Source of the DNA: Ostreococcus lucimarinus | Taxonomy: Eukaryota | Length of the DNA: 64,000 bases | NCBI GenBank assembly: GCA_000092065.1 | Contig: CP000584.1 | Direction: 5' to 3' (one strand) | Part shown: piece after piece, positions 1-64,000 of the stretch | How positions within the stretch are numbered: position 1 is the first letter of the stretch | Layout: each line of letters begins with the position of its first letter | Position numbers and translations under genes: made by a program | Notes under the pieces: model-generated | Seen by the model: only the letters and a program-made list of their open reading frames with translations | Told to the model about the DNA's origin: nothing | The model's database searches: none

Positions 1-1217
1 CCGGGTTGTTGCCGTTCTCGGCTGCGTTCTCGGCGTTCTCGAGCGAGATTCCGTGGTTGATTGCGCTCGCGTTCTTCCTCGCCCGCGGGTTCATCAAGAC
101 GGGTTTGGGCAACCGCATCGCGTACAAAATCGTGAGCTTGTTCGGCAAATCCACGCTCGGTTTGACCTACTCCTTGGTGTTCTCCGAAGCTTTGCTCGCG
201 CCAGCCATCCCTTCTTTGGCCGCACGCGCGGGTGGTATCTTCTTGCCCCTCGCCAAGGCGCTCTGCGTCGCGTGCGGCTCCGATCCCGCCAACGGCACGG
301 AGAAGAAGATGGGCGCGTACGTCATGACCACCGTGTTCCAAACCTCTACGATCTCTTCCGGTATGTTCATCACCGCCATGGCCGCTAACCCGCTTAGCGT
401 GAACCTGGCGGCGTCCATCACGGGCATCACCATCTCCTGGGCTCAGTGGGCCATCGGTGCTCTCGTGCCGGGTATCATCTGCCTCGTCGCCACGCCGCTC
501 ATCCTCTACGTCTTGTATCCGCCGGAAGTCAAGGACTCGCCAGACGCTCCGGTCAAGGCGCAAGAAGAGCTCGCGAAGCTCGGTCCGATGTCTGTTGACG
601 AAAAGATCATGGCTGCTGCCTTGTCTCTGACCGTGGGTCTCTGGATCTTTGGTTCCAAGTTCGGCGTCGGCTCTGTCGCCGCCGCGCTCAACGGCTTGGC
701 CATCCTCCTCGTCTCCGGTGTCATCACCTGGAAAGAATGTCTTGCCGAAGGTCCGGCTTGGGATACGCTTGTGTGGTTCGCCGCGCTCATCGCCATGGCG
801 GGTTACTTGAACACGTACGGTTTGATTCCGGCTTTCTCCAAAGGCGTCGTCGGCGTCGTCTCCGGCCTCGGCTTGGCGTGGCAACCGGCCTTTGTCATCG
901 TGACTCTCGTCTACTTCTACTCTCATTACCTCTTCGCCTCTGGTGCGGCGCACATCGGTGCCATGTATAGCGCCTTCTTGTCGGTGCTCATCGCGTGCGG
1001 TGCGCCGCCTCTCGTATCCGCCTTGACCCTCGGCATCTTGTCCAACGTCATGGGCTGCACCACGCACTACGGCATCGGCTCCGCGCCACCTTTCTTCGGT
1101 GCCGGCTACGTGCCGCTCGCCACCTGGTGGAAGATCGGTTTCGGTATGTCCATCTTCTACATCGCCACCTTTTTGGGCGTCGGTTTCCCGTGGTGGAAGA
1201 TCCTCGGCTACTGGTAG
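1..1217 (+). CDS. Plastidic 2-oxoglutarate/malate (dicarboxylate) translocator, DiT/DASS (SLC13-like) family; 5'-partial and runs off the window start
   Basis: ORF 6..1217 (frame continues to nt 3). A multi-TM protein with strong similarity to plant DiT1/DiT2 dicarboxylate translocators ('GLWIFG', 'LLAPAIPS' regions). Stop at 1215-1217. Confidence 0.8.
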   Translation, partial: GLLPFSAAFSAFSSEIPWLIALAFFLARGFIKTGLGNRIAYKIVSLFGKSTLGLTYSLVFSEALLAPAIPSLAARAGGIFLPLAKALCVACGSDPANGTEKKMGAYVMTTVFQTSTISSGMFITAMAANPLSVNLAASITGITISWAQWAIGALVPGIICLVATPLILYVLYPPEVKDSPDAPVKAQEELAKLGPMSVDEKIMAAALSLTVGLWIFGSKFGVGSVAAALNGLAILLVSGVITWKECLAEGPAWDTLVWFAALIAMAGYLNTYGLIPAFSKGVVGVVSGLGLAWQPAFVIVTLVYFYSHYLFASGAAHIGAMYSAFLSVLIACGAPPLVSALTLGILSNVMGCTTHYGIGSAPPFFGAGYVPLATWWKIGFGMSIFYIATFLGVGFPWWKILGYW

Positions 1218-1413
1218 GCCAAACGTTGTCGCGCTACCAGGCAACTGCGAGAGCAGTTGGTTTTGGACAATAACACATGTACGTCGTCAAACGCGCGCGC
1301 GCCCCGCATCAATACCGCGCGAATATTCGCGTACGTTGACGTGGCATAGTTTTTCGAGCATTAAATAATAACAAAAGATCATATCTATCATTACACGGCG
1401 CGCTTTCCTATCC

Positions 1414-1437
1414 GAGGTGGGCGAATACGCCCACCTC
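1414..1437. repeat. Perfect inverted repeat (10-bp stem gaggtgggcg / cgcccacctc, 4-nt loop aata) at the junction of two convergent 3' ends
   Basis: Read directly from 1411-1440. It overlaps the minus-strand TGA at 1436-1438 and lies about 200 nt downstream of the DiT stop. It could be a shared 3'-end or polyadenylation-related structure. Confidence 0.5.
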
Positions 1438-2242
1438 ACGATCTGCGATAAAACGCCATGTCGGCGGCGGTTTCTTGCTCAGTTTTGTTGTTAATGGTCG
1501 CAAAACTATCTCTCATGCGCCGTCCCGCTTCGACACTCTCGCCCTCGGGTACGAAGGCGAACACGGAGTACAGTCGTCCCCCGTACACGGTGATGGAAGC
1601 GAAAATGTTTCCATAAAATCCCACTAGGTCGTAGTCCACGTACGTCTGCCCGTCGACGTCGCGATCCTTCGTCACGAACGAATCTGCGCCGATGATCGCA
1701 TCTTGCAGGTTATAATCGCTCAACGCCAAGTCGCTGATAATAGCCTCGCGGTCTTCTTTCAACTTTCCGTACCCTGCCAACGTGATCGAATAAACCTTCG
1801 CGTCTTTGTTCTTTTTCGACTTCCAGCGATTGTCCGTGCCGTTCGTCGATTTCTCCACCTTGTTCACCGTGTCTTGCTCCCATCCCTGCGGAACGTCGTA
1901 GTAGTACTTGAACTTATCGAAATTGTTCTCGTTGCCGCCGTAGCCGCCGTACGAGGACGACGACGTCGCTTCGCCGTAAAACCTCAACCACCCCTCGTCG
2001 ATGGGCTGTGGATTCACGATCGCTTCCGCCTTTGCGCGCGGCGCCGCGCCCGAGAGCGTCATCAACGCCGTCACGGCGAACATCGCGCGCCGACGGTCGA
2101 TCTCGAGCGCGCGCACGGCGTCATCGCTCGCGTTCGAGCGCGAAACGCGCGCACAAACGCGTGTTCGAACGACGCAGCGTTTGGTGACGTGGCGCGGGTG
2201 CGACGCGAGGACGACGCGCGCGGGTGCTCGAGCGGCGTACAT
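1436..2242 (-). CDS. PsbP-domain (Mog1/PsbP fold) thylakoid-lumen protein with a bipartite transit peptide
   Basis: ORF 1436..2392. The first in-frame ATG sits at 2240-2242 (MYAARAPARV...), verified as 'cat' on the + strand. An R/A-rich transit peptide is followed by a hydrophobic stretch ending AKA|EA, which looks like a lumenal signal-peptidase site. The C-terminal domain matches the PsbP pattern ('DGQTYVDYDLVGF...VYGGRLYSVFAFVPE'). Confidence 0.55.
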   Translation of the reverse strand: MYAARAPARVVLASHPRHVTKRCVVRTRVCARVSRSNASDDAVRALEIDRRRAMFAVTALMTLSGAAPRAKAEAIVNPQPIDEGWLRFYGEATSSSSYGGYGGNENNFDKFKYYYDVPQGWEQDTVNKVEKSTNGTDNRWKSKKNKDAKVYSITLAGYGKLKEDREAIISDLALSDYNLQDAIIGADSFVTKDRDVDGQTYVDYDLVGFYGNIFASITVYGGRLYSVFAFVPEGESVEAGRRMRDSFATINNKTEQETAADMAFYRRS

Positions 2243-2528
2243 GACTCGATGACGCGGAAACGACTCTTGCTTTCGCAAACGCCGCGCGATGGAGCGCCGA
2301 CGGGTCGCCGAGAGCGATGCGGTGTGAGGGTTCGACGGCTGAGTCGCCGCGCCTGAAACGCGCGGCTTCGAGAGACGCGGGATCGCGATCATTCAATGAA
2401 GTACAATGAAGTTCAATGTAGTGTTTTGTTATCACATCGTGGTTTAGAACGGATTCATTACGATTCGAATCATCGCTACGTGCAGGCGCTAAAAAGACAC
2501 ATCAAATCAATATGGGTCGTCGTCGCGT

Positions 2529-3740
2529 TTACTGGTTGAGCGACTTCTCGGTGTTCGAGGAACCGCCTTCGCCCGCGAGCACGGCGCCGTCCAAGTAGGC
2601 ATCGGCCAACTGGATGCGCTTGATGTTCTCTTGCTCGTTCTCCAATTCCTTACCGTACGCCAAGAGGACTTCGAGCGTCATTTTCGGCGGGTTGAAGTTG
2701 ACTTCTTCACCCTTGCGCGGGTTGATGAGGCGCGGGCCGAGAGCTTCGTAGCCGACTTCGAGGATGAAGTCACGCACCAAGTCATCGTAGACACGGGAGC
2801 GAAGCGCGCCGAAGAAGTCAATGGATTGACCTTCGAACGTATCGACGAGGACTTCGACGTCTTCCTTCTCGATGCCATCCGCCATGAAGATACCGTTGGC
2901 GATGCCGACGCGGTCTTCGCGGGTCGGGGACCAGTAGAACTTGTCCATACGGCCATCACGGACGAGCGGCGCGTAAAGGGTGGAGAAATCGTTACCGGTG
3001 GCGATGATCGGCACACGCGGGATTTCGATGACTTCGTATTGGCCCGGCAACTGAACGTTCGTGGGGTTATCCGCGATGTTCATGAGCGTCGCGTTCACCA
3101 TTTGGTTGTTGACGGTGTATTGCGTCGTGCCACCCATACGACCGGCACCAGCGTCAAGATCGTTGATGAAGAGGGTAGACATGCGACCCTTCTTGACGAT
3201 GTCGGACGCTTCGCGGTAACGCTGACGCACGAGCTTGGCCGGTTCACCGGCGTTGCCGGATTCGAGCTCACCGGCGGACATGACGATCGGGGAGATGCCG
3301 AGCTTCTTGAAGATCAAATCAGACTGGAAAGTCTTACCTTGACCCTTACCACCCCAGACACCGAGAATGACCGGCACCTTGATCTTCGGCAACTTCATGA
3401 AGTTCTTCGCGACGTGCACGATCACCTTGTCCATGTACGACGGGGAGATGTAGAAGTTCTCCGTGGTGATGTTGTCGTGCGCAGAGTACGTCTTCATGCC
3501 CGCGGACAAGTAATCTTGCGAGGACATGACGGCGTTGTGCGTACCACCGATTCCGGTCGCGCCTTGGAACTTGGAGTCAACCATGTTGCGGCCGCGAGCG
3601 ATGTCTTGCTGGTCGTCGGAAATGTCCATGTCCATGCCCTTCCATCGGCTCATCTCAACCTTGGAACCGTTCGACACGGAGGAGACGCGCGCGCCGAGGA
3701 AGGTCTTCGGCGCGACGGCGCGCTTCGCCGTGGCGTTCGC
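2529..3740 (-). CDS. RCA: Rubisco activase (green-type, AAA+); this is the main exon encoding the whole mature protein, and the 5' end is not resolved
   Basis: Near-collinear match to Chlamydomonas RCA ('DISDDQQDIARGRNMVD', Walker A 'GVWGGKGQGKT', 'LFINDLDAGAGR', 'NATLMNIADNPTNVQLPG'). The track ORF begins with GTG at 3756-3758, and an in-frame TGA lies 5 codons upstream at 3774-3776. A candidate 3' splice site is ...tgtgaacag|GCG at 3741/3740, with the branch motif GATGACTGACG 33 nt upstream. See the findings for the 5' exon problem. Confidence 0.9.
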   Translation of the reverse strand, partial: ANATAKRAVAPKTFLGARVSSVSNGSKVEMSRWKGMDMDISDDQQDIARGRNMVDSKFQGATGIGGTHNAVMSSQDYLSAGMKTYSAHDNITTENFYISPSYMDKVIVHVAKNFMKLPKIKVPVILGVWGGKGQGKTFQSDLIFKKLGISPIVMSAGELESGNAGEPAKLVRQRYREASDIVKKGRMSTLFINDLDAGAGRMGGTTQYTVNNQMVNATLMNIADNPTNVQLPGQYEVIEIPRVPIIATGNDFSTLYAPLVRDGRMDKFYWSPTREDRVGIANGIFMADGIEKEDVEVLVDTFEGQSIDFFGALRSRVYDDLVRDFILEVGYEALGPRLINPRKGEEVNFNPPKMTLEVLLAYGKELENEQENIKRIQLADAYLDGAVLAGEGGSSNTEKSLNQ

Positions 3741-3812
3741 CTGTTCACATTTAATCACACCGTTCGCGCGCCGTCAGTCATCGCTCCCGCGTTCGCACCG
3801 CGCGCACTTCAC
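3741..3812 (-). other. Tentative spliceosomal intron in the RCA transit-peptide region (acceptor well supported, donor uncertain)
   Basis: The acceptor AG lies at 3741-3742 on the minus strand, preceded by the ACTGACG branch motif at about 3773-3779. Candidate donors on the minus strand are GTGAAG (exon end 3813, frame-compatible with an upstream ATG at 3993-3995), GTGCGC (3807) and GTGCGA (3798). Only the first gives an in-frame ATG, and it implies a 61-codon Arg-rich exon 1 (3813..3995). Confidence 0.35.
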
Positions 3813-3914
3813 CGCCCTCGATCGCCGTTCGCGCGTCGTCACCGCCGTCGCGCGTCCCAACCCCCTCGCCGCGCGCGCGCCCGCGCGCCCGCGCCCCCTC
3901 CCGCGCGTCGCGAT

Positions 3915-3958
3915 CGAGTAAAAATTTATTTTTCCTCGTCGTTCATCCCCTCGCGCGC
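3915..3958 (-). promoter_or_regulatory. AT-rich TATA-like element and a 6-codon uORF (ATGAACGACGAGGAAAAATAA) in the RCA leader/promoter
   Basis: The minus strand reads ggATGaacgacgaggaaaaaTAAatttttac, the only AT-rich island in an otherwise CpG-dense 3.76-4.49 kb divergent region between RCA and VPS60. Confidence 0.3.
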
Positions 3959-4488
3959 CCTCGCGCGCCCTCGCGCGTCGTCGACGACCGCGCATCGCGC
4001 GCCGCGAAGGCCTCCCTCGCGCGGAGTGGATAACATCGCGACGTCCTCGTCCCGCGTCGTCGTCCCCGGTCGCGCGCGCGCGCGCCCGCGCGCGTCGTCG
4101 CGCGCGTCGATCGATTAATATTTCTCACCTTGACGCCGCATCGCGGCTGCGTGATCGTGGACATCGTGCTCGTGTGTCGCGCGCGTGAAAGTGTCGACGC
4201 GCGCGATCGGCGCGATCGCGTCAGCGCCGTCGCGGGGCGTCGACGCGCGCGCGCGCGGCGCGCGTGCGGTGCGCGTGCGTCTACCGCGCATTCGTCGTTG
4301 AATACGCATAAAAAACGCGCGATGGGAGTATAAATGATATCGGACTGATTCGCATACGCGACCGACAGGGGTGCCGGCGACCGACCGCGCGGTCGTTGCG
4401 CCGCGTGGCGACGCCGGCGCGGCGCGGCGGATCGGCGCGCGCGGACGAACGACGAGCGACGATCGACGACGATCGGGATCGACGCGCG

Positions 4489-5169
4489 ATGAAACGGTTG
4501 TTCGGGGCGAAGAAACCGCGCGCGCCGGCGCGGACGCTCGAGGACACGGCGCGGACGCTCGACGAACGCGCGAAGACGATCGAGGCGAAAATCGCCGCGC
4601 TCGATCGAGAGCTCGTGAAGCATCGGGAGCAGATCAAGCGCGCGCGACCGGGCGCGGGGCAGGACGCGGCGAAACGACGGGCGCTGGTGGTGCTGAAGCA
4701 GAAGAAGATTTATGAGCAGCAGAGGGATCAGTTGGGGGGGCAATTGATGAACGTGGAGCAGGTGGCGTTCGCGAGCGAAAACGCGGCGAACACCGTGGAG
4801 ACGGTGCGGGCGATGCAGAGCGCGTCGAAGGCTTTGAAGACGCAGTTTAAGGCGAAGGAGTTCGATTTGAACGCGATCGATGCGCTGAATGATGATATGG
4901 CGGACTTGCTGGATCTGGGGGAGGAGATTCAGGAGACGCTCGGGAGGAGTTATCACGTTCCGGACGGGTTGGACGAGGATGATTTACTCGAGGAGCTCGA
5001 TGCGTTGGAGTTGGACATGTTAGAAGATGAATCCGAGCTCACGGATGGGGTGCCGAGTTACTTGCAGGACGAGCCTTTGCCGGAGGCACCGGAGGAGGAG
5101 CCCGTGGTGTTGCCGGCGGCGGGCGCGGGGGAAGCCGCCGCGCCGGACGCCGTTCGCGACGCGGCGTAG
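4489..5169 (+). CDS. VPS60: ESCRT-III subunit CHMP5/Vps60 (Snf7 family)
   Basis: ATG at 4489-4491 verified. 'MKRLFGAKKPRAP...LDRELVKHREQIKRARPGAGQDAAKRRALVVLKQKKIYEQQRD' aligns end-to-end with CHMP5. The upstream part of track ORF 4396.. is Arg-rich leader. Confidence 0.85.
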   Translation: MKRLFGAKKPRAPARTLEDTARTLDERAKTIEAKIAALDRELVKHREQIKRARPGAGQDAAKRRALVVLKQKKIYEQQRDQLGGQLMNVEQVAFASENAANTVETVRAMQSASKALKTQFKAKEFDLNAIDALNDDMADLLDLGEEIQETLGRSYHVPDGLDEDDLLEELDALELDMLEDESELTDGVPSYLQDEPLPEAPEEEPVVLPAAGAGEAAAPDAVRDAA

Positions 5170-5224
5170 CGCGTCATTAGAAGACATTAGGCGTGTACTA
5201 AATACAAATTTCTTCGCTAGTGTG

Positions 5225-7156
5225 CTAAATTCGAAACGTGGCTTCGTTTGCGCGACGCCAGAGGAGCATCGAACATTCGAGCCAGTGAGGGGTTACGGCG
5301 TGCACGTTTCCTCGCGCCTTTGCCGCTTTCACCTTATCCGTCGAGCTCGCCGTGCCTACAACGTGGGTGGTGTCGTCGCAAAGTGTCCGTCCACACGTAG
5401 CGCCGAAATCTTCGGCTAAGATCCACAAAGGATGCGTCGTGGGGTCGGCGTCGATGGGGAAAACGCGGCTAAAAACGATGCGCACGTCTGCGAGTACCTT
5501 CTTGCGTTGGGCGCACAGAATTTCCTGCACCGCGCGCACGTCGCTCGCATGTTGTTTCAGTGCTCTGACTTTGTGCTTGACGTTCTTATCGTAGCCGCCG
5601 GCGAAATACGCCGAGTGGACGGATTCAAACACTTTCATCGCCGTCGAGAGCATGCCCTCATCTTCGCTTTCGTCCTGGCCGATTTCCAGCAGCGACATCC
5701 CCGATAAACCAAACTGACGTCGAGCCTGCGGGAAGAATAAATACCGCTCGCACGTGACCAAGTTTCGTCGATGCGATTCCCACACGCTCGCGGTGTCATC
5801 GAAAATCAAACAGGCGTCGGCGAGGTGTTCCAACGCGCCGTCGAGCGTCTTCTCCGCAGGCGCCCACAGCTTCCCTCCTTCCATTTCCCCGAGACCTCTT
5901 ACGGTTCCATGTATCCATCGTTTCTCGGGATCGAGTAATTCTACCATTTGATCCGCGTACGCTTGCGACCCCATGGTGTTGATGTGAATCTCAAACAAAC
6001 GCGAAGCTCGCTCGAGAAACCTTCGAACGCCAGGCCGCAACTTGGTCAACAAATCGAAATGCTGGAGATGAAAGACCGAACGCTTTAACGGGTCGTTCGC
6101 GTCCTCCGCGCGCTTGACGTCGGCATCGAGAAGACGCATCGCGTTACGTAACCAATTCGAATCCATTCGTAAATCTGGTACCAACACGCTGTTCAAAAGC
6201 GTGTGATCCAAATCCAACACCAGCGCGAGCTTTCTCGACGCAATCAAACGCTCGAGCGAGGGATGCATTTTCTTCGTCTTATCGATCGACGAGCCGGTTG
6301 ATTTTCCGAGAGAGACGTCGTCCGTAGACGCATTCGTACTCGCTTTTCGACGCCGCTTCGGCTTTCGTTTTTTGTATTGCGGGGAATTCACATTGTTCAA
6401 CAGCGTCTCATCCGCGTCGTCGCGGAGCCGTGCGATGTTTTCCATCGTGTCAAACTCACCTCCTCCCAACACCTCCCTGCTCTTCGCGGCGATCTTTTCA
6501 ATCTTCTCGAGCTTCCCTTCCGGCGTTTTCGCGTCTTCGTCGTCCACGAGCATCGCGTCGTTTGAATCGTACAGGTTGACGAGTTTCGGAAGTTCGCCAT
6601 CCTCCAACTCTTCTTCTTCGTCCGACGACTCTGGCTTTTGCACCTTTGCTTTCGATTCGGCTGCCTTCGTCGACATCGCTCGTTCCTTCGCGCTCGCTCG
6701 AACGCGCTTCTTCGACGCGCTTTTCGGCGCCCCCGCGGGCGGTTTCGGCGGTCTGGGCGGCGGCGGTTTCGGCGGTTTCGGCGGCGGCGGTTTCGGTGGT
6801 TTCGGCGGCGGCGGTTTCGGCGGAGGCAATTCATCCAACTGTCCCTCTTCCAACTCGGGCAACTTTTGGGAGCCCGCGCCGGCGAGCCCGTTCTCTTGAT
6901 TCTCTCCCTTCGTTCGCGCCGCGAACGGCGGCGGCGGCGGCGGTTGTCTCTTCGGCGGCGGCGGCGGCGGCGGCGGCGCGCGTCTCGCCGCCGTCGCTTT
7001 CGGCGGCGGCGGCGGCGGCGACGGCGACGGCGTCGAAAACAGCATCCGCGCCAGTTTTCCCGGCGTCAGCTGTCCGAGCACCGTCCCCAACCACCCGCTC
7101 GCGGGCTCGACGGTCGTCGGCGGCGCCCGCGGCGACGTCCCGCTCGATCCCGTCAT
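5225..7156 (-). CDS. RNA polymerase II CTD phosphatase FCP1-like (FCP1-homology domain plus C-terminal BRCT) with a Pro-rich N-terminal extension
   Basis: 'LVLDLDHTLL' (DxDx(T/V) phosphatase motif) and a C-terminal BRCT-like domain. Candidate start ATGs are at 7154-7156 (MTGSSGTSPR..., 643 aa) and 6674-6676 (MSTKAAESK..., 483 aa), both verified in sequence. The region upstream of 7156 on this strand is antisense to UBA2 and is not coding. Confidence 0.75.
   Translation of the reverse strand: MTGSSGTSPRAPPTTVEPASGWLGTVLGQLTPGKLARMLFSTPSPSPPPPPPKATAARRAPPPPPPPPKRQPPPPPPFAARTKGENQENGLAGAGSQKLPELEEGQLDELPPPKPPPPKPPKPPPPKPPKPPPPRPPKPPAGAPKSASKKRVRASAKERAMSTKAAESKAKVQKPESSDEEEELEDGELPKLVNLYDSNDAMLVDDEDAKTPEGKLEKIEKIAAKSREVLGGGEFDTMENIARLRDDADETLLNNVNSPQYKKRKPKRRRKASTNASTDDVSLGKSTGSSIDKTKKMHPSLERLIASRKLALVLDLDHTLLNSVLVPDLRMDSNWLRNAMRLLDADVKRAEDANDPLKRSVFHLQHFDLLTKLRPGVRRFLERASRLFEIHINTMGSQAYADQMVELLDPEKRWIHGTVRGLGEMEGGKLWAPAEKTLDGALEHLADACLIFDDTASVWESHRRNLVTCERYLFFPQARRQFGLSGMSLLEIGQDESEDEGMLSTAMKVFESVHSAYFAGGYDKNVKHKVRALKQHASDVRAVQEILCAQRKKVLADVRIVFSRVFPIDADPTTHPLWILAEDFGATCGRTLCDDTTHVVGTASSTDKVKAAKARGNVHAVTPHWLECSMLLWRRANEATFRI
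6738..6828. repeat. Tandem (GGCGGTTTC)n repeat, coding on the minus strand for the PPKPPKPPPP tract of FCP1
   Basis: About 10 imperfect 9-nt units read from 6735-6830. On the + strand the same sequence gives a spurious Gly/Phe ORF. Confidence 0.7.
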
Positions 7157-7345
7157 CGCGCGTTTCACCGTCGTCGCATCGCCGATCGCCGCGCGTCCCG
7201 CGCGCGTCGTCGTCGGTGACGACGCGTCGGCCAGTGCTGTCCCGAGCGCGTCCCGACGAACGACCGCAGACGTCGGCGCGCGCGCCCGCGACGACGCGCG
7301 TCGCGCGCGATCGCGCGGTGAGTCGACTTTCGACGCGGGGCGACG
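7157..7345. promoter_or_regulatory. Divergent (bidirectional) promoter region between the FCP1-like and UBA2 genes
   Basis: 189 bp between verified start codons on opposite strands, CpG-dense. Confidence 0.4.
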
Positions 7346-9094
7346 ATGCACATCGATCGCGACGTCGTGGAGAACGCCAAGGTGCTCATGGTGGGCGCCG
7401 GGGGCATCGGGTGTGAACTTTTGAAAACGCTCGTCTTGCACGGATTTCGAGACGTCACGGCGATCGATTTGGACACCATCGACGTGTCGAATTTGAACAG
7501 GCAGTTTTTGTTCAGGCGGCGGCACGTGGGGATGGCGAAGAGCGAGGTGGCGAGGGAGTCGGTGTTGAAGTTTAGACCAGAAGCGAAGATTTCGGCGCTG
7601 CGAGCGAACGTGAAGGAGGCGAGATTCGATAAGGAGTATTTTAAGGGGTTCGACGTCGTGTTGAATGGATTGGATAACTTGGAGGCTCGACGACACGTCA
7701 ATCGGTTGTGTCTCGCGGCGGAAGTGCCGCTCGTGGAGAGTGGGACGACTGGATATAAAGGGCAAGTCACCGTGCACGCGCGCAAACAATGCGCGTGCTT
7801 TGAGTGCACGGAGAAGCCGACGCCGAAGAGTTATCCGATCTGTACGCTGAGGGATACGCCGGACAAACCGATTCATTGCATCGTGTACGCAAAAGAGCTT
7901 TTATTCAGCAAACTGTTCGGCGATGCGAGCGTGCAGAGCGATTTAGATGAGGAGGACGCGGTGGAAGCCGGGGCGTTTCGCCGAAACGAAGGAGAGTCCG
8001 GCGTGGATTTCGCCAAACGCGTTTTTGCGTACGTTTTCGGGTCAAAGATCGAGGGTTTGCTGCTGAAGGATGACATGTGGAAGACGAGATCCAGACCGAA
8101 ACCGCTGAAATCGGCGGACGTAGGCTTAGATTGCGAGTTTGTGGAGACCGATTCATCGGCGTCGAGTGCGCGACGAGCGCATGGTCTGATGGATCCCCAC
8201 GTGGTTTGGTCCCCGACCGAGTGCGCGAAGGTGTTTGTGAGCGCCACAGCCCGACTTGTAGAGCGCGAGCGCCCGATTGAGTTCGACAAGGACGACGACG
8301 ACGCCGTGGAATTCGTTACGGCGGTGAGTAATTTGCGCTCGGTGAATTACGGTATTCCTCCGCAAAGCGTATTCGACGCCAAGGGTATGGCTGGAAACAT
8401 CATCCACGCCGTCGCGACGACCAACGCGATCGTATCCGGTCTCATCGTCATAGAGGCGATCAAGATTCTTCATAAAAGAATGGACCAAACCCGGTACACG
8501 TTCGTCCTCGAGCACGCGAGCAACGGACGTTTGCTGCAACCCATGTCGAAAGACGACCCGAATCCAAAGTGTGCAGTTTGCGGGAACGCACGCGTGGAAT
8601 TAGTGTGCGACACCACAAAGTTCACGAAGGGCGACCTAGTGAAGCGCGTGCTCAAGGGGAAGTTCAGCGTGAACGAGCCCACCGTGCAGTTTGGTGGGAA
8701 CCTCCTTCACGAGACGGGCGAGGATTTAGACGAAGACGAGGTGGAGCACTACGCTTCGCTCGACCCGCGCACCTTAGACAAGCTCCCGGGCGGTGGCGTC
8801 GTGAACGGGACTATTTTACTCATCGAGGATTACTCGCAAGATTTCAAGTTTGAGCTCATGGTGACCCACCGCGAAGATTGGGACGATGAGAAGGAGCCGG
8901 ACGGTTTCATCGTGCGCGGCGAAGACGTCAAGGCGCGAGAGGCTGAGGAAGCCACGGACGCGGGCGCCGACGACGCCATCGTCGACGACGAACTATTAAT
9001 CGTCGACGACGACGTCGAAATCACGGACGCGACCGCTAAGCGAAAACGAGTCGACGAATCGCTAGCCTCGACGGCCAAGGCGCCCAAGCGGTGA
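7346..9094 (+). CDS. UBA2: SUMO-activating enzyme subunit 2 (UBA2/SAE2)
   Basis: ATG at 7346-7348 verified. ThiF/MoeB fold 'VLMVGAGGIGCELLKTLVLHGF', catalytic Cys region 'PICTLRDTPDKPIHCIVYAKEL', and a Zn motif CAVCG. Collinear with SAE2. Confidence 0.9.
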   Translation: MHIDRDVVENAKVLMVGAGGIGCELLKTLVLHGFRDVTAIDLDTIDVSNLNRQFLFRRRHVGMAKSEVARESVLKFRPEAKISALRANVKEARFDKEYFKGFDVVLNGLDNLEARRHVNRLCLAAEVPLVESGTTGYKGQVTVHARKQCACFECTEKPTPKSYPICTLRDTPDKPIHCIVYAKELLFSKLFGDASVQSDLDEEDAVEAGAFRRNEGESGVDFAKRVFAYVFGSKIEGLLLKDDMWKTRSRPKPLKSADVGLDCEFVETDSSASSARRAHGLMDPHVVWSPTECAKVFVSATARLVERERPIEFDKDDDDAVEFVTAVSNLRSVNYGIPPQSVFDAKGMAGNIIHAVATTNAIVSGLIVIEAIKILHKRMDQTRYTFVLEHASNGRLLQPMSKDDPNPKCAVCGNARVELVCDTTKFTKGDLVKRVLKGKFSVNEPTVQFGGNLLHETGEDLDEDEVEHYASLDPRTLDKLPGGGVVNGTILLIEDYSQDFKFELMVTHREDWDDEKEPDGFIVRGEDVKAREAEEATDAGADDAIVDDELLIVDDDVEITDATAKRKRVDESLASTAKAPKR

Positions 9095-9157
9095 CGCGAT
9101 ACAAATTAATTTCAATAACAACAAGCCGCGCGCGACCGCTCGCGCCCCCCAACTCAC

Positions 9158-9769
9158 TCACGGATACGCCGCGTTCGCCTTATCCGCCGCCGCCATCTCC
9201 TCTCGCTCCACCAACGCGTCGTAATCCTCCTCGTCCATCAGCGTCGCCGTCGATCCGCTCTCCGCCTCCACCTCCGCCAGCCACGTCTCCGGTCCTCGCA
9301 CGTTCATGTACGGATCCCGCAGCGCCTCCATGTTGTACCGCACCACCTTCACATCGAACGGCGCCGCGATCTCTCTCGTCCCGCTCGCGTTCGCCCATCG
9401 CGAGTGATACAGCTCGTCGCCCGCCGTGCGCGTGAACCCGCTCCAGTGCACCCTCGCGAGCGTCTCCCCCTTCGCCACCGTCTCCCCGCTCGCGCGCGTC
9501 GGCTCCACGCGCGTCGCGTCACCGATCAATTCAAACGCGTACGCGCTCATTCCCACCGCGTACGTCGACCTCGCCCCGTGCGCGTGCGCGCAGTTGACGA
9601 TTTCGTGCGTCGACGTGAACCGAGGCGGTGACGTCGCCGCGGCGTCGCAGCACCCGCGCGCGTCTCCGTCGTGGTTTCCGCGCGTCGCGCGACGCGGCGC
9701 GACGGCGCGCGCATCGCTCGACCGCCTCGACGCGACGTCGCGCGCGAGGCGCGCGAGCGCGCGTCGCAT
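9158..9769 (-). CDS. Glycine-cleavage H-protein-like protein, apparently lacking the lipoyl-lysine, with an Arg-rich N-terminal presequence
   Basis: ORF 9158..10369; internal ATG at 9767-9769 verified. The tail aligns to GcvH ('THEIV...AYAFELIGDATRVEP...TVAKGETLA...APFDVKVVRYNMEALRDPYMNVRGPETWLAEVE' against 'SHEWV...LGEVVFVELPE...VTKGKGFGAVESVKA...[30 protein letters not shown]'). The ESVKA lysine position reads VHWSG. Confidence 0.45.
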   Translation of the reverse strand: MRRALARLARDVASRRSSDARAVAPRRATRGNHDGDARGCCDAAATSPPRFTSTHEIVNCAHAHGARSTYAVGMSAYAFELIGDATRVEPTRASGETVAKGETLARVHWSGFTRTAGDELYHSRWANASGTREIAAPFDVKVVRYNMEALRDPYMNVRGPETWLAEVEAESGSTATLMDEEDYDALVEREEMAAADKANAAYP

Positions 9770-10058
9770 GCGTCGCGTTCTCGCGACGCGCGTCCGCAGC
9801 GCCCGCAGCATGCGACGCGCGCTCGCGCGAGACCGGCGTCGCGCCGTCGGGTCGCGCGACTTCGCGCGCGACCTCGCGCGCGACCTCGCGCGCGAATCGC
9901 GGCGCGCGCGAGGACGCGGCGCGCGCGCGCGCGCGTGGTGGACGTTCGTCGCGGCGTCGGCGTGCGCGTGGGCGCTGACGCGGCGCGCGCGCGAGCGCGA
10001 CGACGCGCGCGCGAACGACGCGCCGAGCGATGCGTTTTGCGCGCGCGCGCGCGATCCC

Positions 10059-10808
10059 ATGGTGTGCGCGCACGGCGGAGAGGTGCTGGAGGGGGAGATG
10101 GCCAACGCCAGGACGGCGCTGGAGCGCGCGGCGCGAGCGGGACACGCGTGCGTGGAGATCGACGTGCAGCGCACGAACGATGGCGCGCTGGTGGCGCTGC
10201 ACGCGCGCGATGTGAAGCGGTACACTCGAGGGGACATCGGAGCGGTGGGAGAGGTGAGCCGGGCGGAGTTGGAGATGTGGAACGAGGGCGACGCGGCGGC
10301 GCTCGATTTCGCGGCGGCGCTCGAAGTCGCGCGACGCGCGAAATTCAAACAAATCACAGTGGATTTCAAGGAAAACGCGCCGTTAGGGCGCGAAGGTCTG
10401 GCGCGGGAGACCGTGGAGGTGGTGCGGTCGATGCGGTGCGACGAGTGCTTGATGTGGGGGAAGGACGACGAGACGATTCGAGAGGCGTTGCGGTTGGGCG
10501 CGCCGCGAGTGGGCTACGTCGTCGCGAATTTCTCTCTCGAAATGCGCGCGAAAGGGTACGATAGATTGACCCGAGGTCGCGTCAGAGGTGCGCACGCGGT
10601 CGCGATACAATCTGAGATGGTGACGCGAGATCTCGTGCGCCGCGCGAGGCGCGCAAAACTAGACGTGCACGTGTGGACGGTGAACGACGACGAAAGGATG
10701 CGTCGTTTTCTCAACTACGGCGTCGATGGCATTCTCACCGACCGCCCGACGCGGCTGAAGGAAACAATAGCCGACTTTCGCGCGCGCTGCGGAAGGGAAC
10801 AGCTCTAG
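10059..10808 (+). CDS. Glycerophosphodiester phosphodiesterase (GDPD) family protein, with a divergent active-site motif (HGG in place of HRG)
   Basis: 'VCAHGGEVLEGEMANARTALERAARAGHACVEIDVQRTNDGALVALHARDV ... VHVWTVNDDERMRRFLNYGVDGILTDRP' is the GDPD fold. The start is uncertain. ATG 10059 gives the bare domain. In-frame ATGs at 9810 and 9768 would add an Arg-rich N-terminus with a hydrophobic segment (WWTFVAASACAWALT) but would overlap the opposite-strand H-protein-like CDS. Confidence 0.55.
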   Translation: MVCAHGGEVLEGEMANARTALERAARAGHACVEIDVQRTNDGALVALHARDVKRYTRGDIGAVGEVSRAELEMWNEGDAAALDFAAALEVARRAKFKQITVDFKENAPLGREGLARETVEVVRSMRCDECLMWGKDDETIREALRLGAPRVGYVVANFSLEMRAKGYDRLTRGRVRGAHAVAIQSEMVTRDLVRRARRAKLDVHVWTVNDDERMRRFLNYGVDGILTDRPTRLKETIADFRARCGREQL

Positions 10809-10851
10809 CTAGTCATGTATTAGTGTACATTATCACACGCGACTCGCCGCT

Positions 10852-11511
10852 CTATTTGCCGCCGCCGAAACCCGAAAATCCCATCATCGCCGCCATCTCC
10901 GGATCGACCCCCGCCGACAACTCATTCAGCGCCGCCTCTTCCTCCGCTCTCTTCTTCGCCTTCCTCGCCTGCTCCTTCGCCTTCTTTCTCGCTCGCATCG
11001 TCTCCTCGTCCGCCTCCGCGATGGCCAACCTCTCCTCGTACGCCTTCGCCTTCCCCCCGTTCGCCTTCTCCTCAGCCTTTCGCTTCTTCACCGCCTCAAA
11101 CTTCGCCCGCACCTGATCCACCGTCGACCGCTCCACCCGCATCGACATCCCTCGCGCCTTCATCTGCTTCTTCCCGTTGATGTGATCCAAATACGCCGCC
11201 GAGTCGTGCAGCACCACCCCCGTCTCCTTGCACTGAAACCCCATCCCGGCGCCCGTCTCCGGGTTCACGATCGACTTCGTCCCCACGCGGCTCTCGATGT
11301 CGCGCTTGTAGTCCCTCTGTATGATCTTATCCACGCGCAGGTCCTCGCGCATGACGATCGCGCCCGCGGCGCCGCGCGCCGGCGGCGCCGGGCGGCCGCC
11401 ATTCTTTTCGGATTCCTTCTCCGCGAGCTCGCGCTCCGCCGCGCGCTTGGCGTACGCGTCGCGGTCCCACTTGCGACGCTGCGTGTTGTCGACGCCCGCC
11501 GCGCCCGCCAT
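10852..11511 (-). CDS. ZMAT2: U4/U6.U5 tri-snRNP protein SNU23 / ZMAT2 (U1-type C2H2 zinc finger)
   Basis: ATG at 11509-11511 verified. 'RRKWDRDAYAKRAAERE...GFQCKETGVVLHDSAAYLDHINGKKQMKARGMSMRVERSTVDQV...EMAAMMGFSGFG' is collinear with human ZMAT2. Confidence 0.85.
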   Translation of the reverse strand: MAGAAGVDNTQRRKWDRDAYAKRAAERELAEKESEKNGGRPAPPARGAAGAIVMREDLRVDKIIQRDYKRDIESRVGTKSIVNPETGAGMGFQCKETGVVLHDSAAYLDHINGKKQMKARGMSMRVERSTVDQVRAKFEAVKKRKAEEKANGGKAKAYEERLAIAEADEETMRARKKAKEQARKAKKRAEEEAALNELSAGVDPEMAAMMGFSGFGGGK

Positions 11512-11602
11512 CGCGCGTCGCGGCGCCGCGCGCGCGTCGCGAAGTGCCGCGACGCGTCGCGACCGCTCGCGGCACAACTCGACGCCTCGACGCGACGCCG
11601 CG
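11512..11602. promoter_or_regulatory. Divergent promoter region between ZMAT2 and cytochrome c (91 bp between start codons)
   Basis: Start codons at 11511 (minus) and 11603 (plus), both verified. The whole spacer reads cgcgcgtcgcggcgccgcgcgcgcgtcgcgaagtgccgcgacgcgtcgcgaccgctcgcggcacaactcgacgcctcgacgcgacgccgcg. Confidence 0.4.
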
Positions 11603-12274
11603 ATGAGCACGTTCAGCGAAGCGCCGGCGGGGAACGCCGCGAAGGGTGCGTCGATCGCGCGGCGACGCGCGGCGCGCGCGACGACGACGCGCGCGCGCGA
11701 GGGAGACGCGAACGCGCGCAAGATGGATGGGTGACGTTGTCGACGCGATCGCGCGCGACGGAACGACGACTGACGACGCGACGACGCGCGCGGTCGACGA
11801 GAACAGGAGCGAAGATTTTTAAGACGAAGTGCGCGCAGTGCCACGTCGCGGAGAAGGGCGGTGGACACAAGCAGGTGCGGACGAGACGACGACGACGCGG
11901 GGATCGCGCGAGGGGCGCGGCGAATCGAGCGCGACGACGCGCTCGATTCGACGCGCGCTCGCGTCGCGAGGGACGACGACGACGCGCGGCGCGCGTGAAT
12001 CGCGACGATCGACTGACGCCGCGACGCACGCTCGATCGCTCGATAGGGTCCTAACCTCGGCGGCTTGTTCGGCCGCGTCTCCGGCACCACGGAGGGTTTC
12101 TCGTACAGCGCGGCGAACAAGAACAAGGGCGTCACATGGAGCGAGAACACCCTGTACGACTACCTGTTGAACCCGAAGAAGTACATTCCGGGCACGAAGA
12201 TGGTCTTCGCCGGTCTGAAGAAGCCGGAAGACCGCGCGGATTTGATCGCGTACCTGAAGGAGAGCACCAAGTAG
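11603..12274 (+). CDS. CYC: Cytochrome c (mitochondrial), three exons: 11603..11645, 11807..11874, 12047..12274
   Basis: The spliced product is [15 protein letters not shown]|[22 protein letters not shown]|[75 protein letters not shown], 112 aa and about 80% identical to Chlamydomonas cyt c. Donors are G|GTGCGT and CAG|GTGCGG, acceptors are gaacag| and cgatag|, and an ACTGACG branch sits in both introns. Confidence 0.9.
11646..11806 (+). other. Spliceosomal intron 1 of cytochrome c (161 nt, phase 1)
   Basis: GTGCGT donor at 11646, GACGACTGACGACG branch at about 11776-11789, acceptor AG at 11805-11806. Splicing restores the conserved [16 protein letters not shown] junction. Confidence 0.8.
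11875..12046 (+). other. Spliceosomal intron 2 of cytochrome c (172 nt, phase 0)
   Basis: GTGCGG donor at 11875, CGACTGACGCC branch at about 12010-12020, acceptor AG at 12045-12046. Splicing restores [13 protein letters not shown]. Confidence 0.8.
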
Positions 12275-12715
12275 GCGTTCGACCTCGCGTTCGCGCGGCT
12301 CGCGCGTCGCGGCGCGCGTCTCTCGCGCGTCCCGCGTCGGTCGTCGCGTCGCATCGAGCTCGTAATATCTTTTAGTCACATGTTGTCCGTCATTTCGCGT
12401 CGCGCTCGCCGAGACGCGCGTCGTCGCGTCGACGCGCGTCGACGCGCCGGCGCCGAGAGCCAAACCCTGTGTGTGCTTTGCGATCGTCAAATTCACTCGC
12501 GCGCGCGAGCGAATCCCTCGTCTTCGCGTCCACGAGCGAAGCGAAACGCCGCGCGTGAACGTTCGCGCGCGCGCGGTCGCGAATCGGTCGACGACCGCGC
12601 GCGATCGCCGCTCGTGGACGCGCGCGATCGCGGAGACGTCAATCGTTGAATCGCATTCGACGTTCTCGCGCGCGCGGCGCTGAAATCGCGCTGACGTCGA
12701 GCGAAATCGCGCGCG

Positions 12716-13993
12716 ATGTACGGTGGCGATGAAGTGAGCGCGGTGGTGATCGATCTCGGGACGCACAGCGTCAAGGCGGGGTACGCGGGACAGGACACGC
12801 CGCAGCACGTGTTTCCGAGCGCCGTCGGCGAGTGCGCGAAGGGCGGGGACGCGGACATGACGGCGGAGGGTGAGAACGCGTCTGCGAGACATTTTGAGGT
12901 GGATAACATGGGAATTAGACGAGACGGGATGGAGGTGACGTCACCGTACGGAGAGAATGGGATGCTGGAGGATTGGGAGGCGGTGGAGGCGATTTGGGAG
13001 CACGCGTTGAAGAAGCGGTTGGCGTTGCAAACGGATGAGCATCCAGTGCTGCTCAGCGAACCCGTGCACAACTCGGATGCGGTACGCGCGAAGATGGTGG
13101 AGCTGATGTTTGAAAAGCACGCGCCGCCGGCGCTGTTTTTGGCGAAGAGTCCTGTGTTGAGCTCGTTCGCCGTCGGGAAAGCGTCGAGCTTGGTGATCGA
13201 CATGGGCGGTAAGCACACGACGGTCTCGGCCATTCACGACGGCTTTGCGCTTCAAAAGTCCGTCGTGCGCTCACCTCTCGGTGGCGAAGCTCTGACGGAT
13301 GTGGTTTTGAAGTATTTAGAGAAGAAAAAGGTTGACGTTCGCCCGCGGTACGCGTTTACGAAGAAGCAGAAGGGCGACGGCGATTTCGACGTCAAGGCGG
13401 TGAATCATCCCAAGACGACGGCATCGTATGCGCTGTTCAAACGTCGTGAGATCATAGAAGATCTTAAAGCGACCGTTTGCACGCTGGACGATCACACGTT
13501 TAACTCGGACGAGCACAAGAATGTGGCGGGCGTGACGTACGAGTTGCCGGATGGGAACACCATCGAGGTCGGCGTCGAACGATTCCAGATCCCGGAGTTG
13601 TTCTTCCAGCCCGAGATATTGCGGGAACTCAATGTGGACGTCCCCGAACTCGGTGAGCTCAAGTCTTTGAAGAGCATCCAAGAACTGGTTTTGGAGTGCA
13701 TCAACAACGCGGACGTCGACGTGCGAAAAGACTTGTGGGGCAGCTTGGTTTTGTGTGGCGGTAGTAGTATGTTCGCTAACATGCGTGAGCGATTGGAAGC
13801 GGCATTGTTCGATCACGCGCCGCAAAACGTAAAGACTAAGGTCGTAGCGAGCATGAACAGCGTCGAGCGTCGCTTCGCGACGTGGATCGGGGGTTCTATT
13901 CTCGCTTCTTTAGGCTCGTTCCAGCAGCTCTGGATGAGTAAGCAAGAGTACGAGGAGCATGGCGCGAACTTGGTTCAGCGCAAGTGTCCGTAG
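12716..13993 (+). CDS. ARP4: Actin-related protein 4 (ARP4/BAF53, chromatin remodelling)
   Basis: ATG at 12716-12718 verified. 'MYGGDEVSAVVIDLGTHSVKAGYAGQDTPQHVFPSAVG' matches the Arp4 N-terminus, and the actin fold runs throughout (425 aa). Confidence 0.8.
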   Translation: MYGGDEVSAVVIDLGTHSVKAGYAGQDTPQHVFPSAVGECAKGGDADMTAEGENASARHFEVDNMGIRRDGMEVTSPYGENGMLEDWEAVEAIWEHALKKRLALQTDEHPVLLSEPVHNSDAVRAKMVELMFEKHAPPALFLAKSPVLSSFAVGKASSLVIDMGGKHTTVSAIHDGFALQKSVVRSPLGGEALTDVVLKYLEKKKVDVRPRYAFTKKQKGDGDFDVKAVNHPKTTASYALFKRREIIEDLKATVCTLDDHTFNSDEHKNVAGVTYELPDGNTIEVGVERFQIPELFFQPEILRELNVDVPELGELKSLKSIQELVLECINNADVDVRKDLWGSLVLCGGSSMFANMRERLEAALFDHAPQNVKTKVVASMNSVERRFATWIGGSILASLGSFQQLWMSKQEYEEHGANLVQRKCP

Positions 13994-14134
13994 TCTCGAG
14001 TGAAATAGCCTTTAATAATCGAGTGTCGAGTGTGATGTAACGTGAACTACAAAGTTGTTGCGCTCGTATCGACTTCGTTTCGGTTGAAAAATTACAGCTA
14101 TTCGGCGTCGCGTCTATGCGTCGTTCAATTCAAA

Positions 14135-14821
14135 TCATCGCTTCATGCGCTTTGCTCGCGAATCGGCGAGGCGTTGCTTCTTGAGATCATCGTAAATGTT
14201 TCTATACTTGTCGTAATCGATCCCGACGTCTTTCTCAGTCTCGGCGCCGATATCCCCCCACAGCTTTTGTTTCTTTTCCCCCGTGCCTTCGAGAACCGTC
14301 TCAAACAAGTTGTTGAATTTTCGTCGACGATCGAGCCAAGCCTCCATCCCTTTCAAAAACGCGTCCTCAATCTTCACGCGCTCACTCTCCGTGATCACCT
14401 CTCCGTTCGCCTTCGCTCGCCGCAACGGTTCGATCTTCTTCTCCAGCGTCTCGTTTTCGTCTTCGACGTCGCGTCTCGCCGCCGCCATCGCCTCCACGCT
14501 CTGCACGTTCCGCAGCGCTCGCAACTGCGATCGCAACCGCCCGACCTCCGCGCTCGCGCGCGCGTTTTCCTCGCTCACCGCCACCGCCTCCGCGCCCATC
14601 GCTCGCAGCGCCTCCGCGTCCGCGACCTCGTCGTCCTGCGTCGCGTAGTACACCTTTTGCTTGCCCGCATCCTTCACTCGAATCGCCCCGTTATCCACCA
14701 GCGCGTCCAAATACTTTTGCGCCAGCCCCTTCTTCACCCCGCTCGCGCCGAGCGCGTCCCCGACGTTCGTCGCGTTCAGCGGCCGATTCATCCGCGCCAC
14801 GTACGCGCGCACCGTCTCCAT
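14135..14821 (-). CDS. HOP2: Homologous-pairing protein 2 (HOP2/TBPIP), a meiotic recombination factor
   Basis: ATG at 14819-14821 verified. The N-terminal winged helix 'YVARMNRPLNATNVGDALGASGVKKGLAQKYLDALVDNGAIRVKDAGKQKVYYATQDD' matches HOP2, followed by coiled coil. Confidence 0.75.
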   Translation of the reverse strand: METVRAYVARMNRPLNATNVGDALGASGVKKGLAQKYLDALVDNGAIRVKDAGKQKVYYATQDDEVADAEALRAMGAEAVAVSEENARASAEVGRLRSQLRALRNVQSVEAMAAARRDVEDENETLEKKIEPLRRAKANGEVITESERVKIEDAFLKGMEAWLDRRRKFNNLFETVLEGTGEKKQKLWGDIGAETEKDVGIDYDKYRNIYDDLKKQRLADSRAKRMKR

Positions 14822-15299
14822 CTCGCGCGTCGATCCCTCGCCCGTTCAAATCGCGCGTCTTCGCGTTTCGTCGCGTCGTCGCGTCGTCTCCTTCGCGTCC
14901 GCGCGTCGCGCCACCGCGCGAACCGTCGACCTCGATCGTCCCACCGCCGTCGAGCGCTCGATCGTCGCGCGCGCGCGCGTGTGCGCGCCGTCGTCGCGCG
15001 CGCGCGGGGTGCCGTCATCGCGATGGCGTTCGAATGATCCGTGTTTTGGACGCGCGCGCCGATCCGCGCGCGCCGTTGGTCGATCCGCGCGCGACACACC
15101 GCGCGCGGCGCACGATCGGCGAGCGCGCGCCCGCGCGAGCGCGCCCGCGAACGACGCGAACGAATTTCCGCGCATCGGAACGCGCGGCGAACGCGCGCGA
15201 ACGACGCGCGCGGAAGACGGGAGCGACGCGCGGAGACGCGAGACGGGACGCGAGCGACGCGCGCGCGGAAACGACGAGAATCGCGCGACGACGGCGACG

Positions 15300-18110
15300 A
15301 TGGCGACGGTGAATCAGGTCGTCGAGCGCGGGTGCTCGATGCTCGTGCATTTCGATCGCGCGACGAGCGCGGTGGAGCTGAAGGAGGCGCTCGAGACGGG
15401 GAACGCGGAAGAGAAGGCGGACGCGATGAAGAAGGTGATCTCGCTGCTGCTGAGCGGGGAGGCGATACCGCAGGTGTTCATCACGATCGTGCGGTACGTG
15501 CTGCCGAGCGACGATCACACGGTGCAAAAGCTTTTGTTGCTGTACATGGAGATGATTGAGAAATGCGGGGCGGATGGGAAGATTTTACCGGAGATGATTT
15601 TGTTGTGTCAAAACTTGCGAAACAATTTGCAACACCCGAATGAGTTTTTGAGAGGGTGCACGCTGCGGTTCTTGTGCCGAATCACGGAGCCGGACCTGTT
15701 GGAGCCGCTGATACCTTCGATCGTGCAAAATTTGGAGCACAGGCACTCGTACGTGCGGAGAAACGCGGTGATGGCGATCAATAAGATTTACGACTTGCCC
15801 GACGGCGAGCACTTGATTCCCGACGCGCCGGAAATCATCGAGTCATTTTTGATGAGCGGGGAAAACGATTTGGGGACGCGTAGGAACGCGTTCTTGATGT
15901 TGTACACGCACGCCCAAGAGCGCGCGGTGAACTATTTGATGAACAATCTGGAATCCGTGTCAAACTGGGGGGACATTTTGCAAACCGTCGTGCTCGACCT
16001 GATTCGCAAGGTTTGCCGCTCGGATCCGACGCAAAAGGGCAAGTACATCAAGGTCATCTTGATGCTGCTCGGTACGAACAACGCATCGGTGGTGTATGAG
16101 TGTGCGAACACCCTCGTGGCGCTTTCGAACGCGCCGACCGCGATCAAGGCGGCGGCCAACTGCTACTGCCAACTCCTCGTGAACCAAAGCGACAACAACG
16201 TCAAGCTCATCGTGCTCGATCGCTTGACTGACTTGAAGAAGGACAACAAAGAATTGTTGCAAGCGATGATCATGGATATCTTACGCGCGATCTCCTCGCC
16301 GAACATCGACATCAAGCGCAAGACGCTCGATTTAGTGCTCGACTTGATCACGCCTCGCAACATCGACGACGTCACGAGCATGTTAAAGACGGAGGTGATC
16401 AAGTCTCAATCTGAGAACACCAGTGAGACTGGAGAGTACCGACAGTTGCTCGTCCAAGCGATTCACAAATGTGCGTTGAAGTTCCCCGAAGTCGCGGGGT
16501 CGGTAATTTACTTGCTCATGGATTTCCTGAGCGACGCGAACAGCGGGAGCTCGGCGGACGTCGCATACTTTGTTCGTGAGATCGCCTTCACGAACAAGTC
16601 GCTGCGTCCGGGGATTATCGAGCACCTGTTAGATTTGTTCTCCACCATTCGTAGCAGCCGAGTGTGCGCGACAGCGCTGTGGATCATCGGTGAGTTTAGC
16701 ACGACGCAGGCGGAGCAAGAGGCGGCGCTCGAAGTCATTCGTATGAGCCTCGGTCCGGCACCGCTCGTCGATGGCCCGGACGGTGAAGAAGAGGACGAAG
16801 ACACCACGGAAACGACGACGCGCCCGGCCGTGTTGGCGGATGGAACGTATGCGACGCAAGCGGCGTACTCGACTTCGGCGGCGATTTCTCAAGTGCCGAA
16901 CTTGCGCGAAATGTTGCTGAAGGGTGACTCCTTCCTTTCGGCGGTGATTGCGAGCACGTTGACCAAGCTTGCGCTCAGAGTGATAGGATCTGGTTCGGTT
17001 CCTCAAGCGCAAAAGAACGCGACACAAGCCGAGTGCATGTTATACATTGTGAGCATGTTGCGCTTGGGAACGAGTGGCAAAGTGCCGATCGAAATGGATA
17101 GAGACTCTAAGGCTCGGTTGGAGTTATGCTTCCACGTCATCGGTCATCCGGAAGAGGCGGATACCGACGTCTGGTTGAAATCGTGCGGAGAATCTTTCGC
17201 TTTGATGATTGAAGAAAAGCTTAGACGCGAATCTCAGGCGAGCGCGAACTCCGACGCCGCACCAGTCGCGCAGGCTGACGATTTGATTGATTTCCATCAT
17301 CTCAAGTCGCGCAAGGGTATGACGCAACTTGAGATTGAAGATGCCGTCGCGACCGATCTCGCCCGAGCCACTGGTTTCATGGACTCGGTCAAGAAGAACG
17401 GACGTAGCCTCGACCGCGTGATGCAACTCACCGGTTTGAGCGACACAGTCTACGCGGAGACGTACGTCACCGTGCACCAGTACGACATCACGCTTGACGT
17501 GACGATGATCAATAGAACGGACGAGCCGCTGCAAAACGTCATGTTGGAACTTTCCACCATGGGTGATTTGAAGCTTGTTGAGCGTCCTCAACCATTTTCG
17601 TTACCACCGTTCGGTTCTCACAACCTGAGAGCGAGCATCAAGGTGAGCTCGACCGAAACGGGAGTCATCTTCGGCAACATCGTGTACGAGACCGCTCGCT
17701 CCGATCGTAATGTCATCGTGTTGAACGACGTGCACATTGATATCATGGATTACATCATCCCCGCGACGTGCAGCGACACGGTGTTTAGAAGCATGTGGGC
17801 TGAATTCGAGTGGGAGAACAAGGTTGCCGTGAGCACAAACATCACCGACGTTCGCAAGTATTTGGATCATATCGTGACTAGCACGAATATGAAGTGCCTC
17901 ACTCCGCCGAGCGCGCTCGATGGCGAATGCGGGTTTCTGGCCGCCAACTTGTACGCCAAGTCCGTGTTCGGCGAAGACGCGCTGGTAAACGTTTCGATCG
18001 AGAGCAACGACGGTGAGATCAGTGGCTTCATCCGAATCCGCTCGAAGACGCAAGGCATCGCGCTTTCGCTCGGCGATAAGATCACGCTGAAGCAATCGAT
18101 CGAAATCTAG
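15300..18110 (+). CDS. COPB1: Coatomer subunit beta (COPB1)
   Basis: ATG at 15300-15302 verified; 936 aa. The N-terminal adaptin trunk 'KKVISLLLSGEAIPQVFITIVRYVLPSDDHTVQKLLLLYMEMIEK' is collinear with COPB1. Everything in track ORF 14661.. upstream of 15300 is antisense to HOP2. Confidence 0.9.
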   Translation: MATVNQVVERGCSMLVHFDRATSAVELKEALETGNAEEKADAMKKVISLLLSGEAIPQVFITIVRYVLPSDDHTVQKLLLLYMEMIEKCGADGKILPEMILLCQNLRNNLQHPNEFLRGCTLRFLCRITEPDLLEPLIPSIVQNLEHRHSYVRRNAVMAINKIYDLPDGEHLIPDAPEIIESFLMSGENDLGTRRNAFLMLYTHAQERAVNYLMNNLESVSNWGDILQTVVLDLIRKVCRSDPTQKGKYIKVILMLLGTNNASVVYECANTLVALSNAPTAIKAAANCYCQLLVNQSDNNVKLIVLDRLTDLKKDNKELLQAMIMDILRAISSPNIDIKRKTLDLVLDLITPRNIDDVTSMLKTEVIKSQSENTSETGEYRQLLVQAIHKCALKFPEVAGSVIYLLMDFLSDANSGSSADVAYFVREIAFTNKSLRPGIIEHLLDLFSTIRSSRVCATALWIIGEFSTTQAEQEAALEVIRMSLGPAPLVDGPDGEEEDEDTTETTTRPAVLADGTYATQAAYSTSAAISQVPNLREMLLKGDSFLSAVIASTLTKLALRVIGSGSVPQAQKNATQAECMLYIVSMLRLGTSGKVPIEMDRDSKARLELCFHVIGHPEEADTDVWLKSCGESFALMIEEKLRRESQASANSDAAPVAQADDLIDFHHLKSRKGMTQLEIEDAVATDLARATGFMDSVKKNGRSLDRVMQLTGLSDTVYAETYVTVHQYDITLDVTMINRTDEPLQNVMLELSTMGDLKLVERPQPFSLPPFGSHNLRASIKVSSTETGVIFGNIVYETARSDRNVIVLNDVHIDIMDYIIPATCSDTVFRSMWAEFEWENKVAVSTNITDVRKYLDHIVTSTNMKCLTPPSALDGECGFLAANLYAKSVFGEDALVNVSIESNDGEISGFIRIRSKTQGIALSLGDKITLKQSIEI

Positions 18111-18168
18111 ACGTGTTTAATCAAATAGCAGCATATGACGTTACAAACCGATCATCGACGCGCCGTAA

Positions 18169-18921
18169 TTAATTACGCGCCGTGATTTTGATATTCTTCG
18201 CGTCGATGTCGGGAATGCCCGCGTTCCGAGCCTCGTACTCCGGAAACACCTTCAAGCACGTCGTCTTGCAATTCGGTGCGAATCGCACGTATCCGCAAAC
18301 TCGATCCGCGCAAAATTGCACGAAGCCCCAAAGTCGATTAAACGCCGCGTCTCGCGCCTTCAGCATCTTTGCGTACTTCTTCGGGTTCGCTCGCAACGCG
18401 TCCCTCTCGGGCGCCTCCTCGAACGTCTCGGGCGCACCGTCCAGAACGCGCACCGTCAACTTTGCCCCCGCGCCGTACACGTTCGACGCCTCCAAATCAT
18501 CCCTCGCTCGCTCCACGATCGCCCGTTCGTCCGCGTTCGCGACGTAAATCACCGGCGCGAACCGCGCGCCCACCTCTGAAAATTGCCCATCCGACCGCGT
18601 CGGCTCGCTCCGTCGCCAGTACGTCCGCATCAGCTCCTCGAACGAGATCCGCGACTCGTCGTACGTCACCCTGACCCCTCGCGCGCCGTCGAGCGCGCCC
18701 GGCGCGACGTCTCGCACGCCGGCGTACTTCAAGTCCAAGTACTGCCGCTCCAAAAACGCCTCGTCTCCCGCGCCGACGAACATCGTCGCCGCGTCCGCGG
18801 GCGCGCGCGACGCGATCGCGACCGCGGCGACGAACGCGACGACCGGTTTCGCGGGCGCGCGCGCCGCGCGCGGCGTCGACGCGCGCGTCGGCGTCGTTCG
18901 CATCGGCACCGGCGTCGACAT
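18169..18921 (-). CDS. MsrA-like (peptide methionine sulfoxide reductase A fold) protein without the GCFWG catalytic Cys, with a signal/TM segment and a Cys-rich C-terminus
   Basis: ATG at 18919-18921 verified (the track start is GTG). 'RISFEELMRTYWRRSEPTRSDGQFSEVGARFAPVIY' resembles MsrA 'ISYEELL..FW..HDPT..NRQGNDVGTQYRS.IY'. The GCFWG region instead reads MFVGAGDEAF. The family assignment is weak. Confidence 0.3.
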   Translation of the reverse strand: MSTPVPMRTTPTRASTPRAARAPAKPVVAFVAAVAIASRAPADAATMFVGAGDEAFLERQYLDLKYAGVRDVAPGALDGARGVRVTYDESRISFEELMRTYWRRSEPTRSDGQFSEVGARFAPVIYVANADERAIVERARDDLEASNVYGAGAKLTVRVLDGAPETFEEAPERDALRANPKKYAKMLKARDAAFNRLWGFVQFCADRVCGYVRFAPNCKTTCLKVFPEYEARNAGIPDIDAKNIKITARN

Positions 18922-18952
18922 CGCGCGCGACCGAGTGACGCCGCGACACACC

Positions 18953-18977
18953 GCGACGCGACGCGACGCGACGCGAC
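18953..18977. repeat. (GCGAC)5 tandem repeat in the 63-bp divergent spacer between the MsrA-like and NOA1-like start codons
   Basis: Read from 18951-18980 as gcgacgcgacgcgacgcgacgcgac. Confidence 0.6.
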
Positions 18978-18984
18978 GCGGACG

Positions 18985-20512
18985 ATGTCGGCGATGACGC
19001 GCGCGCCGGTGATGGCGCGCCGCGCGCGCGCGCGGATCGCGCGCGCGCGCGACGCGGCGAAGGTTTCGACGCGGCGGCGGCGGGCAACGACCGCGACGCG
19101 ATGGGGGCGCGCGCGCGCGTCGATGGACGACGACGACGCGCGGAGCGAGCGGCGATACGTGCGAGAGGGCGATCGTAACGTCGACGTGCGACGGGAGCGG
19201 GTGCGTGGGCGCGAGGCGCGGGCTGGACGCGGACGCGCGAACGCGGCGGCGACGCGCGAGCGCGACGACTGACGACGACGAACGCGGCGGGTGATGATAG
19301 GGGAACTGTTACGGGTGCGGCGTCGCGCTGCAGACGAAGGATGAATCGATCGCGGGGTACGTCGATGCGGCGGAGTACGCGACGAAGGCGGTGCACAGAC
19401 ATTACGACATGATGCTCTGCGCGCGGTGCGCGGCGCTGAGCAACGGGAAATTCGTAAACGCGGTCGAGGGGCAGGGCGGGTTGAAAGCGGCGCCCGGATT
19501 GATCACGCCGAAGCAGCTCAGAGATCAACTGAAACCGATCCGGGAGAAAAAGGCGCTGGTGGTGAAGGTGGTGGATGTGACAGATTTTCATGGGAGCTTT
19601 CTGAAAAAGGTGAGAGACGTCGTCGGCGGGAATCCGATTCTCCTCGTAGTGACAAAGGTTGATTTGTTAGATTCGAAAACGGACCTCGATGCACTCGTGG
19701 AGTGGGTCGGGCGCGAAGCCGAGACGCGACGGCTTTCACTGGCGGGAATCGCGCTCGTGAGTTCTAGGAAAGGATCTGGGATGCGCGACGCCGTACTACA
19801 GATGATGCGCGAGCGAAACGGTCGCGATGTCTACGTCCTCGGCGCCGCGAATGTTGGCAAAAGCTCATTCATTCGGGCCGCGATGGATGAGCTGCGATCG
19901 GCTGGTAATTATTTCGCACCTTCTAAGCGACTTCCCGTGGCGAGTGCGATGCCAGGAACGACGCTCGGAGTGATACCGTTGAAGGCGTTTGAGGGTAAAG
20001 GCATATTGTTCGACACACCTGGTTTGTTCTTACATCACAGACTGAACTCTTTGCTCGGGCCTGATGATCTTTCGACGATGAAACTCGGCGCGTCATTGAA
20101 AAAGTTCGTGCCAAAGACGCCTGAATGCGCCGAGCCGCCTGGGTTTGATTCTTTTCAAGGGTACTCGTTGTGTTGGGGTTCGTTCGTGCGCGTGGACGTC
20201 GTGCGGTGTCCACCGAACGTAGCTTTTTCGTTCTACGGACCCAAATCGCAGCGTGTGGATATCATCAAGACCTCGGACGTTCCACCGACGACGCCTGGAC
20301 AAGAAGAAGCGGCATTGCGCGTGGTGAATGAGATCGACTTTGTACCGCCGACGAACGTAGTCGGCCCTTTGGTCGATCTTTCGGTGTCTGGTCTAGGGGG
20401 CTGGATTCGCGTCGAAAAAACGGATAGTAGAGGCGATGGTGCCATTCTGGCTCGTGTGTATGGTGTTCGTGGCTTAGAGGTTTTCGCTCGCGACGTCATG
20501 CCGACGCCTTGA
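18985..20512 (+). CDS. NOA1: NOA1/YqeH-type circularly permuted GTPase (organellar ribosome assembly), two exons: 18985..19200 and 19301..20512
   Basis: Exon 1 starts at ATG 18985 (MSAMTRAPVMARRARAR..., transit-peptide-like). A GTGCGT donor sits at 19201, a CGACGACTGACGACGACG branch at about 19263-19280, and an acceptor ...tgatgatag| at 19300. Exon 2 begins GNCYGCGVALQ...CARC (CxxC..CxxC zinc ribbon), followed by G4-G1-G2-G3 order motifs 'LLVVTKVDLL' and 'VYVLGAANVGKSSFI'. Without splicing, the conserved Zn ribbon has no in-frame ATG. Confidence 0.8.
19201..19300 (+). other. Spliceosomal intron of the NOA1-like gene (100 nt, phase 0)
   Basis: Donor GTGCGT, ACTGACG branch 27 nt upstream of the AG. 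Flanking reading frames (track ORFs 18583..19272 and 19391..) join in phase. Confidence 0.7.
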
Positions 20513-20598
20513 TTTGTAAATTGTTAATTTTTGTTTGTATCTCCCACGACGTGCACTTTACGAGTACCCTCGACCGCCTCTCTCCACAACGCTTCTCC

Positions 20599-20907
20599 AT
20601 GAATGCTGACGTCGACTCGCTTCCTGAACCGACCGAGATCCAGCGGCAAAAAGGTTGGAAACGCGATTACACGGCAGTGTGGGCCGAACATGCCGACGTC
20701 ATGAAGCAAATCGTTGCGGAAAAACGCACCAAGGCTTTGAACAACTTTCAAACGGAGCAGCACGTCGTGAGTGGCACGAAAATGACAATTTATGATTTCA
20801 CAGGCGGAGTACACGTCACGAGAGCGAAAAATATGGCTCGACGTGACGAGTTGGCGCACGAAGAAGAACGACTGAAAGAATGGAAGCGTGTGAATCAATC
20901 GCCATAG
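20599..20907 (+). CDS. Hypothetical 102-aa protein in a low-GC island (not recognised)
   Basis: ATG at 20599-20601 verified. MNADVDSLPEPTEIQRQKGWKRDY...TKMTIYDFTGGVHVTRAKNMARRDELAHEEERLKEWKRVNQSP. GC is about 48% and codons are not GC3-biased, unlike every neighbour. It could be a real gene with atypical usage or a chance ORF in a 3' UTR. Confidence 0.3.
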   Translation: MNADVDSLPEPTEIQRQKGWKRDYTAVWAEHADVMKQIVAEKRTKALNNFQTEQHVVSGTKMTIYDFTGGVHVTRAKNMARRDELAHEEERLKEWKRVNQSP

Positions 20908-20953
20908 TCGATTTGCAAGTGCTCGCTAATTTTTTCTAAACTGAACGCAATAA

Positions 20954-21760
20954 TCAATCAATCGACATTTTACGCTTCAGCAACAGCCGACCACGCCAGC
21001 CGAATAATCCCGGATCGACCCCACCGAGCGTGTATCCGTGATCCTTATACAACGCGATGACGCCCGGCTTCTTCAACGCGACGTGCAACCACATCTCCTC
21101 GCTCTTCATCGCGCGCGCGAAACTCTCCGCCCCTTTGAGCATGGCGGCGCCGAGCCCAGCTCCTCGCTTATCGACGGCAACGGTCAAATCCGACAAGTAC
21201 CCCCCATCACTCGGCGGTGCGAGCGACGAAAACTTTCTACGCGTCTCCTGCGTAAACGACACCCCGACCGTCGCGACGATTTCGCCCCTCAACGTCCCGA
21301 CCAAGTACGTCCCGTACGGAAACGCACCGATGGCGTTCGTCAAATATACCTCAAGCGTCCGTCTCTCGGTGGGAAACCCCTGCATGCCGCTCTCGAGCAA
21401 CAGTTTGGCGACCTCGCCGACGTCTTCGCCTCCAAAGGCCCGAATCTCCAGCGCGTCGCCCTCGAACGCGTCGCTTCGCTTGCCGGCGCCGATCTCCACC
21501 GTCGTTCGCCACGTGACGTCTGGAACGTCCGTTCGCCGCGGCACGGGGTCCGCGAACGGGTCCGCGCGCGCGCCCGCGCGGACGTTTGCGCGGGCGCTCG
21601 CGCGATGACGTCGCGACCGCTGAAGCGCCGCGTCGCCGCGACTGCGCGCGAGCGGCGCGCGATCGACGCTCGTGGACGCGCACGATGATGAAACCGCACG
21701 CATGATCGAGCGCGGTATCGACGACGAGGTCGACGTCGCGCGAGGCGCTGTGCGGGACAT
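20954..21760 (-). CDS. GNAT-family N-acetyltransferase with an S/R/A-rich N-terminal targeting sequence
   Basis: Acetyl-CoA binding motif 'LSDLTVAVDKRGAGLGAAMLKGAESFA'. Start placed at the first internal ATG by residue counting (aa 35 of track ORF 20954..21862, whose own start is GTG). An alternative ATG is at aa 54 (21703). Confidence 0.6.
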   Translation of the reverse strand: MSRTAPRATSTSSSIPRSIMRAVSSSCASTSVDRAPLARSRGDAALQRSRRHRASARANVRAGARADPFADPVPRRTDVPDVTWRTTVEIGAGKRSDAFEGDALEIRAFGGEDVGEVAKLLLESGMQGFPTERRTLEVYLTNAIGAFPYGTYLVGTLRGEIVATVGVSFTQETRRKFSSLAPPSDGGYLSDLTVAVDKRGAGLGAAMLKGAESFARAMKSEEMWLHVALKKPGVIALYKDHGYTLGGVDPGLFGWRGRLLLKRKMSID

Positions 21761-21807
21761 CGCAAGATGGATAGAGGCTTTTCGGCGCGTTTGACATTGA
21801 AAAAATT

Positions 21808-24090
21808 CTACTTGATAACGCCCTCTCGGATCGTCGGTAGCGTGCACGGACCTTCTGCGCACGCGAATGGAACGCCCTTGTACGCGGCGATGCCCTCGGG
21901 CGTGACAGAGAAGTCGATGCTGACGGTTTCAAAAATTTTCTTCCTGGGATTGAGCGTCGGGTCGGCGTCGCCGACGAAACCTTCGCAAGAGACGCGCGCG
22001 CCGTTGGCGGCGCCAGCGGGAGGCGCGACGGGTTCGGTCTTGCCCTCGGCGTTCGTACCACACAGAACCATGGCGGTAGATTCCACGCCGCGCATTTTGG
22101 AGGGTTTCATGTTGGCCACACACACGACGCGCAAACCGGTGAAATCGTCTTCAGAGATGTGCTTGACTAGTCCGCTCACGACTTGACGGGGCGCATCGCC
22201 ACCGAGATCGATCTCTTCGACGTACAACGAGTCCGCATCGGGGTGGCGCTTCACGCTTCTTACGGTGCCGACGACGAGCTCGAGACGGGAGACGTCCACG
22301 GGGGCATCGGAGGGTACTGGCTGCGCTTTGGGCACGGGGGCCGCCTTCTTCTTCACCTCAATCTTTTCGGCTTCAAATTTGGCAAACAAAACGTCACCGA
22401 TGGCGACCGTCGCCCCGATGGGAACGTTTTCACCGAACGGCTTGAGTTCCCAAATTTTCACGGCCGGAACACCGAGCTTTTCAAACACCAAGCCGCATGC
22501 CTTTGGAACGTAAGGCTGCAAAAAGTGCATCGCCACGTACACTGCCTCGAGAGTGCTCTTGATGATGACGCTCTTGCGCTCTTCCGCGCCTTCGCCCTTG
22601 ACTGCCCACGGCGCGGAGTCCGTGAGGTACTTGTTCGTACACTTGATGGCTTCAATGGCGAGTTCACACGCGCCTTGAATGTTGAATCTAGACATTGCGG
22701 CTTCAGATTTCGCTCGCAACACGCCGACGCTAAACACATTCTCCGAGGCGCAATCCGGGATGATTCCTCCGCAATTCTTCTTGCAAAGGTTCGTGACTCG
22801 GTGCACTAAGTTTCCGATGACGTCGGCTAAATCAGCATTGTGAATCGCGATCATCGCAGGTTCACTGAAAGGCACGTCCGCGCCGTAAACGCCGCAGCGC
22901 ATCAAGTAGTAGCGGAACGTATCACTCGAAAACCTCTTCAAAACGTCGTTCGGATCGACGACGTTCCCGATCGACTTGCTCATCTTTTGTCCGTCATCCG
23001 CGGTCACGAAACCGTGACCGAAAACCGTCTTCGGAAGCGGCAATCCGGCGCTCCACAGCATGCACGGCCAGATGACGCAGTGAAACCAGATGATGTCTTT
23101 ACCGATGATGTGCACGCTTGCGGGCCAAAAATCTTTGTTTTCAGTCTCCTCAGGCCACCCCGTACCGGTGAGATAGTTTGTAAGCGCGTCGAACCACACG
23201 TACATGACGTGCTTTGGGGCATCGGGCACTGGAATACCCCAATCGAACGTCGTGCGCGATACAGACAAATCTCGAAGATCGTCGTTTTGCAAGCGCGCCA
23301 AAATCTCGTTTCGTCGAGACGAGGGCTGAATAAACTCCGGATTCGACTCAATGTGCGCGATGAGCTGTTTTTGATATCGGCTTTGTTTGAAAAAGTAACT
23401 TTCTTCCTTCATCTTTTTCAAGTCTTTCCCACTGACTGGGTCTTTGTACCCGCTCGCCTGCGCTTCGCTCTCCGTCACAAAGGTTTCCTCGCGCACGTTG
23501 TACCACCCCTCGTACGTGTCCAAATAAATGTCCCCGTTATCTCTCGAGCGTCTGAACAGCTCTGCACACGCTTTCTTGTGCGCTTCGCTCGTCGTGCGAT
23601 TGTACACATCGTTCGACACGTCCAATCGTTTGTTCAAGTTTTGGAACTCGGCCACGTGCGTGTCCACGAACGCCAACGGCGCCATCCCCTTCTCCTCCGC
23701 CGCCTCCGCTATCTTCTGCCCGTGTTCGTCCGAGCCCGTTTGAAACAACACCTGCCGTCCGTACGCTCGATGGTATCTCGCCAGGACGTCGGTGGAGATG
23801 GATTCGTACGCGTGTCCCATGTGCGGCGCCCCGTTCGCGTAGTTGATCGCCGTCGTCACGCTAAATCGCTCCCCTCGCGGGTCCTTCACCCCTCGTCCCG
23901 CGTCCTCGACCGCGCGCTCTTTCGCGCGCGCGTCATCGTCCACCTCTTTCGCGCGCTCGCGCACGTCGACGGCCTCGAGCGCGATCCGCGCGTCCTCGAC
24001 CTCGTTCGCCGCCGGCGTAGGTCCGCCGCTCCTCGCGTCGCCGTCCTCGCGCGCGGCGCCGCGCTTCGCCGCCGACGGCGCGCCTCCCAT
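21808..24090 (-). CDS. MARS: Methionyl-tRNA synthetase with a C-terminal EMAP-II/Myf tRNA-binding domain
   Basis: Class-I core 'TTAINYANGAPHMGHAYESI', KMSKS 'KMSKSIGN', and a C-terminal 'VGTVRSVKRHPDADSLYVEEIDLGG'. The track start at 24252 is GTG. The first ATG is M55 (cat at 24088-24090, verified). Confidence 0.9.
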   Translation of the reverse strand: MGGAPSAAKRGAAREDGDARSGGPTPAANEVEDARIALEAVDVRERAKEVDDDARAKERAVEDAGRGVKDPRGERFSVTTAINYANGAPHMGHAYESISTDVLARYHRAYGRQVLFQTGSDEHGQKIAEAAEEKGMAPLAFVDTHVAEFQNLNKRLDVSNDVYNRTTSEAHKKACAELFRRSRDNGDIYLDTYEGWYNVREETFVTESEAQASGYKDPVSGKDLKKMKEESYFFKQSRYQKQLIAHIESNPEFIQPSSRRNEILARLQNDDLRDLSVSRTTFDWGIPVPDAPKHVMYVWFDALTNYLTGTGWPEETENKDFWPASVHIIGKDIIWFHCVIWPCMLWSAGLPLPKTVFGHGFVTADDGQKMSKSIGNVVDPNDVLKRFSSDTFRYYLMRCGVYGADVPFSEPAMIAIHNADLADVIGNLVHRVTNLCKKNCGGIIPDCASENVFSVGVLRAKSEAAMSRFNIQGACELAIEAIKCTNKYLTDSAPWAVKGEGAEERKSVIIKSTLEAVYVAMHFLQPYVPKACGLVFEKLGVPAVKIWELKPFGENVPIGATVAIGDVLFAKFEAEKIEVKKKAAPVPKAQPVPSDAPVDVSRLELVVGTVRSVKRHPDADSLYVEEIDLGGDAPRQVVSGLVKHISEDDFTGLRVVCVANMKPSKMRGVESTAMVLCGTNAEGKTEPVAPPAGAANGARVSCEGFVGDADPTLNPRKKIFETVSIDFSVTPEGIAAYKGVPFACAEGPCTLPTIREGVIK

Positions 24091-24199
24091 GACGCGCGCG
24101 TTCGCGTCGACTCGTTCGCGCGGTTCGAGCGCGCGCGCGCGACGCGAAGTGCCGCGTCGCGTCGGCGGTCGCCGCACTTCGCCGCGCGTTCGGGATTCG

Positions 24200-25912
24200 A
24201 TGTCGCGCGCGCGCGACGTCGCCTCGCGCCTCGCGCGCGCGTCGTACGCCACGAGCTCGAAACCGTACGTCGTTCTCGGCGGTCGCGGCGTCGCGCGGCG
24301 CGCGACGTCGCGGGGAGACGGCGGAAAGAATCAAACGCCGGGACGACGCGGCTGGTCGACGCCCGCGCGCGGCGCGCTGTTCGTCGCGGCGTCCGCGTAC
24401 GTCGCGTGGACGCACCTGAGCGCGAGCGAGGAAGACGACGTCGAGCGCGAGCGGGCGACGGTGGAGAACTGGAGCGGGACGAAGCGGGTGGAGTGCGAAA
24501 AGGTGCTGACGCCGGAGAGCGCGGAGGCGCTCGAGCGCGCGGTGCGAAGCGGGAAGCATCGGAAGCTGCGCCCGTGCGGAAGCGCGCTGAGCCCGAATGG
24601 GGTGGCGTTTGAGGAGCGCGGGATGCTGTCGATGGCGCTCCTGGACGAGGTGCTGGAGGTGGACGCGGAGAAGAAACTGTTGCGCGTGCAGGCGGGCGCG
24701 AGGGTGCGGGAAGTCGTCGAGGCGTTGCGTCCGCACGGGTTGACGCTGCAAAACTACGCGAGCATTCGAGAACAACAGATGGGTGGGTTCACGCAAGTCG
24801 GCGCGCACGGCACGGGGGCGAGGATTCCGCCCGTGGATGAAACGGTGGTGGAGATGAAACTCGTGACGCCGGCGCGCGGAACGCTGACGTTGTCGGCGAC
24901 GAGCGAGCCAGAGTTGTTTAAATTAGCAAAATGTGGTATCGGCGCGCTCGGTGCGGTGACGGAGCTTACGATAAAGTGCGTAGACGCGCATAAATTAGTG
25001 GAAAACACGTGGACGGCAACACCAGGGGAGATCGAAAAGAATCACGAAAAATGGCTGCGCGAGTATCAACACATTCGGTACATGTGGATTCCACACACAG
25101 AGACCGTGGTGGTCGTCGCCAGTAATCCGTTGAAACCTGGCGAGCGAGAGCCTTGGATTAGATCGGGAATGTCGGAGAAGAAGCGCGTCGAACCGCTCGT
25201 GCGTTTGCTCAAAGAAGTCGCGCCAGACGTGAATCCGGAGAACATGGGCTTTGGACAACTTCGCGACGAACTGCTTAAGGTGAATCCTTTAGACTTCGAG
25301 CACGTCAAGCGAGTGAACGCCGCGGAAGCAGAGTTTTGGAAGCGGAGCACGGGGACGCGAGTCGACTGGAGCGATCAAATACTCGGTTTTGATTGCGGTG
25401 GACAGCAGCACGTGCTCGAAGTCGCGTTTCCGGCGGGCGAGTTGGAATCGACACCGCCCGCGAGCGACGCACCGCTTCGCGCCGACTTGCGATTCATGCG
25501 CGATCTCCGACGACTGATCGTGGAGAATCAAATCCCTGCACATGCGCCGATCGAGCAACGTTGGACGAGCGGGAGCTCGTCGCCGATGTCGCCCTCTGCC
25601 GGGTCGCCGAATTCGCTTCACTCGTGGGTCGGCATAATCATGTACCTCCCCACCACGGTTGAAGCCGAACGCGAAGCCATCACCAATGCTTTCACGGAGT
25701 ACGGCTACAAAGAGTTCGACGCGCTCGGCGACAAGTACGAACTCCGCACACACTGGGCAAAGATCGAGGTTCCCGAGGACATTCGCCGACTCGATAAGAC
25801 GCGAACCAAGCTCCGCGAGCACTACCCGGTGAAGGAGTTCAACGCCGCCCGCAAGTACCTCGATCCCTACGGCGTGTTTACGAACGGCATCATAGCCAGC
25901 CTGTTCAAGTGA
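24200..25912 (+). CDS. GLDH: L-galactono-1,4-lactone dehydrogenase (GLDH; FAD-linked, ALO family), the last step of ascorbate biosynthesis
   Basis: ATG at 24200-24202 verified. About 60% identical to plant GLDH across 'NWSGT...RPCGSALSPNG...LQNYASIREQQMGGFTQVGAHGTGARIPPVDE...EILGFDCGGQQHV...HWAKIEVP'. An alternative in-frame ATG at 24089 would overlap the MARS start through a shared CATG. Confidence 0.9.
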   Translation: MSRARDVASRLARASYATSSKPYVVLGGRGVARRATSRGDGGKNQTPGRRGWSTPARGALFVAASAYVAWTHLSASEEDDVERERATVENWSGTKRVECEKVLTPESAEALERAVRSGKHRKLRPCGSALSPNGVAFEERGMLSMALLDEVLEVDAEKKLLRVQAGARVREVVEALRPHGLTLQNYASIREQQMGGFTQVGAHGTGARIPPVDETVVEMKLVTPARGTLTLSATSEPELFKLAKCGIGALGAVTELTIKCVDAHKLVENTWTATPGEIEKNHEKWLREYQHIRYMWIPHTETVVVVASNPLKPGEREPWIRSGMSEKKRVEPLVRLLKEVAPDVNPENMGFGQLRDELLKVNPLDFEHVKRVNAAEAEFWKRSTGTRVDWSDQILGFDCGGQQHVLEVAFPAGELESTPPASDAPLRADLRFMRDLRRLIVENQIPAHAPIEQRWTSGSSSPMSPSAGSPNSLHSWVGIIMYLPTTVEAEREAITNAFTEYGYKEFDALGDKYELRTHWAKIEVPEDIRRLDKTRTKLREHYPVKEFNAARKYLDPYGVFTNGIIASLFK

Positions 25913-26083
25913 GTATATGTAACTTTAGTGCATTAGTTCTAGCGCGACGAGCTGGGGCAGTCGCCTCCAGTCGCCAAATAACCTCCTATCCTCGAGTGGC
26001 CGTCTATATGGGTATTCAGTATCGTCAGACGAAAAGTCACGACGCATCGAGCCCCGAGTCGAGAGAACCGGACTCGGCGCGAG

Positions 26084-27049
26084 ATGGAGGTCGACTCCGA
26101 CGACGACACGTGGCGATTGAACTTGAACGATGCGTGGACGTCGGACAGCGAAGGCGAGGTGCGCGCGAAACCGTCCACGAGCGCGGCAAAATTCGCTCGA
26201 GCCGAACTTGACGCGGTGAACGTGGATATCGACGCGGCACCGGCGACCACGACGGCGCCGCGCGGAGACGTCAACGCGTCGAAATACGCGTTGACGCTGC
26301 CGAATGAGCTCGGTGTGTTGACGGTAGCGCAAATTCACAAGTGCGAGCTCGGAACGGTGGTTTGGAACGCGGCGCTGATTCTGTGCGACTGGTTGAGAGC
26401 GAACGCGGGGACGCTGCGAGGCCGCACTATTTTGGAAGTCGGCGCGGGTTGCGGAGCGTGTGGGTTTTACGCCGCGGCGTGCGGCGCGGATTGCATCATC
26501 GCCGACTGCGGTCCGCAAACAATGCTTAACTTAGAAAAGACGCTCGCGTGTTACGAGAATTTAGTCGCGAAGCGACCAGGTGGTGGATCGTTTGCGGGAA
26601 ACGTCAAAATTCGGCGTCACTTGTGGGAGGAGGATTTTGAAATCCTTGAGGCTCGACGACTCGGAGAGATTCCTGGGCGCGTCAGACATTGGTCGAACGT
26701 GGGAGTTTTTGAGAACGAGGGCGCTGGCTTCGCGGCGCCAATGGCGCCAACGGATGTCTTCGACATCGTCATCGGCTCCGACTTGTTGTACTTTTCAAGC
26801 CAGGAAGAGAGCTTGCTCGCGGCACTTCGTTTGCGTCTAAAGCCAGGAAGAGTGTGTTACATCGTTCAAACGTTGCGCACGAATAACGCCGAAGTCTTCG
26901 CACGATTCGTTCTCGCAGCGCGCAGATACTTTGTCGTGGACATTGTATCCGCGTCGCTTCCTAATGCGAATGTTTTTTTGCGAGCCAAGGAGACGCCGCA
27001 CGCCCTGTTAGACGACCCGTATAGATTATTGACGCTCCGACCGCTGTAG
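26084..27049 (+). CDS. Class I SAM-dependent methyltransferase of the METTL21/FAM86 protein-lysine MTase type
   Basis: ATG at 26084 verified. Motif I 'ILEVGAGCGACGFYAAACGA' and post-I 'IVIGSDLLYF', typical of the MTase family 16. Confidence 0.7.
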   Translation: MEVDSDDDTWRLNLNDAWTSDSEGEVRAKPSTSAAKFARAELDAVNVDIDAAPATTTAPRGDVNASKYALTLPNELGVLTVAQIHKCELGTVVWNAALILCDWLRANAGTLRGRTILEVGAGCGACGFYAAACGADCIIADCGPQTMLNLEKTLACYENLVAKRPGGGSFAGNVKIRRHLWEEDFEILEARRLGEIPGRVRHWSNVGVFENEGAGFAAPMAPTDVFDIVIGSDLLYFSSQEESLLAALRLRLKPGRVCYIVQTLRTNNAEVFARFVLAARRYFVVDIVSASLPNANVFLRAKETPHALLDDPYRLLTLRPL

Positions 27050-27119
27050 CCAACGACGATGTAAACTCTACCAAACGCTATGAATACATTAATACATATA
27101 GACGCCGAATACTACCGCT

Positions 27120-27761
27120 CTAAGGCTCGCGAGGCGTCGTCGACGGCAACTTGACTCTTTTCCCAGGAAGCTGCCCGTCGTCGGCGGCGGTTTGCAAGTC
27201 TGCGTGGTACATCGCCGCGAACACGGTGGCGTCGCGCACGCGACGCATTGCCCGCACGTCTACTCTCGTCGCGAGCGGTTTTGGTTTCCCGTAGTTCGGC
27301 TCGCGCGTTCTCGACTCTCGTCCTCCAAGCTTCGCCCCGCGTCCAACGCCGCCCGCACCCGTTCTTCCCATTCCCCTATCAGCCCTTCCAACCGCTTTCC
27401 TCTCGCCCGTCGCGCCTCCGCCGCGTTCGCTCGTCGCGTTCGCCTTGTTCTTCGCGCTCGCGCTCGCGTTCGCGTTCGCGTCGCGCGCCGCCGCCCCCCC
27501 ATCGCATCTCCTCAGCGCGTGCGTCACGAGCCCGTCCTCGAGCACCACCCTCCCGCACGTTTCGCACCGCACCAGCAGCCGCACGACGTCCTCGATCGAC
27601 GTCAGCGGCGCGACTTTCGCGCCGATGCCGAACACCTCGGTCGCCACGCGCGCGACGTCCTCGGCGCGCGCGCGCCTCAGGAACGGCGGCAGGCGCGCGA
27701 TGAGCGCGCGTTCGACGTCCGTCGCGTCGTCGGCGTCCCCGCCGTCGTCGCGCGGCGGCAT
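27120..27761 (-). CDS. Possible Sgf11/ATXN7L3-like zinc-finger protein (SAGA deubiquitinase-module adaptor); weak call
   Basis: ATG at 27759-27761 verified. An N-terminal helix is followed by 'CETCGRVVLEDGLVTHALRRC' (C-x2-C-x11-H-x4-C, compared with the Sgf11 C-x2-C-x11-H-x3-C). It could instead be a chance ORF in the FKBP promoter region. Confidence 0.3.
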   Translation of the reverse strand: MPPRDDGGDADDATDVERALIARLPPFLRRARAEDVARVATEVFGIGAKVAPLTSIEDVVRLLVRCETCGRVVLEDGLVTHALRRCDGGAAARDANANASASAKNKANATSERGGGATGERKAVGRADRGMGRTGAGGVGRGAKLGGRESRTREPNYGKPKPLATRVDVRAMRRVRDATVFAAMYHADLQTAADDGQLPGKRVKLPSTTPREP

Positions 27762-27835
27762 GTCGCGCGCGGCGGCGACGGCGTTCGCGCGCGCGCGCGT
27801 CGTCGACTGACGTTCCGCATTGCGCGACTCGACGC

Positions 27836-28879
27836 ATGGCGACGACGCGCTGCGTCGCGCGCGGCGTCGCGCCGCGCGAGCGCGCGCGAGCGCGCGCCGA
27901 CGCGTCCTCGCGCGCGCGCGGCGCCGCGCGCGCGCCGACGCGACGCGCGGCGTCGAGCGAAGACGTCGACGGCAGCGGCAGCGGCGATCGACCGACGACG
28001 ACGACGCGCCGACGCGCGCTCGCGGCGTCGCTCGCGCTCGCGCGCGCGGTGACGATCGACCTCGGTGCGGTGCGCGCGCCGAGCGCGCGCGCGGCGTCGT
28101 CGACGTTCGACGACGATCCGTTCGCGCGGAACGACGGGGCGAGAGTTTTGGATAGAGTCAAGACGAGCGGGACGGCGGCGACGACGACGGATGAGGGGCG
28201 CGCGAAACCCGGCGTGTCGACGGAGACGGAGGCGGCGAAGGACGAAACGGTGAGAGATGAAGCGGTGAGAGGCGCGGCGGCGGCGCCGGAGGCGGCGCCG
28301 GGGCCGGAAGCGGTGTCGAAACCGGCGGCGCCGAAACCGGCGCCGCCTCGCGTCACGGAGAGCTCGACCAAGGTGGACACGAAGGCTTTGCTCAATAACA
28401 CGCGCATCAAGACGTACAACAACGCCCCGGTTGATTTTCCGGCGTTCTTGCGCGAAGGTTACGACGTTAAAGTGATTCATGGGAATGATTACACCGTTCG
28501 CGAAGACGGGCTCATCGTGAAGGATTACTTGATAGGCGAGGGCGAGTCGCCGAAGGATAATCAAGAGTGTACTTTCAATTACGTCGCGTACAACGAGAAC
28601 GGCGGGACGATCGACAGTACGTACCGTCGCGGCGCGCCCGCGAGCACGCGTTTGGGGATCAACGGCATGATTCCTGGTTTCGAACTCGGGATCAAGGATA
28701 TGCGACCGGGAGGCAAGCGCAGAATCATCGTCCCGCCCGAGCTCGGCCCGCCCACCGGTCCCGCCACGTTTTTCTCGGCCAAGCAGTGGGAGGTCTTCGA
28801 CATCGAACTCTTGGACGTCAAGTCGTGCTCTCGCGCGGGCGGCTTGGGTTCGTTCGGCTCGAACATCGTGTGCGAGTAG
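27836..28879 (+). CDS. FKBP-type peptidyl-prolyl isomerase, thylakoid-lumenal (Tat-targeted)
   Basis: ATG at 27836 verified. Transit peptide followed by a twin-arginine motif 'TRRRALAASLALARA'. C-terminal FKBP domain 'GEGESPKDNQECTFNYVAYNENGGTIDSTYRRGAPASTRLGINGMIPGFELGIKDMRPGGKRRIIVPPELG'. Confidence 0.8.
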   Translation: MATTRCVARGVAPRERARARADASSRARGAARAPTRRAASSEDVDGSGSGDRPTTTTRRRALAASLALARAVTIDLGAVRAPSARAASSTFDDDPFARNDGARVLDRVKTSGTAATTTDEGRAKPGVSTETEAAKDETVRDEAVRGAAAAPEAAPGPEAVSKPAAPKPAPPRVTESSTKVDTKALLNNTRIKTYNNAPVDFPAFLREGYDVKVIHGNDYTVREDGLIVKDYLIGEGESPKDNQECTFNYVAYNENGGTIDSTYRRGAPASTRLGINGMIPGFELGIKDMRPGGKRRIIVPPELGPPTGPATFFSAKQWEVFDIELLDVKSCSRAGGLGSFGSNIVCE

Positions 28880-28947
28880 TTCACTTCATTTGTAACGACG
28901 TGCTAGCCAGCGTAGACGACCGAGACGCACACCTCGACGCGTCAGCC

Positions 28948-29859
28948 ATGCTCGGACTCGACGCGTACGGGTCGTCCAGCGACGACGATGCGCAGGAACG
29001 AGAACCCTCGCCGGCGCCGCGCGCGCGCGAGGCGCGCGTCGACGCCCCGCGCCCAGCGGCGGCGCAGAAACCGAGCTTTGGAAATCTCCCGAAACCCGGC
29101 GGCGCGCGACGCGTGGTGACGATTCCAGCGCCCGCGCTCGCGCGCGCGCTCGAGGACGACGACGACAGCGATTCAGACGATCACGCGGCGAAGCGCGCGC
29201 GACGCGCGGGAGCGAACGCGGAGGCGAGCGGTGGGAAAATAGGGAGCCTGGCGGCGGCGTTGCCCAAGCCTAAACGCGCGTTGGGGGGCGGCGGCGGCGG
29301 TCTCGGCGGTGGCGGCGGCGGCGTGATGCTGGATTTAGGTGACGGTGGCAAAGACTCAGTCGCGCGGGGGCACGACGAGGACGAGGACGAGGATGAGGAC
29401 GAGGAGGCGGGTCCGAGCGCGCACGCGGCGTCGATGTACGCGGTGGACGACGACGGCGAATACGTCAATCGCGACGCGCACGTATACGCCGCAGACGCGT
29501 ACGCGGTGAGTGACGACGCGGAGCAGACACGTGCAAATCTCAGCTCGGGAGACTTTGTCGATCAAGCGCTCGCGGCGGCGGCCAAGGTGGAGCGCGAGCG
29601 ACACGGTCGCGATATTGAGATTATGACGATCTCCGCGGACGACTTGCGCAAAGCGCCTCAACGCCCGGGGGCGGCTATCATCCAGCACGAAGGCGCGCTA
29701 TCGAACATTCATACCACGCAGACCAGCGCAACGGCGAAGCATAAGCATCAGCTCACATCGTTACTGCACGAGGCCAAGGTTGAGGAATCGCGCATCCTCG
29801 AAGCCGGTCTCAAGGCGAATCAAACGCGCGCGACGAATCGACGCAAGTACGGCTGGTGA
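28948..29859 (+). CDS. PRCC: PRCC-family protein (MAD2B-interacting, pre-mRNA processing)
   Basis: ATG at 28948 verified. The C-terminal signature 'KHKHQLTSLLHEAKVEESRILEAGLKANQTRATNRRKYGW' matches the conserved PRCC C-terminus (...RKHQITYL.HQAKERE.EL...QTQAKYGF). The body is acidic and Gly-rich. Confidence 0.6.
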   Translation: MLGLDAYGSSSDDDAQEREPSPAPRAREARVDAPRPAAAQKPSFGNLPKPGGARRVVTIPAPALARALEDDDDSDSDDHAAKRARRAGANAEASGGKIGSLAAALPKPKRALGGGGGGLGGGGGGVMLDLGDGGKDSVARGHDEDEDEDEDEEAGPSAHAASMYAVDDDGEYVNRDAHVYAADAYAVSDDAEQTRANLSSGDFVDQALAAAAKVERERHGRDIEIMTISADDLRKAPQRPGAAIIQHEGALSNIHTTQTSATAKHKHQLTSLLHEAKVEESRILEAGLKANQTRATNRRKYGW

Positions 29860-29987
29860 TTGTAATTAGATGTGTGATGATTAGATATTCTAGTGCATGC
29901 AGCTCGCGCGTTCCAAAAAAAGCTATTGATGCGTCGCGCGTCGCGCAGTCGGCGTTTCGATTCGTCGTCGCGTTCTCGCCACCGCTC

Positions 29988-30443
29988 TTAAAGTTCATTT
30001 TCGATGACTGAAATCACCGTCTCCGCCGGCAGCATCCCTTCCGTGCGCAGCGCGGGTTTGGACGAGTCCGTGCTCACGAACACCAGCGTGGGCAAGCCTT
30101 GAATCTGCAACTGCGTCGCCAAATCGCTCTCCTCGTCCGTGTCCACCTTCACGCACTGCACCTTGTCCCCGAGCTGTTCCTGCACCTTCTCCAGCTCGCT
30201 CGACATCAGCACGCACGGCCCGCACCACGTGGCGTAGAAATCAATCACCATCGGTCGATCACGGTTCGCCATCGCGATCTCCAGCTCCTCGGCGTTCATC
30301 TTTTGCACCGCACCGCAGCGAATCGTCCCCGCCCGCGCGGGTTTCGTCGTCGCGCGTCGCGCGCTCTTCGCGCTCGCGCGCATCGACGCGCAGGTGCGGC
30401 GCATCGCGAGCGCGTTCGCGCATCTCGTCGTCGCGCGTTCCAT
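29988..30443 (-). CDS. TRX: Thioredoxin (WCGPC), plastid-type, with a transit peptide
   Basis: ATG at 30441-30443 verified. 'MVIDFYATWCGPCVLMSSELEKVQEQLGDKVQCVKVDTDEESDLATQLQIQGLPTLVFV'. Confidence 0.8.
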   Translation of the reverse strand: MERATTRCANALAMRRTCASMRASAKSARRATTKPARAGTIRCGAVQKMNAEELEIAMANRDRPMVIDFYATWCGPCVLMSSELEKVQEQLGDKVQCVKVDTDEESDLATQLQIQGLPTLVFVSTDSSKPALRTEGMLPAETVISVIENEL

Positions 30444-30569
30444 CGTTCGCGGGTCGTTCGCGAGTCGGTCGTCGTTCGTCGAGCGCGACGCGAAGTGTCG
30501 AGAATAATCGCGCGAGTCCACGTCCACGTCGGCACAAAGAGACGTCGCGCGGCGACGACGGTGGCCGGC
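30444..30569. promoter_or_regulatory. Divergent promoter region between the thioredoxin and alpha/beta-hydrolase genes (126 bp)
   Basis: Verified start codons at 30443 (minus) and 30570 (plus). Confidence 0.4.
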
Positions 30570-31781
30570 ATGCGAGCCACGACGACGACGATGACGACGC
30601 GCGCGCCCGCGGTCGCGCGAACGCGCGCGCGATCGAGCGCGCGACGTGCGACGACGTTGAAGATGACGATGCCGATGACGACGACGACGGCCGAGGCGTC
30701 GACGGGACGCCGCGTGGCGACGCGATCGACGACGACGAGACGCGAGGATGGGACGATGCGATCGCGCGTGCGCGCGCGCGCGTCGACGATGGACTCGATC
30801 TCCGCGCGCGGGGCGTTGGAGCTCGAGACGGACGCGCGAGGCGTCGAACGCGTGAAGCTTCGGGAGTCGGGATGGAACACGTGGAATTGGCGAGGGTACG
30901 CGTGTAATTACATCTCCGCGGGAGAGGATAACGATGGACCGATCGTGACATTGGTGCACGGGTTCGGGGCGCACAGCTATCACTGGAGGTACACGATTCC
31001 CGCGCTCGCGCGCGCGGGATATCGCGTGTACGCGCTGTGCATGTTGGGATACGGTTGGTCGCCCAAGGTGGAGGAGGAGTATTGCATGGAGTTCTGGGGC
31101 CAACAGGTTGTCGATTTCACGAAAGAAGTCGCTGGGGCATCGGAGACGGATAAGACGATCATTGTCGGGAACTCGATTGGAGCGTTGGCGGCGTTGTTCG
31201 CCGCGAGCACGCAGCCGCAGGCGTGCAAGGGATTGTGTTTGGTGAACTCCGCGGGTAACTTTGAACCAGACGCCGCACCGGGGCCGGAGAAGAAGACGTT
31301 AGCGCAACGCGCGGTGGGCGACGCGAAAGAAATCGACGGTAAGTCGGCTGATTCGTTCGCGGACAAGCTTCGCGAGACGTTCAGTCGCGCCGTGGCGACG
31401 GCCATCTTCTACTCCACCAAATTCCGCATCAGGCAGATTTTGAACCAAGTGTACGAGTTCGACGTCGACGACGACCTCGTCCGCTCGATCGATCTCGCGG
31501 CGCAAGACCCGGGCGCGATCAAAACGTTTTATCAGCTCTCCCTCGCCGGTTCGCGCACCAAAGTCAAAGCCGGCGACCTCTTGGCCGATTACGACGGCGA
31601 CTTAATGCTCCTCTGGGGCGAGAAAGATCCTTGGATGACCCCGACCAAGGCAGCGCGCATTCGCGAGATCAAGCCCAACGCCGTGTACGCTCCCGTCCTC
31701 GGCGGTCACTGCCCGCATGACGACGCCCCGACCGAATCCAACGCCGCGTTATTGCGTTGGGCCGAAACCTTACGCGCGTGA
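30570..31781 (+). CDS. Alpha/beta-hydrolase of the pheophytinase/CLD1-like chloroplast family
   Basis: ATG at 30570 verified. S/T/R-rich transit peptide, then 'WNWRGYACNYISAGEDNDGPIVTLVHGFGAHSYHWRYTIPALARAGYRVYALCMLGYGWS', a nucleophile elbow 'GNSIG', and a C-terminal 'GGHCPHDD'. Confidence 0.7.
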   Translation: MRATTTTMTTRAPAVARTRARSSARRATTLKMTMPMTTTTAEASTGRRVATRSTTTRREDGTMRSRVRARASTMDSISARGALELETDARGVERVKLRESGWNTWNWRGYACNYISAGEDNDGPIVTLVHGFGAHSYHWRYTIPALARAGYRVYALCMLGYGWSPKVEEEYCMEFWGQQVVDFTKEVAGASETDKTIIVGNSIGALAALFAASTQPQACKGLCLVNSAGNFEPDAAPGPEKKTLAQRAVGDAKEIDGKSADSFADKLRETFSRAVATAIFYSTKFRIRQILNQVYEFDVDDDLVRSIDLAAQDPGAIKTFYQLSLAGSRTKVKAGDLLADYDGDLMLLWGEKDPWMTPTKAARIREIKPNAVYAPVLGGHCPHDDAPTESNAALLRWAETLRA

Positions 31782-31864
31782 TCCCGTCGCGCGCACCATT
31801 TACCACCTCAGCATCTATTTATTTATTGTAACCATCGTAGCACGCGAGCCGACGAAGCGCGAGG

Positions 31865-31905
31865 CGACCGACCGACCGACCGACGACCGACCGACCGACC
31901 GACCG
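31865..31905. repeat. (GACC)n microsatellite in the spacer between the hydrolase 3' end and PRK
   Basis: gaccgaccgaccgacgaccgaccgaccgaccgacgacc, read at 31861-31910. Confidence 0.7.
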
Positions 31906-32250
31906 ACGACCCAAACCGGCGACCGACCAGGCTAAAAAAGTCAGATTCGGTTCACGAATCGCCGGTACCCCCTCCCGCGTTTTTAGCGCATCGACATCGC
32001 CGCGAAATCACATAGTGCGATCGCGCCCTTGCGTACGGTGAATCGCGCGAGTTTGCCCTTTTCGCGCGCGCGCGCCCGCCCCTATCCACCCCGATCGCCC
32101 GCGCGCGCGCTCGGCGCGCGTCCGCGCCTCCCCACGCGGCACTCTTCGACGCACGCACGCGCCGAACGTCTAAACAAAAACTCGCACGCGTTCTTCTCGA
32201 AGAACCGTCCTCGACCTCAGTCGCGCACGCACAAAACCTCTCCAAACACG

Positions 32251-33533
32251 ATGGCTTCCGCGCTCGGATTCGCGACCGCGGTGCGCGCGCGCCCCGTCGC
32301 CGCGCAAAAGCGCGCGACGGCGCCGAAGGCGCGCAGCGCGCGCGTCGTCACGCAGGCGAAACGCGATGGTCCGGTTATCATCGGTTTGGCCGCGGACTCC
32401 GGATGCGGCAAGTCGACGTTCATGCGACGCATGACGTCGCTGTTCGGCGGCAAGGCGACGCCGCCCGAGGGTGGGAACCCGGACTCGAACACGCTGATTT
32501 CGGACACGACGACGGTGCTTTGCTTGGATGATTACCACTTGAACGACAGGCAAGGACGCAAGGATAGCGGTTTGACGGCGTTGAACCTCAAGGAGCAAAA
32601 CTTTGGTGCGTTGCGATGGGAGTGATGCGAGGCGAAACGCGAGACGATCGCGTGTTATCCACAACGCGCGAGACGCGATCGGGACGCGATCGAGACGAAT
32701 GACTGACGATGAACGCGCGTGAACGTTTACGCGATGACGCAGACTTGATGTACGAACAAGTTAAGGCGCTCAAGGAAGGCAAGTCCGTGGATAAGCCGAT
32801 CTACAACCACGTCACCGGTGTCTTCGACCCGGCGGAGAAGATCGAGTCCCCGGAGGTTCTCATCCTCGAAGGTCTTCACCCGTTCGCGGACACCCGCGTG
32901 CGCGACATGTTCGACTTCAAGATCTACTTGGACATCTCCGACGAAGTGAAGTTCGCGTGGAAGATCCAACGCGACATGGCGGAGCGTGGTCACTCCCTTG
33001 AGTCCATCAAGGCGTCCATCGAAGCGCGCAAGCCGGATTTCGACGCCTTCGTCGACCCGCAAAAGGAGTTCTCCGATGTCATCATCCAAGTGCTCCCGAC
33101 CCAGCTCATCCCGGATGACAACGAGGGTAAGATCTTGCGCGTGCGCATGATCATGAAGGAAGGCCTCGAAAACTTCGACGCTCCGTTCTTGTTCGACGAA
33201 GGTTCCACCATCTCTTGGATCCCGTGCGGCCGTAAGTTGACGTGCTCCTACCCGGGCATCAAGTTCTTCTACGGTCCGGACACCTTCTACGGCAAGGAAG
33301 TCACCGTGCTCGAAATGGACGGTCAATTCGACAAGCTCGAAGAGCTCATCTACGTCGAATCCCACTTGTCGAACACCTCCACGAAGTTCTACGGCGAGAT
33401 CACGCAACAAATGCTCAAGTACCAAAACGGCCCGGGCTCCAACAACGGTACCGGTTTCTTCCAGACCATCGTTGGCCTCAAGGTGCGTGAAGTGTACGAG
33501 CGCATCGCGGAGAAGGAGGTTGTCGTTAAGTAA
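32251..33533 (+). CDS. PRK: Phosphoribulokinase (Calvin cycle), two exons: 32251..32605 and 32743..33533
   Basis: ATG at 32251 verified. Exon 1 carries the transit peptide plus P-loop 'VIIGLAADSGCGKSTF'. Donor F-G|GTGCGTTG at 32606, ATGACTGACGATG branch at about 32700-32712, acceptor gacgcag| at 32742. The splice recreates the conserved '...KEQNF-D-LMYEQVKALKEGK' junction (Chlamydomonas: ANDFDLMYEQVKA). 381 aa. Confidence 0.9.
32606..32742 (+). other. Spliceosomal intron of PRK (137 nt, phase 1)
   Basis: GTGCGT donor, ACTGACG branch 35 nt upstream of the AG. The two track ORFs (32029..32625 and 32709..33533) are in different frames and are joined by this intron. Confidence 0.8.
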
Positions 33534-33711
33534 GCTTAGATTCAACTCCCGATTTAGGACGCCGACGCGTCGCTCGTTCTAGCACGAGCGACGAAGAAGC
33601 CTGCAATATTAACGCGAAGGAATTCTTCATCAAATCATTTTCGGCGCATCGCGTCTCCGCGCGCGTCGACTATTAGAAACTACAATCTACATCACCTCTC
33701 TCTCGCGCGCC

Positions 33712-34074
33712 TCACGCCCCGCCCTCGCCTCCTAAAAGATGCGACACGCGCGCCAGAACGGAATCCGCCTCGGGCCTGTACGGGTTCTCCTTGTCTGGAA
33801 TCTCCAACACGCTCGGGATCGCCCTCGCGTGCGCCTCGACGAGAAACCGTATCCTATCCGCCACGACCTGCGTGATGAGCACCACCGCGATGTCGTCCCT
33901 CTGCGTCGTGAACGCCTTGAACGCGTCCGCGATCTCGCTCTCCGTCGTGCGCTCGCCGACGATGAGGTAATTCGCGCGCTGTCTCTCGTCGATGTGTCCC
34001 ACGCCCGCGAGCAGAAAGCCGGTGACGGTGTCCTCGTCGCCGATGACGGCCATGAGCGAGCCCTCCTCGTTCAT
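33712..34074 (-). CDS. VHA-F: V-type H+-ATPase subunit F
   Basis: ATG at 34072-34074 verified. 'LMAVIGDEDTVTGFLLAGVGHIDERQRANYLIV...IPSVLEIPDKENPYRPEADSVLARV' is collinear with VATF (120 aa). Confidence 0.85.
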   Translation of the reverse strand: MNEEGSLMAVIGDEDTVTGFLLAGVGHIDERQRANYLIVGERTTESEIADAFKAFTTQRDDIAVVLITQVVADRIRFLVEAHARAIPSVLEIPDKENPYRPEADSVLARVSHLLGGEGGA

Positions 34075-34173
34075 CGCGCGCGCGCGAGTCGCGCGAGCCG
34101 AACGCGCCGAACGAACCGAATCGAATCGACGCCGCGCGCGCGAGTGGCGACACTTCGCGCCGCGACGCGTGTC
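34075..34173. promoter_or_regulatory. Divergent promoter region between VHA-F and the BCD1-like gene (99 bp)
   Basis: Verified start codons at 34074 (minus) and 34174 (plus). Confidence 0.4.
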
Positions 34174-35040
34174 ATGGCGTCCCGGCGCGACGGCGCGCGC
34201 GGCGACGACGCGTGCGCGACGTGCGGGAGGGGTCCGAGCAAGTACACGTGCCCGGGATGCGCGCGACGGTCGTGCGGATTGGAGTGCGTGCGAAGGCACA
34301 AAACGACGCACGCGTGCGATGGGAAGCGGAATCGCGCGGCGTTCGTGGACATTCGCGAGTTCGGAGACGCGGACGTCGTGCGGGATTATCGATTCTTGGA
34401 GGAGGTGGGGGCGGAGGGCGAGCGGGCGAAGCGGTGGCGGCCGACGTTCGGGGACGAGGACGTCGGCGGCGACGCGAATCGAAAAGGCGGACGCGGCGGC
34501 GGAGGACGCGGGAGAGGTAGGGGAAACGGCGCGATGAGTCAGGCGCAGCGAGCGATGGATGCGTTGAAAGCGAAATGCGCCGAGCGCGGGGTCGAGGTGC
34601 GATTCATGGCGAACGGCATGGCGCGGCGACGGTCGAACACGACGACGCATCATCGCAAGAGAGACGAGTTGTCGTGGAGGTTAGAGTGGGTGTTTCACAT
34701 CAATAGCGAGCGCATCGTGCGCATCGATGAAAAAGTAGAGGAAAGCAGCGCGCTGCGCGACGCGTACGCGGCGCACGTCAAGGAGATGACGTTGGCGGTG
34801 GAGAATAAAGCGTCGATGGCGCCGTTCAAGCTCGCCGAGCGCGACGGCGACGTCCGATTCGACGTCGTGATGGAGAAGTTCGACACCCCCGCCAACGCCA
34901 AGGTTTGGATCCCGATCGATTTACGCGATACCATCGCGAGCGCGTTGAGAGGCAAGACCGTCTTGGAGTTTCCAACGTTTCACGTCGTTCCCAGAACGTC
35001 CGCCGAGAAGGACGGCGAAGTCGTTGCATCAAAACAGTAA
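34174..35040 (+). CDS. zf-HIT protein, BCD1/ZNHIT6-like (box C/D snoRNP assembly)
   Basis: ATG at 34174 verified. An N-terminal HIT zinc finger 'CATCGRGPSKYTCPGCARRSCGLECVRRHKTTHAC' is followed by a BCD1-like C-terminal domain. Confidence 0.55.
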   Translation: MASRRDGARGDDACATCGRGPSKYTCPGCARRSCGLECVRRHKTTHACDGKRNRAAFVDIREFGDADVVRDYRFLEEVGAEGERAKRWRPTFGDEDVGGDANRKGGRGGGGRGRGRGNGAMSQAQRAMDALKAKCAERGVEVRFMANGMARRRSNTTTHHRKRDELSWRLEWVFHINSERIVRIDEKVEESSALRDAYAAHVKEMTLAVENKASMAPFKLAERDGDVRFDVVMEKFDTPANAKVWIPIDLRDTIASALRGKTVLEFPTFHVVPRTSAEKDGEVVASKQ

Positions 35041-35577
35041 AAACCTAGCGGTTCGCGTCGTTCGCGTCGTCCTCTCCCGTCGCGCGCCCTCGCGCGTCCT
35101 CCGTCCCTCCCTCTCCGCCCTCGTCGTCCTCGTCGCCGTCCTCCGCCGCGCCCGCGGGCGCCACGCACGGCCGCATCGCGGGGTCAATCGCCATCCGTCG
35201 CACGTCGCGCGCGCGCGCCACCCGCGCGCGATCCCACGCGAACGCGCGCGCGTGCGCGCCCGCGCGCGCGCGCGCCGCGTCGCCGCGTCTTTCGTCGTCG
35301 TCCGCGCCGTCGGTATTCGCCATCGGTAGGTATCCCACGCGCGTCGACGAATGAATCAATCAATCCATGCGCGCCAACCGACGCGGCCGGGGAGGATACG
35401 AGCCGTCGCGCCGGCGCGACGTCGCCTCGCATCGAGGCCACGGCGAGCGCCATGGCACTCATTCTCGTCGAGTTTTCTACATATTTAACATGATTTAGAA
35501 CCATGTGTACAGAAATCGCGAATGCGTTTTGTCCAGCCCGCGCGTCGCGCGCGAAACGCGCCGCCGACGGCGGCGAA

Positions 35578-35634
35578 CCGACGGACGACGGACGACGGAC
35601 GACGGACGACGGACGACGGACGACGGACGACGGA
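35578..35634. repeat. (GACGGAC)n heptamer tandem repeat, about 8 units, in the helicase 5' region
   Basis: acggacgacggacgacggacgacggacg..., read at 35581-35640, 60 nt upstream of the helicase ATG. Confidence 0.7.
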
Positions 35635-35692
35635 CGCGACGCGACGCACACTCCGACGCGACGTCGTCCGTCGACGCCAACCGACCGGCGGC

Positions 35693-37940
35693 ATGGGGAA
35701 GACCAAGGACGCCAAGGAGGACAAGAAGCGCGAGAAGCGCGAGAAGCGGGACAAGAAGGCGCTCGAGGCGGCGGCGACGACGACGACGAAGAAGAAGCGG
35801 AAGACGGTGCGAGCGGCGACGAGAGGCGACGACGACGAGAGACGCGGACGAAGGGAACGCGGACGAACGCGCGCGCGCGATCGCGTCGATGGGGGCGCGA
35901 AAGCGACGGGAGAGGGAGGGAAGACTGACGACGGACGCCGACGACGGGTCGCGCGCGCAGGAGGATTCGGATTCGCGGGAGACGACGGAGAAGAAGAAGA
36001 AGAGGAAGAAGTCGACGAGCGAGGCGAGGGAGGACGTCGAGGGTGAAGATGCGATCGAGGTGGGGACGCCCGAGCCCGAAGAGCCGAACCCGTTGGCGCT
36101 GGATAATTTCGCGCTGAGCGAGCCGGTGAAGGCGACGCTGCGGAAGAAGGGATTCGACGCGCTCTTCGCCATTCAAGCCGAGACGCTGGAGATCGCGCTG
36201 AGTGGTAAGGACGTGGTCGGACGCGCGCGCACGGGGTGTGGGAAGACGTTGGCGTTCGTTTTGCCGATCGTCGAGGAGATGGCGAAGATTTCGCCCATGC
36301 CGGCGAACGGGCGCCGCGTACAAGGTCGTCGGCCGATGTGCGTGGTGCTGGCGCCGACGCGCGAACTCGCGAAACAGGTGTTCGCCGACTTTGACTGGAT
36401 AGGAAACTCGTTCGGGTTTAAGTCCGTCTGTGTGTACGGTGGGACGCCGTATCGCGAGCAAGAGATGGGTTTGCGCGGCGGGTGCGACGTCGTCATCGGT
36501 ACTCCCGGACGCATGAAGGATCATTTGGAGCGCAAGACGTTGATGATGGACAAGCTCAAATTCAGGGTGCTCGATGAAGCCGACGAGATGTTGAACATGG
36601 GATTCGTGGACGACGTCGAGTTGATCTTGAAGAGCTCCGGAGACGTTCAGACACTGCTTTTCTCGGCCACCTTGCCCCCGTGGGTGAAGGACATCGCGAA
36701 ACGTTTCTTGAAGCCAGACTACGCCACGGTTGATCTGGTCGGCGACCAAAAGCAAAAGGCGAGCGGGGCCGTCCAGCACATGCTATTACCTTGTCAATGG
36801 AGCGATCGTGTCGACCTCGTCTGCGACGTCATTCGTTCCAAGGCCCCGGGCGGCGGACGCGTCATCGTGTTCTGCGATACCAAGCGCGACTGCGGCGAGC
36901 TCTGCGACAACTTGCAAAAGGAAATCCCGAAGGGTGCGAAGGCGCTTCACGGCGACGTCAGCCAAGGTCAGCGCGAAGTCGTCTTGGCTGGTTTTCGAGA
37001 AGATAAGTTCCAAGTCTTGGTCGCCACCGACGTGGCGGCGCGAGGTTTAGACATCACCGGCGTCGAGCTCGTGATTCAGTGCGAACCGCCGAAGGACGCC
37101 GAGACGTACATTCACCGCTCGGGTCGCACGGGACGCGCTGGGGCCACTGGCATTAGTGTCACGCTGTGCACGCCGCGTTCCGAATGGGCCGTACCGAACA
37201 TCGAACGAAAAGGCGGATTCAAGTTTGTTCGCATCGGACCGCCGCAACCGGCGGAGATGGCAAAGGCGGCGGGAAAAATTGCGGGAGAGCAAATCCGCAA
37301 GGTGCACAAGGGCGCCGCAAAGCTCTTCATGGACGTCGCCCGAGACTTACTCGAGGGCGAAGATAGCGATAGTGAGGAAGGTCGCGATCCGGTTGAGGTG
37401 CTCGCCATGGCGATCGCCAAGCTCGCCGGCCACGGCGAGCTGAGACAACGGTCGTTGTTGACTTCTCACTCGGGCCAGACGACGCTGTTGTTCACCGCGG
37501 GCGAGACGCAAATCAGAACGCCGACGTACGTGTGGAACTTCTTGCGTCAACGCATGGACGAAAACGATTTGCAGCTTCGTCGCTTAACATTGAGCGTGGA
37601 CAATATGGCTGCGGTCTTCGACGTGCCCTCTGAGCTCGCCGATAAGTTTTGCGCCTTGTCCGAACCCGCATCGAGCGGCAAGTCTGCCGTGTCCATCACC
37701 GCGTGTGAAGAATTACCAGAGCTGAGTCAGCGGCCGCAATCCGGCGGTGGTGGCGGAGGCTATGGCGGCGGTGGACGTGGCGGCGGTGGCGGTGGCGGCG
37801 GTCGTTTTGGTGGACGTGGCGGCAACTATGGCGGCGGCGGTCGCTCTCCGGGAGGAGGAAGGTTTGGCGGGCGAGGACGAGGGTCGCCGGGAGGTCGTTT
37901 CGGCGGTAGAGGCGGCGGAAGAGGTCGAGGACGCTATTAG
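35693..37940 (+). CDS. DEAD-box RNA helicase of the DDX21 / plant RH7 type (helicase core, GUCT domain, RGG tail), two exons: 35693..35806 and 35961..37940
   Basis: Exon 1 starts at ATG 35693 (MGKTKDAKEDKKREKREKRDKK..., Lys-rich). GTGCGA donor at 35807, GAAGACTGACGACGG branch at about 35920-35934, acceptor gcgcgcag| at 35960. Exon 2 carries the Q motif, 'ARTGCGKT', 'DEADEM', 'SAT', 'HRSGRTGRAG', then a GUCT-like region and a (G)nRGG/RFGGRG C-terminus. Confidence 0.85.
35807..35960 (+). other. Spliceosomal intron of the DEAD-box helicase (154 nt)
   Basis: It joins the Lys-rich N-terminal frame (track ORF 35522..) to the helicase frame (track ORF 35505..). Donor GTGCGA, ACTGACG branch about 30 nt from the AG. 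Confidence 0.7.
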
Positions 37941-37985
37941 ACGTGTTAGACGTGTTGTAATCCATTCGTTAATATCACACTTATT

Positions 37986-39801
37986 CTACTTCTTCGGCTT
38001 GGACGAGTAGAACTCATCCAGCTTCGTATCGTACGATTCCATGACGAGCTCGGATCGTACCTTGCGAGCGGAATCCGTGGCGACGCCTACGAGAATCAAC
38101 AAGGAAGTGCCCGCAAAACCGCGGAAAGTTTGCAAGCCGGTAATTTGCTCTACCGCACCCGGAGTCAAGGCGAGCGCTCCCAAGAATACGCTTCCTAAAA
38201 CCGACAAACGCTCCAAGACCCGAGTGATGTAATCGCGTGTCGCGGCGCCGGGACGAACGCCCGGGATGGAGGCGCCCTGGCGCTTGAGCTGATCTGCGAC
38301 ATCCTTCGGCTCGAGTTGGAGGAAGGTGTAAAAGTAATTGAAGAAGCAAATCATAGCGACGTTCACCGGGACGTAGCCGGCACCACCACCAGGGCTAAGG
38401 AACCGCGCCACGCCGAGCACGGCGCCGTTGTCCGTGAAGCGCGTGAGCGTCGCGGGCAACGCGAGCAAAGAAGAAGCAAAAATAATCGGCATCACCCCGG
38501 CGCTGTTCACTTTGAACGGCAGGTATGATGACTTAGCCAAACCACCAGCGTTGAATCGCGTGCTATAGTTCATCGGAATCTTACGTTCAGCCTCTTGAAC
38601 GTACACGATTCCCAACGTCGTGAGCGCGAAAGCGCCGAAAAACACCGCGAGCACAGACGAGTCACCTTTTTCTTGAGCCATTGACACCGTTTGACCCACG
38701 GAAGACGGCAAAGCACTGACGATGTTGGCAAAAATCAATAAAGACGTCCCGTTACCGAGTTTGATTTCGTTCAAAAGCTCGCCGATGTACATGAGAATCA
38801 TGGCGCCGGCGGTCAGCGCGCAGCTTTGTTCAAACAACCAAATCGGCGTGAAATCCTCGACGAAGGGGCGCACGTACAAGCACTGACCCACGGCTTGGAC
38901 GATGGCAAATCCAAGCGCGCCGTACCTACAAAATAAGAAACACAGTCTCTGTCAGTCTCCATTCATGGTCGAATAAAAAACGCGTGCTCGTGTCGCGTAG
39001 CTCAGTTTCCGTTATTCTTTTCAGGCCATCGACGCGTCGTAACGCGCCGAAGCTCAATCGAACGAGACCTAAAAGGTCACATCACCGCTTACGCGCATCG
39101 CATCGCATTTACTCGACCGACAACTACTCGACGCACCTTTGATACTGTTGAAATTTGCGCCGTCCCGCCTCGCCCTCTTCCTTTTGCAACTTTTTCAACT
39201 CTGGAAACACGCTCCCCAGCAACTGAAAGATGATGCTCGAGTTAATGTACGGCACGATCCCGAGCGAAAAAATCCCAAGCTTAGAGATGCTCCCTCCCGT
39301 GAGCGTATCGGCGTACGCCATCATCCCCCCTCCTCCCGCGAGCGACTCCGCGAACGCCGCCCTATCGACGCCGCTGATCGGAATGTACGTCCCCACTCGC
39401 GACAGCACCAACAGCGCGAAAATCGTCGCAATCTTCCCCGGCAACTTCCCACCAAAAAAATCTCCCATCTTCGCGTCGCCGCTCGGTCCTCCGCTTCGTC
39501 CGCTCGACATCGCGCGCGTCGCGCTCGGCTTGGTCCAGCCGAACGCCGGCGCGAAGACCCCGTCGTCGCCTCGCTCGACGTCCAGCAGCCCCAGCGGGTC
39601 GAACGTCCCGCTCGCCGGCGGTTGTTTCGCGTACGCGCGCTGTCGCACGTCGCGCGCGGCGTCGCGCGGTTTCGACAGCGTCGCAGCGCCGCATCGCGGT
39701 CGCGCGTGCGCGGTCGCCGCGCGGGACGACGTCGCGGTCGCGCGTCGCGCGTCGACCGCGGGCGCGCGCGGGGCGAGCGCGAGGGGTGCGCGCGCGAGCA
39801 T
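37986..39801 (-). CDS. SECY: Chloroplast SecY translocon subunit (nuclear-encoded cpSecY), two exons: 39801..39137 and 38925..37986
   Basis: ATG at 39799-39801 verified. Exon 1 is the transit peptide plus TM1-3 ('FFGGKLPGKIATIFALLVLSRVGTYIPISG...GIFSLGIVPYINSSIIFQLL...EGEAGRRKFQQYQ'). Donor CAAAG|GTGCGT (exon end 39137), GAGACTGACAG branch, acceptor ttattttgtag| (exon 2 begins 38925). The splice gives '...QYQ-R-YGALGFAIVQAVGQCLYV', the conserved SecY 'QYTRYGT' region. 534 aa. Confidence 0.85.
38926..39136 (-). other. Spliceosomal intron of cpSecY (211 nt, comparatively AT-rich)
   Basis: GTGCGT donor, ACTGAC branch about 30 nt upstream of the AG, and a polypyrimidine 'cttattttgtag' acceptor. 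It separates two minus-strand ORFs in different frames, both with clear SecY homology. Confidence 0.8.
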
Positions 39802-39983
39802 CGTCGTCGTCGTCGTTCGATGCGCCGTCGTCGAGCGGCGGCGCGCGAGGCGTGGAGTGGCGACCCGCGCGGGCGCGCGCGCGAGGGATAACCTGTGCAG
39901 ATTCGAGCGCGCGCGCGAGGCGCGAGAACGAAGGAATGAATGCGTGCAATCACACGAGCGGGAGTGGCGACTGACGGAGAGGG

Positions 39984-42900
39984 CTAAGGGAAATCATCGG
40001 CGTCGCACGATGCGTCGGCGTCGCGCGAAGGTGGACGGAACGAGGCGACCGCGCCGGAGAGGGCGTGATCGACGGCTTTGGTGAAACCTTTGGCGCCGGT
40101 GACGGCGGCGTAGGGAACCTTGCGAACGGCGCCGAGGAGCGCGGCAGACGACGTGACATCGCCGGTGGCGTAATCTCGGATGGGCTCGACGACGAGTGCG
40201 TCGGTGGCGCGACGTGCGCCGCGCCACGCGGTTTTACTGGCGAGGGAGAGCCCGTGAAAGACGTTCGTCGGCGAAGAGACATCTTCGATTTCGCGTTCGG
40301 CGTCCACTATCATTCCTTCGGCGGCGGCGAGAAGGGCAGCGGATTGACCCGCGGCGAAAGCGCCGAGTTCGATCGATGATAGTGACACCTCTTTAACGAA
40401 AGAAGCGACGCCGAGAGCGAACCCAGCGACAACACCGCCGCGTCTGTTGTTTCGATGAAACTCCAGAGGTTTGGACACCAGACCGGCGGCTCGACGGCCG
40501 ATGTTGGTCGCCGATTTGATTGGCTTCACACTTTGCACAAACTTGTGTGCTTGTGTGCGCGTAATGTCATCAAGCCATGCATTTACGGCAGTTTGCACAA
40601 CCGGGACTACACCAGCGATTCCGGTAAGCCGAAGCGGCTGGATGTCGAGAAGGACCCCGTCCCAAGGCACGAGATTCAGCGCCTCGAGCAAGTTTCCAGA
40701 CCGCAGCGAGTCAATGTCAACTTGACGACCGCAATAGTCCAAACGAAGCGAAAGCCGATCGATCTCAATCTTTTGAAAGTATATCGACTCTTCACGTGGC
40801 GGTGATGCGACATGAGAAGAGTCATCAGAGTCGTCGGCAAAGACATCGAGCGCGAGCTTCAAGACGCGTTGATCGAGCTTGACGTGAATCGGTATCGACG
40901 AGGCCTTGAACAGATACTCAACTTCGGAAGGTGTTTTCGCATCCGGACGAACAGCCATTATGTCCAACGAACACATATCGCTTCGATCGCCTCGTTCGCC
41001 CGAGAGAACGTCGTATTTCAATACGTTTGGCCACGTTGCGCCCGCGGTGACGTCTGTACAAACAGCGTCGCGCACCGCGCACGCGATGCGATGCGCGGTT
41101 TCGCCTTCGCGCTGTGGGAACGAGTCAACGCGCACGGTGTTCGTTTTCAGTGAAAGTTTGATTCCTGCAGATACACCGAGCGGATCGACCTCCACAGAAT
41201 CCGCGTGCCTCGGCAAACTTGTCGGCGATTCGGACCAGAATAGCCCCGGCAAGATGTGTACATCGAACGTTTCGCCATTCACATGAACCGTGCTTTGCGG
41301 CACGACGACATCCTTTGGAAGCGGAAGGTATCGAGTGTGCGCATGGTCGCCGACACGCGGTAAAGACGGCGGCATCGCCGGTAGACGTGCTTCGACGAAT
41401 TCACCCGCAAATCGACTACGACTCATAATGGAGGCGTTCACGCCGCCGGCGCGCGCTCGACTTGAACTATGCTTTCTCACCGCCGTGACACTCCCTGCCG
41501 CTAACAACACCGTTTTACGCTTCCGACGGACTCGTCGATTGCTGCGATAGAAGAAGTTCTCGATTATGTTCGGTCCAACTCGGGCGTTCGTGTCACGTCG
41601 CACTAACAGACTTCTGTGATGAGCCTCACTAGTTTCCGTACTTCCGCGCTTCTGGCCTTCGAGTCGCCTAGGAAACATCTCGTCGTGATCGCGAGTCGCG
41701 GCGGCTATTTCATGCTCAGTTACGCTCGACGAGTATCGTGCGTGCGAGATATCTCTGGCCTTCTTCACAGGACTCACGAAGACGTACTCGTTCTCGTCGC
41801 CGCTCGCCGGACTCGCTGGACGATCAGCGCCTTCAACTTCCGACATGAATAGCCGCTTTAACGCGCGCAAAATGTCTCTCTGAAGCGACACGACGCAAGA
41901 TCGAGTGCTGACGGTGGCGATCGCAGTCTTCGAGCTTGAAGAGGACGTAATCAACGAAATCGCCTTTGCATTCATCACCGGCGCAAACCGCGCGGCGCAA
42001 ATAGTAGAATTCGTGAATGGAAACGCCGGTAACGTGCGAATGCCGTCAGTTGCCTTGATTTCGGGAGGCACCATAAACGCACTGATCTCGTTGCAGTACA
42101 TTTCGACGCCAAAGCTGGTCGAAACCCCCGCATCATGCGAACATTCTACCCCTTTGGAAGAAATGCGCAAAAAATCATTCTGAATGAGCGCGAACGAGTC
42201 ATTCGACTTGTATATGAGCACCAACTCGAATAAACTCAAAGAGAAACACAGTGTGGAAGAATCGCACACATTTGTATCGGCATCGACGTCTCTTGCGGGA
42301 GCAAAAGTATTCAGGCGCCGTATAAGCGGCTCGCACTGCGTTAACGAGGCCGACATTCCGACGACGTTTACGTCTGCGCATGCTGGCTCGCCCTCCATGC
42401 GAGCAAACGCGAGCGATGATTTCGAAGCGCCTTGATCTGAACTACGACACTCGACAAAGACTGTTTCGACGTTATCAGTAGTAACCCGAGCCGAATCAAA
42501 CTGCGTCCATACGAAATCTGAACCGAGAACGCCAGCGATGTTTGTCGCCGCAAAAACACGCGCACGCCTCAATTCGCACTCGACAAGTACAGAGTCATCG
42601 TCGGTGGAAGTCGAACACGTTCCATCTGTCAGTGGGGCATCAAGCTGCATGCGAAGCGCGCCGACATCGATTCCAAACGCCAAGGGGGTCATGACGGAGT
42701 CGGGCGTCGCGACTCGCAGCGCCATAGGGTGATTGTCTGGAAGCTCGTACATTGACTGAATGATAGTGGAAACCGATTCCACCACATCGATGCTCAACCT
42801 AGTTTCGATAATTGGCACATTCAATTTAACGAACAGTGACGCGTCGTTCGCAAGTTGCTCCCGAAGACATGTATCTGTCTCATTCGCTTCACGCCTGTTC

Positions 42901-44279
42901 TTCACCTTGGCCAAACAACGTTCGGGAAGCGAACCGTCTAGACGATACGCTGGATCTTCGAGCCAGTACACTGTCGCCGTGATATTTTCACTTAAGGACG
43001 CCGCTGTCACGCACTCGACACCATTCAATGCAAGTTTGGCGTGACCCATTTGCATCGACACGCAGTCGTCACGCAAGACTACACCGCACCTGTCATCGGC
43101 GCCAACCGAAGAAAGATGCAAAACCAACTCATGGTCGTCGTCGAACCCGTAAATACATCGCGCGTCACTCCAGCTCACATCTAATCGATCCGACAATTCA
43201 ATTCTAATCGCCGTCATCGTCAGTTTGCACACCACGTCGTCGAACGGCGCATCCATAGAAAACTGTGGACATTGAACGGTGAAGACCGTCGTTGCACTCG
43301 AAGGCTCCGCGGAAGAATCGATACCCAATGATTCCGACAACTCCCGTATTGCTACCTCTGCGTCGTCGAAGAACTCTTCGTTCAGCTCCTCGTTTGAGTC
43401 TTCGTAAACGCTGTCACCCATGCTCTCGCCCATGGCGTCGTTCGCTTCCTCATACGCGCTTGCGTACATGGCGGCCGACCCACTCGATAGCACATCGTCG
43501 ATGAATGAACGTCGCGGTCTCGACGTCGATGGCCGTTTTAGGCGAGCAGAAGATGCATTGGAACCAAATGCGTTCACGAGATCGACGAAATTCTTCACCG
43601 CGTGCACTGTAGCCGTCGTTTCGATGGTCTCCAACTCGACGTCGACGCGACTGAAATCACTTGGTATCTCTGCGTGCCCGGAAACGTCGCGCACCACGAC
43701 CTCGGACACCGAACATTCAACGCCAGTTGCGATTCGTCGCACAGACATCCCCGAGAAACTCACCCCTTGCCCGTGCGTATACTCTGCCGATTCGAGTCGC
43801 ACGAGAAACTTGCCCGCGCCCGCTGCGTCTTGCACCACTACGTTTACCCCTCTCAATCGCGCCTTGAGCCCACGACAGAGCGCATTCAACGCTTGCCGCA
43901 TGATCGCCGACCCTTGCGCGCGCGCGCCATCCTCTCTCTCGAGCGCGTCAAACACCTCCGCTTCGCCGCTCCCCGCGCTCGGTCGCGTCGTCACCGTCAC
44001 GTCCTCGAGCTCCAACGAGCACGACTCCCTCCCGATCGCCTCCCACGGAATCCGCCCCGTGACCGCCCCCACGCGCACCGCCACCAACTCCATACCCGTT
44101 CGCGCCTCAAAGTCGCCCGTCCACGCCGTGACGACGTTCGCGTCGAGCTCGACGTCCTCGAGTCTCGCCTCGCCCGCGCTCGCGTCCACTCTCGCTCGCC
44201 CGCGTTCGCCCTCACCGCCGCCGTCGCGCACCAACCGCGCGATCGCGCGTGATATGAAGTACTCGCATATTTTCCGCAT
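39984..44279 (-). CDS. ATG2: Autophagy-related protein 2 (ATG2; chorein-N lipid-transfer protein with an ATG2 C-terminal domain)
   Basis: ATG at 44277-44279 verified (MRKICEYFISRAIARLV..., chorein-N-like). The C-terminal region 'YFQKIEIDRLSLRLDYCGRQVDIDSLRSGNLLEALNLVPWDGVLLDIQPLRLTGIAGV' matches the ATG2/VPS13 ATG_C domain. The 1,431-aa size fits ATG2 rather than VPS13. No splice was needed, but internal introns cannot be excluded. Confidence 0.6.
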   Translation of the reverse strand: MRKICEYFISRAIARLVRDGGGEGERGRARVDASAGEARLEDVELDANVVTAWTGDFEARTGMELVAVRVGAVTGRIPWEAIGRESCSLELEDVTVTTRPSAGSGEAEVFDALEREDGARAQGSAIMRQALNALCRGLKARLRGVNVVVQDAAGAGKFLVRLESAEYTHGQGVSFSGMSVRRIATGVECSVSEVVVRDVSGHAEIPSDFSRVDVELETIETTATVHAVKNFVDLVNAFGSNASSARLKRPSTSRPRRSFIDDVLSSGSAAMYASAYEEANDAMGESMGDSVYEDSNEELNEEFFDDAEVAIRELSESLGIDSSAEPSSATTVFTVQCPQFSMDAPFDDVVCKLTMTAIRIELSDRLDVSWSDARCIYGFDDDHELVLHLSSVGADDRCGVVLRDDCVSMQMGHAKLALNGVECVTAASLSENITATVYWLEDPAYRLDGSLPERCLAKVKNRREANETDTCLREQLANDASLFVKLNVPIIETRLSIDVVESVSTIIQSMYELPDNHPMALRVATPDSVMTPLAFGIDVGALRMQLDAPLTDGTCSTSTDDDSVLVECELRRARVFAATNIAGVLGSDFVWTQFDSARVTTDNVETVFVECRSSDQGASKSSLAFARMEGEPACADVNVVGMSASLTQCEPLIRRLNTFAPARDVDADTNVCDSSTLCFSLSLFELVLIYKSNDSFALIQNDFLRISSKGVECSHDAGVSTSFGVEMYCNEISAFMVPPEIKATDGIRTLPAFPFTNSTICAARFAPVMNAKAISLITSSSSSKTAIATVSTRSCVVSLQRDILRALKRLFMSEVEGADRPASPASGDENEYVFVSPVKKARDISHARYSSSVTEHEIAAATRDHDEMFPRRLEGQKRGSTETSEAHHRSLLVRRDTNARVGPNIIENFFYRSNRRVRRKRKTVLLAAGSVTAVRKHSSSRARAGGVNASIMSRSRFAGEFVEARLPAMPPSLPRVGDHAHTRYLPLPKDVVVPQSTVHVNGETFDVHILPGLFWSESPTSLPRHADSVEVDPLGVSAGIKLSLKTNTVRVDSFPQREGETAHRIACAVRDAVCTDVTAGATWPNVLKYDVLSGERGDRSDMCSLDIMAVRPDAKTPSEVEYLFKASSIPIHVKLDQRVLKLALDVFADDSDDSSHVASPPREESIYFQKIEIDRLSLRLDYCGRQVDIDSLRSGNLLEALNLVPWDGVLLDIQPLRLTGIAGVVPVVQTAVNAWLDDITRTQAHKFVQSVKPIKSATNIGRRAAGLVSKPLEFHRNNRRGGVVAGFALGVASFVKEVSLSSIELGAFAAGQSAALLAAAEGMIVDAEREIEDVSSPTNVFHGLSLASKTAWRGARRATDALVVEPIRDYATGDVTSSAALLGAVRKVPYAAVTGAKGFTKAVDHALSGAVASFRPPSRDADASCDADDFP

Positions 44280-44552
44280 CCTCGCTCGCTCTCGCGCGCG
44301 CGCGTCCCCGCCGTCGCCGCGCCGACGAAATCCGAGGTGCCGAGTGACAGGTGCGTCGCGTTCGCGTCGCGCGTTTAAATTCTGCGCCTCGCCCGCGCGC
44401 GCGAGCTCGCGCGCGCGCCGCGAGCCTTCGCGCGCGACCGATCGACGCCTCGCGACGGCGTTCGCGCGCGCGCGCGCGTGTGGTGCCGCGGGTCGATGCG
44501 CGCTCGAATCGCACCGCACATCGCGACGCGTCGCTCGCGACCGATCGCGCGC

Positions 44553-44768
44553 ATGACGCGCACGGAGGTCACGCTCGCGGTCGACTTCGCGTGCGAAGGG
44601 TGCGCGGCGTCTGTGCGCAGGATCGCTGAGCGCATCGAGGGCGTGCGCGAGGTCGAGATCGACGTCGAGGCGAAGCGGTGCGTGGTGCGCGGGGACGCGT
44701 TGGACGCGGAGGACGTTCTCGCGCGCGTGCGCAAGTGTGGACGCGCGACGACGCTGCTGATGGAGTGA
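44553..44768 (+). CDS. ATX1: HMA-domain copper chaperone (ATX1-like)
   Basis: ATG at 44553 verified. 71 aa: 'MTRTEVTLAVDFACEGCAASVRRIAERIEGVREVEIDVEAKRCVVRGDALDAEDVLARVRKCGRATTLL', a ferredoxin-like HMA fold with a CxxC (CEGC) metal site. Confidence 0.6.
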   Translation: MTRTEVTLAVDFACEGCAASVRRIAERIEGVREVEIDVEAKRCVVRGDALDAEDVLARVRKCGRATTLLME

Positions 44769-44818
44769 CTTGCTCGTGTCCTGATGTTTTATTAGCGCGC
44801 GCGGGACGAATGGCACGA

Positions 44819-46234
44819 TCACGCGTCGTCGTCGTCGTCGCGCCGGCGGCCGCGGCGAACGGGCTTGGCGAACTTGGTCGCGACTTCGGGACCTTCGTCG
44901 TCGTCCTCGCCGTCGATGTCCCTGCCGTCGCAGACGTATAAAGCGACGAAAGTGCGACCGTAGCGCCGGTCGCGGACGCGGCGGAGACGCTTGCCGATGC
45001 TCGGGAGGATGTCACGCGCTTGGCCTTTGGCGTACTCGACGAGTAAAATGGTCGAGTCTTTGACCAGCGCCGACTCATCGAGCTGGAGGAGGAGCTCGGG
45101 ATACGATACTTTTTCGTACGGAGGGCAGAACGATATGAAATCGAACGCGCCGCCGACGCCTCGAGCGTTTTTGTGGTGCTGGTTCATGAAGGCTTGCACG
45201 CTTGCGGTGTGTGTCGTCGTTTGCTTGGTGAGACCGAGCGAATTCAGATTCTTGTTCGTGACGTTGTTCACCACCCAGGGGTCCATTTCGACGAAATGTG
45301 CCTCGACGACACCGCGCGATATCGACTCGATGCCGATCGCGCCAGTGCCGCAGAACATGTCCAACCATCTCGAGTCTGGCGGAAACTGCACGTTGCTTCG
45401 CGAACCGAGAAAGTTTAACATCATATCAAACGTCGCCCCACGCACCATGGACATCATCGGTCGCGTGTCTAAACCGCTCGGCGACAAAAGCTTTCTTCGT
45501 GCATACTTTCCAGCCACGATGGTCATGCGCTTGTGCGTTTTTCTCGTCGCCTCGTATTCCTTCTTCTTGTTAAACGTCGCCACCTCTTGTTTTTCCTCCT
45601 CGATTGCAAATAACAGATCCCTCGGTACCCCCATGCGCACCATGCGCTCGATGTCCTCCTTTTTCATCCCTTTATCATCCCTCTTTGCGTTTATCTCACT
45701 ACTTTCGCCCACCACGCGCTTCGGCTTCGCATCCGCCGCCGCGACGCCGCGCGGGTTCTTCTTCGGCGACTTTAACGACGTGTTCACCGCCTCCGAACTC
45801 CCACTCGCGCGATCGTTCTTCGTCGGCACGCGCACAAAGTCCATGACATATCCATTGCCACTGTCTTCGTCGTCGATGTTGAACAAATCTTCATTCGCCA
45901 CGCGCACGTTGGCGCCCTCCGGGACGAAGAACCAGTCGTCGTCCTCGTCGTCGTCCTCGTCGTCCCAGTCTTCATCGTCTTCGATCGCGATCGGGTCGTC
46001 GTCCTCCAAGTCTTCCTCGTTCCAAAACAATAAATCTTCCTCCGCGTCGGCCGCGCTGTCGTACTGTCCCTTGGCGCGCGTCGCGAGCGCGCGGCGCGGG
46101 AACGGAATCGACACGCGGTGGCGGCGGCGGCGGACGGGGACAGCGCGCGGTCGCGCGCACGACGTCGATGGCGGCGTCGCGACGCGAGAGCTCGACAGCA
46201 CGATTTGAGCGTGCGCGTGTGGCATCGCGCGCAT
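44819..46234 (-). CDS. RsmD-like rRNA (guanine-N2) methyltransferase with an acidic N-terminal region
   Basis: ATG at 46232-46234 verified. 'MTIVAGKYARRKLLSPSGLDTRPMMSMVRGATFDMMLNF...WLDMFCGTGAIGIESISRGV...AFDFISFCPPYEKV' carries the RsmD motifs (DPPY-like 'CPPY'). Confidence 0.65.
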   Translation of the reverse strand: MRAMPHAHAQIVLSSSRVATPPSTSCARPRAVPVRRRRHRVSIPFPRRALATRAKGQYDSAADAEEDLLFWNEEDLEDDDPIAIEDDEDWDDEDDDEDDDWFFVPEGANVRVANEDLFNIDDEDSGNGYVMDFVRVPTKNDRASGSSEAVNTSLKSPKKNPRGVAAADAKPKRVVGESSEINAKRDDKGMKKEDIERMVRMGVPRDLLFAIEEEKQEVATFNKKKEYEATRKTHKRMTIVAGKYARRKLLSPSGLDTRPMMSMVRGATFDMMLNFLGSRSNVQFPPDSRWLDMFCGTGAIGIESISRGVVEAHFVEMDPWVVNNVTNKNLNSLGLTKQTTTHTASVQAFMNQHHKNARGVGGAFDFISFCPPYEKVSYPELLLQLDESALVKDSTILLVEYAKGQARDILPSIGKRLRRVRDRRYGRTFVALYVCDGRDIDGEDDDEGPEVATKFAKPVRRGRRRDDDDDA

Positions 46235-46317
46235 CGGGAGCGCGGTCGAGGACGCGCGGATGTGTGCGGAACTTCGGCGGGCTACGCTAGAAACTAGAAA
46301 CTACAAATAACGAGGTG

Positions 46318-48111
46318 TCAATTCGACGCGGTCCAGAACGTTTCCTCGTTTTCGGCGCCGTAACCGACGTAACGAGGTCGACGTTTACCCGCGGGAGTGA
46401 AGTGCTTGAGATAAAATGGAAGCCCGCCCTCGACTTCGACGACGTCGTCGAAGACTTCGGCGAGCGCGCGCAAGGCGTCCAAATGATACGCCTCGGAGGC
46501 TTCGGCGGCATGAAAGACGACGACTGGGGACGATTTGTCGGCGTATTTGCCATCAGCGTTGATGTTGTCTATCATCACGTCCACGGCTGGGTTGTCCACG
46601 GCGTCTGATAAGCCACCCGTGCGAATCGCCGCGGGCATGGACGTTGCTCCCTTGAGCGTCTCTCGATTGAAGTCTTTGACGGGACGAATGTCAAAGACAA
46701 CGGCGCCGCCTTCGATCAAGCGCTGCGCCTCGCCAATATTTTCGACGCGCCATGGCAGGGGCTCTTCATCTTCCTCTTCTACGATCATGACAGGTTCGGC
46801 GTTTTTGGCGTGTTCCTGCACCGCGATTCGCAACTTTGCCTTCGCGTCCTCTCGCATCTTTACCGCCTCGGCGTCGGGCTCTTTCAACAATTTATCACGT
46901 GCTTCATCGCGCGCGGCTTTCCTCGTAGCCGCGCGTCGAGCGGCGACGAGCTCTTCGGGCTCTTGCCAACGCATGTACTCTCGAGCGAGCTGAATATTAT
47001 TCACGTTTTCTTGCTCGCCAACGACGTTGCGTCCGCACGCCAACAGCCGCTCCAGCGTGATCGTCACGTCGCCTAATTTCAACCTCCGACGTTCATCTAA
47101 ACCGACGAGCGAGTCATTTAAACCATCTAAGCCGACGTTGAACACGAAATCACTGACGGCGTCATCATACACACGCGCGCGTAACGCGCCGAAGAAATCT
47201 AAAGGCTGATTCGGAAATGTCGCGACGAGCGTTTCGCAACACGCCGTCGTCAACCCGTCATCCTTCATCATAGCGTGTATCATCTCAACCAACTCTTGCG
47301 ACGTCGGCTCCCACATCCAAAGATCCATTCGACCGTCTCTCGTTAGAGGCGCATACAGTCGAGAAAAATCATTCCCCGTGACGATGATTGGCACGCGCGC
47401 GTTGGTAGATTTGGAGTCCGTCCTCCAAACCAGTCCCTCGCTCACGATCGTGGGATTGTCACAAATGTTCATCAACGTCCCGTGCGTGATTTGATTATTT
47501 ACAGTCCCCAGATCGTCCTTAAACTTACCGATCCCGGCGTCGATGTCGTTGATAATAAGACAACTCAACTTCCCCGTCTCTCTCATCGCTCGCGCGGCGG
47601 TCAGATACCTTCGCCGCAACATCGCCCCGGGCTCCCCCGCCGTCGAATCCTCCAACTCCCCCGCGCTCGTTACGATCGGCTGCAACCCCATTTTCTTACA
47701 CGCCAACTCCACGTTCATCGTTTTGCCGCAACCCTTGTGTCCCCAAATCCCCAAAATTAACGCCGGAGACGTCGCGCCGAGCGCCCCCTTATCCTTCAAC
47801 AAGTTCTTCACCACGTGCGTCGCCACGCGCTCGGCGAAGCGTTCCGGCACGTGAAACCCATCGAGCGCGGCGAACGTTCGAAACTCACGCTCGCGATGTT
47901 CGCCCGTCGCGACGTCCGCGTCGACGCCGAGAACGCTTCCTTTAAAGAGCTCTTCTTCGACACCGCTGCGTTGCGAGTAGATGAAATCTTGCCCGCCGAG
48001 CGCGTCCTCGCGCGCCGCGCGTCGCGTTCGACCGCGCGAGACGCGCCCCTGACGCGCCACGCGCGCACCGACGGGCGCGCGCGACGTCCGCGCGGGCCCG
48101 CGCGGCGCCAT
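46318..48111 (-). CDS. Rubisco-activase-like AAA+ ATPase fused to a C-terminal rhodanese-like domain that has no active-site Cys
   Basis: The track start at 48231 is GTG. The first ATG is M41 (cat at 48109-48111, verified; MAPRGPARTSRAPV...). The AAA+ module is clearly Rca-type ('GIWGHKGCGKT', 'LIINDIDAGIGKF', 'NQITHGTLMNICDNPT', 'VPIIVTGNDFSRLYAPLTRDGRMD'). A charged linker follows, then a roughly 130-aa rhodanese fold ('VVFDIRPVKDFNRETLKGATSMPAA...SPVVVFHAAEASEAYHLDALRALAEV...VEGGLPFY') in which the CxxGxR loop is replaced by FHAAEAS. Confidence 0.7.
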   Translation of the reverse strand: MAPRGPARTSRAPVGARVARQGRVSRGRTRRAAREDALGGQDFIYSQRSGVEEELFKGSVLGVDADVATGEHREREFRTFAALDGFHVPERFAERVATHVVKNLLKDKGALGATSPALILGIWGHKGCGKTMNVELACKKMGLQPIVTSAGELEDSTAGEPGAMLRRRYLTAARAMRETGKLSCLIINDIDAGIGKFKDDLGTVNNQITHGTLMNICDNPTIVSEGLVWRTDSKSTNARVPIIVTGNDFSRLYAPLTRDGRMDLWMWEPTSQELVEMIHAMMKDDGLTTACCETLVATFPNQPLDFFGALRARVYDDAVSDFVFNVGLDGLNDSLVGLDERRRLKLGDVTITLERLLACGRNVVGEQENVNNIQLAREYMRWQEPEELVAARRAATRKAARDEARDKLLKEPDAEAVKMREDAKAKLRIAVQEHAKNAEPVMIVEEEDEEPLPWRVENIGEAQRLIEGGAVVFDIRPVKDFNRETLKGATSMPAAIRTGGLSDAVDNPAVDVMIDNINADGKYADKSSPVVVFHAAEASEAYHLDALRALAEVFDDVVEVEGGLPFYLKHFTPAGKRRPRYVGYGAENEETFWTASN

Positions 48112-48423
48112 CGCGCGAAACACTGTCGCTTCGGGACAAAAGTGCGCGCGAGACGACGGGGACACGAGCCGCGGGCGTTCGCGCGCCGCACAACGCGACG
48201 ACGACGCGCGCGACGCGCGCGCGCGGCGCACACGGGTCGACGCGCGAACGGCACGAACGTTGGCGGCGCGCGAACGACGCGCGGGGCGAAGGCGACGCGA
48301 CGTGGGACGATTGATGCGCGACGGTTCGAGCCGTTACTGCCGACGCGCAAACAATCGTCGACGCGTGCTGACGAAAGGCGCGCGCGCGAAGGTGGAGGAG
48401 CGAACGAGGAGTGGATAGTGATC

Positions 48424-51400
48424 ATGGATGATAAGGTAGAACGGCGCGAGCGCACGGCGCGAGCGCTTCGCGAGGCGGAGTACGCGAAGGCGCAGCGAGG
48501 AAACTTTTTCGTGAGGAATCACGCGCGCGCCAAGCGGTATTGGTACGAGTTGAATCAAAACGATACCTCGTTGTACTTGTTCCCGCCCAGGAGTGGCGTG
48601 CGAAGGAACGCGCAACGATTGATTGCGTGGAAGTGGTTCGAGAGGGTGACGATCATGCTCATCGTGGCGAACTGCTTCACGCTCGCGTTGTACCGGCCGC
48701 TGGAGAAGCACGGACGAACGAATCAAAATTTAGAAGTCGCCGAAACGATCTTTACGGTGATGTTCACGTTGGAGTTTTTAGCGCGCGTGGTGGCGAATAA
48801 CTTTATATTCGGTCCGCCCGAATCGGACGTGTACTTGAGGGATGGATGGCGAGTTTTAGATTTCACCGTCGTCATCGGCGGTTGGGTCTCCGTCGGAGTT
48901 ATGGTCGCTGGTGGATCTGGAGGAGGTCTCACAGCTATTCGAGGTATTCGTGCACTGAGACCACTGCGATCGATTTCAGGGTTCCCTGGATTGCGCGTGT
49001 TCGTCTCGACGACATTTGCGTCGATGGGTATGGTTAGGGATGTCGTGTTTTTCCTCTTCGTCGTAATGATAGTCTTGGGTATCCTCGGCGTGCAGCGCTA
49101 CGCGGGTAAGCTGTCGAACAGATGCGCGTACGCAAGCACACTCGATCTCGTCATGGAACAAATCGAGTTTCCGTGCTCAAAATCTACCGGCGGTCGTTCT
49201 TGTGGACCCATGCAAGTGTGCATCGCTACTGCGTTGACGGGCATGGACGACGGTCATTCAACTTTCAACAACATCATGGGTGCGGGATTTATAATTTATA
49301 GAGTTTTGACATTGCGTGGGTGGACAGATTTGATGTATCAAGTCATAGACGCCACCGGTGATCGTGTTTTGGCGATAATTTACTTCATCATCATCGTCGC
49401 CGTCGGCGCAATTTTTGTTTCATCCTTTATGTTGGCGGCGGTGACGACAAAGTATCGACAGACGGCAATTTTAGACGAAAAAAGGGCGCTGGACGCCGAG
49501 ACGGAAGACAAATCGAAAGCGTTGAGCAATCCAAAAAGTAAGAGAGTGCTGGCGAGCAGGAGGGCGGGCCGATTTAGCTATGGAGAGCGCCTGGAGCGAA
49601 TGATGGAACGACCGTTGGCGTTCATGCGGCGGGAGTTCATCTACCAGCGTTGGCTGCAGATGTTTGTGAAGCACAAGTATTTCGAAAATGGTATAACTAG
49701 TGCGATTGTGGTAAATACAATCATACTGGCGGTGCACTTTCGTGGTATGGGGAGCGAGATGGAGACAGCTGTGAATAATCTGAATTACTTGCTTTTGTCA
49801 GTCTTCGTGTTCGAGTTGGTGATGAAAGTACTCGCATTCGGAATTTTAGGATATAGCAAGGATCGCTACAATTTGTTCGACGCGACTGTTGTCACTGCCG
49901 GTCTGATAGAGCTGGCATATCGTAACAGCAGCTTGGCCGTCGCACGCGCGTTCCGTCTGTTGCGAGTGATGCGCACGACTCGCCTCATCACAAGAAACAA
50001 GAACATGCGGCGTTTGATAGATACCACCATGGAGAGCTTCAGTGCTATTCTGAACTTTTGCGGTGTCCTATTCGTCTTTGTTTTCGTCTTCACGGTTTTA
50101 GGCATGCAGCTATTTGGTGGACGCGACGAGTTTTGGGATGCGCGGCCGAATTTCAACACCTTTGGGGATAGTTTTCTCTCTGTATTCGAGATTCTGACGG
50201 GATCGCATTGGTACAAGTTGATGCTCGTCGCCATGAGTGGCTCGTACGGCGCCCCTGCAGCCTTGTTTTTCATTTGCTGGTCCTTCATCGGTTCATTTGT
50301 GCTGTTGAATCTCATCGCGGCGATGCTCATTGACACATTTTCACGCACGATGCGAGCAAAGGAGCTCGAACTCGAGCGTTTGCGCGAGGAAAAGAAAGAG
50401 ACGGAACGCCGAGAGGCCGAGGCCAAACGTCAACGAGAAATCAATACTCTTCTCGAGGGAAACAATGATGATGAGATGGATAAGGTGGAAGTGCACCAGG
50501 AAGGCATAAGCACGGAGTTAACACGGTTGATGAAACCAAACGAGATTCGACGCCATCCGGATGCCAAGCGCATCGTGAATAGGATGAATACACGCAAACA
50601 GCGAGCATTTGCGAGAGAGGTGCAGCTGATAGAAAGGTGGCTGGAGATAATAGGTTTCACAGAAAATGATAGTGATGTTGACAGCGATAGTGAAGACAAC
50701 GCGGTGGATGCCAATGAACAGCTCGTCAAGGACCGAGCACTTTTAGTTGACGAGTTGGCGGTTGATGATGGCGTGCCAGAGAGCCAACTGACGACGCTCA
50801 TGCGAGAAAAGGCATCTAGAAAAGTATCCGCACTTGTCGCTACTGGTATCCCGATTCCCATGGATGATCGCCAGGTAAGGGCGGCCTATCGACGTTGGAG
50901 AATTGACGCGGCGGCGGAACAAGGCAGCGATAGCGACGAAGACATGAATATCCAGAACACAAACACACTACGGGATGAGTACGGCGGTACAGCGGACGGC
51001 ACGGCTGCCAGTGCAATGGAGGTCCGAAGACACTTGCAAGAACATGCGCTCGCTGAACTTCGACGCAGTCTGTTGGAGCGTAGCGGCGAGTCGGGTACTA
51101 AAGACGCGCTTCAATGGGCGTCGCAGGCGCCCACAATTGGCTTGGCGATGAAGAGCGCGGAGGCTCGGATGCGACCAGAAGAACAAACTGCGATCATCGC
51201 ACAACGTCGAGCGGAGGGCAACAAAAGTGGTCATCTCGGCAAATTCAAAGGAGACGGAATGAGCGCCGAAGGCGCTGCCGCAATCGCCGAGGCAAATTTG
51301 CTGAGCATGCGAATTCGCGAATCAGAGCGCTTGGAAGCTATAAAGAAGAAACGTGGCCAATCAGTCGACGAGGACGTGCCCGCGGCGTCCGACGACGTCG

Positions 51401-53838
51401 ACGCCAACGATGGACTAGCTCCATCACCTGTCAATCCGCCGACGGAGCGGAAGACGGCTTCTTGGCGCGCCAGGGTGAAATCTACGCAGCCTGGCGAAGA
51501 ACGCAAGTCGTTGTCGGAATCGCTGCGAGGTATGGCTGATAGACCAAGACCCGGTCCCGTGACAGAGTCTTTCAACGAAGATAACATATCTAGTGCGTCA
51601 CCGAGCAGAGATGGAGATACGATGTCAAATTCACACTCGGCACGAAGTCCCCGCAACTCGCGTTCACGCGGTTCGCAAACAACTGGAGATTCTGCGCACG
51701 CGTACAACACCCTCGTGCCCATCGTGGAGTATACGTCGATGCCACCCTTGCTGAACATAGACTACAGCCTCCCGAGGATATCCGAAGACGTACACGCCGG
51801 TAAAGCCAGGAAGGCGTTGGGATTACCCGTGCGTGACATCGTTGTTGATGAGACGAAAATTGACAAATCTTCAAAGAAGAACATCGCCGAAGAGGACTGG
51901 TTACGCAATGCCGGTGCGACAAAGGATGAGATTTGCATGATGTACCCGTCGTTGGGTTTCATCAAGCCGCGACGCCCGATGCGACGTTTGCTATTCATGC
52001 TTATCAAGCATCCCGCGTTTGAGGCGCTCATGCTCGTTCTCATCGTATTCTCGTGCATCCAGCTCGCGCTCGACGCGCCCACAGTGCATCCAGAAAGTGA
52101 TTTGGCCAGCGTTCTCAAAGCAGCGGACGTATCTTTCACGCTCATATTTTTGGGCGAGGCAATCATAAAAGTAATTGCGATGGGCTTCGTTATGCACCCA
52201 GGAGCATACCTTCGATCTCCTGCGAACTGCTTTGACTTTTTCATTGTCATCGTATCGCTCGCCGTCGAAACCATGAGCGCGTCAGCACTGAAGTCTATGC
52301 GCAGCTTCAGGTTATTTCGAGCTCTGCGTCCTTTGCGCCTGTTAAATCGAGTTAAGAGTATGCAAATCGTCGTTGCGACGCTGCTTCACGTCCTACCTGA
52401 TCTTGGGAGTGTGATGCTGTTGGGATTGTTTCAGTTTTTGATTTTCGCAATTCTGGGCTCGCAGTTATTTGCTGGTAAATTTGATTACTGCAACGACCCT
52501 ACGGTCTCTGGAATGCACGCGTGCGTCGGGACGTTCGTTGACGAGAAAGGTGCACACGTGACTCGCCGGTGGCTCAATCCGCCACTGAACTTCGATAACA
52601 CCCTGCTCGCTCTACTGAGTCTCTTCGTCATCGTCACACGTGACGGATGGCTTTCTGTAGCGTTTCAAGGCATGGACTCAACGGATACGGACTTGCAGCC
52701 ATCTTTAAACAACAGTGGCTGGACAGCTATTTATTTTTTGAGCTTTATTGTGATCCTCTCTTTCGTCTGGTTGAGTATGATCGTCGCCCTCGTGTGCGAG
52801 AGTTACAAGAAGGCTTGTGTGTTGAGCAACTCGACGCAGACGCTCAACGCCGAGCAGCAAGAGTGGGCGGAAGTTTTGCGTATGAAAAAACACGACGCCG
52901 AGCTCAAAATATTGGATGACGACACAACCGGGGCGCCACGGTTTTTCATTCGAAAATCGGCTTACTCCTTAGCCACGAACCCTCGATTTGAGGCTTTCAT
53001 CGTTGGCTGCATCATTGCCAACACTATCACCATGGCGTCGTATCACGACGGACAACCGAAAGCCTATGCCGAAATTCAACGAGCGGCGAATGTGTTTTTC
53101 TCTTGGATCTTCTTGTTAGAGCTCTCGTTGAAAATGGTCGCACTGTTCCCGAAACGTTACTTTTCAGAGCGCTGGAACGTGTTTGATTTCATCATCGTCG
53201 TGGCTAGTATTCCCGACCTCGCAGGTGTGGATTTCGCCGGTACCACGGTGCTCCGCGTCATCCGACTTGGACGCGCGCTACGTCTGTTTAAACAAGCGAA
53301 GGGTCTACGTACGGTTTTCAATACGCTATTGAGCTCCTTTGAAAGCGCGTTTAACGTCGTTTTCCTGATATTCATGTTGATGTTTGTGTACGCGGTGCTT
53401 GGCATGAATCTCTTCGGCGACTACGAAACCACGTATCCGAGTGGACGTGTGGAGAACTTTCGGAACTTTGGCGCATCGCTTATGGTTCTCTTGCGAGTCA
53501 TCACGCGTGATAATTGGAAGCGTATCATGTTCGACACGATGAAATGTGAATACAATGTGGACGGCGTCGCGGCGAATTGCAGTTACATCTTCGTCCCGGC
53601 GCTCTTCTTCACGAGCTTCATATTGTTGGGGGCGTACGTGTTGTTGAGCCTTATCATCGCCTCCATTTTGGACAAATTTACTGAAAACGCTGTGAACGAG
53701 GGCCTGCTTTCGACGGCGAATATATTCGTCACTGTCCGTCGAAAGTTGCTGCTTGACACGTTTTCCACCAAGCTCAAGATGAAGCTCGACTCGTTCAAAG
53801 TGAAGAAGCCCACGAGAGGGGCACGAAAGAAAAAGTAG
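48424..53838 (+). CDS. Four-domain (24-TM) voltage-gated cation channel, Cav/Nav superfamily, 1,804 aa
   Basis: ATG at 48424 verified. Four S1-S6 repeats, each with an Arg-every-third S4: DI 'IRGIRALRPLRSISGFPGLRV', DII 'FRLLRVMRTTRLITRNK', DIII 'MRSFRLFRALRPLRLLNRVKS', DIV 'LRVIRLGRALRLFKQAKGLR'. P-loops align unambiguously to Cav1 ('GWTDLMY', 'ILTGSHW', 'TRDGW', 'TRDNW'). The II-III linker is about 530 aa and coiled-coil rich. Everything in track ORF 47815.. before 48424 is antisense to the Rca-like gene. Confidence 0.85.
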   Translation: MDDKVERRERTARALREAEYAKAQRGNFFVRNHARAKRYWYELNQNDTSLYLFPPRSGVRRNAQRLIAWKWFERVTIMLIVANCFTLALYRPLEKHGRTNQNLEVAETIFTVMFTLEFLARVVANNFIFGPPESDVYLRDGWRVLDFTVVIGGWVSVGVMVAGGSGGGLTAIRGIRALRPLRSISGFPGLRVFVSTTFASMGMVRDVVFFLFVVMIVLGILGVQRYAGKLSNRCAYASTLDLVMEQIEFPCSKSTGGRSCGPMQVCIATALTGMDDGHSTFNNIMGAGFIIYRVLTLRGWTDLMYQVIDATGDRVLAIIYFIIIVAVGAIFVSSFMLAAVTTKYRQTAILDEKRALDAETEDKSKALSNPKSKRVLASRRAGRFSYGERLERMMERPLAFMRREFIYQRWLQMFVKHKYFENGITSAIVVNTIILAVHFRGMGSEMETAVNNLNYLLLSVFVFELVMKVLAFGILGYSKDRYNLFDATVVTAGLIELAYRNSSLAVARAFRLLRVMRTTRLITRNKNMRRLIDTTMESFSAILNFCGVLFVFVFVFTVLGMQLFGGRDEFWDARPNFNTFGDSFLSVFEILTGSHWYKLMLVAMSGSYGAPAALFFICWSFIGSFVLLNLIAAMLIDTFSRTMRAKELELERLREEKKETERREAEAKRQREINTLLEGNNDDEMDKVEVHQEGISTELTRLMKPNEIRRHPDAKRIVNRMNTRKQRAFAREVQLIERWLEIIGFTENDSDVDSDSEDNAVDANEQLVKDRALLVDELAVDDGVPESQLTTLMREKASRKVSALVATGIPIPMDDRQVRAAYRRWRIDAAAEQGSDSDEDMNIQNTNTLRDEYGGTADGTAASAMEVRRHLQEHALAELRRSLLERSGESGTKDALQWASQAPTIGLAMKSAEARMRPEEQTAIIAQRRAEGNKSGHLGKFKGDGMSAEGAAAIAEANLLSMRIRESERLEAIKKKRGQSVDEDVPAASDDVDANDGLAPSPVNPPTERKTASWRARVKSTQPGEERKSLSESLRGMADRPRPGPVTESFNEDNISSASPSRDGDTMSNSHSARSPRNSRSRGSQTTGDSAHAYNTLVPIVEYTSMPPLLNIDYSLPRISEDVHAGKARKALGLPVRDIVVDETKIDKSSKKNIAEEDWLRNAGATKDEICMMYPSLGFIKPRRPMRRLLFMLIKHPAFEALMLVLIVFSCIQLALDAPTVHPESDLASVLKAADVSFTLIFLGEAIIKVIAMGFVMHPGAYLRSPANCFDFFIVIVSLAVETMSASALKSMRSFRLFRALRPLRLLNRVKSMQIVVATLLHVLPDLGSVMLLGLFQFLIFAILGSQLFAGKFDYCNDPTVSGMHACVGTFVDEKGAHVTRRWLNPPLNFDNTLLALLSLFVIVTRDGWLSVAFQGMDSTDTDLQPSLNNSGWTAIYFLSFIVILSFVWLSMIVALVCESYKKACVLSNSTQTLNAEQQEWAEVLRMKKHDAELKILDDDTTGAPRFFIRKSAYSLATNPRFEAFIVGCIIANTITMASYHDGQPKAYAEIQRAANVFFSWIFLLELSLKMVALFPKRYFSERWNVFDFIIVVASIPDLAGVDFAGTTVLRVIRLGRALRLFKQAKGLRTVFNTLLSSFESAFNVVFLIFMLMFVYAVLGMNLFGDYETTYPSGRVENFRNFGASLMVLLRVITRDNWKRIMFDTMKCEYNVDGVAANCSYIFVPALFFTSFILLGAYVLLSLIIASILDKFTENAVNEGLLSTANIFVTVRRKLLLDTFSTKLKMKLDSFKVKKPTRGARKKK

Positions 53839-54035
53839 GACTCGATGAAAGTGTCGAGTGTGTAAAGTAGCTCTATGAAATGGAAATGATTATAAATGGT
53901 CACTTAAGCATGATTTACAGCGGTCTGCGATGTGGTTACAGAGGCGGCAGTGAAGAATACAGGTGAGTCAATAGAAGTCAATCGACTTCAGCGCGCGTGC
54001 GTTTCTGATGAATGTTCGTAAATGGTACCAGTGGA

Positions 54036-55346
54036 TTATTTTTCAGTCTTTTCTTTCTGCTCGGATGTTTCATTCTCAGTCTTGATGGCTTTTATCTTTG
54101 CCGACGTTGTCGCCGTTACGGAAGTGTTTGCGGCGGGCGCCACCGAGCCAAAGCCGTATGGATTTTGCATCGCTCCTTGGAACTGTTGCATTTGAATGAA
54201 GTGCGCCGCCATCTGCTGGTTAAACATCTGTTGCTGAATCGCTTGGAAAACTGCCGGATTTGAATGATCTTGCTGATCTGTGAATTGCGCCCACGGATTC
54301 TGGAACAGCGATGAGTACTGCATCGCCGACATCACGTTTCCAGAGCCGGGCGCCCGAGCGGCCGGGGCGTACGTAGTCGTCGCCGCGGTGGCAGCTGTAG
54401 GATAAGAAGGCGTCGGATGCGATAAACAGTCTGTTTTAAGCGCAGCCTCAGAGATGGGCGTGGCTGGTGCGACGTGCGCGCCGCTCAGCGCAGGTTGTGG
54501 TAGGGACGCCGAATTCTGCATGCCGCCAAATGGGAACATGCTCTTGTTCCAAAACTGCATCCCCCAGCGCGAGGCGGCTGACATTATGGCTGCCGAAGCC
54601 GCCGCAGCGGCCGCAGCTTGAGCTTGGGCGTGCTTGTCGCTCGTCGACAACATACCCGCGTTCACGTATCCCGCGACGGTCGGGTCGATGCCCCACCCTG
54701 AGACGTTGTAGCCCATCGCGGCGGTGTCGCCTACGGGCGCTTGTTGCGACCCTTCCGCGCTCCCTTGCTCATCGGTGGGCGATCGGTCGCGCAGCGCGGT
54801 GTCTGAACCAGCGTTCGACCCGTTGGTGTTCCATCCCGAGGGCTGTCGTCCGCCGTAACCCGAGTTCATGCCTTCGCCTTGCTCGGCTTCGGTGGCGCTT
54901 CCGTCTGAGGAACCGTCGCGCTTGGTTCGCGCCGTCTTGCTCCGATTTCTGTTCGAGCCCTTCTCAGCGGGCGTCGCCGGCGTGCATCTCGCCCGCTTAC
55001 CGCCAACATGTTGATCATCGTTGCCCTGCGCAACCGCGAATCGCCCCCGTACATCCTTGAGCGAATTCTTCTTTCTCCGTCCCGCGCCCACGCGCACGTT
55101 GCGCAACGACCCGCCTTCGGTCCAATACCTGCAACACTTCTTACAGTAGAACCTCGGCTGCTTGATGTTGTAATTGTTATAGTAACAAAACTTCGTATCG
55201 TCGCTCTTACACCGCGGGCACGCCACCGCGTAATCCGGCTTCGGCAAAGGTTCGCGCTTCTTCTCGTCGCCGCCGACCTCCGTCTTCGCGCGCGCACGCT
55301 TCCCCGCGTTCGCCGCATCACCGTCCCCGCTCGCGCGCGCGTTCAT
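54036..55346 (-). CDS. DOF: Dof-type zinc-finger transcription factor
   Basis: The track start is TTG. The first ATG is at 55344-55346 (verified). The C2C2 Dof domain '[45 protein letters not shown]' is a textbook match. It is followed by a long low-complexity Q/A/S-rich region, and the gene's 3' third has lower GC. Confidence 0.8.
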
Positions 55347-56020
55347 CGTCGGCACCCCCGCATTTCGTTGCGACTGCAACCTCTGTTCTTTCGCCGCGTT
55401 CGCCTCCGCCGCTTGTCGCCGCACCTCGCGCGCCTTGGCGTTCGAAGTCGCCCGCGCCCGCGCGTTATCCGACGCGCGCAATTCCGACGCTGGAATCGCG
55501 GCGAATATCGCATCCTACGTCGTCGAAAAGCCCCGATCGCGCGCGCAGTTCCGTCAGTCATTTACGTTCGCACCATTTCGCGCCGTCATCGCTCGCATAG
55601 CTCGTCGCGGCTTCGCGCGTCGTCGCGACTTCGCGCGTCATCGCGACGTCGCATCGCTTCATCTCGCACCAATCCCGTCGCCGCGCGCGGTTCTGCCTTC
55701 GCGCGATCGTCACCGCCGTCGTCGCGCACGACCGCGACGGAAATCCCCTCGCTCGCCGCGCGCGCGGGGGGGGTCCGCATCGCGTCGCGTCGTCGTCTCG
55801 CGCGCGGCACGCGTCGCGTCGCGGTCGCCGCGGATTGATTGTCGTTCGCGGCGCCCGGTGCCGACGCGGGGGGGCGCTCGATGGCGAGTCACGACTCGAG
55901 CGCGACCCTCGACCGATCGCTTTTTCTCTTTCGGCGATTTTTTCAACCGACGACGTCGACGGGCGTTTGGAGCCGCGCGAAGTGGATAAGATTGAAGATT
56001 TTTATTTTCGCGTGGGCGCG

Positions 56021-59000
56021 CTAGGCGAAGGGGGACGACGCGGCGACGCGCGGACGCGGGGAACCGTCGGCGCGGGCGTCGGACGGTTTGAGCGACGACG
56101 CTTCGAGGCGCTCGATTTTCGATGCCGCGGATTTTAAACCGTCGAGCGCGGCGACGAGGGCGGATTCGTCGGCGTTGGCGGGGGACGACGTCAAGTCGTC
56201 GCACGACAACGCGTCGCACTGGTCTCGAAGACTGGCGGTGACGTCGAAACCGAGCGCGGCTTGGTCGACGGCGCGCGGGAAGACCGCGAGGAAGTCACAC
56301 GCGGCGCGCGCGGCTCGATAGAGGGCCACGGCGACGGCTTCGGAGTACGCATTGCCAGTCTTTCGCGTCGAGGCGTCGGCGATGGGCGAGCCGTGCGGCG
56401 CCGTACCGATGAGCGGCGACGTGGGTTCGCGCACGGAGTCACCTCTCGCGGTGGCTTGGAACCATGCCTGAGTGGCACGCGTCGCCGGTGGTTTTGCCGC
56501 CAACGTTTCATCGGCTCGCGTCTTTCGAGGACATCGCAAGCCCCCGACAACCTGAGGCGCGGCGAACCATCGAAGAAAGCTCACGCACGCCACGCGACAG
56601 CGCATCTGGCCTTCGGGCGAAGAAACTTGCCACTGCGCACCGAAAGTGGACGCGAGACGGCTGAAGAACAACGCCGTCACTTCGACTTCCTTGAGCGTCG
56701 CGAGTGTGATCTCTTTTGGCGCCAAAGCGGCGAGCATTCGAGCTTCCAACGCCGCGCAAAAGCGAACGAGATCAGCCCCGACGTCTACAGAGTGCACGGC
56801 GAGCGGCGATCCCGCGAGCATGGCGGTGACGCGCAGAGCGGAGCAATATATATCGTGATTTGTCGTGTTGTGACGTTCGGCCTTGTTTGACTCGACGCAC
56901 AAGATGGCGAGAAGACGGACGGTGTCCGACGCGAGTAAAATCTCCGCTCCTTGATCGCTCTTGGAAAGGCTCAGGCACGTGTTTAGAGCGGCGATGGTCA
57001 CACTGTCGACGTCGTCGTCGCCTGTCGCCGGCCGGAGCGCCGGCATTATCTTGTAGGTACTGAGCACTTGAAGCAGCGCCGACGTCGGAAGCAGGTCGCT
57101 GGCGATGTCTGCGAGCAACATGAGCGCCACGCTCGATGTCGTCGAAGCCTTAGCGTTATTCGTTCCAGAGTCCCCTGCAGCAGCTTGGCAAATGAGAGGT
57201 ATGAGAGGCAACGCGGACTGGCCAAGCTCATAACTCGGCTGCACTGTCTTAGCAGATTGCATTCCGGCGCGCCACGCTCGGATGGCGAACAGCATGGCGG
57301 TGAGCAATGGGTTCACGAGAGACGCCGCTTCTCGCGATGGCGATCCCGAAGCGCTTGTTCGAGGAGCCAAAACCGTCGACACAACCAATATCACGCGCTG
57401 CACCGGTTCGAAATCGTTCTCCGCTGGTGTCTGAGGTGACGCACTGGATACTGAAACGCTCCACAACTGTGTCACGACGGACAACAACGTGGCCATTTCA
57501 TTCGCCAACGGGCTGACGTAGGAAGGCATGCTCGCTGAATCCGTCACGATGATCTTCTGCAAACGCTCAGCGACGTTCAATACGAGATCTCTTCGACTAT
57601 CTCTCGAAAGCCCATCGAGGAGAGTTTTCGGCGCACCTGTCGTCGTTGAGGCAGGTTGCGTGAACACCCCGGCGTGCATCTTCGGCAACTCACCAAAGGC
57701 GGCAGCGGCGATGAAGGAGCTCAACGAACAGATAGCGGACGACTGCGCGTCTGTGATCGACGACAGTAGGCACGTCTCGGCGAGCTGAGCGCTCATCGCA
57801 CGCCCCATGTCTGCTAGGGCTCCTTCGGGTGCGCCCCACTGATCGTCCGCGTTCGAACCCACACATCCCGTAGCGACGCGAATCCAATAGGAGTCGTACA
57901 AATACGATTCACCGTACTCAGCAGTACCAGCGACGCTGAGAGGAGCCGGAGCGAACGCCACGGCCTCGACGTGCATATCGCGGGCCGCCTGCACGAGTCT
58001 ATGCACCGCATCGGCTGACATAATAGAGCTCGGGCTTTGTGTAGCCGCCTCTCGAGCGACGGCTTCTAGAATTGCGACATTCGACGCCCCAGACGCTCTC
58101 AAATCTTTCGCCGACGCGTGCGAGAGCAAAGCGTCTCTGATTTTTCCACACATCCACTGTAATGTCGCGTCTGCCATCAACGGCGAGCGCTTCGCACTCA
58201 TATCTTCGCGCTCAAGAACCGATATGCATTGCAGAACGAACGCTTGCGCGGCGAATTGCGTCTTTTGGCGCGACAAAGCGCAACTCTCGTGCGAGAGACA
58301 CGTATCAATCCATGAACTGATGCGTGAGTTCGCGCACCATTCTCGTACCTGCGCGTTAAACGTCGCGCTCGACGTCCCGTCGAGAGCATTCATAGACGAC
58401 TCCGCTTCGATGGCGAATAGCGAAAGCACAGAACTAGCCGCGCTCAAGCTATGCGCCACCGCCGGTGGAGTAACTTCCTTCTCCGGTTGATCCACGCACG
58501 TCGCCAGTCTTTTCCACAACTCGACGTCCTTGACCTTGAGTGTCTGAATAGACTCGATGAGAAGTGGCTGGCGGCGCCAGAGAGCATCGAGCATGCGCAA
58601 AAGTGCCGCCAGGCAACGGGGCGACTGCGAGCGTATCTTTGTGGTGTCCTCGAGGATGTCCCACACTAAAGCCAACGCTCCTTCAACAGTCTTTTTCGTC
58701 TTTGTCGGGAGCGGCGGCGTCGGTGGTGGTTGCGTCGTAGGCGTCGTAGGTGCGAGAGCATTTGTCGGCGTCGTAGGTGCGGCAAGTGCGCCGGAAGCAG
58801 TCGGAGCTGGTAATGAAGCGGGGCGCTCTTCTTCGGGCTCTTTTTCGGGCACGAGTAAGGTGGCGACCCATTCCGGCTGATTTGCGATACCTGCGCTGAG
58901 TAAATCTGCGATGTCACACACGGCGTCCAAATCAGCGTGCTTGAACATGTGCTGCATCGAGCTCAGAATCTCCGCTCGATCTTGTCTGTCTAGCGTTGCA

Positions 59001-61786
59001 GCCATGGGAACGGCGTTCGCCGCCGCGCACAAAGGCACGAGGGCCGGAAGTGCGAGTGGAAAACACGCCGCAGCGTACGGATATCCGGCATATGACGCGA
59101 TCGAGCTCGCAAAGGGAGCACCATTATTACTAGTTTCGATGAGCAGCATTCGCTCGAGTACACCACCGAAATTATCACCTGCGTGATAAACGATGAGTGG
59201 TATAGACCTGAGCACCGTCGCAATTGCTTCTTCGAGAGCCGTAACTTCCTCTGTTCGAGGCGCACCGCCTTCTTCATGCAACTTGCGTAGAGACGCTGCA
59301 TCGTACACGAGTGGTGCAAACGATCCAAAGCAAATCGCCTTGTCGTTGATCAAGTAGGACAGCACCTTGTCACGAAGTCTAATGGCAAAATCGCCGTGTC
59401 GGGGAGTGAAAATTTGATAGATGATGCGCTGCACCGCCGCGTGAACGATCCATTTTTCAGCTTTGTGCCTGTACCGCCACTGCACGTGACGGACAGCAAT
59501 TTCTTGCAGGACATGATCTACGAGGGCCTCGAGCTTATCGCCAAGCCCACCATGTTGGAGTAATGTCTCCACTAAACTAAGCACGGCCAACGTCAACGGA
59601 TATTCACCGAGGCGCGACTCGCTGTCGCGAATGGCGCGAATCAACCCGGGGACACCAGTGCCTGGAGTGCCCGACAGGAGCGGCGCCTCGAGTACCTCTG
59701 CAACGGTTCTAGTGGGCTCAGCCGCGGCGAGTGCAGATAATGCCTGTAACACGGTGGCGGTCGATTGAATGCTTTGCTCCGTATGAAGAGACTTGCTTCG
59801 CACGTGCAACGCCAACGAAAGACCTGTGAGGATGTCGGTCGGTGACCCTTTCGGCACGGACTCAGAAACGTCACATGATAACATTGGTCTCGCAAATGAT
59901 GGTGCGTGCGTCAAAACTTTGGACAAGAATAACGTCGTCGCGTCGAGTTCATCACTCTCGCTCGTCGTCAATTCTCTGCTCAACCCCGCACTCGCGAGCA
60001 GGGAAAGGCGAGTCAGACAAAGATGCAAGCCGTCAGCAGGTGCGGCCCAGACGATCAACGGTGTGGTTTGTGTGCCCATATCAATTGCCAAACCGGACAT
60101 GCCAGCTTCGATGAATCCGCCGGGAATGTAAGGACTTGTAAGCCGATGGATGGCGGTGACCGAACCGCTCGCGAAGCCCGACTCGACGTCCATCACAGCG
60201 TCCTCGCTTGGTTTCAAGCCTTGCTGCATGATGTCTGGAGAAGGCACCGGTAGAGCAACCGTCGGCAGTTGTGCGATGTATGCCAACGCGCACTCCGCCG
60301 CGCGATGGCCCTCGGAAAACGCCGCGAGTACTCTCAACAGTGGGGCGGAATCGTAAGGAAACCGCTCTCGACAGCCTTCCAAGAGCGCGAAGAGCGGAGC
60401 CTCTTGGCCGTCCTCTCTCGCACCACCCCAGAACTGCTCGCATAGCACTGGCTGATGTGCGAGAAGTTTTCGTAGAACGCTCAAAATCTGGTTCAGGTCG
60501 TGAGTGGGCAAGCGGTGAACGGGAAGCATGTCGTACGCGGCGAGAATGGTGGAGAACATATTCTTCAGCACGCTCTTGTGGAGCGTCACGGTGGCGTCTT
60601 CGCCTCGCAACTGTTCCGCATCGAGCAAGTGCGACAGCGCAGAGAGCCCGCATTCGTTCGCTTTCTGCGTCATGATTTCGATCGAAAATCCGCCCGGCAT
60701 GTACTCAGCATCCACCGGTAGCAACGTGAGAAACGTTGACCACGCGAGCAGCGTTGGTCCGTGCGCCGCGTCGCTCTGCCATTTTTCCATCATTTCAGTG
60801 ATGGACTTTAGCACAGTCGCTTCCAAAAAACCGTGCGCATTCAGGCTCTTCCCGGAAAATCGATCGACTAAGTTTTCTAAATCCATCGCCGCGATCAGGG
60901 TGACGTTGCACAGCGCGCGAATATCCTCCGTGAACGCGTTCACGTGCGCCTGGGGCGCGTGCGACTCGAGCTCAATCGCCGCCGCGGGCGCGCGCCTGAG
61001 CGCACCCTTCTCAAACATTCGAGCCAACTTCATGAACATTTCAGGTTTGCACTTCACGCGGTTGTAGTACAGCAAAAATAGAACCTCCAGCAGCGCCACC
61101 GTCTCTTCGAGCGTTTGCCCCGCCCACGCCGCGGCGTCCTCCGGACTCGCCCCCTCGGGCCCGCTCGCGCTCGCCCCGCTCATGTGCCGATCGAGCGCGC
61201 GCCACACGTTCTCCTCGAACCCAAGATCGAGCATCTTCGTCACCGCGCGCTCCCACGCGTCGCCATCCGCGCCGCTCGACGCGTCCCCGCTCGTTCTCGA
61301 GAGCAGCGCGTGCGCGCACTTGATGGTCCCGAGTCGCTCCCGAAAGTAAAACCGCATCACCTCTCGCACCACCTCCTCCGTCGCCTCGCTCGGTCGCGGC
61401 ATTTCGCTCTCATCCAGCGCGCGTCTGAGCAGGACGTACGTCTGCGTCTCGTCCAACCGCAATCGTCTCGCGCACTCCGTCGCCACCTTCGCCGTCGTCG
61501 CGCTCACCCTCAGCGTCTTCCCCCCGTACTCCACGCTCCCGCCGCGCAGCGCCTCCGCGCTCGCCGCGCGCGTCGGTCCGTACGTTTCGCACGCGCGCGC
61601 GACGTGTTCGAGCGCGTCCTCGAGCGTCGACGTCGTCGCGTCGTCGACGACGTCGCCGCGCTGAACGGTCTCATCCAGGGCGTAAAACAGCGCGCGCGCG
61701 TTCGGCAGCGTCGCCGTCGCCGTCGCCGTCGACGTCGGCGCGAGCGGCGCGGCGGCGAGCGCGCTCGGCGCCGGCGCGCTCGGCGC

Positions 61787-61818
<32 letters not shown>

Positions 61819-61837
61819 CGCCGAACGCGAACGACAT
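56021..61837 (-). CDS. Very large (1,938 aa) alpha-solenoid protein with an Ala/Pro-rich N-terminus; function unassigned (scaffold-type, possibly a nucleoporin of the NUP188/NUP205 size class)
   Basis: A continuous minus-strand ORF. The first ATG is at 61835-61837 (MSFAFGAPAPAPAPAP...), verified. The predicted fold is helical-repeat throughout, and I do not recognise a family signature. The N-terminal 'APAPAP' is encoded by a (GCGGGC)n repeat at about 61795-61830. Confidence 0.4.
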
Positions 61838-61945
61838 GTCGTTCGACGCGCGCGTCGAAGTGCCGCACTCGCGCGCGCGCGTCGGATCGCCGACGCGCGA
61901 ATTCGCGCGCCGATCGTCGAGCGCGCGCGTCCGCGCGACGTCGCG

Positions 61946-63076
61946 ATGCGGTGCGGGGAGACGACGGCGCGCGAAGCGACGTCGAGGGCTGGCGACGGCG
62001 CCGCCGGGACGCGCGGTGACGAAGACGGATTCGTGCGCGACGCGGGCGTCGGATGTCACATCGCGCTGGACGTCGCGCGCGCGAATCACTCGTCGTGGTT
62101 GCTCGGCGCGGAAGTCGTGGACCCGGACGAGTACTCGGACGACGCGGAGTTCCCGGACGTGGCGTTGGACGCGGATGGACGCGGGGACGCGCCGAGACTG
62201 AGCGCGACGAACGCGGACGGATCAGACGCGGTGAAGGTGGCGTACATCACGGTGTACGACGTGAAGTGTTATGGGAAAGGGAATAAATCGCTCGCGCAGG
62301 GCGTGACGATCGATAACGATGGACGACGGTCGACGGTGACGACGTTCGTGTGCCTGGTGCCGCCGCGCTCGATGGCGCACCTGTGCTTTTTGCGACTGGA
62401 GGGAAGGGACGTGCGGGACGTGCGAATCGACAGCGATTTTCGCGCGTGGTCGATGCATCCGAAACCTAATGACACGCACAGCCAATCGGTGGGGTTTCCT
62501 CTGCGAGGCGAGCGATTTTTGTGCACGCAGAATGAAGGGGGCGAATTGACGCACTTTTTCAGCGGGAATTTGCACGCGGTGGATTTCAGATGTCCCGAAG
62601 GCACGCCCGTGCTCGCGGTGGGCGATGGTGAAGTAATCGAAGTGTGCGACGAGAACACGCTCACTGGAATCGCGGTGTCGAATCTATTCAAATGGAATTC
62701 AATCGTGTTAAAGCTCGACGCTCGCTCGACGCCGGAGACGCCGCTGAGAAACGCGAGCGCTGAGTGCGCCACCACGACTGAGGCCGACGTCTCCACGTAC
62801 GACGTCAGAGGTGGTGATTTATTTGTCGAGTACGTGCATATTCGCGCCAAGAGCGCCAAGGTTAAGGTCGGCGACCGCGTGCAGCGTGGACAAGTCATAT
62901 GCGAGTCCGGCTCCGTGGGATTCAGCCCCGAGCCGCATTTGCACTTTACGGCGTTTCGCTCGGGCGACGACACCGCCGACACCGTGCGCGTCTTGTTCGA
63001 AGCGTGCGACACCGGTGCGACATATCTCCCGCGCGCGGGTTCGTATTACACCGATAGCGTAGGTAAGTGCGCGTAG
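61946..63076 (+). CDS. Peptidase M23 (LytM/lysostaphin-type zinc metallopeptidase) domain protein
   Basis: ATG at 61946 verified. The C-terminal domain carries the M23 signature 'HAVDFRCPEGTPVLAVGDGEVIEV...GIAVSNLFKWNSIVLKLD...YVHIRAKSAKVKVGDRVQRGQVICESGSVGFSPEPHLHF' (HxxxD ... HxH). The N-terminal 200 aa are unassigned. Confidence 0.7.
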   Translation: MRCGETTAREATSRAGDGAAGTRGDEDGFVRDAGVGCHIALDVARANHSSWLLGAEVVDPDEYSDDAEFPDVALDADGRGDAPRLSATNADGSDAVKVAYITVYDVKCYGKGNKSLAQGVTIDNDGRRSTVTTFVCLVPPRSMAHLCFLRLEGRDVRDVRIDSDFRAWSMHPKPNDTHSQSVGFPLRGERFLCTQNEGGELTHFFSGNLHAVDFRCPEGTPVLAVGDGEVIEVCDENTLTGIAVSNLFKWNSIVLKLDARSTPETPLRNASAECATTTEADVSTYDVRGGDLFVEYVHIRAKSAKVKVGDRVQRGQVICESGSVGFSPEPHLHFTAFRSGDDTADTVRVLFEACDTGATYLPRAGSYYTDSVGKCA

Positions 63077-63181
63077 GTAAGTGCGCGTAGTCCGCTGTAC
63101 ATTTTCATTCACTTTTTCATCGCCGCAACCGACGCTCGAACCGCGCGCGCGACGTCCCACACCGCGACGCGCGCGCCGACG

Positions 63182-64000
63182 ATGGGCAAGACGCAGAAGC
63201 GCGCGCGAAAGAAATCGTCGCAAGCGCCCGGCGTGCGCGACGGCAGCGCGATCGCGAAGCCGACGCACGCGACGGCGGACGCGACGACTGATGTTCAAGT
63301 CGCGGTGGCGGCGGCGGCGATGGCGGTGGACGACGCGCGCGACGACGGCGCGCGATCGAGAGACGTGAGCGAAGGGACTATTTTACGTGCCCTGCTCGCG
63401 CAGTCGTGCGTGGACGCGTGCAAGGCGCTGGATGCGGCTCTGGCGCGCGGCGTCGCGGTGCGGGCGGATACGTGCGCGAGAGTGCTGGCGTTGTGTCAGG
63501 CGCGAGAGAAGGCGAAACCGGCGCTGCGATTGCTGCAAAGAATGGAAGCGAACGGTATGGCGCCGTCGCGAGAGGCGATGCGGTGCGCGTTCTTCGCGTG
63601 CGCGAAGCGGGGAATGTTGCGCGAGGCGCTGGTGTTGATGTCGCGGCTCGACGGCGAAGGAAAGCGTTTCTTAGGGAAGGATGTCCTCGTGCGAGCGTGC
63701 GCGATGTGCCCAGGGGGCGTCGATGGGGATTTAGGTTTAGCATTATTGGAAAGCGCGCTGCGCGGTATCATGTGCGGGTCTTGGGAGCCGGGATCTACCG
63801 CGACGATTCGCGCGCAAATGCCGTTCGCGGTGCCGCGCACGAAGGACGACGACGACATTCCCGCGCCATTGGTGCGTCGCGATATTGAATACGCGCCGGG
63901 TAGCTTTAAAATGGTTTGCGATAACGATGGACGACGTCGGCCGGTGGATAGGTTGCCGCTTGAGCTGTACGCGCCCGCGCACCCGGGCGTAATCCCATTT
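63182..64000 (+). CDS. PPR-like (pentatricopeptide/helical-repeat) protein, 3'-partial (runs off the window end)
   Basis: ATG at 63182-63184. The frame is open for 273 codons to the last base (...PAHPGVIPF), which is why it is absent from the track. Repeats of the type 'ADTCARVLALCQAREKAKPALRLLQRMEANGMAPSREAMRCAFFACAKRGMLREALVLMSRL' are PPR/TPR-like. Confidence 0.5.
   Translation, partial: MGKTQKRARKKSSQAPGVRDGSAIAKPTHATADATTDVQVAVAAAAMAVDDARDDGARSRDVSEGTILRALLAQSCVDACKALDAALARGVAVRADTCARVLALCQAREKAKPALRLLQRMEANGMAPSREAMRCAFFACAKRGMLREALVLMSRLDGEGKRFLGKDVLVRACAMCPGGVDGDLGLALLESALRGIMCGSWEPGSTATIRAQMPFAVPRTKDDDDIPAPLVRRDIEYAPGSFKMVCDNDGRRRPVDRLPLELYAPAHPGVIPF

Follow-up and report, generated by a model that had tools for sequence, protein, structure and literature searches.

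The splice signals of Ostreococcus lucimarinus were described by Irimia & Roy (2008, PLoS Genet 4:e1000148, PMC2483917). The donor is GTGCGTG, EST-confirmed introns carry ACTGAC in 87.2% of cases and GACTGACG in 66.5%, the branch site lies ~20-35 bp before the AG, and C at −5 and R at −4 precede YAG, all in an intron-poor and GC-rich context. The same authors explain the hemiascomycete yeast-like pattern by convergent evolution. The canonical introns of Micromonas RCC299 and CCMP1545 have AG^GTGCGT donors (^ marks a splice junction here and below), NCTGAC branch sites and enrichment toward the 5' end; they are singleton sequences, and their positions are partly conserved between species (Verhelst et al. 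2013, GBE 5:2393, PMC3879977). The U1 snRNA of Mamiellales keeps the standard pairing sequence (bioRxiv 10.1101/2022.06.08.495308).

The window, the 64-kb stretch of O. lucimarinus DNA analysed here, is syntenic with O. tauri CAID01000004.2 (chromosome 4) and has a GC content of 0.50-0.67 with a mean of ~0.60. Eight spliceosomal introns were resolved in its ~38 genes. With a probability of about 0.95, these are ordinary U2-type GT-AG spliceosomal introns belonging to the canonical class of the GC-rich bulk of Mamiellophyceae genomes. Their splice signals, G^GTGCG(T/A/G), GACUGAC(G) and RYAG, usually with no polypyrimidine tract, are unusually uniform in an intron-poor genome. The whole pattern was already known from the published description of this species, and its recognition in the window is a correct rediscovery. 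In the list below, each intron is given with its splice sites (donor, then acceptor) and its branch site, followed in brackets by the distance to the 3' end of the branch A, the presumed branch nucleotide.

3741..4128, minus strand: RCA (Rubisco activase) intron, 388 nt, phase 0; splice sites caag^GTGAGAAA and ACAG; branch site GACTGACG, 3772-3779 (33 nt); preceded by the 12-codon exon 1 MSTITQPRCGVK at 4129-4164.
11646..11806, plus strand: cytochrome c intron 1, 161 nt, phase 1; splice sites aagg^GTGCGTCG and ACAG; branch site GACTGACG, 11768-11775 (33 nt).
11875..12046, plus strand: cytochrome c intron 2, 172 nt, phase 0; splice sites gcag^GTGCGGAC and ATAG; branch site GACTGACG, 12011-12018 (30 nt).
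19201..19300, plus strand: predicted intron of the NOA1/YqeH-type GTPase gene, 100 nt, phase 0; splice sites gcgg^GTGCGTGG and ATAG; branch site GACTGACG, 19267-19274 (28 nt); exon 1 starts at 18985 or 19012 and ends at 19200.
32606..32742, plus strand: PRK (phosphoribulokinase) intron, 137 nt, phase 1; splice sites tttg^GTGCGTTG and GCAG; branch site GACTGACG, 32701-32708 (36 nt); after residue 118 of 381, within PF00485.
35807..35960, plus strand: DDX21-like DEAD-box helicase intron, 154 nt, phase 0; splice sites gacg^GTGCGAGC and GCAG; branch site GACTGACG, 35923-35930 (32 nt); after residue 38, exon 1 at 35693-35806.
38926..39136, minus strand: cpSecY (chloroplast SecY) intron, 211 nt, phase 2; splice sites aaag^GTGCGTCG and GTAG; branch site GACTGACA, 38950-38957 (26 nt); after residue 222 of 534, within PF00344; T-rich tract, GC 0.50.
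55515..55669, minus strand: predicted intron of a Dof zinc-finger gene, 155 nt, phase 0; splice sites attg^GTGCGAGA and GTAG; branch site GACTGACG, 55552-55559 (39 nt); after residue 37, exon 1 at 55670-55780.

All eight have GT...AG ends, as do 25 of 25 once the orthologs are added, and removing the intron leaves an open reading frame in every model. Intron GC is 0.50-0.76 (n=8). An earlier note on this DNA had named seven introns, six of which (cytochrome c intron 1 and intron 2, NOA1, PRK, DEAD-box and cpSecY) were placed correctly and carry the motifs described. The seventh, RCA, had been drawn as a 72-nt intron with a GTGCG donor; its actual length is 388 nt and its donor GTGAGA, the exon upstream of the donor proposed earlier has no ATG, and the motif cited for it, gcgatgACTGACGgcg at 3772-3779, lies outside the interval 11603-39801 to which the note referred. 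The Dof intron, which is of the same kind, had been missed, and the lengths, given as 72-211 nt, are 100-388 nt.

The branch motif is near-invariant. GACTGAC occurs exactly once in each of the eight introns, bearing out the claim of a rigid branch motif in a GC-rich, intron-poor genome, and its extended form GACTGACG in seven, the exception being cpSecY, where GACTGACA ends in A instead of G. The penultimate A of GACUGAC(G), which lies 26-39 nt from the 3' end, would be the lariat nucleophile, and the motif would be recognized by SF1/BBP and then base-pair with U2 snRNA, as general knowledge of the spliceosome suggests. The gap from motif to AG is 23-36 nt, where the earlier note had given 25-35 nt. 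G at exon position −1 and an RYAG acceptor are present in all eight introns, and a GTGCG donor in all except RCA. These signal statistics rest on eight introns, including one non-consensus donor and one branch site ending in A.

What is non-random about ACTGAC and GTGCG is their placement, not their overall abundance. Over the whole window neither is enriched (21 copies of ACTGAC against 21.0 expected, 335 of GTGCG against 337). Within sense-strand introns (1478 nt), in contrast, ACTGAC has 8 copies where 0.24 are expected (Poisson P ~2e-10), and GTGCG stands at 7 of 8 donors against a background of 4.4% among GT sites (P ~2e-9). The scan for GTGCG...ACTGAC...AG that the earlier note had proposed as an enrichment test gives a chance-level result in the window, 10 matches against 10.5; with GACTGAC in the composite, shuffled sequence leads one to expect ~4 per window. 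The 8-mer GACTGACG occurs 9 times where 4.3 are expected, and 7 of the 9 copies are intronic. Motif search on its own does not suffice to predict introns: this 8-mer recovers seven of the eight with 2 false matches in 64 kb, and 13 of the 21 ACTGAC copies lie outside introns, in coding or antisense sequence. As an independent test, five of the six GACTGAC copies in 42 kb of O. tauri are inside annotated introns.

The introns lie at relative CDS positions of 0.03-0.42 (Kolmogorov-Smirnov vs uniform P=0.004; n=8). The reported bias toward gene 5' ends holds in that all fall in the first 42% of the coding sequence; their assignment to N-terminal or transit-peptide coding regions fails for PRK, cpSecY and cytochrome c intron 2, which follows GGGHKQ, so that 3 of 8 are within conserved catalytic domains. 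The usual explanation for such a 5' bias is that 3' introns are lost by a reverse-transcriptase-mediated route.

Several junctions can be fixed independently of the motif. Four proteins encoded in the window match O. lucimarinus CCE9901 RefSeq entries exactly. The spliced cytochrome c (112 aa) is identical to XP_001417250.1, the spliced PRK protein to XP_001417260.1 and the spliced RCA protein (415 aa) to XP_001417509.1, and the spliced cpSecY model is present in the RefSeq collection; these exact matches fix five junctions. RNA-derived or mRNA-sized contigs give three of them to the base. For PRK, 12 mRNA-sized Logan contigs have a contiguous open reading frame, and the aligned ones join 32605 to 32743. 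For RCA, five mRNA-sized contigs (JGI metatranscriptomes, Logan) have a contiguous frame, and the three that were aligned (L104-L106) join 4129 to 3740. For cpSecY, Logan contigs L093-L095 lack exactly the intron segment and join 39137 to 38925, and a transcript-derived SecY protein of O. mediterraneus is contiguous across the junction. The PRK, RCA and cpSecY introns are removed from mRNA with base-exact junctions. The cytochrome c junctions are based on the RefSeq match and a transcript-derived homologous protein, and natural variants of intron 2 are polymorphic for a 1-nt indel at 11928, as fits non-coding sequence.

The two remaining junctions outside the helicase gene are predictions. For NOA1, frame and homology point to a junction at 19201-19300. 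The exon-2 frame is closed just upstream by TGA TGA TAG, no ATG precedes the conserved CYGCG in it, and the joined exons read ...RRER^GNCYGCG beside ...ARERARCYGCG in O. tauri; the RefSeq entry, XP_001417253.1, is 5'-partial. In-frame alternative donors are present at 19159 and 19186. For Dof, splicing at the predicted junction restores a broken frame.

Comparison with orthologous introns of Ostreococcus separates the signals from the sequence around them. ACTGAC is kept in 24 of 25, while the intron interiors are unalignable. GTGCG is found at 19 of 25 donors, the others being GTACG, GTTCG, GTCCG and GTGAG, so that GTGCG, which the earlier note had given for every donor, is a preference and not a rule. 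At the donor, +5G is found in every one of the 25 and +4C in all but one; at the acceptor, R at −4 and Y at −3 are invariant (25/25), and C at −5 is found in 14 of 25. In O. tauri, NCBI gene range minus CDS length equals the predicted intron lengths of 201, 105, 118, 332 and 346 nt. The ortholog of cytochrome c intron 1 in O. tauri (L012), like that in a sister Ostreococcus (L007), has the same position and ACTGAC; those of intron 2 keep ACTGAC with varying donors, GTGCGC for O. tauri and either GTTCGT or GTCCGT for the sister species. The O. tauri PRK intron (118 nt, same site) has GTACGT and GACTGACG, that of the DEAD-box gene (105 nt, homologous site) has GTGCGA and GACTGAT, and that of cpSecY is 201 nt at the same site. 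The RCA orthologs of O. tauri and the sister species have the donor GTGCGC and keep GACTGAC. Eight more Ostreococcus contigs from metagenomes, at 45-100% protein identity, have the Dof intron in the same position, each with ...GGAYTG^GT(G/A)CG, ACTGACG and YAG^GA(T/G)GCGATATTCGC around an unalignable interior. In all, seven of the eight positions are common to O. tauri and/or other Ostreococcus lineages, and those introns are therefore old; for NOA1, the O. tauri ortholog has no such intron.

The DEAD-box intron is the one for which RNA speaks on the other side. The RNA-like contig L093 retains its 154-nt segment while the cpSecY intron on the same contig is removed, and a contiguous 683-aa open reading frame exists, which would allow translation to start at an internal ATG (MGARKRRER..., ~35886) and leave the upstream MGKTKD... 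frame as an upstream ORF. This no-intron model is unlikely: the O. tauri model has its 105-nt intron in the same place, complete with CAG; the exon-1 peptide MGKTKD...KKKRK is conserved, exon 1 having diverged from O. tauri chiefly at third positions of codons; and donor, branch site and acceptor alike fit the consensus. Splicing of the segment read as an intron may be inefficient. In one natural variant, P0112, a different length alters the frame relation.

Two wider explanations of the shared motifs would undercut the canonical reading. The motifs could be an ascertainment artefact, GT...AG pairs having been picked for GTGCG and ACTGAC, which composition makes common. Both do occur at chance frequency overall, the composite with ACTGAC is at shuffle level, a GTGCG precedes about half of the ACTGAC copies by no more than 260 nt, and the earlier RCA donor was indeed mis-chosen by motif. 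The idea is scarcely credible nonetheless, given junctions set by exact RefSeq proteins and spliced RNA contigs, O. tauri intron lengths that agree from an independent annotation, and a motif conserved between species within otherwise unalignable introns. It is also very improbable that the introns are introner elements, a mobile family like Micromonas IE-C or ABC-IE whose shared ancestry would explain the motifs. In Micromonas RCC299, IE-C carries a GACTGACG that is highly conserved (PMC3879977), GYRaGu, GacUGAC and CAG are common to introner families (Simmons et al. 2015, PMC4540971), and the NOA1 intron, which O. tauri lacks, has the same branch context as cytochrome c intron 1. Aligned locally in pairs, however, the eight introns match only over short GC-rich stretches of low complexity, no more strongly than diverged orthologs do, and BLAST found no extra copies in the window or related loci. 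The introns are also longer than the ~67 nt of IE-C, seven are old by position, and they are 5'-biased whereas the elements favour gene centres.

A narrower version, in which the NOA1 intron alone is a recent gain through a low-copy introner-like or reverse-splicing process in Ostreococcus, is suggested by its absence from O. tauri, its near-perfect signals and a branch context, CGACGACTGACGACG, that equals that of cytochrome c intron 1. Such a gain is a long shot; that O. tauri lost the intron is no less likely. We know of no report of introners in the genus Ostreococcus.

The canonical reading of the eight introns is borne out by comparison with known systems. The small-intron class of the outlier chromosome (BOC1 / chromosome 2), with introns of <75 nt that are AT-rich and have no recognisable branch motif, is ruled out by lengths of 100-388 nt, GC of 0.50-0.76 and GACTGAC in all. 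IE-C and ABC-IE are similar in their GACTGACG/GacUGAC branch, GYRaGu-type donor, CAG acceptor and sense-strand genic location; they differ in forming ~200 near-identical ~67-nt copies at lineage-specific, gene-centre positions, whereas the window introns share signals only. Hemiascomycete yeast introns (GUAUGU ... UACUAAC) are likewise intron-poor in setting, with a near-invariant branch hexamer, a non-GUAAGU donor and a 5' bias. This yeast-like analogy, drawn in the earlier note, is the same one drawn by Irimia & Roy 2008 (PMC2483917), although ACUGAC has G for A before the branch A and flanking G's, the donor is GUGCGU and the lineage is unrelated. The Micromonas comparison that the note had called for yields agreement with the canonical introns in donor, branch and 5' bias and, in the window and related loci, no introner family; the genus differs, and the branch-to-acceptor distance is 43-52 bp in Micromonas (PMC3879977) versus 26-39 nt in the window. 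The closest match is the canonical, non-chromosome-2 class of O. lucimarinus itself (PMC2483917): the species and the signals are the same, the window introns show the donor, branch, spacing and acceptor of that class, and there is no substantive difference between them.

Gene models rebuilt one by one from their reading frames place eight introns in the window, listed below. The Dof transcription factor intron is absent from the list in the earlier note.

Introns of the window (coordinates, strand, gene, length)
11646-11806, plus strand, cytochrome c intron 1, 161 nt
11875-12046, plus strand, cytochrome c intron 2, 172 nt
19201-19300, plus strand, NOA1 intron, 100 nt
32606-32742, plus strand, phosphoribulokinase (PRK) intron, 137 nt
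35807-35960, plus strand, DEAD-box helicase intron, 154 nt
38926-39136, minus strand, chloroplast SecY (cpSecY) intron, 211 nt
3741-4128, minus strand, Rubisco activase (RCA) intron, 388 nt
55515-55669, minus strand, Dof transcription factor intron, 155 nt

For four of the genes, proteins or transcripts support the boundaries independently. Three spliced products match a RefSeq entry exactly: cytochrome c (112 aa; XP_001417250.1), PRK (381 aa; XP_001417260.1) and RCA (415 aa; XP_001417509.1). The spliced SecY (534 aa) is present in the protein collection. Three of the genes show removal of the intron from RNA. PRK is a contiguous ORF in twelve mRNA-sized Logan contigs, and the three aligned to the window all skip exactly 32606-32742. 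RCA is likewise contiguous in five contigs of 1.37-1.40 kb from JGI metatranscriptomes and Logan, three of which were aligned and skip exactly 3741-4128. Three Logan contigs lack exactly 38926-39136 of SecY, their ends match the expected transcript ends, and one of them shares its sequencing run with a spliced PRK contig. Exact protein look-ups with the NOA1, DEAD-box and Dof models, and with the alternative NOA1 donors, gave only prokaryote-style ORF calls, so no existing annotation confirms these three models.

The RCA intron required correction. It had been delimited as a 72-nt intron with a GTGCG donor (3807) and grouped with introns at 11603-39801, an interval outside which it lies. The exon upstream of that donor contains no ATG. 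The true intron is 388 nt long and begins with the donor GTGAGA after exon 1 (MSTITQPRCGVK, 4129-4164). The claims that every donor is GTGCG and that lengths span 72-211 nt therefore do not survive. In O. tauri and in the sister species, the orthologous RCA introns use GTGCGC.

The shared GACTGAC branch motif extends to all eight introns, including the corrected RCA and the added Dof. ACTGAC occurs just once in each; the base before it is G in every intron, the base after it is G in seven of the eight (A in SecY), and the branch A is 26-39 nt from the last intron base. The donor is GTGCG(T/A/G) in seven of the eight, the final exon base is G in all of them and every acceptor is RYAG. With the exception of SecY, the stretch from branch site to AG is devoid of a polypyrimidine tract (pyrimidine fraction 0.32-0.56), which is consistent with a strong dependence on the branch motif.

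The case for these motifs rests on their placement, their frequency alone being unremarkable. Both strands hold 21 copies of ACTGAC, against 21.0 expected from dinucleotide shuffles, and 335 copies of GTGCG against 337; for roughly half of the ACTGAC copies, a GTGCG lies in the preceding 260 nt. The composite GTGCG...ACTGAC...AG occurs 10 times versus 10.5 in shuffles. Within the 1478 nt of intron, however, ACTGAC occurs 8 times versus 0.24 expected (Poisson P about 2e-10), and GTGCG, found at 4.4% of GT sites overall, marks seven of eight donors (P about 2e-9).

The suggestion that a motif search suffices for intron prediction holds in part. It fails for the hexamer, 13 of whose 21 copies are non-intronic. 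The 8-mer GACTGACG (9 copies in the window versus 4.3 expected) is a useful annotation aid, with 7 of 9 copies intronic (precision ~78%, sensitivity 7/8), and is insufficient alone. Its two copies outside the eight introns, both on the plus strand, compare with ~4.3 expected for the whole window; such scarcity would be in line with selection against cryptic branch sites, though counts this low are much too small for a test. Neither copy was accepted as a branch site: the one at 27805 has no AG within ~60 nt downstream, and the one at 39969 lies antisense in an intergenic spacer.

Comparison with related species shows GACUGAC, the donor and RYAG to be under purifying selection. Intron totals in O. 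tauri, calculated as NCBI gene range minus CDS length, are 201 nt for SecY, 105 for DEAD-box, 118 for PRK, 332 for RCA and 346 for cytochrome c, and the introns delimited there by homology have exactly these lengths. Among 25 pooled orthologous introns, ACTGAC is present in 24, the remaining one having ACTGAT; G precedes it in 24, +4C is found in 24 and +5G in 25. GTGCG is the donor in 19, and position −4 is R in all 25. The donor GTGCG is a preference across species: PRK of O. tauri has GTACGT, and cytochrome c intron 2 of the sister species has GTTCGT or GTCCGT. An independent test on 42 kb of O. tauri placed 5 of 6 GACTGAC copies in annotated introns. Eight other metagenomic contigs, whose Dof proteins are 45-100% identical, have the Dof intron at an unchanged codon position. 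Each of them shows ...GGAYTG^GT(G/A)CG, ACTGACG and YAG^GA(T/G)GCGATATTCGC (^, junction), while the intron interiors are variable in length and unalignable.

The earlier note placed all introns in N-terminal or transit-peptide coding regions. The 5' bias is real, relative positions spanning 0.03-0.42 (Kolmogorov-Smirnov P=0.004), but three introns depart from that description. The PRK intron falls at residue 118 of 381, within PF00485, the SecY intron at residue 222 of 534, within PF00344, and cytochrome c intron 2 just 3' of the CxxCH haem-binding motif. This last intron also holds a 42-nt near-perfect inverted repeat, or hairpin, at 11915-11956; of its within-species polymorphisms, those at 11924, 11925 and 11928 (the last an indel of 1 nt) are all in the hairpin, the sole other being 11960.

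The window is ~60% G+C and gene-dense: codon-usage scoring together with Pfam annotation gives roughly 38 genes. Synteny links it to chromosome 4 of O. tauri (CAID01000004.2). XP_001417251.1, a protein of Ostreococcus lucimarinus CCE9901, has the same sequence as the 425-aa actin-related protein encoded at 12716-13993. The DNA is accordingly that of Ostreococcus and not of Micromonas, whose introns the earlier note proposed for comparison. Six metagenomic contigs (L001-L006) match the window at 99.5-99.7% identity, and their polymorphisms are too few for a comparison of introns with exons. The BCD1/zf-HIT domains lie in a 433-aa plus-strand ORF at 33739-35040, and this ORF overlaps a segment at 33712-34077 that is strongly coding on the minus strand. 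Synteny with O. tauri identifies the latter as V-ATPase subunit F (~120 aa), and the BCD1 gene there is shorter (298 aa), which implies that the 433-aa ORF overstates the gene.

In NOA1 the exon-2 frame makes an intron necessary: TGA TGA TAG closes it, and no ATG precedes the conserved zinc-binding motif. The RefSeq entry XP_001417253.1 is 5'-partial, starting at CYGCG without exon 1. Three GTGCG donors are in frame (19159, 19186 and 19201); the one at 19201 best fits GTGCGTG and yields ...RRER^GNCYGCG, to be compared with ...ARERARCYGCG in O. tauri. The candidate exon 1, starting at 18985 or 19012 and ending at 19200, is the probable 5' exon of this gene. The O. tauri ortholog (locus L012, 17201-18583) is intronless, its 460 aa encoded by a single uninterrupted ORF. 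On these gene models, the NOA1 intron is a presence/absence difference between O. lucimarinus and O. tauri, by gain or loss. The NOA1 locus of P0094 is O. lucimarinus, at 99.2% identity.

The DEAD-box intron is backed by the O. tauri gene model, by differences at third positions in the conserved exon-1 peptide and by natural length variants that alter the frame relation. The RNA-like contig L093 (Logan SRR28369095; window 35505-44357), which spans ATG2, SecY and DEAD-box transcripts, has the SecY intron removed and the 154-nt DEAD-box intron kept. With the intron kept, the DEAD-box frame would be shifted, so that this intron may be spliced inefficiently or retained. An alternative start would also accommodate this transcript and is less likely than retention.

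Two possible intron-hosted elements were observed. A core of ~90 nt in the SecY intron (38992-39096, minus strand) is 93% identical to O. tauri (locus L011, 10359-10463), the rest of the intron having diverged; its local score is 148 versus at most 23 for shuffles. It contains a C-box-like GUGAUGU and a D box CUGA, and its terminal stem differs in sequence between the species with pairing kept in both predicted folds. The AGGUCUCGUUCG inside it is complementary to the universal 18S segment CGAACGAGACCU. By these features the core looks like a candidate intron-hosted box C/D snoRNA, and the predicted snoRNA may explain the higher AT and length of this intron. Rfam found no family at gathering score across the window, and in the SecY intron only a weak SNORD53/92 match (E=2.6).

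The second is GTTATCCAC, present on the sense strand of the RCA (4026-4034, minus) and PRK (32654-32662, plus) introns, both in Calvin-cycle genes. The orthologous introns of O. tauri carry GTTATCCAC in PRK and GTTTATCCAC in RCA, and the sister-species RCA intron carries GTTATCCGC; apart from this type of motif they are unalignable. With up to one mismatch there are 22 matches in the window versus 6.1 expected, many of them coding and possibly due to codon usage. GTTATCCAC is possibly an intronic cis-regulatory element (GGATAA, I-box or MYB-like).

The introns of the window are standard U2-type introns. From established spliceosome biology, the branch sequence would be recognised by SF1/BBP and then by U2 snRNA, with the penultimate A bulged. 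An origin as introner elements, the repeated intron families of Micromonas, was rejected: the eight introns share only signals and GC-rich low complexity, with no extra copies in the window or in related loci.

The original observation is real with corrections, its reading essentially right and its detail overstated, and every element of it is already published. Little is added to the consensus, spacing and 5' bias known for O. lucimarinus and its relatives, and the window does not advance the general question of what makes the splice signals of intron-poor genomes converge on rigid forms. The value is local: a corrected RCA model, a probable 5' exon for NOA1 and a conserved Dof intron. For the same species, Irimia & Roy 2008 (PMC2483917) analyzed 319 EST-confirmed introns outside chromosome 2 and found ACTGAC in 87.2% and GACTGACG in 66.5%. 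Their 5' splice site consensus, GTGCGTG, was termed 'atypical' (4.8 bits); the distance from branch to AG peaked at ~20-35 bp, C at −5 and R at −4 were preferred, and the pattern was explicitly likened to that of intron-poor yeasts. For canonical Micromonas introns, Verhelst et al. 2013 (PMC3879977) describe AG^GTGCGT donors, NCTGAC and a bias towards gene 5' ends, and GacUGAC occurs in all Micromonas introner families (Simmons et al. 2015, PMC4540971). Mamiellales have GYGCGY donors, yet the pairing sequence of their U1 snRNA is the standard one (2022 preprint).

What the first reader, a model, noticed from the sequence alone, without database searches (positions are those of the whole stretch)
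46318..48111. Second Rubisco-activase paralog fused to a catalytically dead rhodanese-like domain
The window holds a canonical green-type Rca (2529..3740) and, 43 kb away, a second Rca-type AAA+ gene (46318..48111). Its Walker A/B and sensor regions are intact. Its C-terminus carries a roughly 130-aa rhodanese fold in which the active-site loop is FHAAEAS, with no Cys, so it is a sensor or binding module rather than a sulfurtransferase. I am not aware of an Rca-rhodanese architecture in land-plant or Chlamydomonas Rca. It may represent a lineage-specific regulator of Rubisco or another AAA+ client that reads phosphate or redox state. Both the divergence of the N-terminal specificity region and the fusion are read directly from the translation.
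Basis: partly seen in the sequence, partly recalled or inferred. Interest (0 to 1): 0.6.

Follow-up and report, generated by a model that had tools for sequence, protein, structure and literature searches.

The report
Rubisco-activase-like ATPase with dead rhodanese domain
This Ostreococcus lucimarinus gene really does encode a Rubisco-activase-type motor protein fused to a rhodanese domain that has lost its catalytic cysteine, and it belongs to an old, widespread and uncharacterised green-algal family, so it is not a one-off fusion.

Summary
A single 597-codon ORF lies on the minus strand at 46318..48111. It encodes an Arg/Ala-rich presequence, a conserved N-terminal motif, and a complete Rca-type AAA+ module that is 42% identical to the canonical Rca at 2529..3758. 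A charged helical linker follows, then a Cys-free rhodanese domain and a highly conserved, disordered 25-residue tail.

The window is Ostreococcus lucimarinus. Its public model XP_001417523.1 stops at residue 381 and so hides the fusion.

The fusion is not lineage-specific. It occurs in two Rca-like clades spanning Mamiellophyceae, Pyramimonadophyceae, Tetraselmis, Pycnococcus, Micractinium and Prasinoderma. Every one of the 89 fused rhodanese domains aligned at the catalytic position lacks the Cys there.

All ATPase residues are intact. Several residues essential for canonical Rubisco reactivation are missing: the pore-loop-2 Tyr, the N-domain Trp and the helix-H9 Asn.

My best reading is a plastid Rca-derived remodelling ATPase that finds its client, or is regulated, through its own N-motif and the pseudo-rhodanese plus tail. 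It is probably not a redundant activase. Its function is untested, and I found no paper describing it.

The parts
46318..48111 (-). Complete CDS of the Rca-like/pseudo-rhodanese protein (597 aa plus stop)
   Evidence: ORF listing and translation. The identical protein is called as one gene on metagenome contigs. XP_001417523.1 is an exact prefix, residues 1-381.
48007..48111 (-). Residues 1-35: an Arg/Ala-rich, almost acid-free presequence, inferred to be a chloroplast transit peptide
   Evidence: Composition is 11 R and 7 A of 35 residues, with one acidic residue, the last. It is poorly conserved, at 9-31% identity, and has pLDDT below 50. Localisation is inferred, not tested.
47860..48006 (-). 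Residues 36-84: clade-specific N-terminal motif (DALGGQDFIYSQRSGVEEELFKG...VDADVATG). It is a diverged counterpart of the disordered Rca N-domain and contains no Trp.
   Evidence: It is 65-88% identical across Mamiellophyceae, as conserved as the ATPase core or more so. There is no Trp before residue 123.
47308..47859 (-). Residues 85-268: AAA+ alpha/beta nucleotide-binding subdomain
   Evidence: Pfam AAA. It is 40-43% identical to solved Rca structures, with TM-scores of 0.83-0.91 normalised to the target. Catalytic residues are invariant.
47719..47742 (-). Walker A, GHKGCGKT (residues 124-131), with Cys128 where canonical Rca has Gln
   Evidence: Translation. Cys is found in 24/28 clade-A Mamiellophyceae members and 22/26 rhodanese-bearing clade-B members. 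It is found in 0/12 land-plant Rca-like proteins and 1/4 canonical Rca.
47506..47508 (-). Gly202, at the position of the essential pore-loop-2 Tyr of canonical Rca (NtRca Tyr188, NosRca Tyr116)
   Evidence: Column counts give Y in 4/4 canonical sequences and G/V/S/L/A/C in the clade of this protein. The essentiality of the Tyr is stated in 10.1101/2020.05.16.099382.
46966..47307 (-). Residues 269-382: Rca-type alpha-helical subdomain with sensor 2; the helix-H9 region reads LNDSLVG
   Evidence: Pfam PF21228, E 5.9e-24.
46759..46965 (-). Residues 383-451: charged E/A/K/R-rich helical linker ending in an acidic stretch
   Evidence: AF2 predicts helices 385-409 and 414-437. It is the least conserved part, at 12-43% identity.
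46396..46758 (-). Residues 452-572: pseudo-rhodanese domain
46495..46515 (-). FHAAEAS (residues 533-539): the former active-site loop, with His or Phe where the catalytic Cys should be
   Evidence: Translation. The family-wide column has no Cys in any of 89 aligned domains.
46321..46395 (-). Residues 573-597: conserved, predicted-disordered C-terminal tail, PAGKRRPRYVGYGAENEETFWTASN
   Evidence: It is 76-96% identical across Mamiellophyceae, the best-conserved segment. pLDDT is below 50 over the last 16-17 residues (581-597). It is found only in this family among 1.84 billion representative proteins.
2529..3758 (-). Canonical green-type Rca ORF, the paralog used for comparison
   Evidence: Pfam PF21228 at 1e-34 and AAA at 9e-16. 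It has the pore-loop-2 Tyr and the N-domain Trp. Its clade has 100% bootstrap support.

Best explanation
The gene encodes a nuclear-encoded, probably plastid-targeted AAA+ protein descended from green-type Rubisco activase. It belongs to a non-canonical 'Rca-like' lineage.

Shown here:
- It is one continuous gene with an Rca-fold AAA+ module.
- Every ATP-binding and ATP-hydrolysis residue is present.
- A long helical linker leads to a rhodanese domain that contains no cysteine, followed by a short disordered tail.
- The tail and an N-terminal motif are the best-conserved parts outside the ATPase core.

Inferred:
- It assembles into an ATP-hydrolysing ring like Rca.
- It does not work as an ordinary Rubisco activase, because several residues essential for canonical reactivation are missing.
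- It recognises its client, or is switched on and off, through its own N-motif and the tethered pseudo-rhodanese plus tail. These would act as a docking module, in the way the SSUL domain serves cyanobacterial Rca or dead rhodanese domains serve MAP-kinase phosphatases.
- The most likely client is still Rubisco or a Rubisco-associated complex, engaged in a different mode.
- The Cys in the Walker A loop (GCGKT, as in p97 D2) is a plausible thiol switch on ATPase activity.
For: Identity and architecture. The top eight structural neighbours are all Rca, with E 1e-21 to 1e-27; the next neighbour is p97 at 1e-9.

Intact ATPase residues in all 94 family members examined.

Non-canonical status:
- The canonical clade separates with 100% bootstrap support.
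- The pore-loop-2 Tyr is Gly here. It is called essential.
- There is no Trp in the N-region. Trp-9 is required in Chlamydomonas Rca (PMC13172511).
- The H9 Asn and the alpha4-beta4 Pro/Tyr, which are Rubisco-contact residues whose mutation abolishes reactivation, are replaced.

Constraint on the termini: the tail is 76-96% identical and the N-motif 65-88% identical across genera, against 31-76% for the rhodanese domain and 12-43% for the linker.

Walker A Cys precedent: S-glutathionylation of p97 Cys522 in the D2 ATP pocket inhibits the ATPase (PMC5389986). Cys128 and Cys138 track with the rhodanese-bearing members.
Against: - Nothing here tests activity, localisation or partners.
- Pore loop 1 and most of the Rca-specific helical subdomain are conserved, so a Rubisco-activating function with altered contacts cannot be excluded.
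- The Cys/rhodanese co-occurrence rests on only a few independent loss events and may be phylogenetic inertia.
- The split into clades A and B has only 54-66% NJ bootstrap support.
- Fold similarity to docking-type rhodaneses does not discriminate function, since GlpE, an active enzyme, scores almost as well.
- The transit peptide is inferred from composition only.
Confidence: 0.6

Rival explanations
1. It is a genuine second Rubisco activase isoform. It has the same job as the canonical Rca, and the C-terminal rhodanese plus tail acts as a regulatory extension, analogous to the redox-sensitive C-terminal extension of the plant alpha isoform.
For: - It is 42% identical to the neighbouring canonical Rca and 40-43% identical to solved Rca structures.
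- It has an Rca-specific helical-subdomain Pfam hit.
- Pore loop 1 and the PL2 TVNNQ core are conserved.
- The N-motif is recognisably derived from the Rca N-domain.
Against: - It lacks the Tyr equivalent to Tyr188, the N-domain Trp, the H9 Asn and the alpha4-beta4 Pro/Tyr. Each of these is individually required in canonical systems.
- It sits outside the canonical clade, which has 100% bootstrap support.
- The genome already carries a canonical Rca 43 kb away.
Confidence: 0.2
2. It is an Rca-derived AAA+ remodeller that has switched to a client other than Rubisco, such as another stromal enzyme complex. The pseudo-rhodanese and tail would be the new specificity module.
For: - It has lost several Rubisco-contact residues while keeping the ATPase intact.
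- It has strongly conserved, clade-specific terminal motifs.
- Three Rca-family genes coexist in Ostreococcus and Bathycoccus, which suggests sub-functionalisation.
Against: - No candidate client emerged.
- The tail motif occurs in no other protein family.
- Neighbouring genes are unrelated.
- The Rca-type helical subdomain, which carries Rubisco specificity in canonical Rca, is retained.
Confidence: 0.17
3. The fusion is an annotation or reading artefact. Two adjacent genes, an AAA+ gene and a rhodanese gene, would happen to share a frame, as the truncated reference model XP_001417523.1 (381 aa) might suggest.
For: The public O. lucimarinus model ends at residue 381.
Against: - There is no stop codon for another 216 codons.
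- The same architecture appears in more than 70 homologues from different genera.
- O. tauri (594 aa) and Bathycoccus (596 aa) have full-length models.
- Transcriptome-derived Pyramimonas proteins and a Tetraselmis protein carry the fusion.
- The linker and tail are conserved in register.
Confidence: 0.02
4. The C-terminal domain is an active sulfurtransferase or a Cdc25/ArsC-type phosphatase.
For: The Pfam Rhodanese hit, and JGI's automatic name 'rhodanese-related sulfurtransferase'.
Against: There is no Cys anywhere in residues 360-597. No Cys sits at the catalytic column in any of the 89 fused domains aligned there.
Confidence: 0.01

Closest known systems
Green-type Rubisco activase (plant, green-algal and Nostoc Rca; PDB 4w5w, 3t15, 6z1f)
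   Same: It has the same AAA+ fold and the same Rca-specific helical subdomain, at 40-43% identity. It shares the Walker A/B, sensor 1/2, Arg fingers and pore loop 1. It also has a disordered N-terminal region of related sequence.
   Different: - The pore-loop-2 Tyr is Gly.
- There is no N-domain Trp.
- The H9 Asn is Gly.
- The alpha4-beta4 loop is longer, SEGLVW in place of LPGxY.
- The Walker A residue is Cys, not Gln.
- It carries a 215-residue C-terminal extension with a rhodanese domain.
Cyanobacterial Rca-like protein with a C-terminal SSUL domain (NosRca; Flecken et al., 10.1101/2020.05.16.099382)
   Same: The design logic matches: an Rca AAA+ core, a flexible linker, and a small non-enzymatic C-terminal domain. 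In Nostoc that domain docks onto Rubisco and drives localisation.
   Different: The appended domain is a rhodanese fold, not an RbcS-like fold. No RuBisCO_small/SSUL hit was found. NosRca keeps the PL2 Tyr and the Rubisco-contact residues. Docking by the rhodanese domain is only an analogy here.
Land-plant and core-chlorophyte 'Rca-like' proteins (P0100 and P0106 type, about 430 aa; from my own knowledge these correspond to Arabidopsis At1g73110)
   Same: They are non-canonical Rca paralogs that have also lost the PL2 Tyr (M or V instead). They share the VSxGxxWRxxD alpha4-beta4 loop and keep all ATPase residues.
   Different: They have no rhodanese domain or tail. They have a different N-motif (DYLYxLG...). 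They have Gln, Phe and Ala/Ser where this protein has Cys128, Cys138 and Cys217. They are equally uncharacterised; only omics mentions of At1g73110 were found.
Non-catalytic rhodanese domains used as docking modules (DUSP16/MKP-7, MKP5, USP8; plant TROL At4g01050)
   Different: Sequence identity is only 13-19%. The host proteins are unrelated. Their docking function has been shown, whereas here it is inferred.
p97/VCP D2 Walker A Cys522
   Same: A Cys sits immediately before the GK[T] of Walker A (GCGKT). In p97, oxidative modification of this residue blocks the ATPase (PMC5389986). The p97 motif sequence itself is from my own knowledge.
   Different: It is a different AAA+ family. Redox sensitivity of Cys128 has not been tested.

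Membership tests
AAA+ ATPase (classic clade) | Walker A GxxxxGK[ST], Walker B acidic residues, sensor-1 Asn, Arg fingers and sensor-2 Arg | tested here: met
   K130, D189/D191, N247, R258/R261 and R311 are present, and invariant in all family members examined. Pfam AAA gives E 1.5e-13.
Rubisco activase superfamily (green-type Rca fold) | Rca-specific alpha-helical subdomain (PF21228), with solved Rca structures as the closest neighbours | tested here: met
   PF21228 scores 84.6 bits against a cutoff of 27. phmmer to 4w5w, 3t15 and 6z1d gives E 5e-74 to 8e-69. The Foldseek top eight are all Rca.
Canonical (functional) green-type Rubisco activase | Conserved aromatic residue in pore loop 2 (NtRca Tyr188, NosRca Tyr116) | tested here: not met
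   The residue is Gly202 here. The column reads Y in 4/4 canonical sequences and G/V/S/L/A/C in this clade. Its functional importance is stated.
Canonical (functional) green-type Rubisco activase | N-domain Trp required for Rubisco binding and activation (CrRca Trp-9) | tested here: not met
   There is no Trp in residues 1-122. The requirement is taken from PMC13172511.
Canonical (functional) green-type Rubisco activase | Rubisco-contact residues: the H9 Asn (NosRca N248) and the alpha4-beta4 loop Pro/Tyr (P140/Y143) | tested here: not met
   H9 reads LNDSLVG, with Gly at the Asn position. The alpha4-beta4 loop reads SEGLVW, with no Pro and with Trp near the Tyr position. The loop alignment is approximate.
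Canonical (functional) green-type Rubisco activase | ATP-dependent reactivation of inhibited Rubisco | not testable with these tools
   A biochemical assay is needed.
Canonical (functional) green-type Rubisco activase | Placement inside the canonical Rca clade | tested here: not met
   In the NJ tree of 281 AAA+ columns, the canonical clade has 100% bootstrap support and excludes this protein.
Rhodanese homology domain (PF00581) | Alpha/beta rhodanese fold recognisable by sequence profile and by structure | tested here: met
Catalytic rhodanese / sulfurtransferase / Cdc25-type phosphatase | Active-site Cys at the start of the loop after the central beta-strand | tested here: not met
   The loop is FHAAEAS and residues 360-597 contain no Cys. 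None of the 89 domains aligned at that column has Cys there.
Cyanobacterial Rca-like / ALC | C-terminal RbcS-like (SSUL) domain | tested here: not met
   No RuBisCO_small-type Pfam hit at E <= 1. The C-terminal domain is a rhodanese fold.

The most novel reading that the evidence does not exclude
The dead rhodanese domain and its invariant tail could be the ancestral client-docking module of a second Rubisco-directed AAA+ system, mechanistically distinct from canonical Rca. On this reading the system was present in the common ancestor of green plants. It is kept in prasinophyte-grade algae, in two or three copies per genome, and reduced to the rhodanese-less 'Rca-like' proteins of land plants. 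Its ATPase would be gated by thiol modification of a Walker A cysteine. If so, green algae have a redox-controlled Rubisco remodeller that the field has overlooked, and the function of the plant At1g73110-type genes becomes approachable.
Probability: 0.15. Interest if true: 0.75.

Novelty: new variant of a known kind. Interest (0 to 1): 0.5.

Why it matters
Rubisco activase is a major target for improving photosynthesis, yet the non-canonical Rca-like paralogs of plants and algae have no assigned function.

This locus shows three things about that lineage. In early-diverging green algae it carries a conserved pseudo-rhodanese domain and a near-invariant terminal peptide. Several Rubisco-contact residues were lost across the whole lineage. 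The ATPase machinery is under strict constraint.

That yields concrete, testable handles on an otherwise opaque family: tail deletion, a C128S mutant, and partner capture in transformable O. tauri. It also echoes the cyanobacterial strategy of tethering a small docking domain to Rca.

Finally, it flags a truncated reference gene model that hides the architecture in O. lucimarinus.

Tried and rejected
1. phmmer of the C-terminal 158 aa alone against PDB returned only designed armadillo repeats and no rhodanese. A family profile was needed.
2. I searched 5.8 billion proteins with the C-terminal profile for free-standing rhodaneses with the same tail. All 13 hits were short pieces, mostly on short contigs, and those I inspected carry the family's linker or tail.
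3. I searched 1.84 billion representatives exhaustively with a 40-residue tail profile, to see whether the tail is a shared targeting motif like the Chlamydomonas Rubisco-binding motif. It found family members, one 209-aa rhodanese-like protein with a diverged tail (P0253), and two spurious repeat proteins, P0251 and P0252. By eye, the tail does not fit [D/N]W[R/K]xx[LIVA].
4. The afdb50 fold library was unavailable.
5. Literature searches found no paper describing an Rca-rhodanese fusion or characterising these genes. I searched Rca plus rhodanese, At1g73110, activase-like, RCA2, Rca-like, Ostreococcus plus rhodanese, and accession numbers.
6. Neighbouring genes gave no functional clue, as expected for a eukaryote. 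They are an RsmD-like methyltransferase, a four-domain cation channel, ATG2 and a Dof factor.
7. I considered a 20-nt GT..AG interval upstream of the canonical Rca ORF as an intron and rejected it as too short.
8. I considered phosphate or anion sensing by the rhodanese loop. It is disfavoured by the neutral to acidic loop chemistry, but this was not tested.
Full report
**1. The observation**

The feature is on the minus strand. One ORF runs from the ATG at 48111 (MAPRGPARTS...) to a stop at 46318-46320 and is 597 codons long. The frame is open upstream to a GTG at 48231, but there is no earlier ATG.

Pfam finds AAA (residues 122-264, E 1.5e-13) and the Rubisco-activase-specific helical subdomain PF21228 (273-367, E 5.9e-24). 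It also finds Rhodanese (461-564) at 24.0 bits against a curated cutoff of 22.2. That score rises to 27.5 bits (E 4.4e-6) when the C-terminal 158 residues are scanned alone.

The protein is 42% identical over 323 residues to the ORF at 2529..3758(-). That ORF scores as a canonical Rca.

**2. Is the rhodanese call more than chance?**

The Pfam score is borderline, so I tested it in independent ways.

- The single sequence finds no solved rhodanese.
- A profile of 26 C-termini from homologues hits 6mxv (1.5e-7), Arabidopsis At5g66040/1tq1 (3.7e-7, aligned over the whole domain), GlpE (4.5e-5) and further rhodaneses.
- All 26 sequences hit PF00581 individually.
- An AlphaFold2 model of residues 440-597 has mean pLDDT 87, and about 95 inside the domain.
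- Its 50 best Foldseek matches in the PDB are all rhodanese-domain structures.

The loop FHAAEAS is residues 533-539. Depending on register, Phe533 or His534 occupies the catalytic-Cys position. This does not matter for the conclusion, because the protein has no Cys after residue 359. The domain is therefore a pseudo-enzyme.

**3. Anatomy**

Coordinates are checked, structure, and conservation.

| Residues | Element | Notes |
|---|---|---|
| 1-35 | Arg/Ala-rich presequence | Poorly conserved; transit peptide inferred from composition only |
| 36-84 | Conserved, predicted-disordered N-motif | DALGGQDFIYSQRSGVEEELFKG...VDADVATG; a diverged relative of the Rca N-domain |
| 85-268 | AAA+ alpha/beta subdomain | |
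| 269-382 | Rca-type helical subdomain | |
| 383-451 | Two long charged helices and an acidic stretch | Least conserved part |
| 452-572 | Pseudo-rhodanese domain | |
| 573-597 | Tail PAGKRRPRYVGYGAENEETFWTASN | Last 16-17 residues predicted disordered |

Identity across Mamiellophyceae, by region:

| Region | Identity |
|---|---|
| Tail | 76-96% |
| N-motif | 65-88% |
| AAA+ alpha/beta subdomain | 61-86% |
| Rhodanese domain | 31-76% |
| Linker | 14-43% |

The tail is therefore the best-conserved segment of the protein. A strongly conserved yet disordered terminus is the signature of a short linear binding motif.

**4. Source organism and gene model**

The window is Ostreococcus lucimarinus CCE9901. 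NCBI XP_001417523.1 ('predicted protein, partial', 381 aa) is an exact prefix of this ORF. The public model stops just after the AAA+ module, although the frame continues for 216 more codons. The fusion is therefore invisible in that annotation.

The exact 597-aa protein is called as a single gene on contigs in 581 blocks of the metagenome collection. O. tauri (CEF97602.1, 594 aa) and Bathycoccus (XP_007512805.1, 596 aa) have full-length models.

**5. The family**

Of the 120 best homologues, 76 carry a C-terminal domain alignable to this one, and some carry two. Named sources include:

- Ostreococcus and Bathycoccus
- Cymbomonas
- Pyramimonas (MMETSP transcript)
- Tetraselmis (UniRef A0A061RKG8)
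- Pycnococcus and Pseudoscourfieldia
- Micractinium
- Prasinoderma coloniale, which belongs to Prasinodermophyta

At least the MMETSP (Pyramimonas) proteins are transcript-derived, so related fusions do exist on single mRNAs.

Ostreococcus and Bathycoccus also have a third Rca-family gene with two dead rhodanese domains. These are P0065 (947 aa, whose cluster contains O. lucimarinus XP_001420873.1) and P0058 (1026 aa, with a WW domain).

In an NJ tree of 281 AAA+ columns, the canonical Rca clade is separated with 100% bootstrap support. The rest splits into two clades:

- **Clade A** contains this protein. It has the N-motif LGGQDFIYSQ and always carries a rhodanese domain.
- **Clade B** has the N-motif DYLYELGRQ. 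Its prasinophyte-grade members, Tetraselmis and Prasinoderma carry a rhodanese domain; its Chlorella-type members and the roughly 430-aa land-plant Rca-like proteins do not.

The A/B split has only 54-66% support.

This protein's rhodanese domain finds the clade-B rhodaneses by phmmer at E 1e-8 to 1e-10, but it finds no solved rhodanese on its own. Both groups share the invariant Trp before the first strand and the P-x-G-K-x-R motif after the last helix. This favours one ancestral fusion followed by losses, but the inference is moderate.

In all 89 fused rhodanese domains aligned at the catalytic column, the residue there is G, H, D, A, P or V, and never Cys. The loop is often acidic, for example GDGGGDG or DDNGNE.

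**6. Is it a Rubisco activase?**

Its fold and ancestry say yes. The eight best structural matches of the full-length model are Nostoc, Arabidopsis and tobacco Rca, with E 1e-21 to 1e-27 and target-normalised TM-scores of 0.83-0.91. The next match is p97 at 1e-9. phmmer gives 5e-74 to 4w5w. All ATPase residues are invariant across the canonical clade and clades A and B: K130, D189/D191, N247, R258/R261 and R311.

Several residues needed for canonical function are missing.

- **Pore-loop-2 Tyr (NtRca Tyr188, NosRca Tyr116).** It is described as highly conserved and functionally critical, and it forms the inter-subunit network that rigidifies the pore. It is Gly202 here. It is non-aromatic in most clade-A and clade-B members, while it is Tyr in 4/4 canonical sequences.
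- **N-domain Trp.** Point mutants of Trp-9 in Chlamydomonas Rca remain functional ATPases but cannot activate Rubisco or partition into the Rubisco condensate (PMC13172511). Residues 1-122 of this protein contain no Trp.
- **H9 Asn and alpha4-beta4 Pro/Tyr.** In NosRca, triple mutants covering N248 or P140/Y143 abolish reactivation. Here the H9 region reads LNDSLVG and the loop reads SEGLVW. The loop alignment is approximate.

So the protein is an Rca-fold ATPase, but it fails four sequence tests for canonical activase function. The biochemical test could not be run.

**7. Cysteines**

Canonical Rca has Gln, Phe and Ala at three positions where this protein has Cys128, Cys138 and Cys217. Cys128 lies in Walker A (GHKGCGKT).

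| Group | Cys at position 128 | Cys at position 138 |
|---|---|---|
| Clade-A Mamiellophyceae | 24/28 | 28/28 |
| Rhodanese-bearing clade-B members | 22/26 | 25/26 |
| Rhodanese-less algal members | 6/20 | 2/20 |
| Land-plant members | 0/12 | 0/12 |

The association is suggestive, but it rests on few independent events.

A Cys at the same Walker A position in p97 D2 (Cys522) is S-glutathionylated under oxidative stress, and this inhibits the ATPase (PMC5389986). This is the most concrete route to a redox input. It lies in the motor, not in the rhodanese domain.

**8. Mechanism proposed**

Shown: the architecture, the intact ATPase motifs, the dead rhodanese domain, the conserved terminal motifs and the non-canonical clade placement.

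Inferred: a plastid-located, ring-forming ATPase that uses its own N-motif and the tethered pseudo-rhodanese plus tail to dock onto a client or regulator.

Two analogies support the docking idea. One is the SSUL domain of cyanobacterial Rca. The other is the set of dead rhodanese domains that serve as docking modules in MAP-kinase phosphatases and USP8, which are among the closest structural neighbours.

Rubisco or a Rubisco-associated complex remains the most economical client, because the Rca-specific subdomain and pore loop 1 are retained. The mode of engagement must nevertheless differ from canonical Rca.

In Chlamydomonas and Ulva, several rhodanese-domain proteins (STR16, STR18, RBMP2, CAS) are pyrenoid components of unknown role (PMC10473226; 10.64898/2026.07.16.738900). 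That is an intriguing parallel. From my own knowledge, however, Ostreococcus and Bathycoccus lack pyrenoids, so the function cannot be pyrenoid-specific.

**9. Novelty and score**

The proteins are in public databases under automatic names: 'Ribulose bisphosphate carboxylase/oxygenase activase, chloroplastic', 'P-loop containing NTP hydrolase' and 'rhodanese-related sulfurtransferase'. Eight full-text searches found no paper that describes the Rca-rhodanese architecture or assigns a function to this lineage.

I rate it a new variant of a known kind. It is a real, ancient and constrained family with a distinctive architecture and clear experimental handles, but no function has been demonstrated. 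Interest is 0.5.

Noticed in passing
window 46318..46968 (codons 382-597 of the gene): The public O. lucimarinus model XP_001417523.1 ('predicted protein, partial', 381 aa) ends exactly after the AAA+ module, although the ORF continues for 216 codons. The linker, rhodanese domain and tail are therefore unannotated in that model.
   Followed up: yes
not in the window; proteins P0065 (947 aa; its cluster holds O. lucimarinus XP_001420873.1, partial) and P0058 (1026 aa, Bathycoccus): There is a third Rca-family paralog in Ostreococcus and Bathycoccus. It carries two tandem Cys-less rhodanese domains, and the Bathycoccus-type proteins also carry a WW domain. Its O. lucimarinus reference model is likewise truncated to the AAA+ part.
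   Followed up: partly
window 3740..3790, minus strand: The canonical Rca ORF (2529..3758) has no in-frame ATG upstream of the conserved N-domain, apart from the Met just before SRWKG. A short ATG-initiated stretch at 3781 is followed by GT, but the GT..AG interval is only 20 nt. The true 5' end and transit-peptide exon are unresolved.
   Followed up: partly
residues 128, 138 and 217 (window 47728..47730, 47698..47700, 47461..47463): Three cysteines replace the Gln, Phe and Ala of canonical Rca. Cys128 and Cys138 co-occur with the rhodanese domain across the family, and land-plant Rca-like proteins lack all three (Cys217 persists in rhodanese-less algae). This could be a redox triad or only shared ancestry.
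   Followed up: partly
window 47815..53838 (+), 44819..46234 (-), 39984..44822 (-), 54036..55481 (-), 5225..7876 (-): The neighbours are ordinary eukaryotic genes: a four-domain voltage-gated-type cation channel (Ion_trans x4), an RsmD-like methyltransferase (Cons_hypoth95), ATG2, a Dof zinc-finger factor and an FCP1/BRCT phosphatase. The channel ORF's GTG-initiated 5' extension overlaps the 5' end of the Rca-like gene on the other strand. That is probably just an open frame in GC-rich DNA.
   Followed up: partly
protein P0076 (386 aa, Logan contig of 1.4 kb): This protein has the clade-A-type N-motif (LGGADHLLSQASGVEDELFKG), but its AAA+ body clusters with canonical Rca and it keeps the pore-loop-2 Tyr. 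It could be an intermediate form or a recombinant.
   Followed up: no
protein P0253 (209 aa): This is the only hit to the tail profile that lacks a recognisable AAA+ part. It is a short rhodanese-like protein with a diverged tail (FTPAGKRRQKGAWGAGTEMSFWTASN) followed by extra sequence. It may be a fragment or a mis-called gene.
   Followed up: no

What the first reader, a model, noticed from the sequence alone, without database searches (positions are those of the whole stretch)
48424..53838. Four-domain voltage-gated channel with a non-canonical R/S/D/D selectivity-filter ring
The four P-loops align gap-free to Cav1 around the invariant GW / W positions. DI reads 'VLTLRGWTD' against 'CITMEGWTD'. 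DII reads 'ILTGSHW' against 'ILTGEDW'. DIII reads 'VTRDGW' against 'STFEGW'. DIV reads 'ITRDNW' against 'ATGEAW'. The residues at the canonical filter positions are therefore Arg, Ser, Asp, Asp, not EEEE (Ca), DEKA (Na) or EEKE/EKEE (NALCN). A basic residue in the DI filter position, with intact Arg-rich S4 segments in all four domains, is unusual. It suggests altered ion selectivity or a sensor role. The gene also has markedly lower GC (about 52%) than its neighbours and a 530-aa II-III linker.
Basis: partly seen in the sequence, partly recalled or inferred. Interest (0 to 1): 0.6.

Follow-up and report, generated by a model that had tools for sequence, protein, structure and literature searches.

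The report
Algal voltage-gated channel with arginine pore
This is an intact, strongly conserved voltage-gated ion channel gene of the tiny marine green alga Ostreococcus in which two of the four acidic pore residues are replaced by arginine and serine; this oddity was already noted for its relatives in a 2018 survey, but its function has never been tested.

Summary
Window 48424-53838 (+) is one uninterrupted 1804-codon gene for a four-domain, 24-helix voltage-gated channel. Three independent alignments place R298, S594, D1407 and D1696 at the selectivity-filter positions. No acidic residue lies within three positions of the DI or DII sites, so a register shift cannot rescue a canonical ring.

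It is not a pseudogene. Fifteen orthologue clusters (58-65% identity, same gene neighbours) keep R/[S or A]/D/D. Synonymous sites are saturated while non-synonymous change stays low. The P-loops are the most conserved parts of the protein.

A deeper green-algal clade also keeps Arg in DI (100% bootstrap). Its sisters carry Q/A/D/D, Q/S/D/D and E/S/D/D.

New here:
- The four P-loops carry a net charge of +3, against -4 to -11 in 187 of 205 homologues.
- Three of the four S6 asparagines are serines.
- The ring has the same cyclic pattern (basic, small, acidic, acidic) as the sodium-channel DEKA ring, rotated by two domains.

Best guess, untested: a voltage-gated monovalent-cation channel that excludes Ca2+.

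Arginine-bearing filters in Ostreococcus and Micromonas channels were published in 2018 (PMC5824947). This is therefore a new member of a described but uncharacterised clade. The low GC comes from composition, not foreign origin.

The parts
48424..53838 (+). Complete single-exon gene, 1804 aa plus stop: a four-domain voltage-gated channel
48619..49458 (+). Domain I (S1-S6, residues 66-345). The S4 carries R173, R176, R179 and R182
49315..49317 (+). Codon CGT = R298, the DI filter position. It aligns with E354 of Cav3.1
49669..50358 (+). Domain II (residues 416-645). The S4 carries R508, R511, R514, R517 and R520
50203..50208 (+). Codons TCG CAT = S594 (DII filter position, aligns with E923 of Cav3.1) and H595 (the n+1 position, variable among orthologues)
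50188..50190 (+). E589, at DII n-5 on the P1 helix. It is Glu throughout the x/S/D/D clade, where other channels nearly always have Gln
50359..51978 (+). II-III linker, about 540 aa. It has conserved short motifs, no known domain, predicted helices in the first half and disorder in the second half
51991..52809 (+). Domain III (residues 1190-1462). The S4 carries R1293 to R1305
52639..52644 (+). Codons CGT GAC = R1406 (n-1) and D1407 (DIII filter position)
52969..53688 (+). Domain IV (residues 1516-1755). The S4 carries R1611, R1614, R1617, R1620, K1623 and K1626
53506..53511 (+). Codons CGT GAT = R1695 (n-1) and D1696 (DIV filter position)
53689..53835 (+). Short C-terminal tail of 49 aa, with no EF-hand, GPHH or IQ domain

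Best explanation
The gene encodes a functional four-domain voltage-gated channel of a green-algal clade. That clade includes O. tauri CEF97603.1 and Micromonas-type relatives. In it, the Cav3-like acidic ring has become R/S/D/D.

Shown:
- The four voltage sensors are intact.
- The P-loops are the most constrained parts of the protein.
- The Arg in DI is fixed across a deep clade.

Inferred:
- The channel opens on depolarisation like its relatives.
- One fixed positive charge plus only two acidic residues in the ring (net -1, as in DEKA), set in an unusually basic vestibule, prevents high-affinity Ca2+ binding.
- The channel therefore passes monovalent cations (Na+ and/or K+) and excludes Ca2+.
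- Going round the domains, the ring reads basic, small neutral, acidic, acidic (R-S-D-D from DI). This is the same cyclic order as K-A-D-E in sodium channels read from DIII, that is, DEKA rotated by two domains.

The closest experimental precedent is Nav1.4 K1237R (DERA). That mutant still conducts, does not discriminate Na+ from K+ (PK/PNa 0.90) and still excludes Ca2+.
For: Identity and integrity:
- Four Ion_trans repeats.
- E about 1e-167 to solved Cav3.1, Cav3.2 and Cav3.3, then Cav1/2, Nav and NALCN.
- S4 charges intact in all four domains.

Filter: R/S/D/D by three alignments, with the control families read correctly.

Selection:
- 15 orthologue clusters keep R/[S or A]/D/D.
- The Arg codon varies synonymously (CGT, CGC, CGA). 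pS is 0.75-0.79, which is saturated, against pN of 0.18-0.29.
- The invariant fraction is 0.48-0.62 in the P-loops against 0.36-0.46 in the S1-S4 sensors.
- The neighbouring genes are the same in orthologous loci: a RuBisCO-activase/rhodanese gene upstream and a Dof gene downstream.
- An orthologue is transcribed in O. mediterraneus (MMETSP transcript).

Depth of the clade:
- R in DI in every member of a clade with 100% bootstrap, including proteins only 35-40% identical to the query.

Electrostatics: P-loop net charge is +3 in the query. In 187 of 205 homologues it is -4 to -11.

Precedent: the DERA mutant data are quoted in PMC3457692 and PMC2219431.
Against: - No electrophysiology exists for any member of the clade.
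- The DEKA analogy assumes that the four domains are interchangeable, which real pseudo-tetramers are not.
- Arg is not Lys, and the DERA mutant loses Na+/K+ discrimination.
- Some relatives have Asp in DII (R/D/D/D; P0210 and the Micromonas-like P0407).
- One Ostreococcus-type lineage has Glu at n+1 in DII and DIV, which brings the net charge to -1. Selectivity may therefore differ within the clade.
- I had no atomic coordinates, so the orientation of the R298 side chain is unknown.
- Ser replaces the conserved S6 Asn in DI, DIII and DIV. This could mean that gating is also atypical.
Confidence: 0.45

Rival explanations
1. The channel is still Ca2+-permeable. R298 is salt-bridged to a neighbouring Asp or turned away from the lumen. 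The remaining D/D pair plus backbone carbonyls give a low-affinity, T-type-like Ca2+ pathway.
For: - The best-matching solved family is Cav3, which shares the D/D in DIII and DIV and a basic residue at n-1 in DIII.
- NCBI annotates the O. tauri orthologue as a T-type alpha-1G calcium channel.
- Some relatives have a third acidic residue (R/D/D/D).
Against: - Only two acidic ring residues remain.
- The n+1 Asp of DII, present in Cav channels, is His here.
- The P-loops are net +3 against about -5 to -6 in Ca2+ and Na+ channels.
- In Nav1.4, a single Arg in the ring is enough to abolish Ca2+ conductance.
- The clade does not group with metazoan Cav3 in any of 100 bootstrap replicates.
Confidence: 0.2
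2. The protein is a non-conducting voltage sensor. Arg plugs or electrostatically closes the pore, and the protein transduces voltage to a partner through its long conserved II-III linker, as Cav1.1 does in skeletal muscle.
For: - The voltage sensors are intact.
- The II-III linker is about 540 aa and has about 100 positions invariant across 10 sequences.
- The vestibule is basic.
- Three S6 Asn residues are replaced.
Against: - The P-loops and S5/S6 are at least as conserved as the voltage sensors. That is not expected if permeation were dispensable.
- The linker is the least conserved large region. No domain is detected in it, and its model is low-confidence (mean pLDDT 52.9).
- The DERA mutant shows that Arg in the ring does not block conduction.
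Confidence: 0.1
3. The pore has inverted electrostatics and conducts anions, or some unusual species such as protons.
For: The net formal charge of +3 over the four P-loops is an extreme outlier among 205 homologues.
Against: - No tetrameric P-loop channel is known to me to be anion-selective (background knowledge).
- Filter carbonyls and pore-helix dipoles favour cations.
- D1407 and D1696 are invariant.
- One orthologue lineage is net -1.
Confidence: 0.05
4. The gene is a decaying or recently transferred copy, and the odd filter and low GC reflect relaxed constraint or foreign origin.
For: Gene GC is 51.7% against about 60% for its neighbours.
Against: - The 5.4-kb ORF is intact here and in all orthologues. 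pN is far below the saturated pS, and the filter codons are conserved through synonymous changes.
- Synteny is conserved.
- Three orthologous loci show the same GC dip. It is explained by GC2 of 0.41 and a modestly lower GC3.
Confidence: 0.01

Closest known systems
Prasinophyte four-domain channel clade 'WSC XXIX' of Pozdnyakov et al. 2018 (Sci Rep 8:3539, PMC5824947). It contains O. tauri CEF97603.1 / XP_003078817.1 and Micromonas XP_003060664.1 and XP_002504950.1.
   Same: - The window protein is the orthologue of O. tauri CEF97603.1. The P0004/P0386 cluster is 62-63% identical to it, and the paper's Table S2 S4 strings match that cluster.
- The paper reports Arg- or His-containing filters in these four sequences and calls their selectivity unpredictable.
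   Different: - This is a different Ostreococcus species. It is neither O. tauri nor O. mediterraneus.
- DII is Ser here and Ala in O. tauri.
- The paper's O. lucimarinus set has no S4 pattern like this gene.
- In the passages of the paper I read, I did not find the P-loop charge inversion, the S6 Asn-to-Ser changes, the DEKA-like cyclic pattern or the Q/A/D/D and E/S/D/D sister lineages.
Metazoan T-type calcium channels (Cav3.1-3.3; EEDD filter; PDB 6kzo, 6kzp, 9ayg, 7wli)
   Same: - They are the best-scoring solved relatives (E about 1e-167 to 1e-155).
- They share Asp in DIII and DIV and a basic residue at n-1 in DIII.
- Like Cav3, the window protein has no GPHH or IQ domain.
   Different: - DI and DII are Arg and Ser instead of Glu and Glu.
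- DII n+1 is His instead of Asp.
- The clade does not group with metazoan Cav3 in NJ trees (0 of 100 replicates).
- The S6 Asn is lost in three domains.
Voltage-gated sodium channel DEKA ring and the Nav1.4 K1237R (DERA) mutant
   Same: - The ring has one basic, two acidic and one small neutral residue, net -1.
- The cyclic order is the same: basic, small, acidic, acidic (read directly from the sequence).
- DERA conducts monovalent cations and excludes Ca2+.
   Different: - The pattern is rotated by two domains: the basic residue sits in DI, not DIII.
- The residue is Arg in nature here, not an engineered mutation.
- There is no IFM motif in the III-IV linker.
- The clade is phylogenetically separate from Nav.
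NALCN (EEKE or EKEE filter)
   Same: A four-domain channel with a basic residue in the ring. It is also a hit among solved structures (E about 1e-58).
   Different: By the paper's account, NALCN has Arg/Lys-poor S4 segments and is voltage-insensitive. Here all four S4 segments are charge-rich. The basic residue is Lys in DII or DIII in NALCN, against Arg in DI here.
Canonical EEEE channels of green algae and other protists (for example Chloropicon primus P0432, and the metagenomic P0016-P0018, which carry a GPHH domain)
   Same: The same four-domain architecture. After the orthologues, they are the next-best hits in the protein database.
   Different: They keep E/E/E/E, the n+1 Asp of DII, the S6 asparagines and a C-terminal GPHH domain.

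Membership tests
[quoted passage not shown] | Four tandem six-helix Ion_trans repeats in one polypeptide | tested here: met
   Pfam PF00520 matches four stretches, E=2e-194. Full-length matches to solved Cav and Nav chains.
[quoted passage not shown] | S4 segments with Arg or Lys at every third position | tested here: met
   There are 4-6 regularly spaced charges in each of the four S4 segments.
[quoted passage not shown] | P-loop signature T-x-[filter]-x-W in each domain | tested here: met
   The four loops read TLRGW, TGSHW, TRDGW and TRDNW. They align without gaps to the controls.
[quoted passage not shown] | Conserved Asn in each S6 | tested here: not met
   Only DII keeps it (N629). DI, DIII and DIV have Ser (S334, S1451, S1742). 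This is a conserved feature rather than a strict membership criterion.
Cav3 / T-type (LVA) calcium channels | EEDD selectivity filter | tested here: not met
   The ring is R/S/D/D. Only the DIII and DIV Asp residues are shared.
Cav3 / T-type (LVA) calcium channels | Phylogenetic grouping with metazoan Cav3 | tested here: not met
   NJ with 100 bootstraps gives 0 of 100 replicates for the clade plus metazoan Cav3. NJ on a fast alignment is a weak test of deep nodes.
Cav3 / T-type (LVA) calcium channels | Gating-brake helix-loop-helix in the I-II linker | not tested
   The I-II linker is only about 70 aa and poorly conserved. No specific test was run.
Cav1/Cav2 (HVA) calcium channels | EEEE filter, a C-terminal GPHH / EF-hand / IQ module and an AID in the I-II linker | tested here: not met
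   The filter is R/S/D/D. Pfam finds no PF16905 or PF08763, and the C-terminal tail is only 49 aa. The AID was not tested specifically.
Nav1 sodium channels | DEKA filter with Lys in DIII, and an IFM inactivation motif in the III-IV linker | tested here: not met
   DIII is Asp, the basic residue is an Arg in DI, and there is no IFM in residues 1463-1515.
NALCN | EEKE or EKEE filter and charge-poor S4 segments | tested here: not met
   The filter is R/S/D/D and all four S4 segments are charge-rich.
Prasinophyte Arg/His-filter clade (WSC XXIX, PMC5824947) | Orthology with O. tauri CEF97603.1 and the Micromonas members | tested here: met
   - The O. tauri cluster (P0004/P0386) is 62-63% identical to the query over its full length.
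- The S4 strings from the paper's Table S2 match that cluster.
- P0407 carries the S4 string of Micromonas sequence Microp3.
- The clade has 100% bootstrap support.
Prasinophyte Arg/His-filter clade (WSC XXIX, PMC5824947) | A positively charged Arg or His in the selectivity filter | tested here: met
   R298 sits at the DI filter position and is invariant in all clade members examined.

The most novel reading that the evidence does not exclude
The R/S/D/D ring, set in a net-positive vestibule, is an independently evolved, domain-rotated counterpart of the animal DEKA sodium filter. That would give marine green picoalgae their own Ca2+-excluding voltage-gated Na+/monovalent channel. More radically, the electrostatically inverted pore conducts anions, or it does not conduct at all and the protein works as a pure voltage sensor.
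Probability: 0.3. Interest if true: 0.8.

Novelty: new member of a known kind. Interest (0 to 1): 0.45.

Why it matters
Replacing an acidic filter residue with a basic one is how animals turned calcium channels into sodium channels. This is known to have happened independently in bilaterians (DEKA) and cnidarians (DKEA).

A deep green-algal clade has fixed an arginine in domain I, with the same cyclic charge pattern as DEKA. It would be another natural experiment on how four-domain pores choose ions. It would also be a first handle on membrane excitability in Ostreococcus, the smallest free-living eukaryote, which has no flagellum for such a channel to control.

The clade offers ready-made natural variants for electrophysiology: E/S/D/D, Q/S/D/D, Q/A/D/D, R/S/D/D, R/A/D/D and R/D/D/D. 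The claim is tempered in two ways. The sequence oddity was reported in 2018, and nothing functional is known.

Tried and rejected
- One-residue register shift: rejected. DI reads V-L-T-L-R-G-W-T-D and DII reads E-I-L-T-G-S-H-W-Y-K. The T and W anchors sit at the canonical spacing, and no acidic residue lies within three positions.
- Pseudogene: rejected.
- Foreign origin as the cause of the low GC: rejected. The same dip occurs in three orthologous loci, with GC2 0.41 and GC3 0.61.
- Membership of Cav3: rejected on the filter and on the tree.
- Known domain in the II-III linker: none. Pfam at E up to 10 gave only sub-threshold OmpA and DUF5371 noise.
- AlphaFold2 on the linker, using the 9 orthologue sequences as its alignment: mean pLDDT 52.9 and pTM 0.22, helices followed by disorder. 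The model was not good enough for a fold search, so none was run.
- Profile search of the protein database with an 11-sequence clade alignment: it returned essentially the same candidates as the first search and missed known clade members. It gave no new information.
- MAFFT --auto on 71 full-length channels: it timed out. I reran it with the fast progressive mode.
- Naming the species of the window: not achieved. The exact protein occurs only in metagenome and unnamed assemblies.
- Residue numbering for D1463 of Cav3.1: it used a row that I retyped myself. I do not rely on it.
- Literature check on the Cav3.1 n-1 Lys (K1462): only drug-binding papers came up.
Full report
WHAT IS THERE

Window 48424-53838 (+) is a single uninterrupted reading frame of 1804 codons ending in TAG. 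The frame stays open upstream to 47815. The first ATG, however, matches the N-termini of the orthologues, and the upstream part overlaps the neighbouring gene on the other strand.

Pfam finds four Ion_trans repeats (E=2e-194) and nothing else of note. Against the sequences of solved structures, the best matches are the human T-type calcium channels Cav3.1, Cav3.2 and Cav3.3 (E about 1e-167 to 1e-155). Next come Cav1/Cav2, then Nav channels (about 1e-123), then NALCN (about 1e-58).

THE FILTER

I assigned the filter residues in three independent ways.

- The phmmer alignment to Cav3.1 pairs query ...YRVLTLRGWTDLMY... with ...FQVITLEGWVDIMY.... It pairs ...VFEILTGSHWYKLM... with ...VFQILTQEDWNKVL.... 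R298 therefore sits on E354 and S594 on E923 (6kzo numbering), with no gaps between the conserved T and W.
- I built per-domain profile HMMs from the orthologues and aligned them to 94 database homologues. They read the known families correctly: insect and vertebrate Cav3 as E/E/D/D, Cav and protist channels as E/E/E/E, Nav1 as D/E/K/A and Nav2 as D/E/E/A. They read the query as R/S/D/D. A further 150 representatives from an exhaustive search gave the same picture.
- A global MAFFT alignment of 71 full-length channels gives the same columns.

The nearest acidic residues to the DI and DII sites are D302 (n+4, also present in Cav channels) and E589 (n-5). The one-residue shift that would refute the finding is therefore impossible.

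The four S4 segments are intact:
- DI: R173, R176, R179, R182
- DII: R508, R511, R514, R517, R520
- DIII: R1293, R1296, R1299, R1302, R1305
- DIV: R1611, R1614, R1617, R1620, K1623, K1626

NOT A PSEUDOGENE, AND NOT A ONE-OFF

The protein database holds an identical protein from marine metagenomes (a cluster of 253 members). It also holds 14 further clusters at 58-65% identity, all about 1790-1810 aa long.

- One of these clusters is Ostreococcus mediterraneus, represented by complete MMETSP transcripts, so the gene is expressed there.
- Another is O. tauri CEF97603.1 / OUS49469.1. NCBI names it 'Voltage-dependent channel, four helix bundle domain' and 'calcium channel, voltage-dependent, T type, alpha 1G subunit'.
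- All clusters read R/S/D/D, except the O. tauri cluster, which reads R/A/D/D.
- Three orthologous loci keep the same neighbours: a RuBisCO-activase-like AAA/rhodanese gene upstream and a Dof zinc-finger gene downstream.
- In codon alignments, synonymous sites are saturated (pS 0.75-0.79) while pN is 0.18-0.29. The Arg is encoded by CGT, CGC or CGA and the Ser by TCG or TCA.
- Across 12 orthologues the four P-loops are the most conserved segments (48-62% invariant columns). The S1-S4 sensors have 36-46% and the II-III linker 17%.

A DEEPER CLADE

I ran an exhaustive HMMER search with domains I-II against 1.84 billion representatives, and one further word-index search seeded with a distant relative. 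These turned up proteins only 35-40% identical to the query that also have Arg in DI:
- R/S/D/D: P0241, P0406, P0408, P0409
- R/D/D/D: P0210, P0407

P0407 carries the exact DIV S4 string that the 2018 paper lists for Micromonas pusilla XP_003060664.1. P0210 carries the DIII S4 string of the paper's Micromonas RCC299 entry, XP_002504950.1.

Their sister lineages are:
- Q/A/D/D: Pycnococcus provasolii (P0410) and P0209
- Q/S/D/D: P0218
- E/S/D/D: the trebouxiophyte [Myrmecia] bisecta (P0221)

In neighbour-joining trees on about 1100 well-aligned columns:
- The Ostreococcus-type group, the whole Arg-in-DI group and the whole x/S/D/D group each have 100% bootstrap support.
- The group never joins metazoan Cav3 (0 of 100 replicates).

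E to Q to R is a path of single-nucleotide steps. That ordering is my inference from the tree.

Nearly all members of the wider group (all but P0218) also have Glu instead of the usual Gln at DII n-5.

WHAT IS NEW BEYOND THE RING

1. P-loop charge. I summed formal charges over n-2 to n+5 of the four P-loops.
   - The query is +3 (R298, K598, R1406, R1695, K1699 and R1700 against D302, D1407 and D1696; His not counted).
   - 187 of 205 homologues lie between -4 and -11, with a mode of -5 to -6.
   - The Ostreococcus-type proteins range from -1 to +3.
2. S6 asparagines. The Asn conserved in every S6 of canonical channels is kept only in DII (N629). It is Ser in DI, DIII and DIV.
3. Cyclic pattern. 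Read round the pore, R(I)-S(II)-D(III)-D(IV) has the same cyclic pattern as K(III)-A(IV)-D(I)-E(II) of sodium channels: basic, small neutral, acidic, acidic. This is read directly from the sequence.
4. Variable n+1 position. The DII n+1 residue varies among orthologues (H, R, N, S, E). One lineage has Glu at n+1 in both DII and DIV.

HOW IT MOST LIKELY WORKS

Shown: a constrained pore and four charge-rich voltage sensors.

Inferred: a depolarisation-activated channel whose ring (net -1) and basic vestibule cannot bind Ca2+ with high affinity. It would therefore pass monovalent cations and exclude Ca2+.

The best experimental precedent is rat Nav1.4 K1237R (DERA). It conducts, has PK/PNa = 0.90 and shows no Ca2+ current (Favre et al. 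1996, as quoted in PMC3457692 and PMC2219431).

The rivals are a residual Ca2+ channel, a non-conducting voltage sensor that uses the long II-III linker, or an anion or otherwise exotic pore. None can be excluded without recordings. I give the monovalent-cation reading about 0.45.

THE OTHER REMARKS IN THE FINDING

- GC content.
   - The 51.7% GC is real, against 59.5% and 60.9% for the two neighbours and 60.2% for the window.
   - It follows from a membrane-protein composition (GC2 0.41) and a somewhat lower GC3 (0.61 against 0.69-0.70).
   - Three orthologous loci show the same dip.
- II-III linker.
   - It is about 540 aa, 42-55% identical between orthologues, with about 100 invariant positions.
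   - It has no Pfam domain.
   - Its AlphaFold2 model is low-confidence (mean pLDDT 52.9, pTM 0.22), with helices in the first half and disorder in the second.
- C-terminus. It is only 49 aa and lacks the GPHH/IQ module.

WHAT IS ALREADY KNOWN

Pozdnyakov, Matantseva and Skarlato (Sci Rep 2018, PMC5824947) surveyed four-domain channels across eukaryotes.

- They state that positively charged filter residues are rare.
- They state that four Micromonas and Ostreococcus sequences (their clade WSC XXIX) have filters containing Arg or His.
- They say the selectivity of such filters cannot be predicted.
- Their O. tauri entries CEF97603.1 and XP_003078817.1 have S4 strings that match the O. tauri orthologue cluster found here.
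- Their three O. lucimarinus entries do not include this gene.

My two literature searches for algal channels of this kind turned up no functional study of any member.

VERDICT

The finding is accurate and the interpretation sound. It rediscovers a published sequence feature in a new orthologue. The added observations (charge inversion, loss of the S6 Asn, the DEKA-like cyclic order, and a graded series of natural variants) make it a reasonable target for electrophysiology. They do not make it a new kind of system.

Noticed in passing
window 46318-48231 (-): The upstream neighbour fuses a RuBisCO-activase-like AAA+ module (PF00004, PF21228) to a C-terminal rhodanese domain. The same gene sits upstream of the channel in orthologous locus L001.
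   Followed up: partly
window 54036-55481 (-): The downstream neighbour is a Dof zinc-finger protein (PF02701, E=2.5e-28). It is syntenic in L002, L003, L004 and L005.
   Followed up: partly
window 56021-62089 (-): A 2022-aa ORF with no Pfam match at E<=0.001. L004 has a comparably large gene without domains in the same position after Dof.
   Followed up: no
window 39984-46234 (-): An ATG2-like protein (PF13329, 1612 aa) followed by a Cons_hypoth95 methyltransferase-like protein (471 aa). L001 has the same order, so synteny with the orthologous locus extends at least 8 kb upstream.
   Followed up: partly
window 47808-48455 (-), 49866-50426 (-), 51231-51758 (-), 51762-52274 (-): Long antisense ORFs of 170-215 aa overlap the channel gene and its upstream region. 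They are probably by-products of the high GC content rather than genes.
   Followed up: no
P0007-P0014 (orthologue lineage; locus L001 8001-13376): One Ostreococcus-type lineage has Glu at the n+1 position of both DII (TGSEW) and DIV (TRDEW). This moves the P-loop net charge from +3 to -1, a possible lineage-specific retuning of the pore.
   Followed up: partly
window 50188-50190 (E589) and relatives P0209, P0210, P0221, P0241, P0406-P0411: Glu replaces the near-universal Gln at DII n-5 on the P1 helix in nearly the whole x/S/D/D clade (P0218 and P0407 are exceptions). The change coincides with the loss of the DII filter Glu. It might be a relocated acidic partner for a neighbouring Arg.
   Followed up: no
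window 49930-50013 (DII S4): The DII S4 of this clade is three residues longer than in Cav and Nav channels and carries extra basic residues (R520, R524, K526, R529, R530).
   Followed up: no
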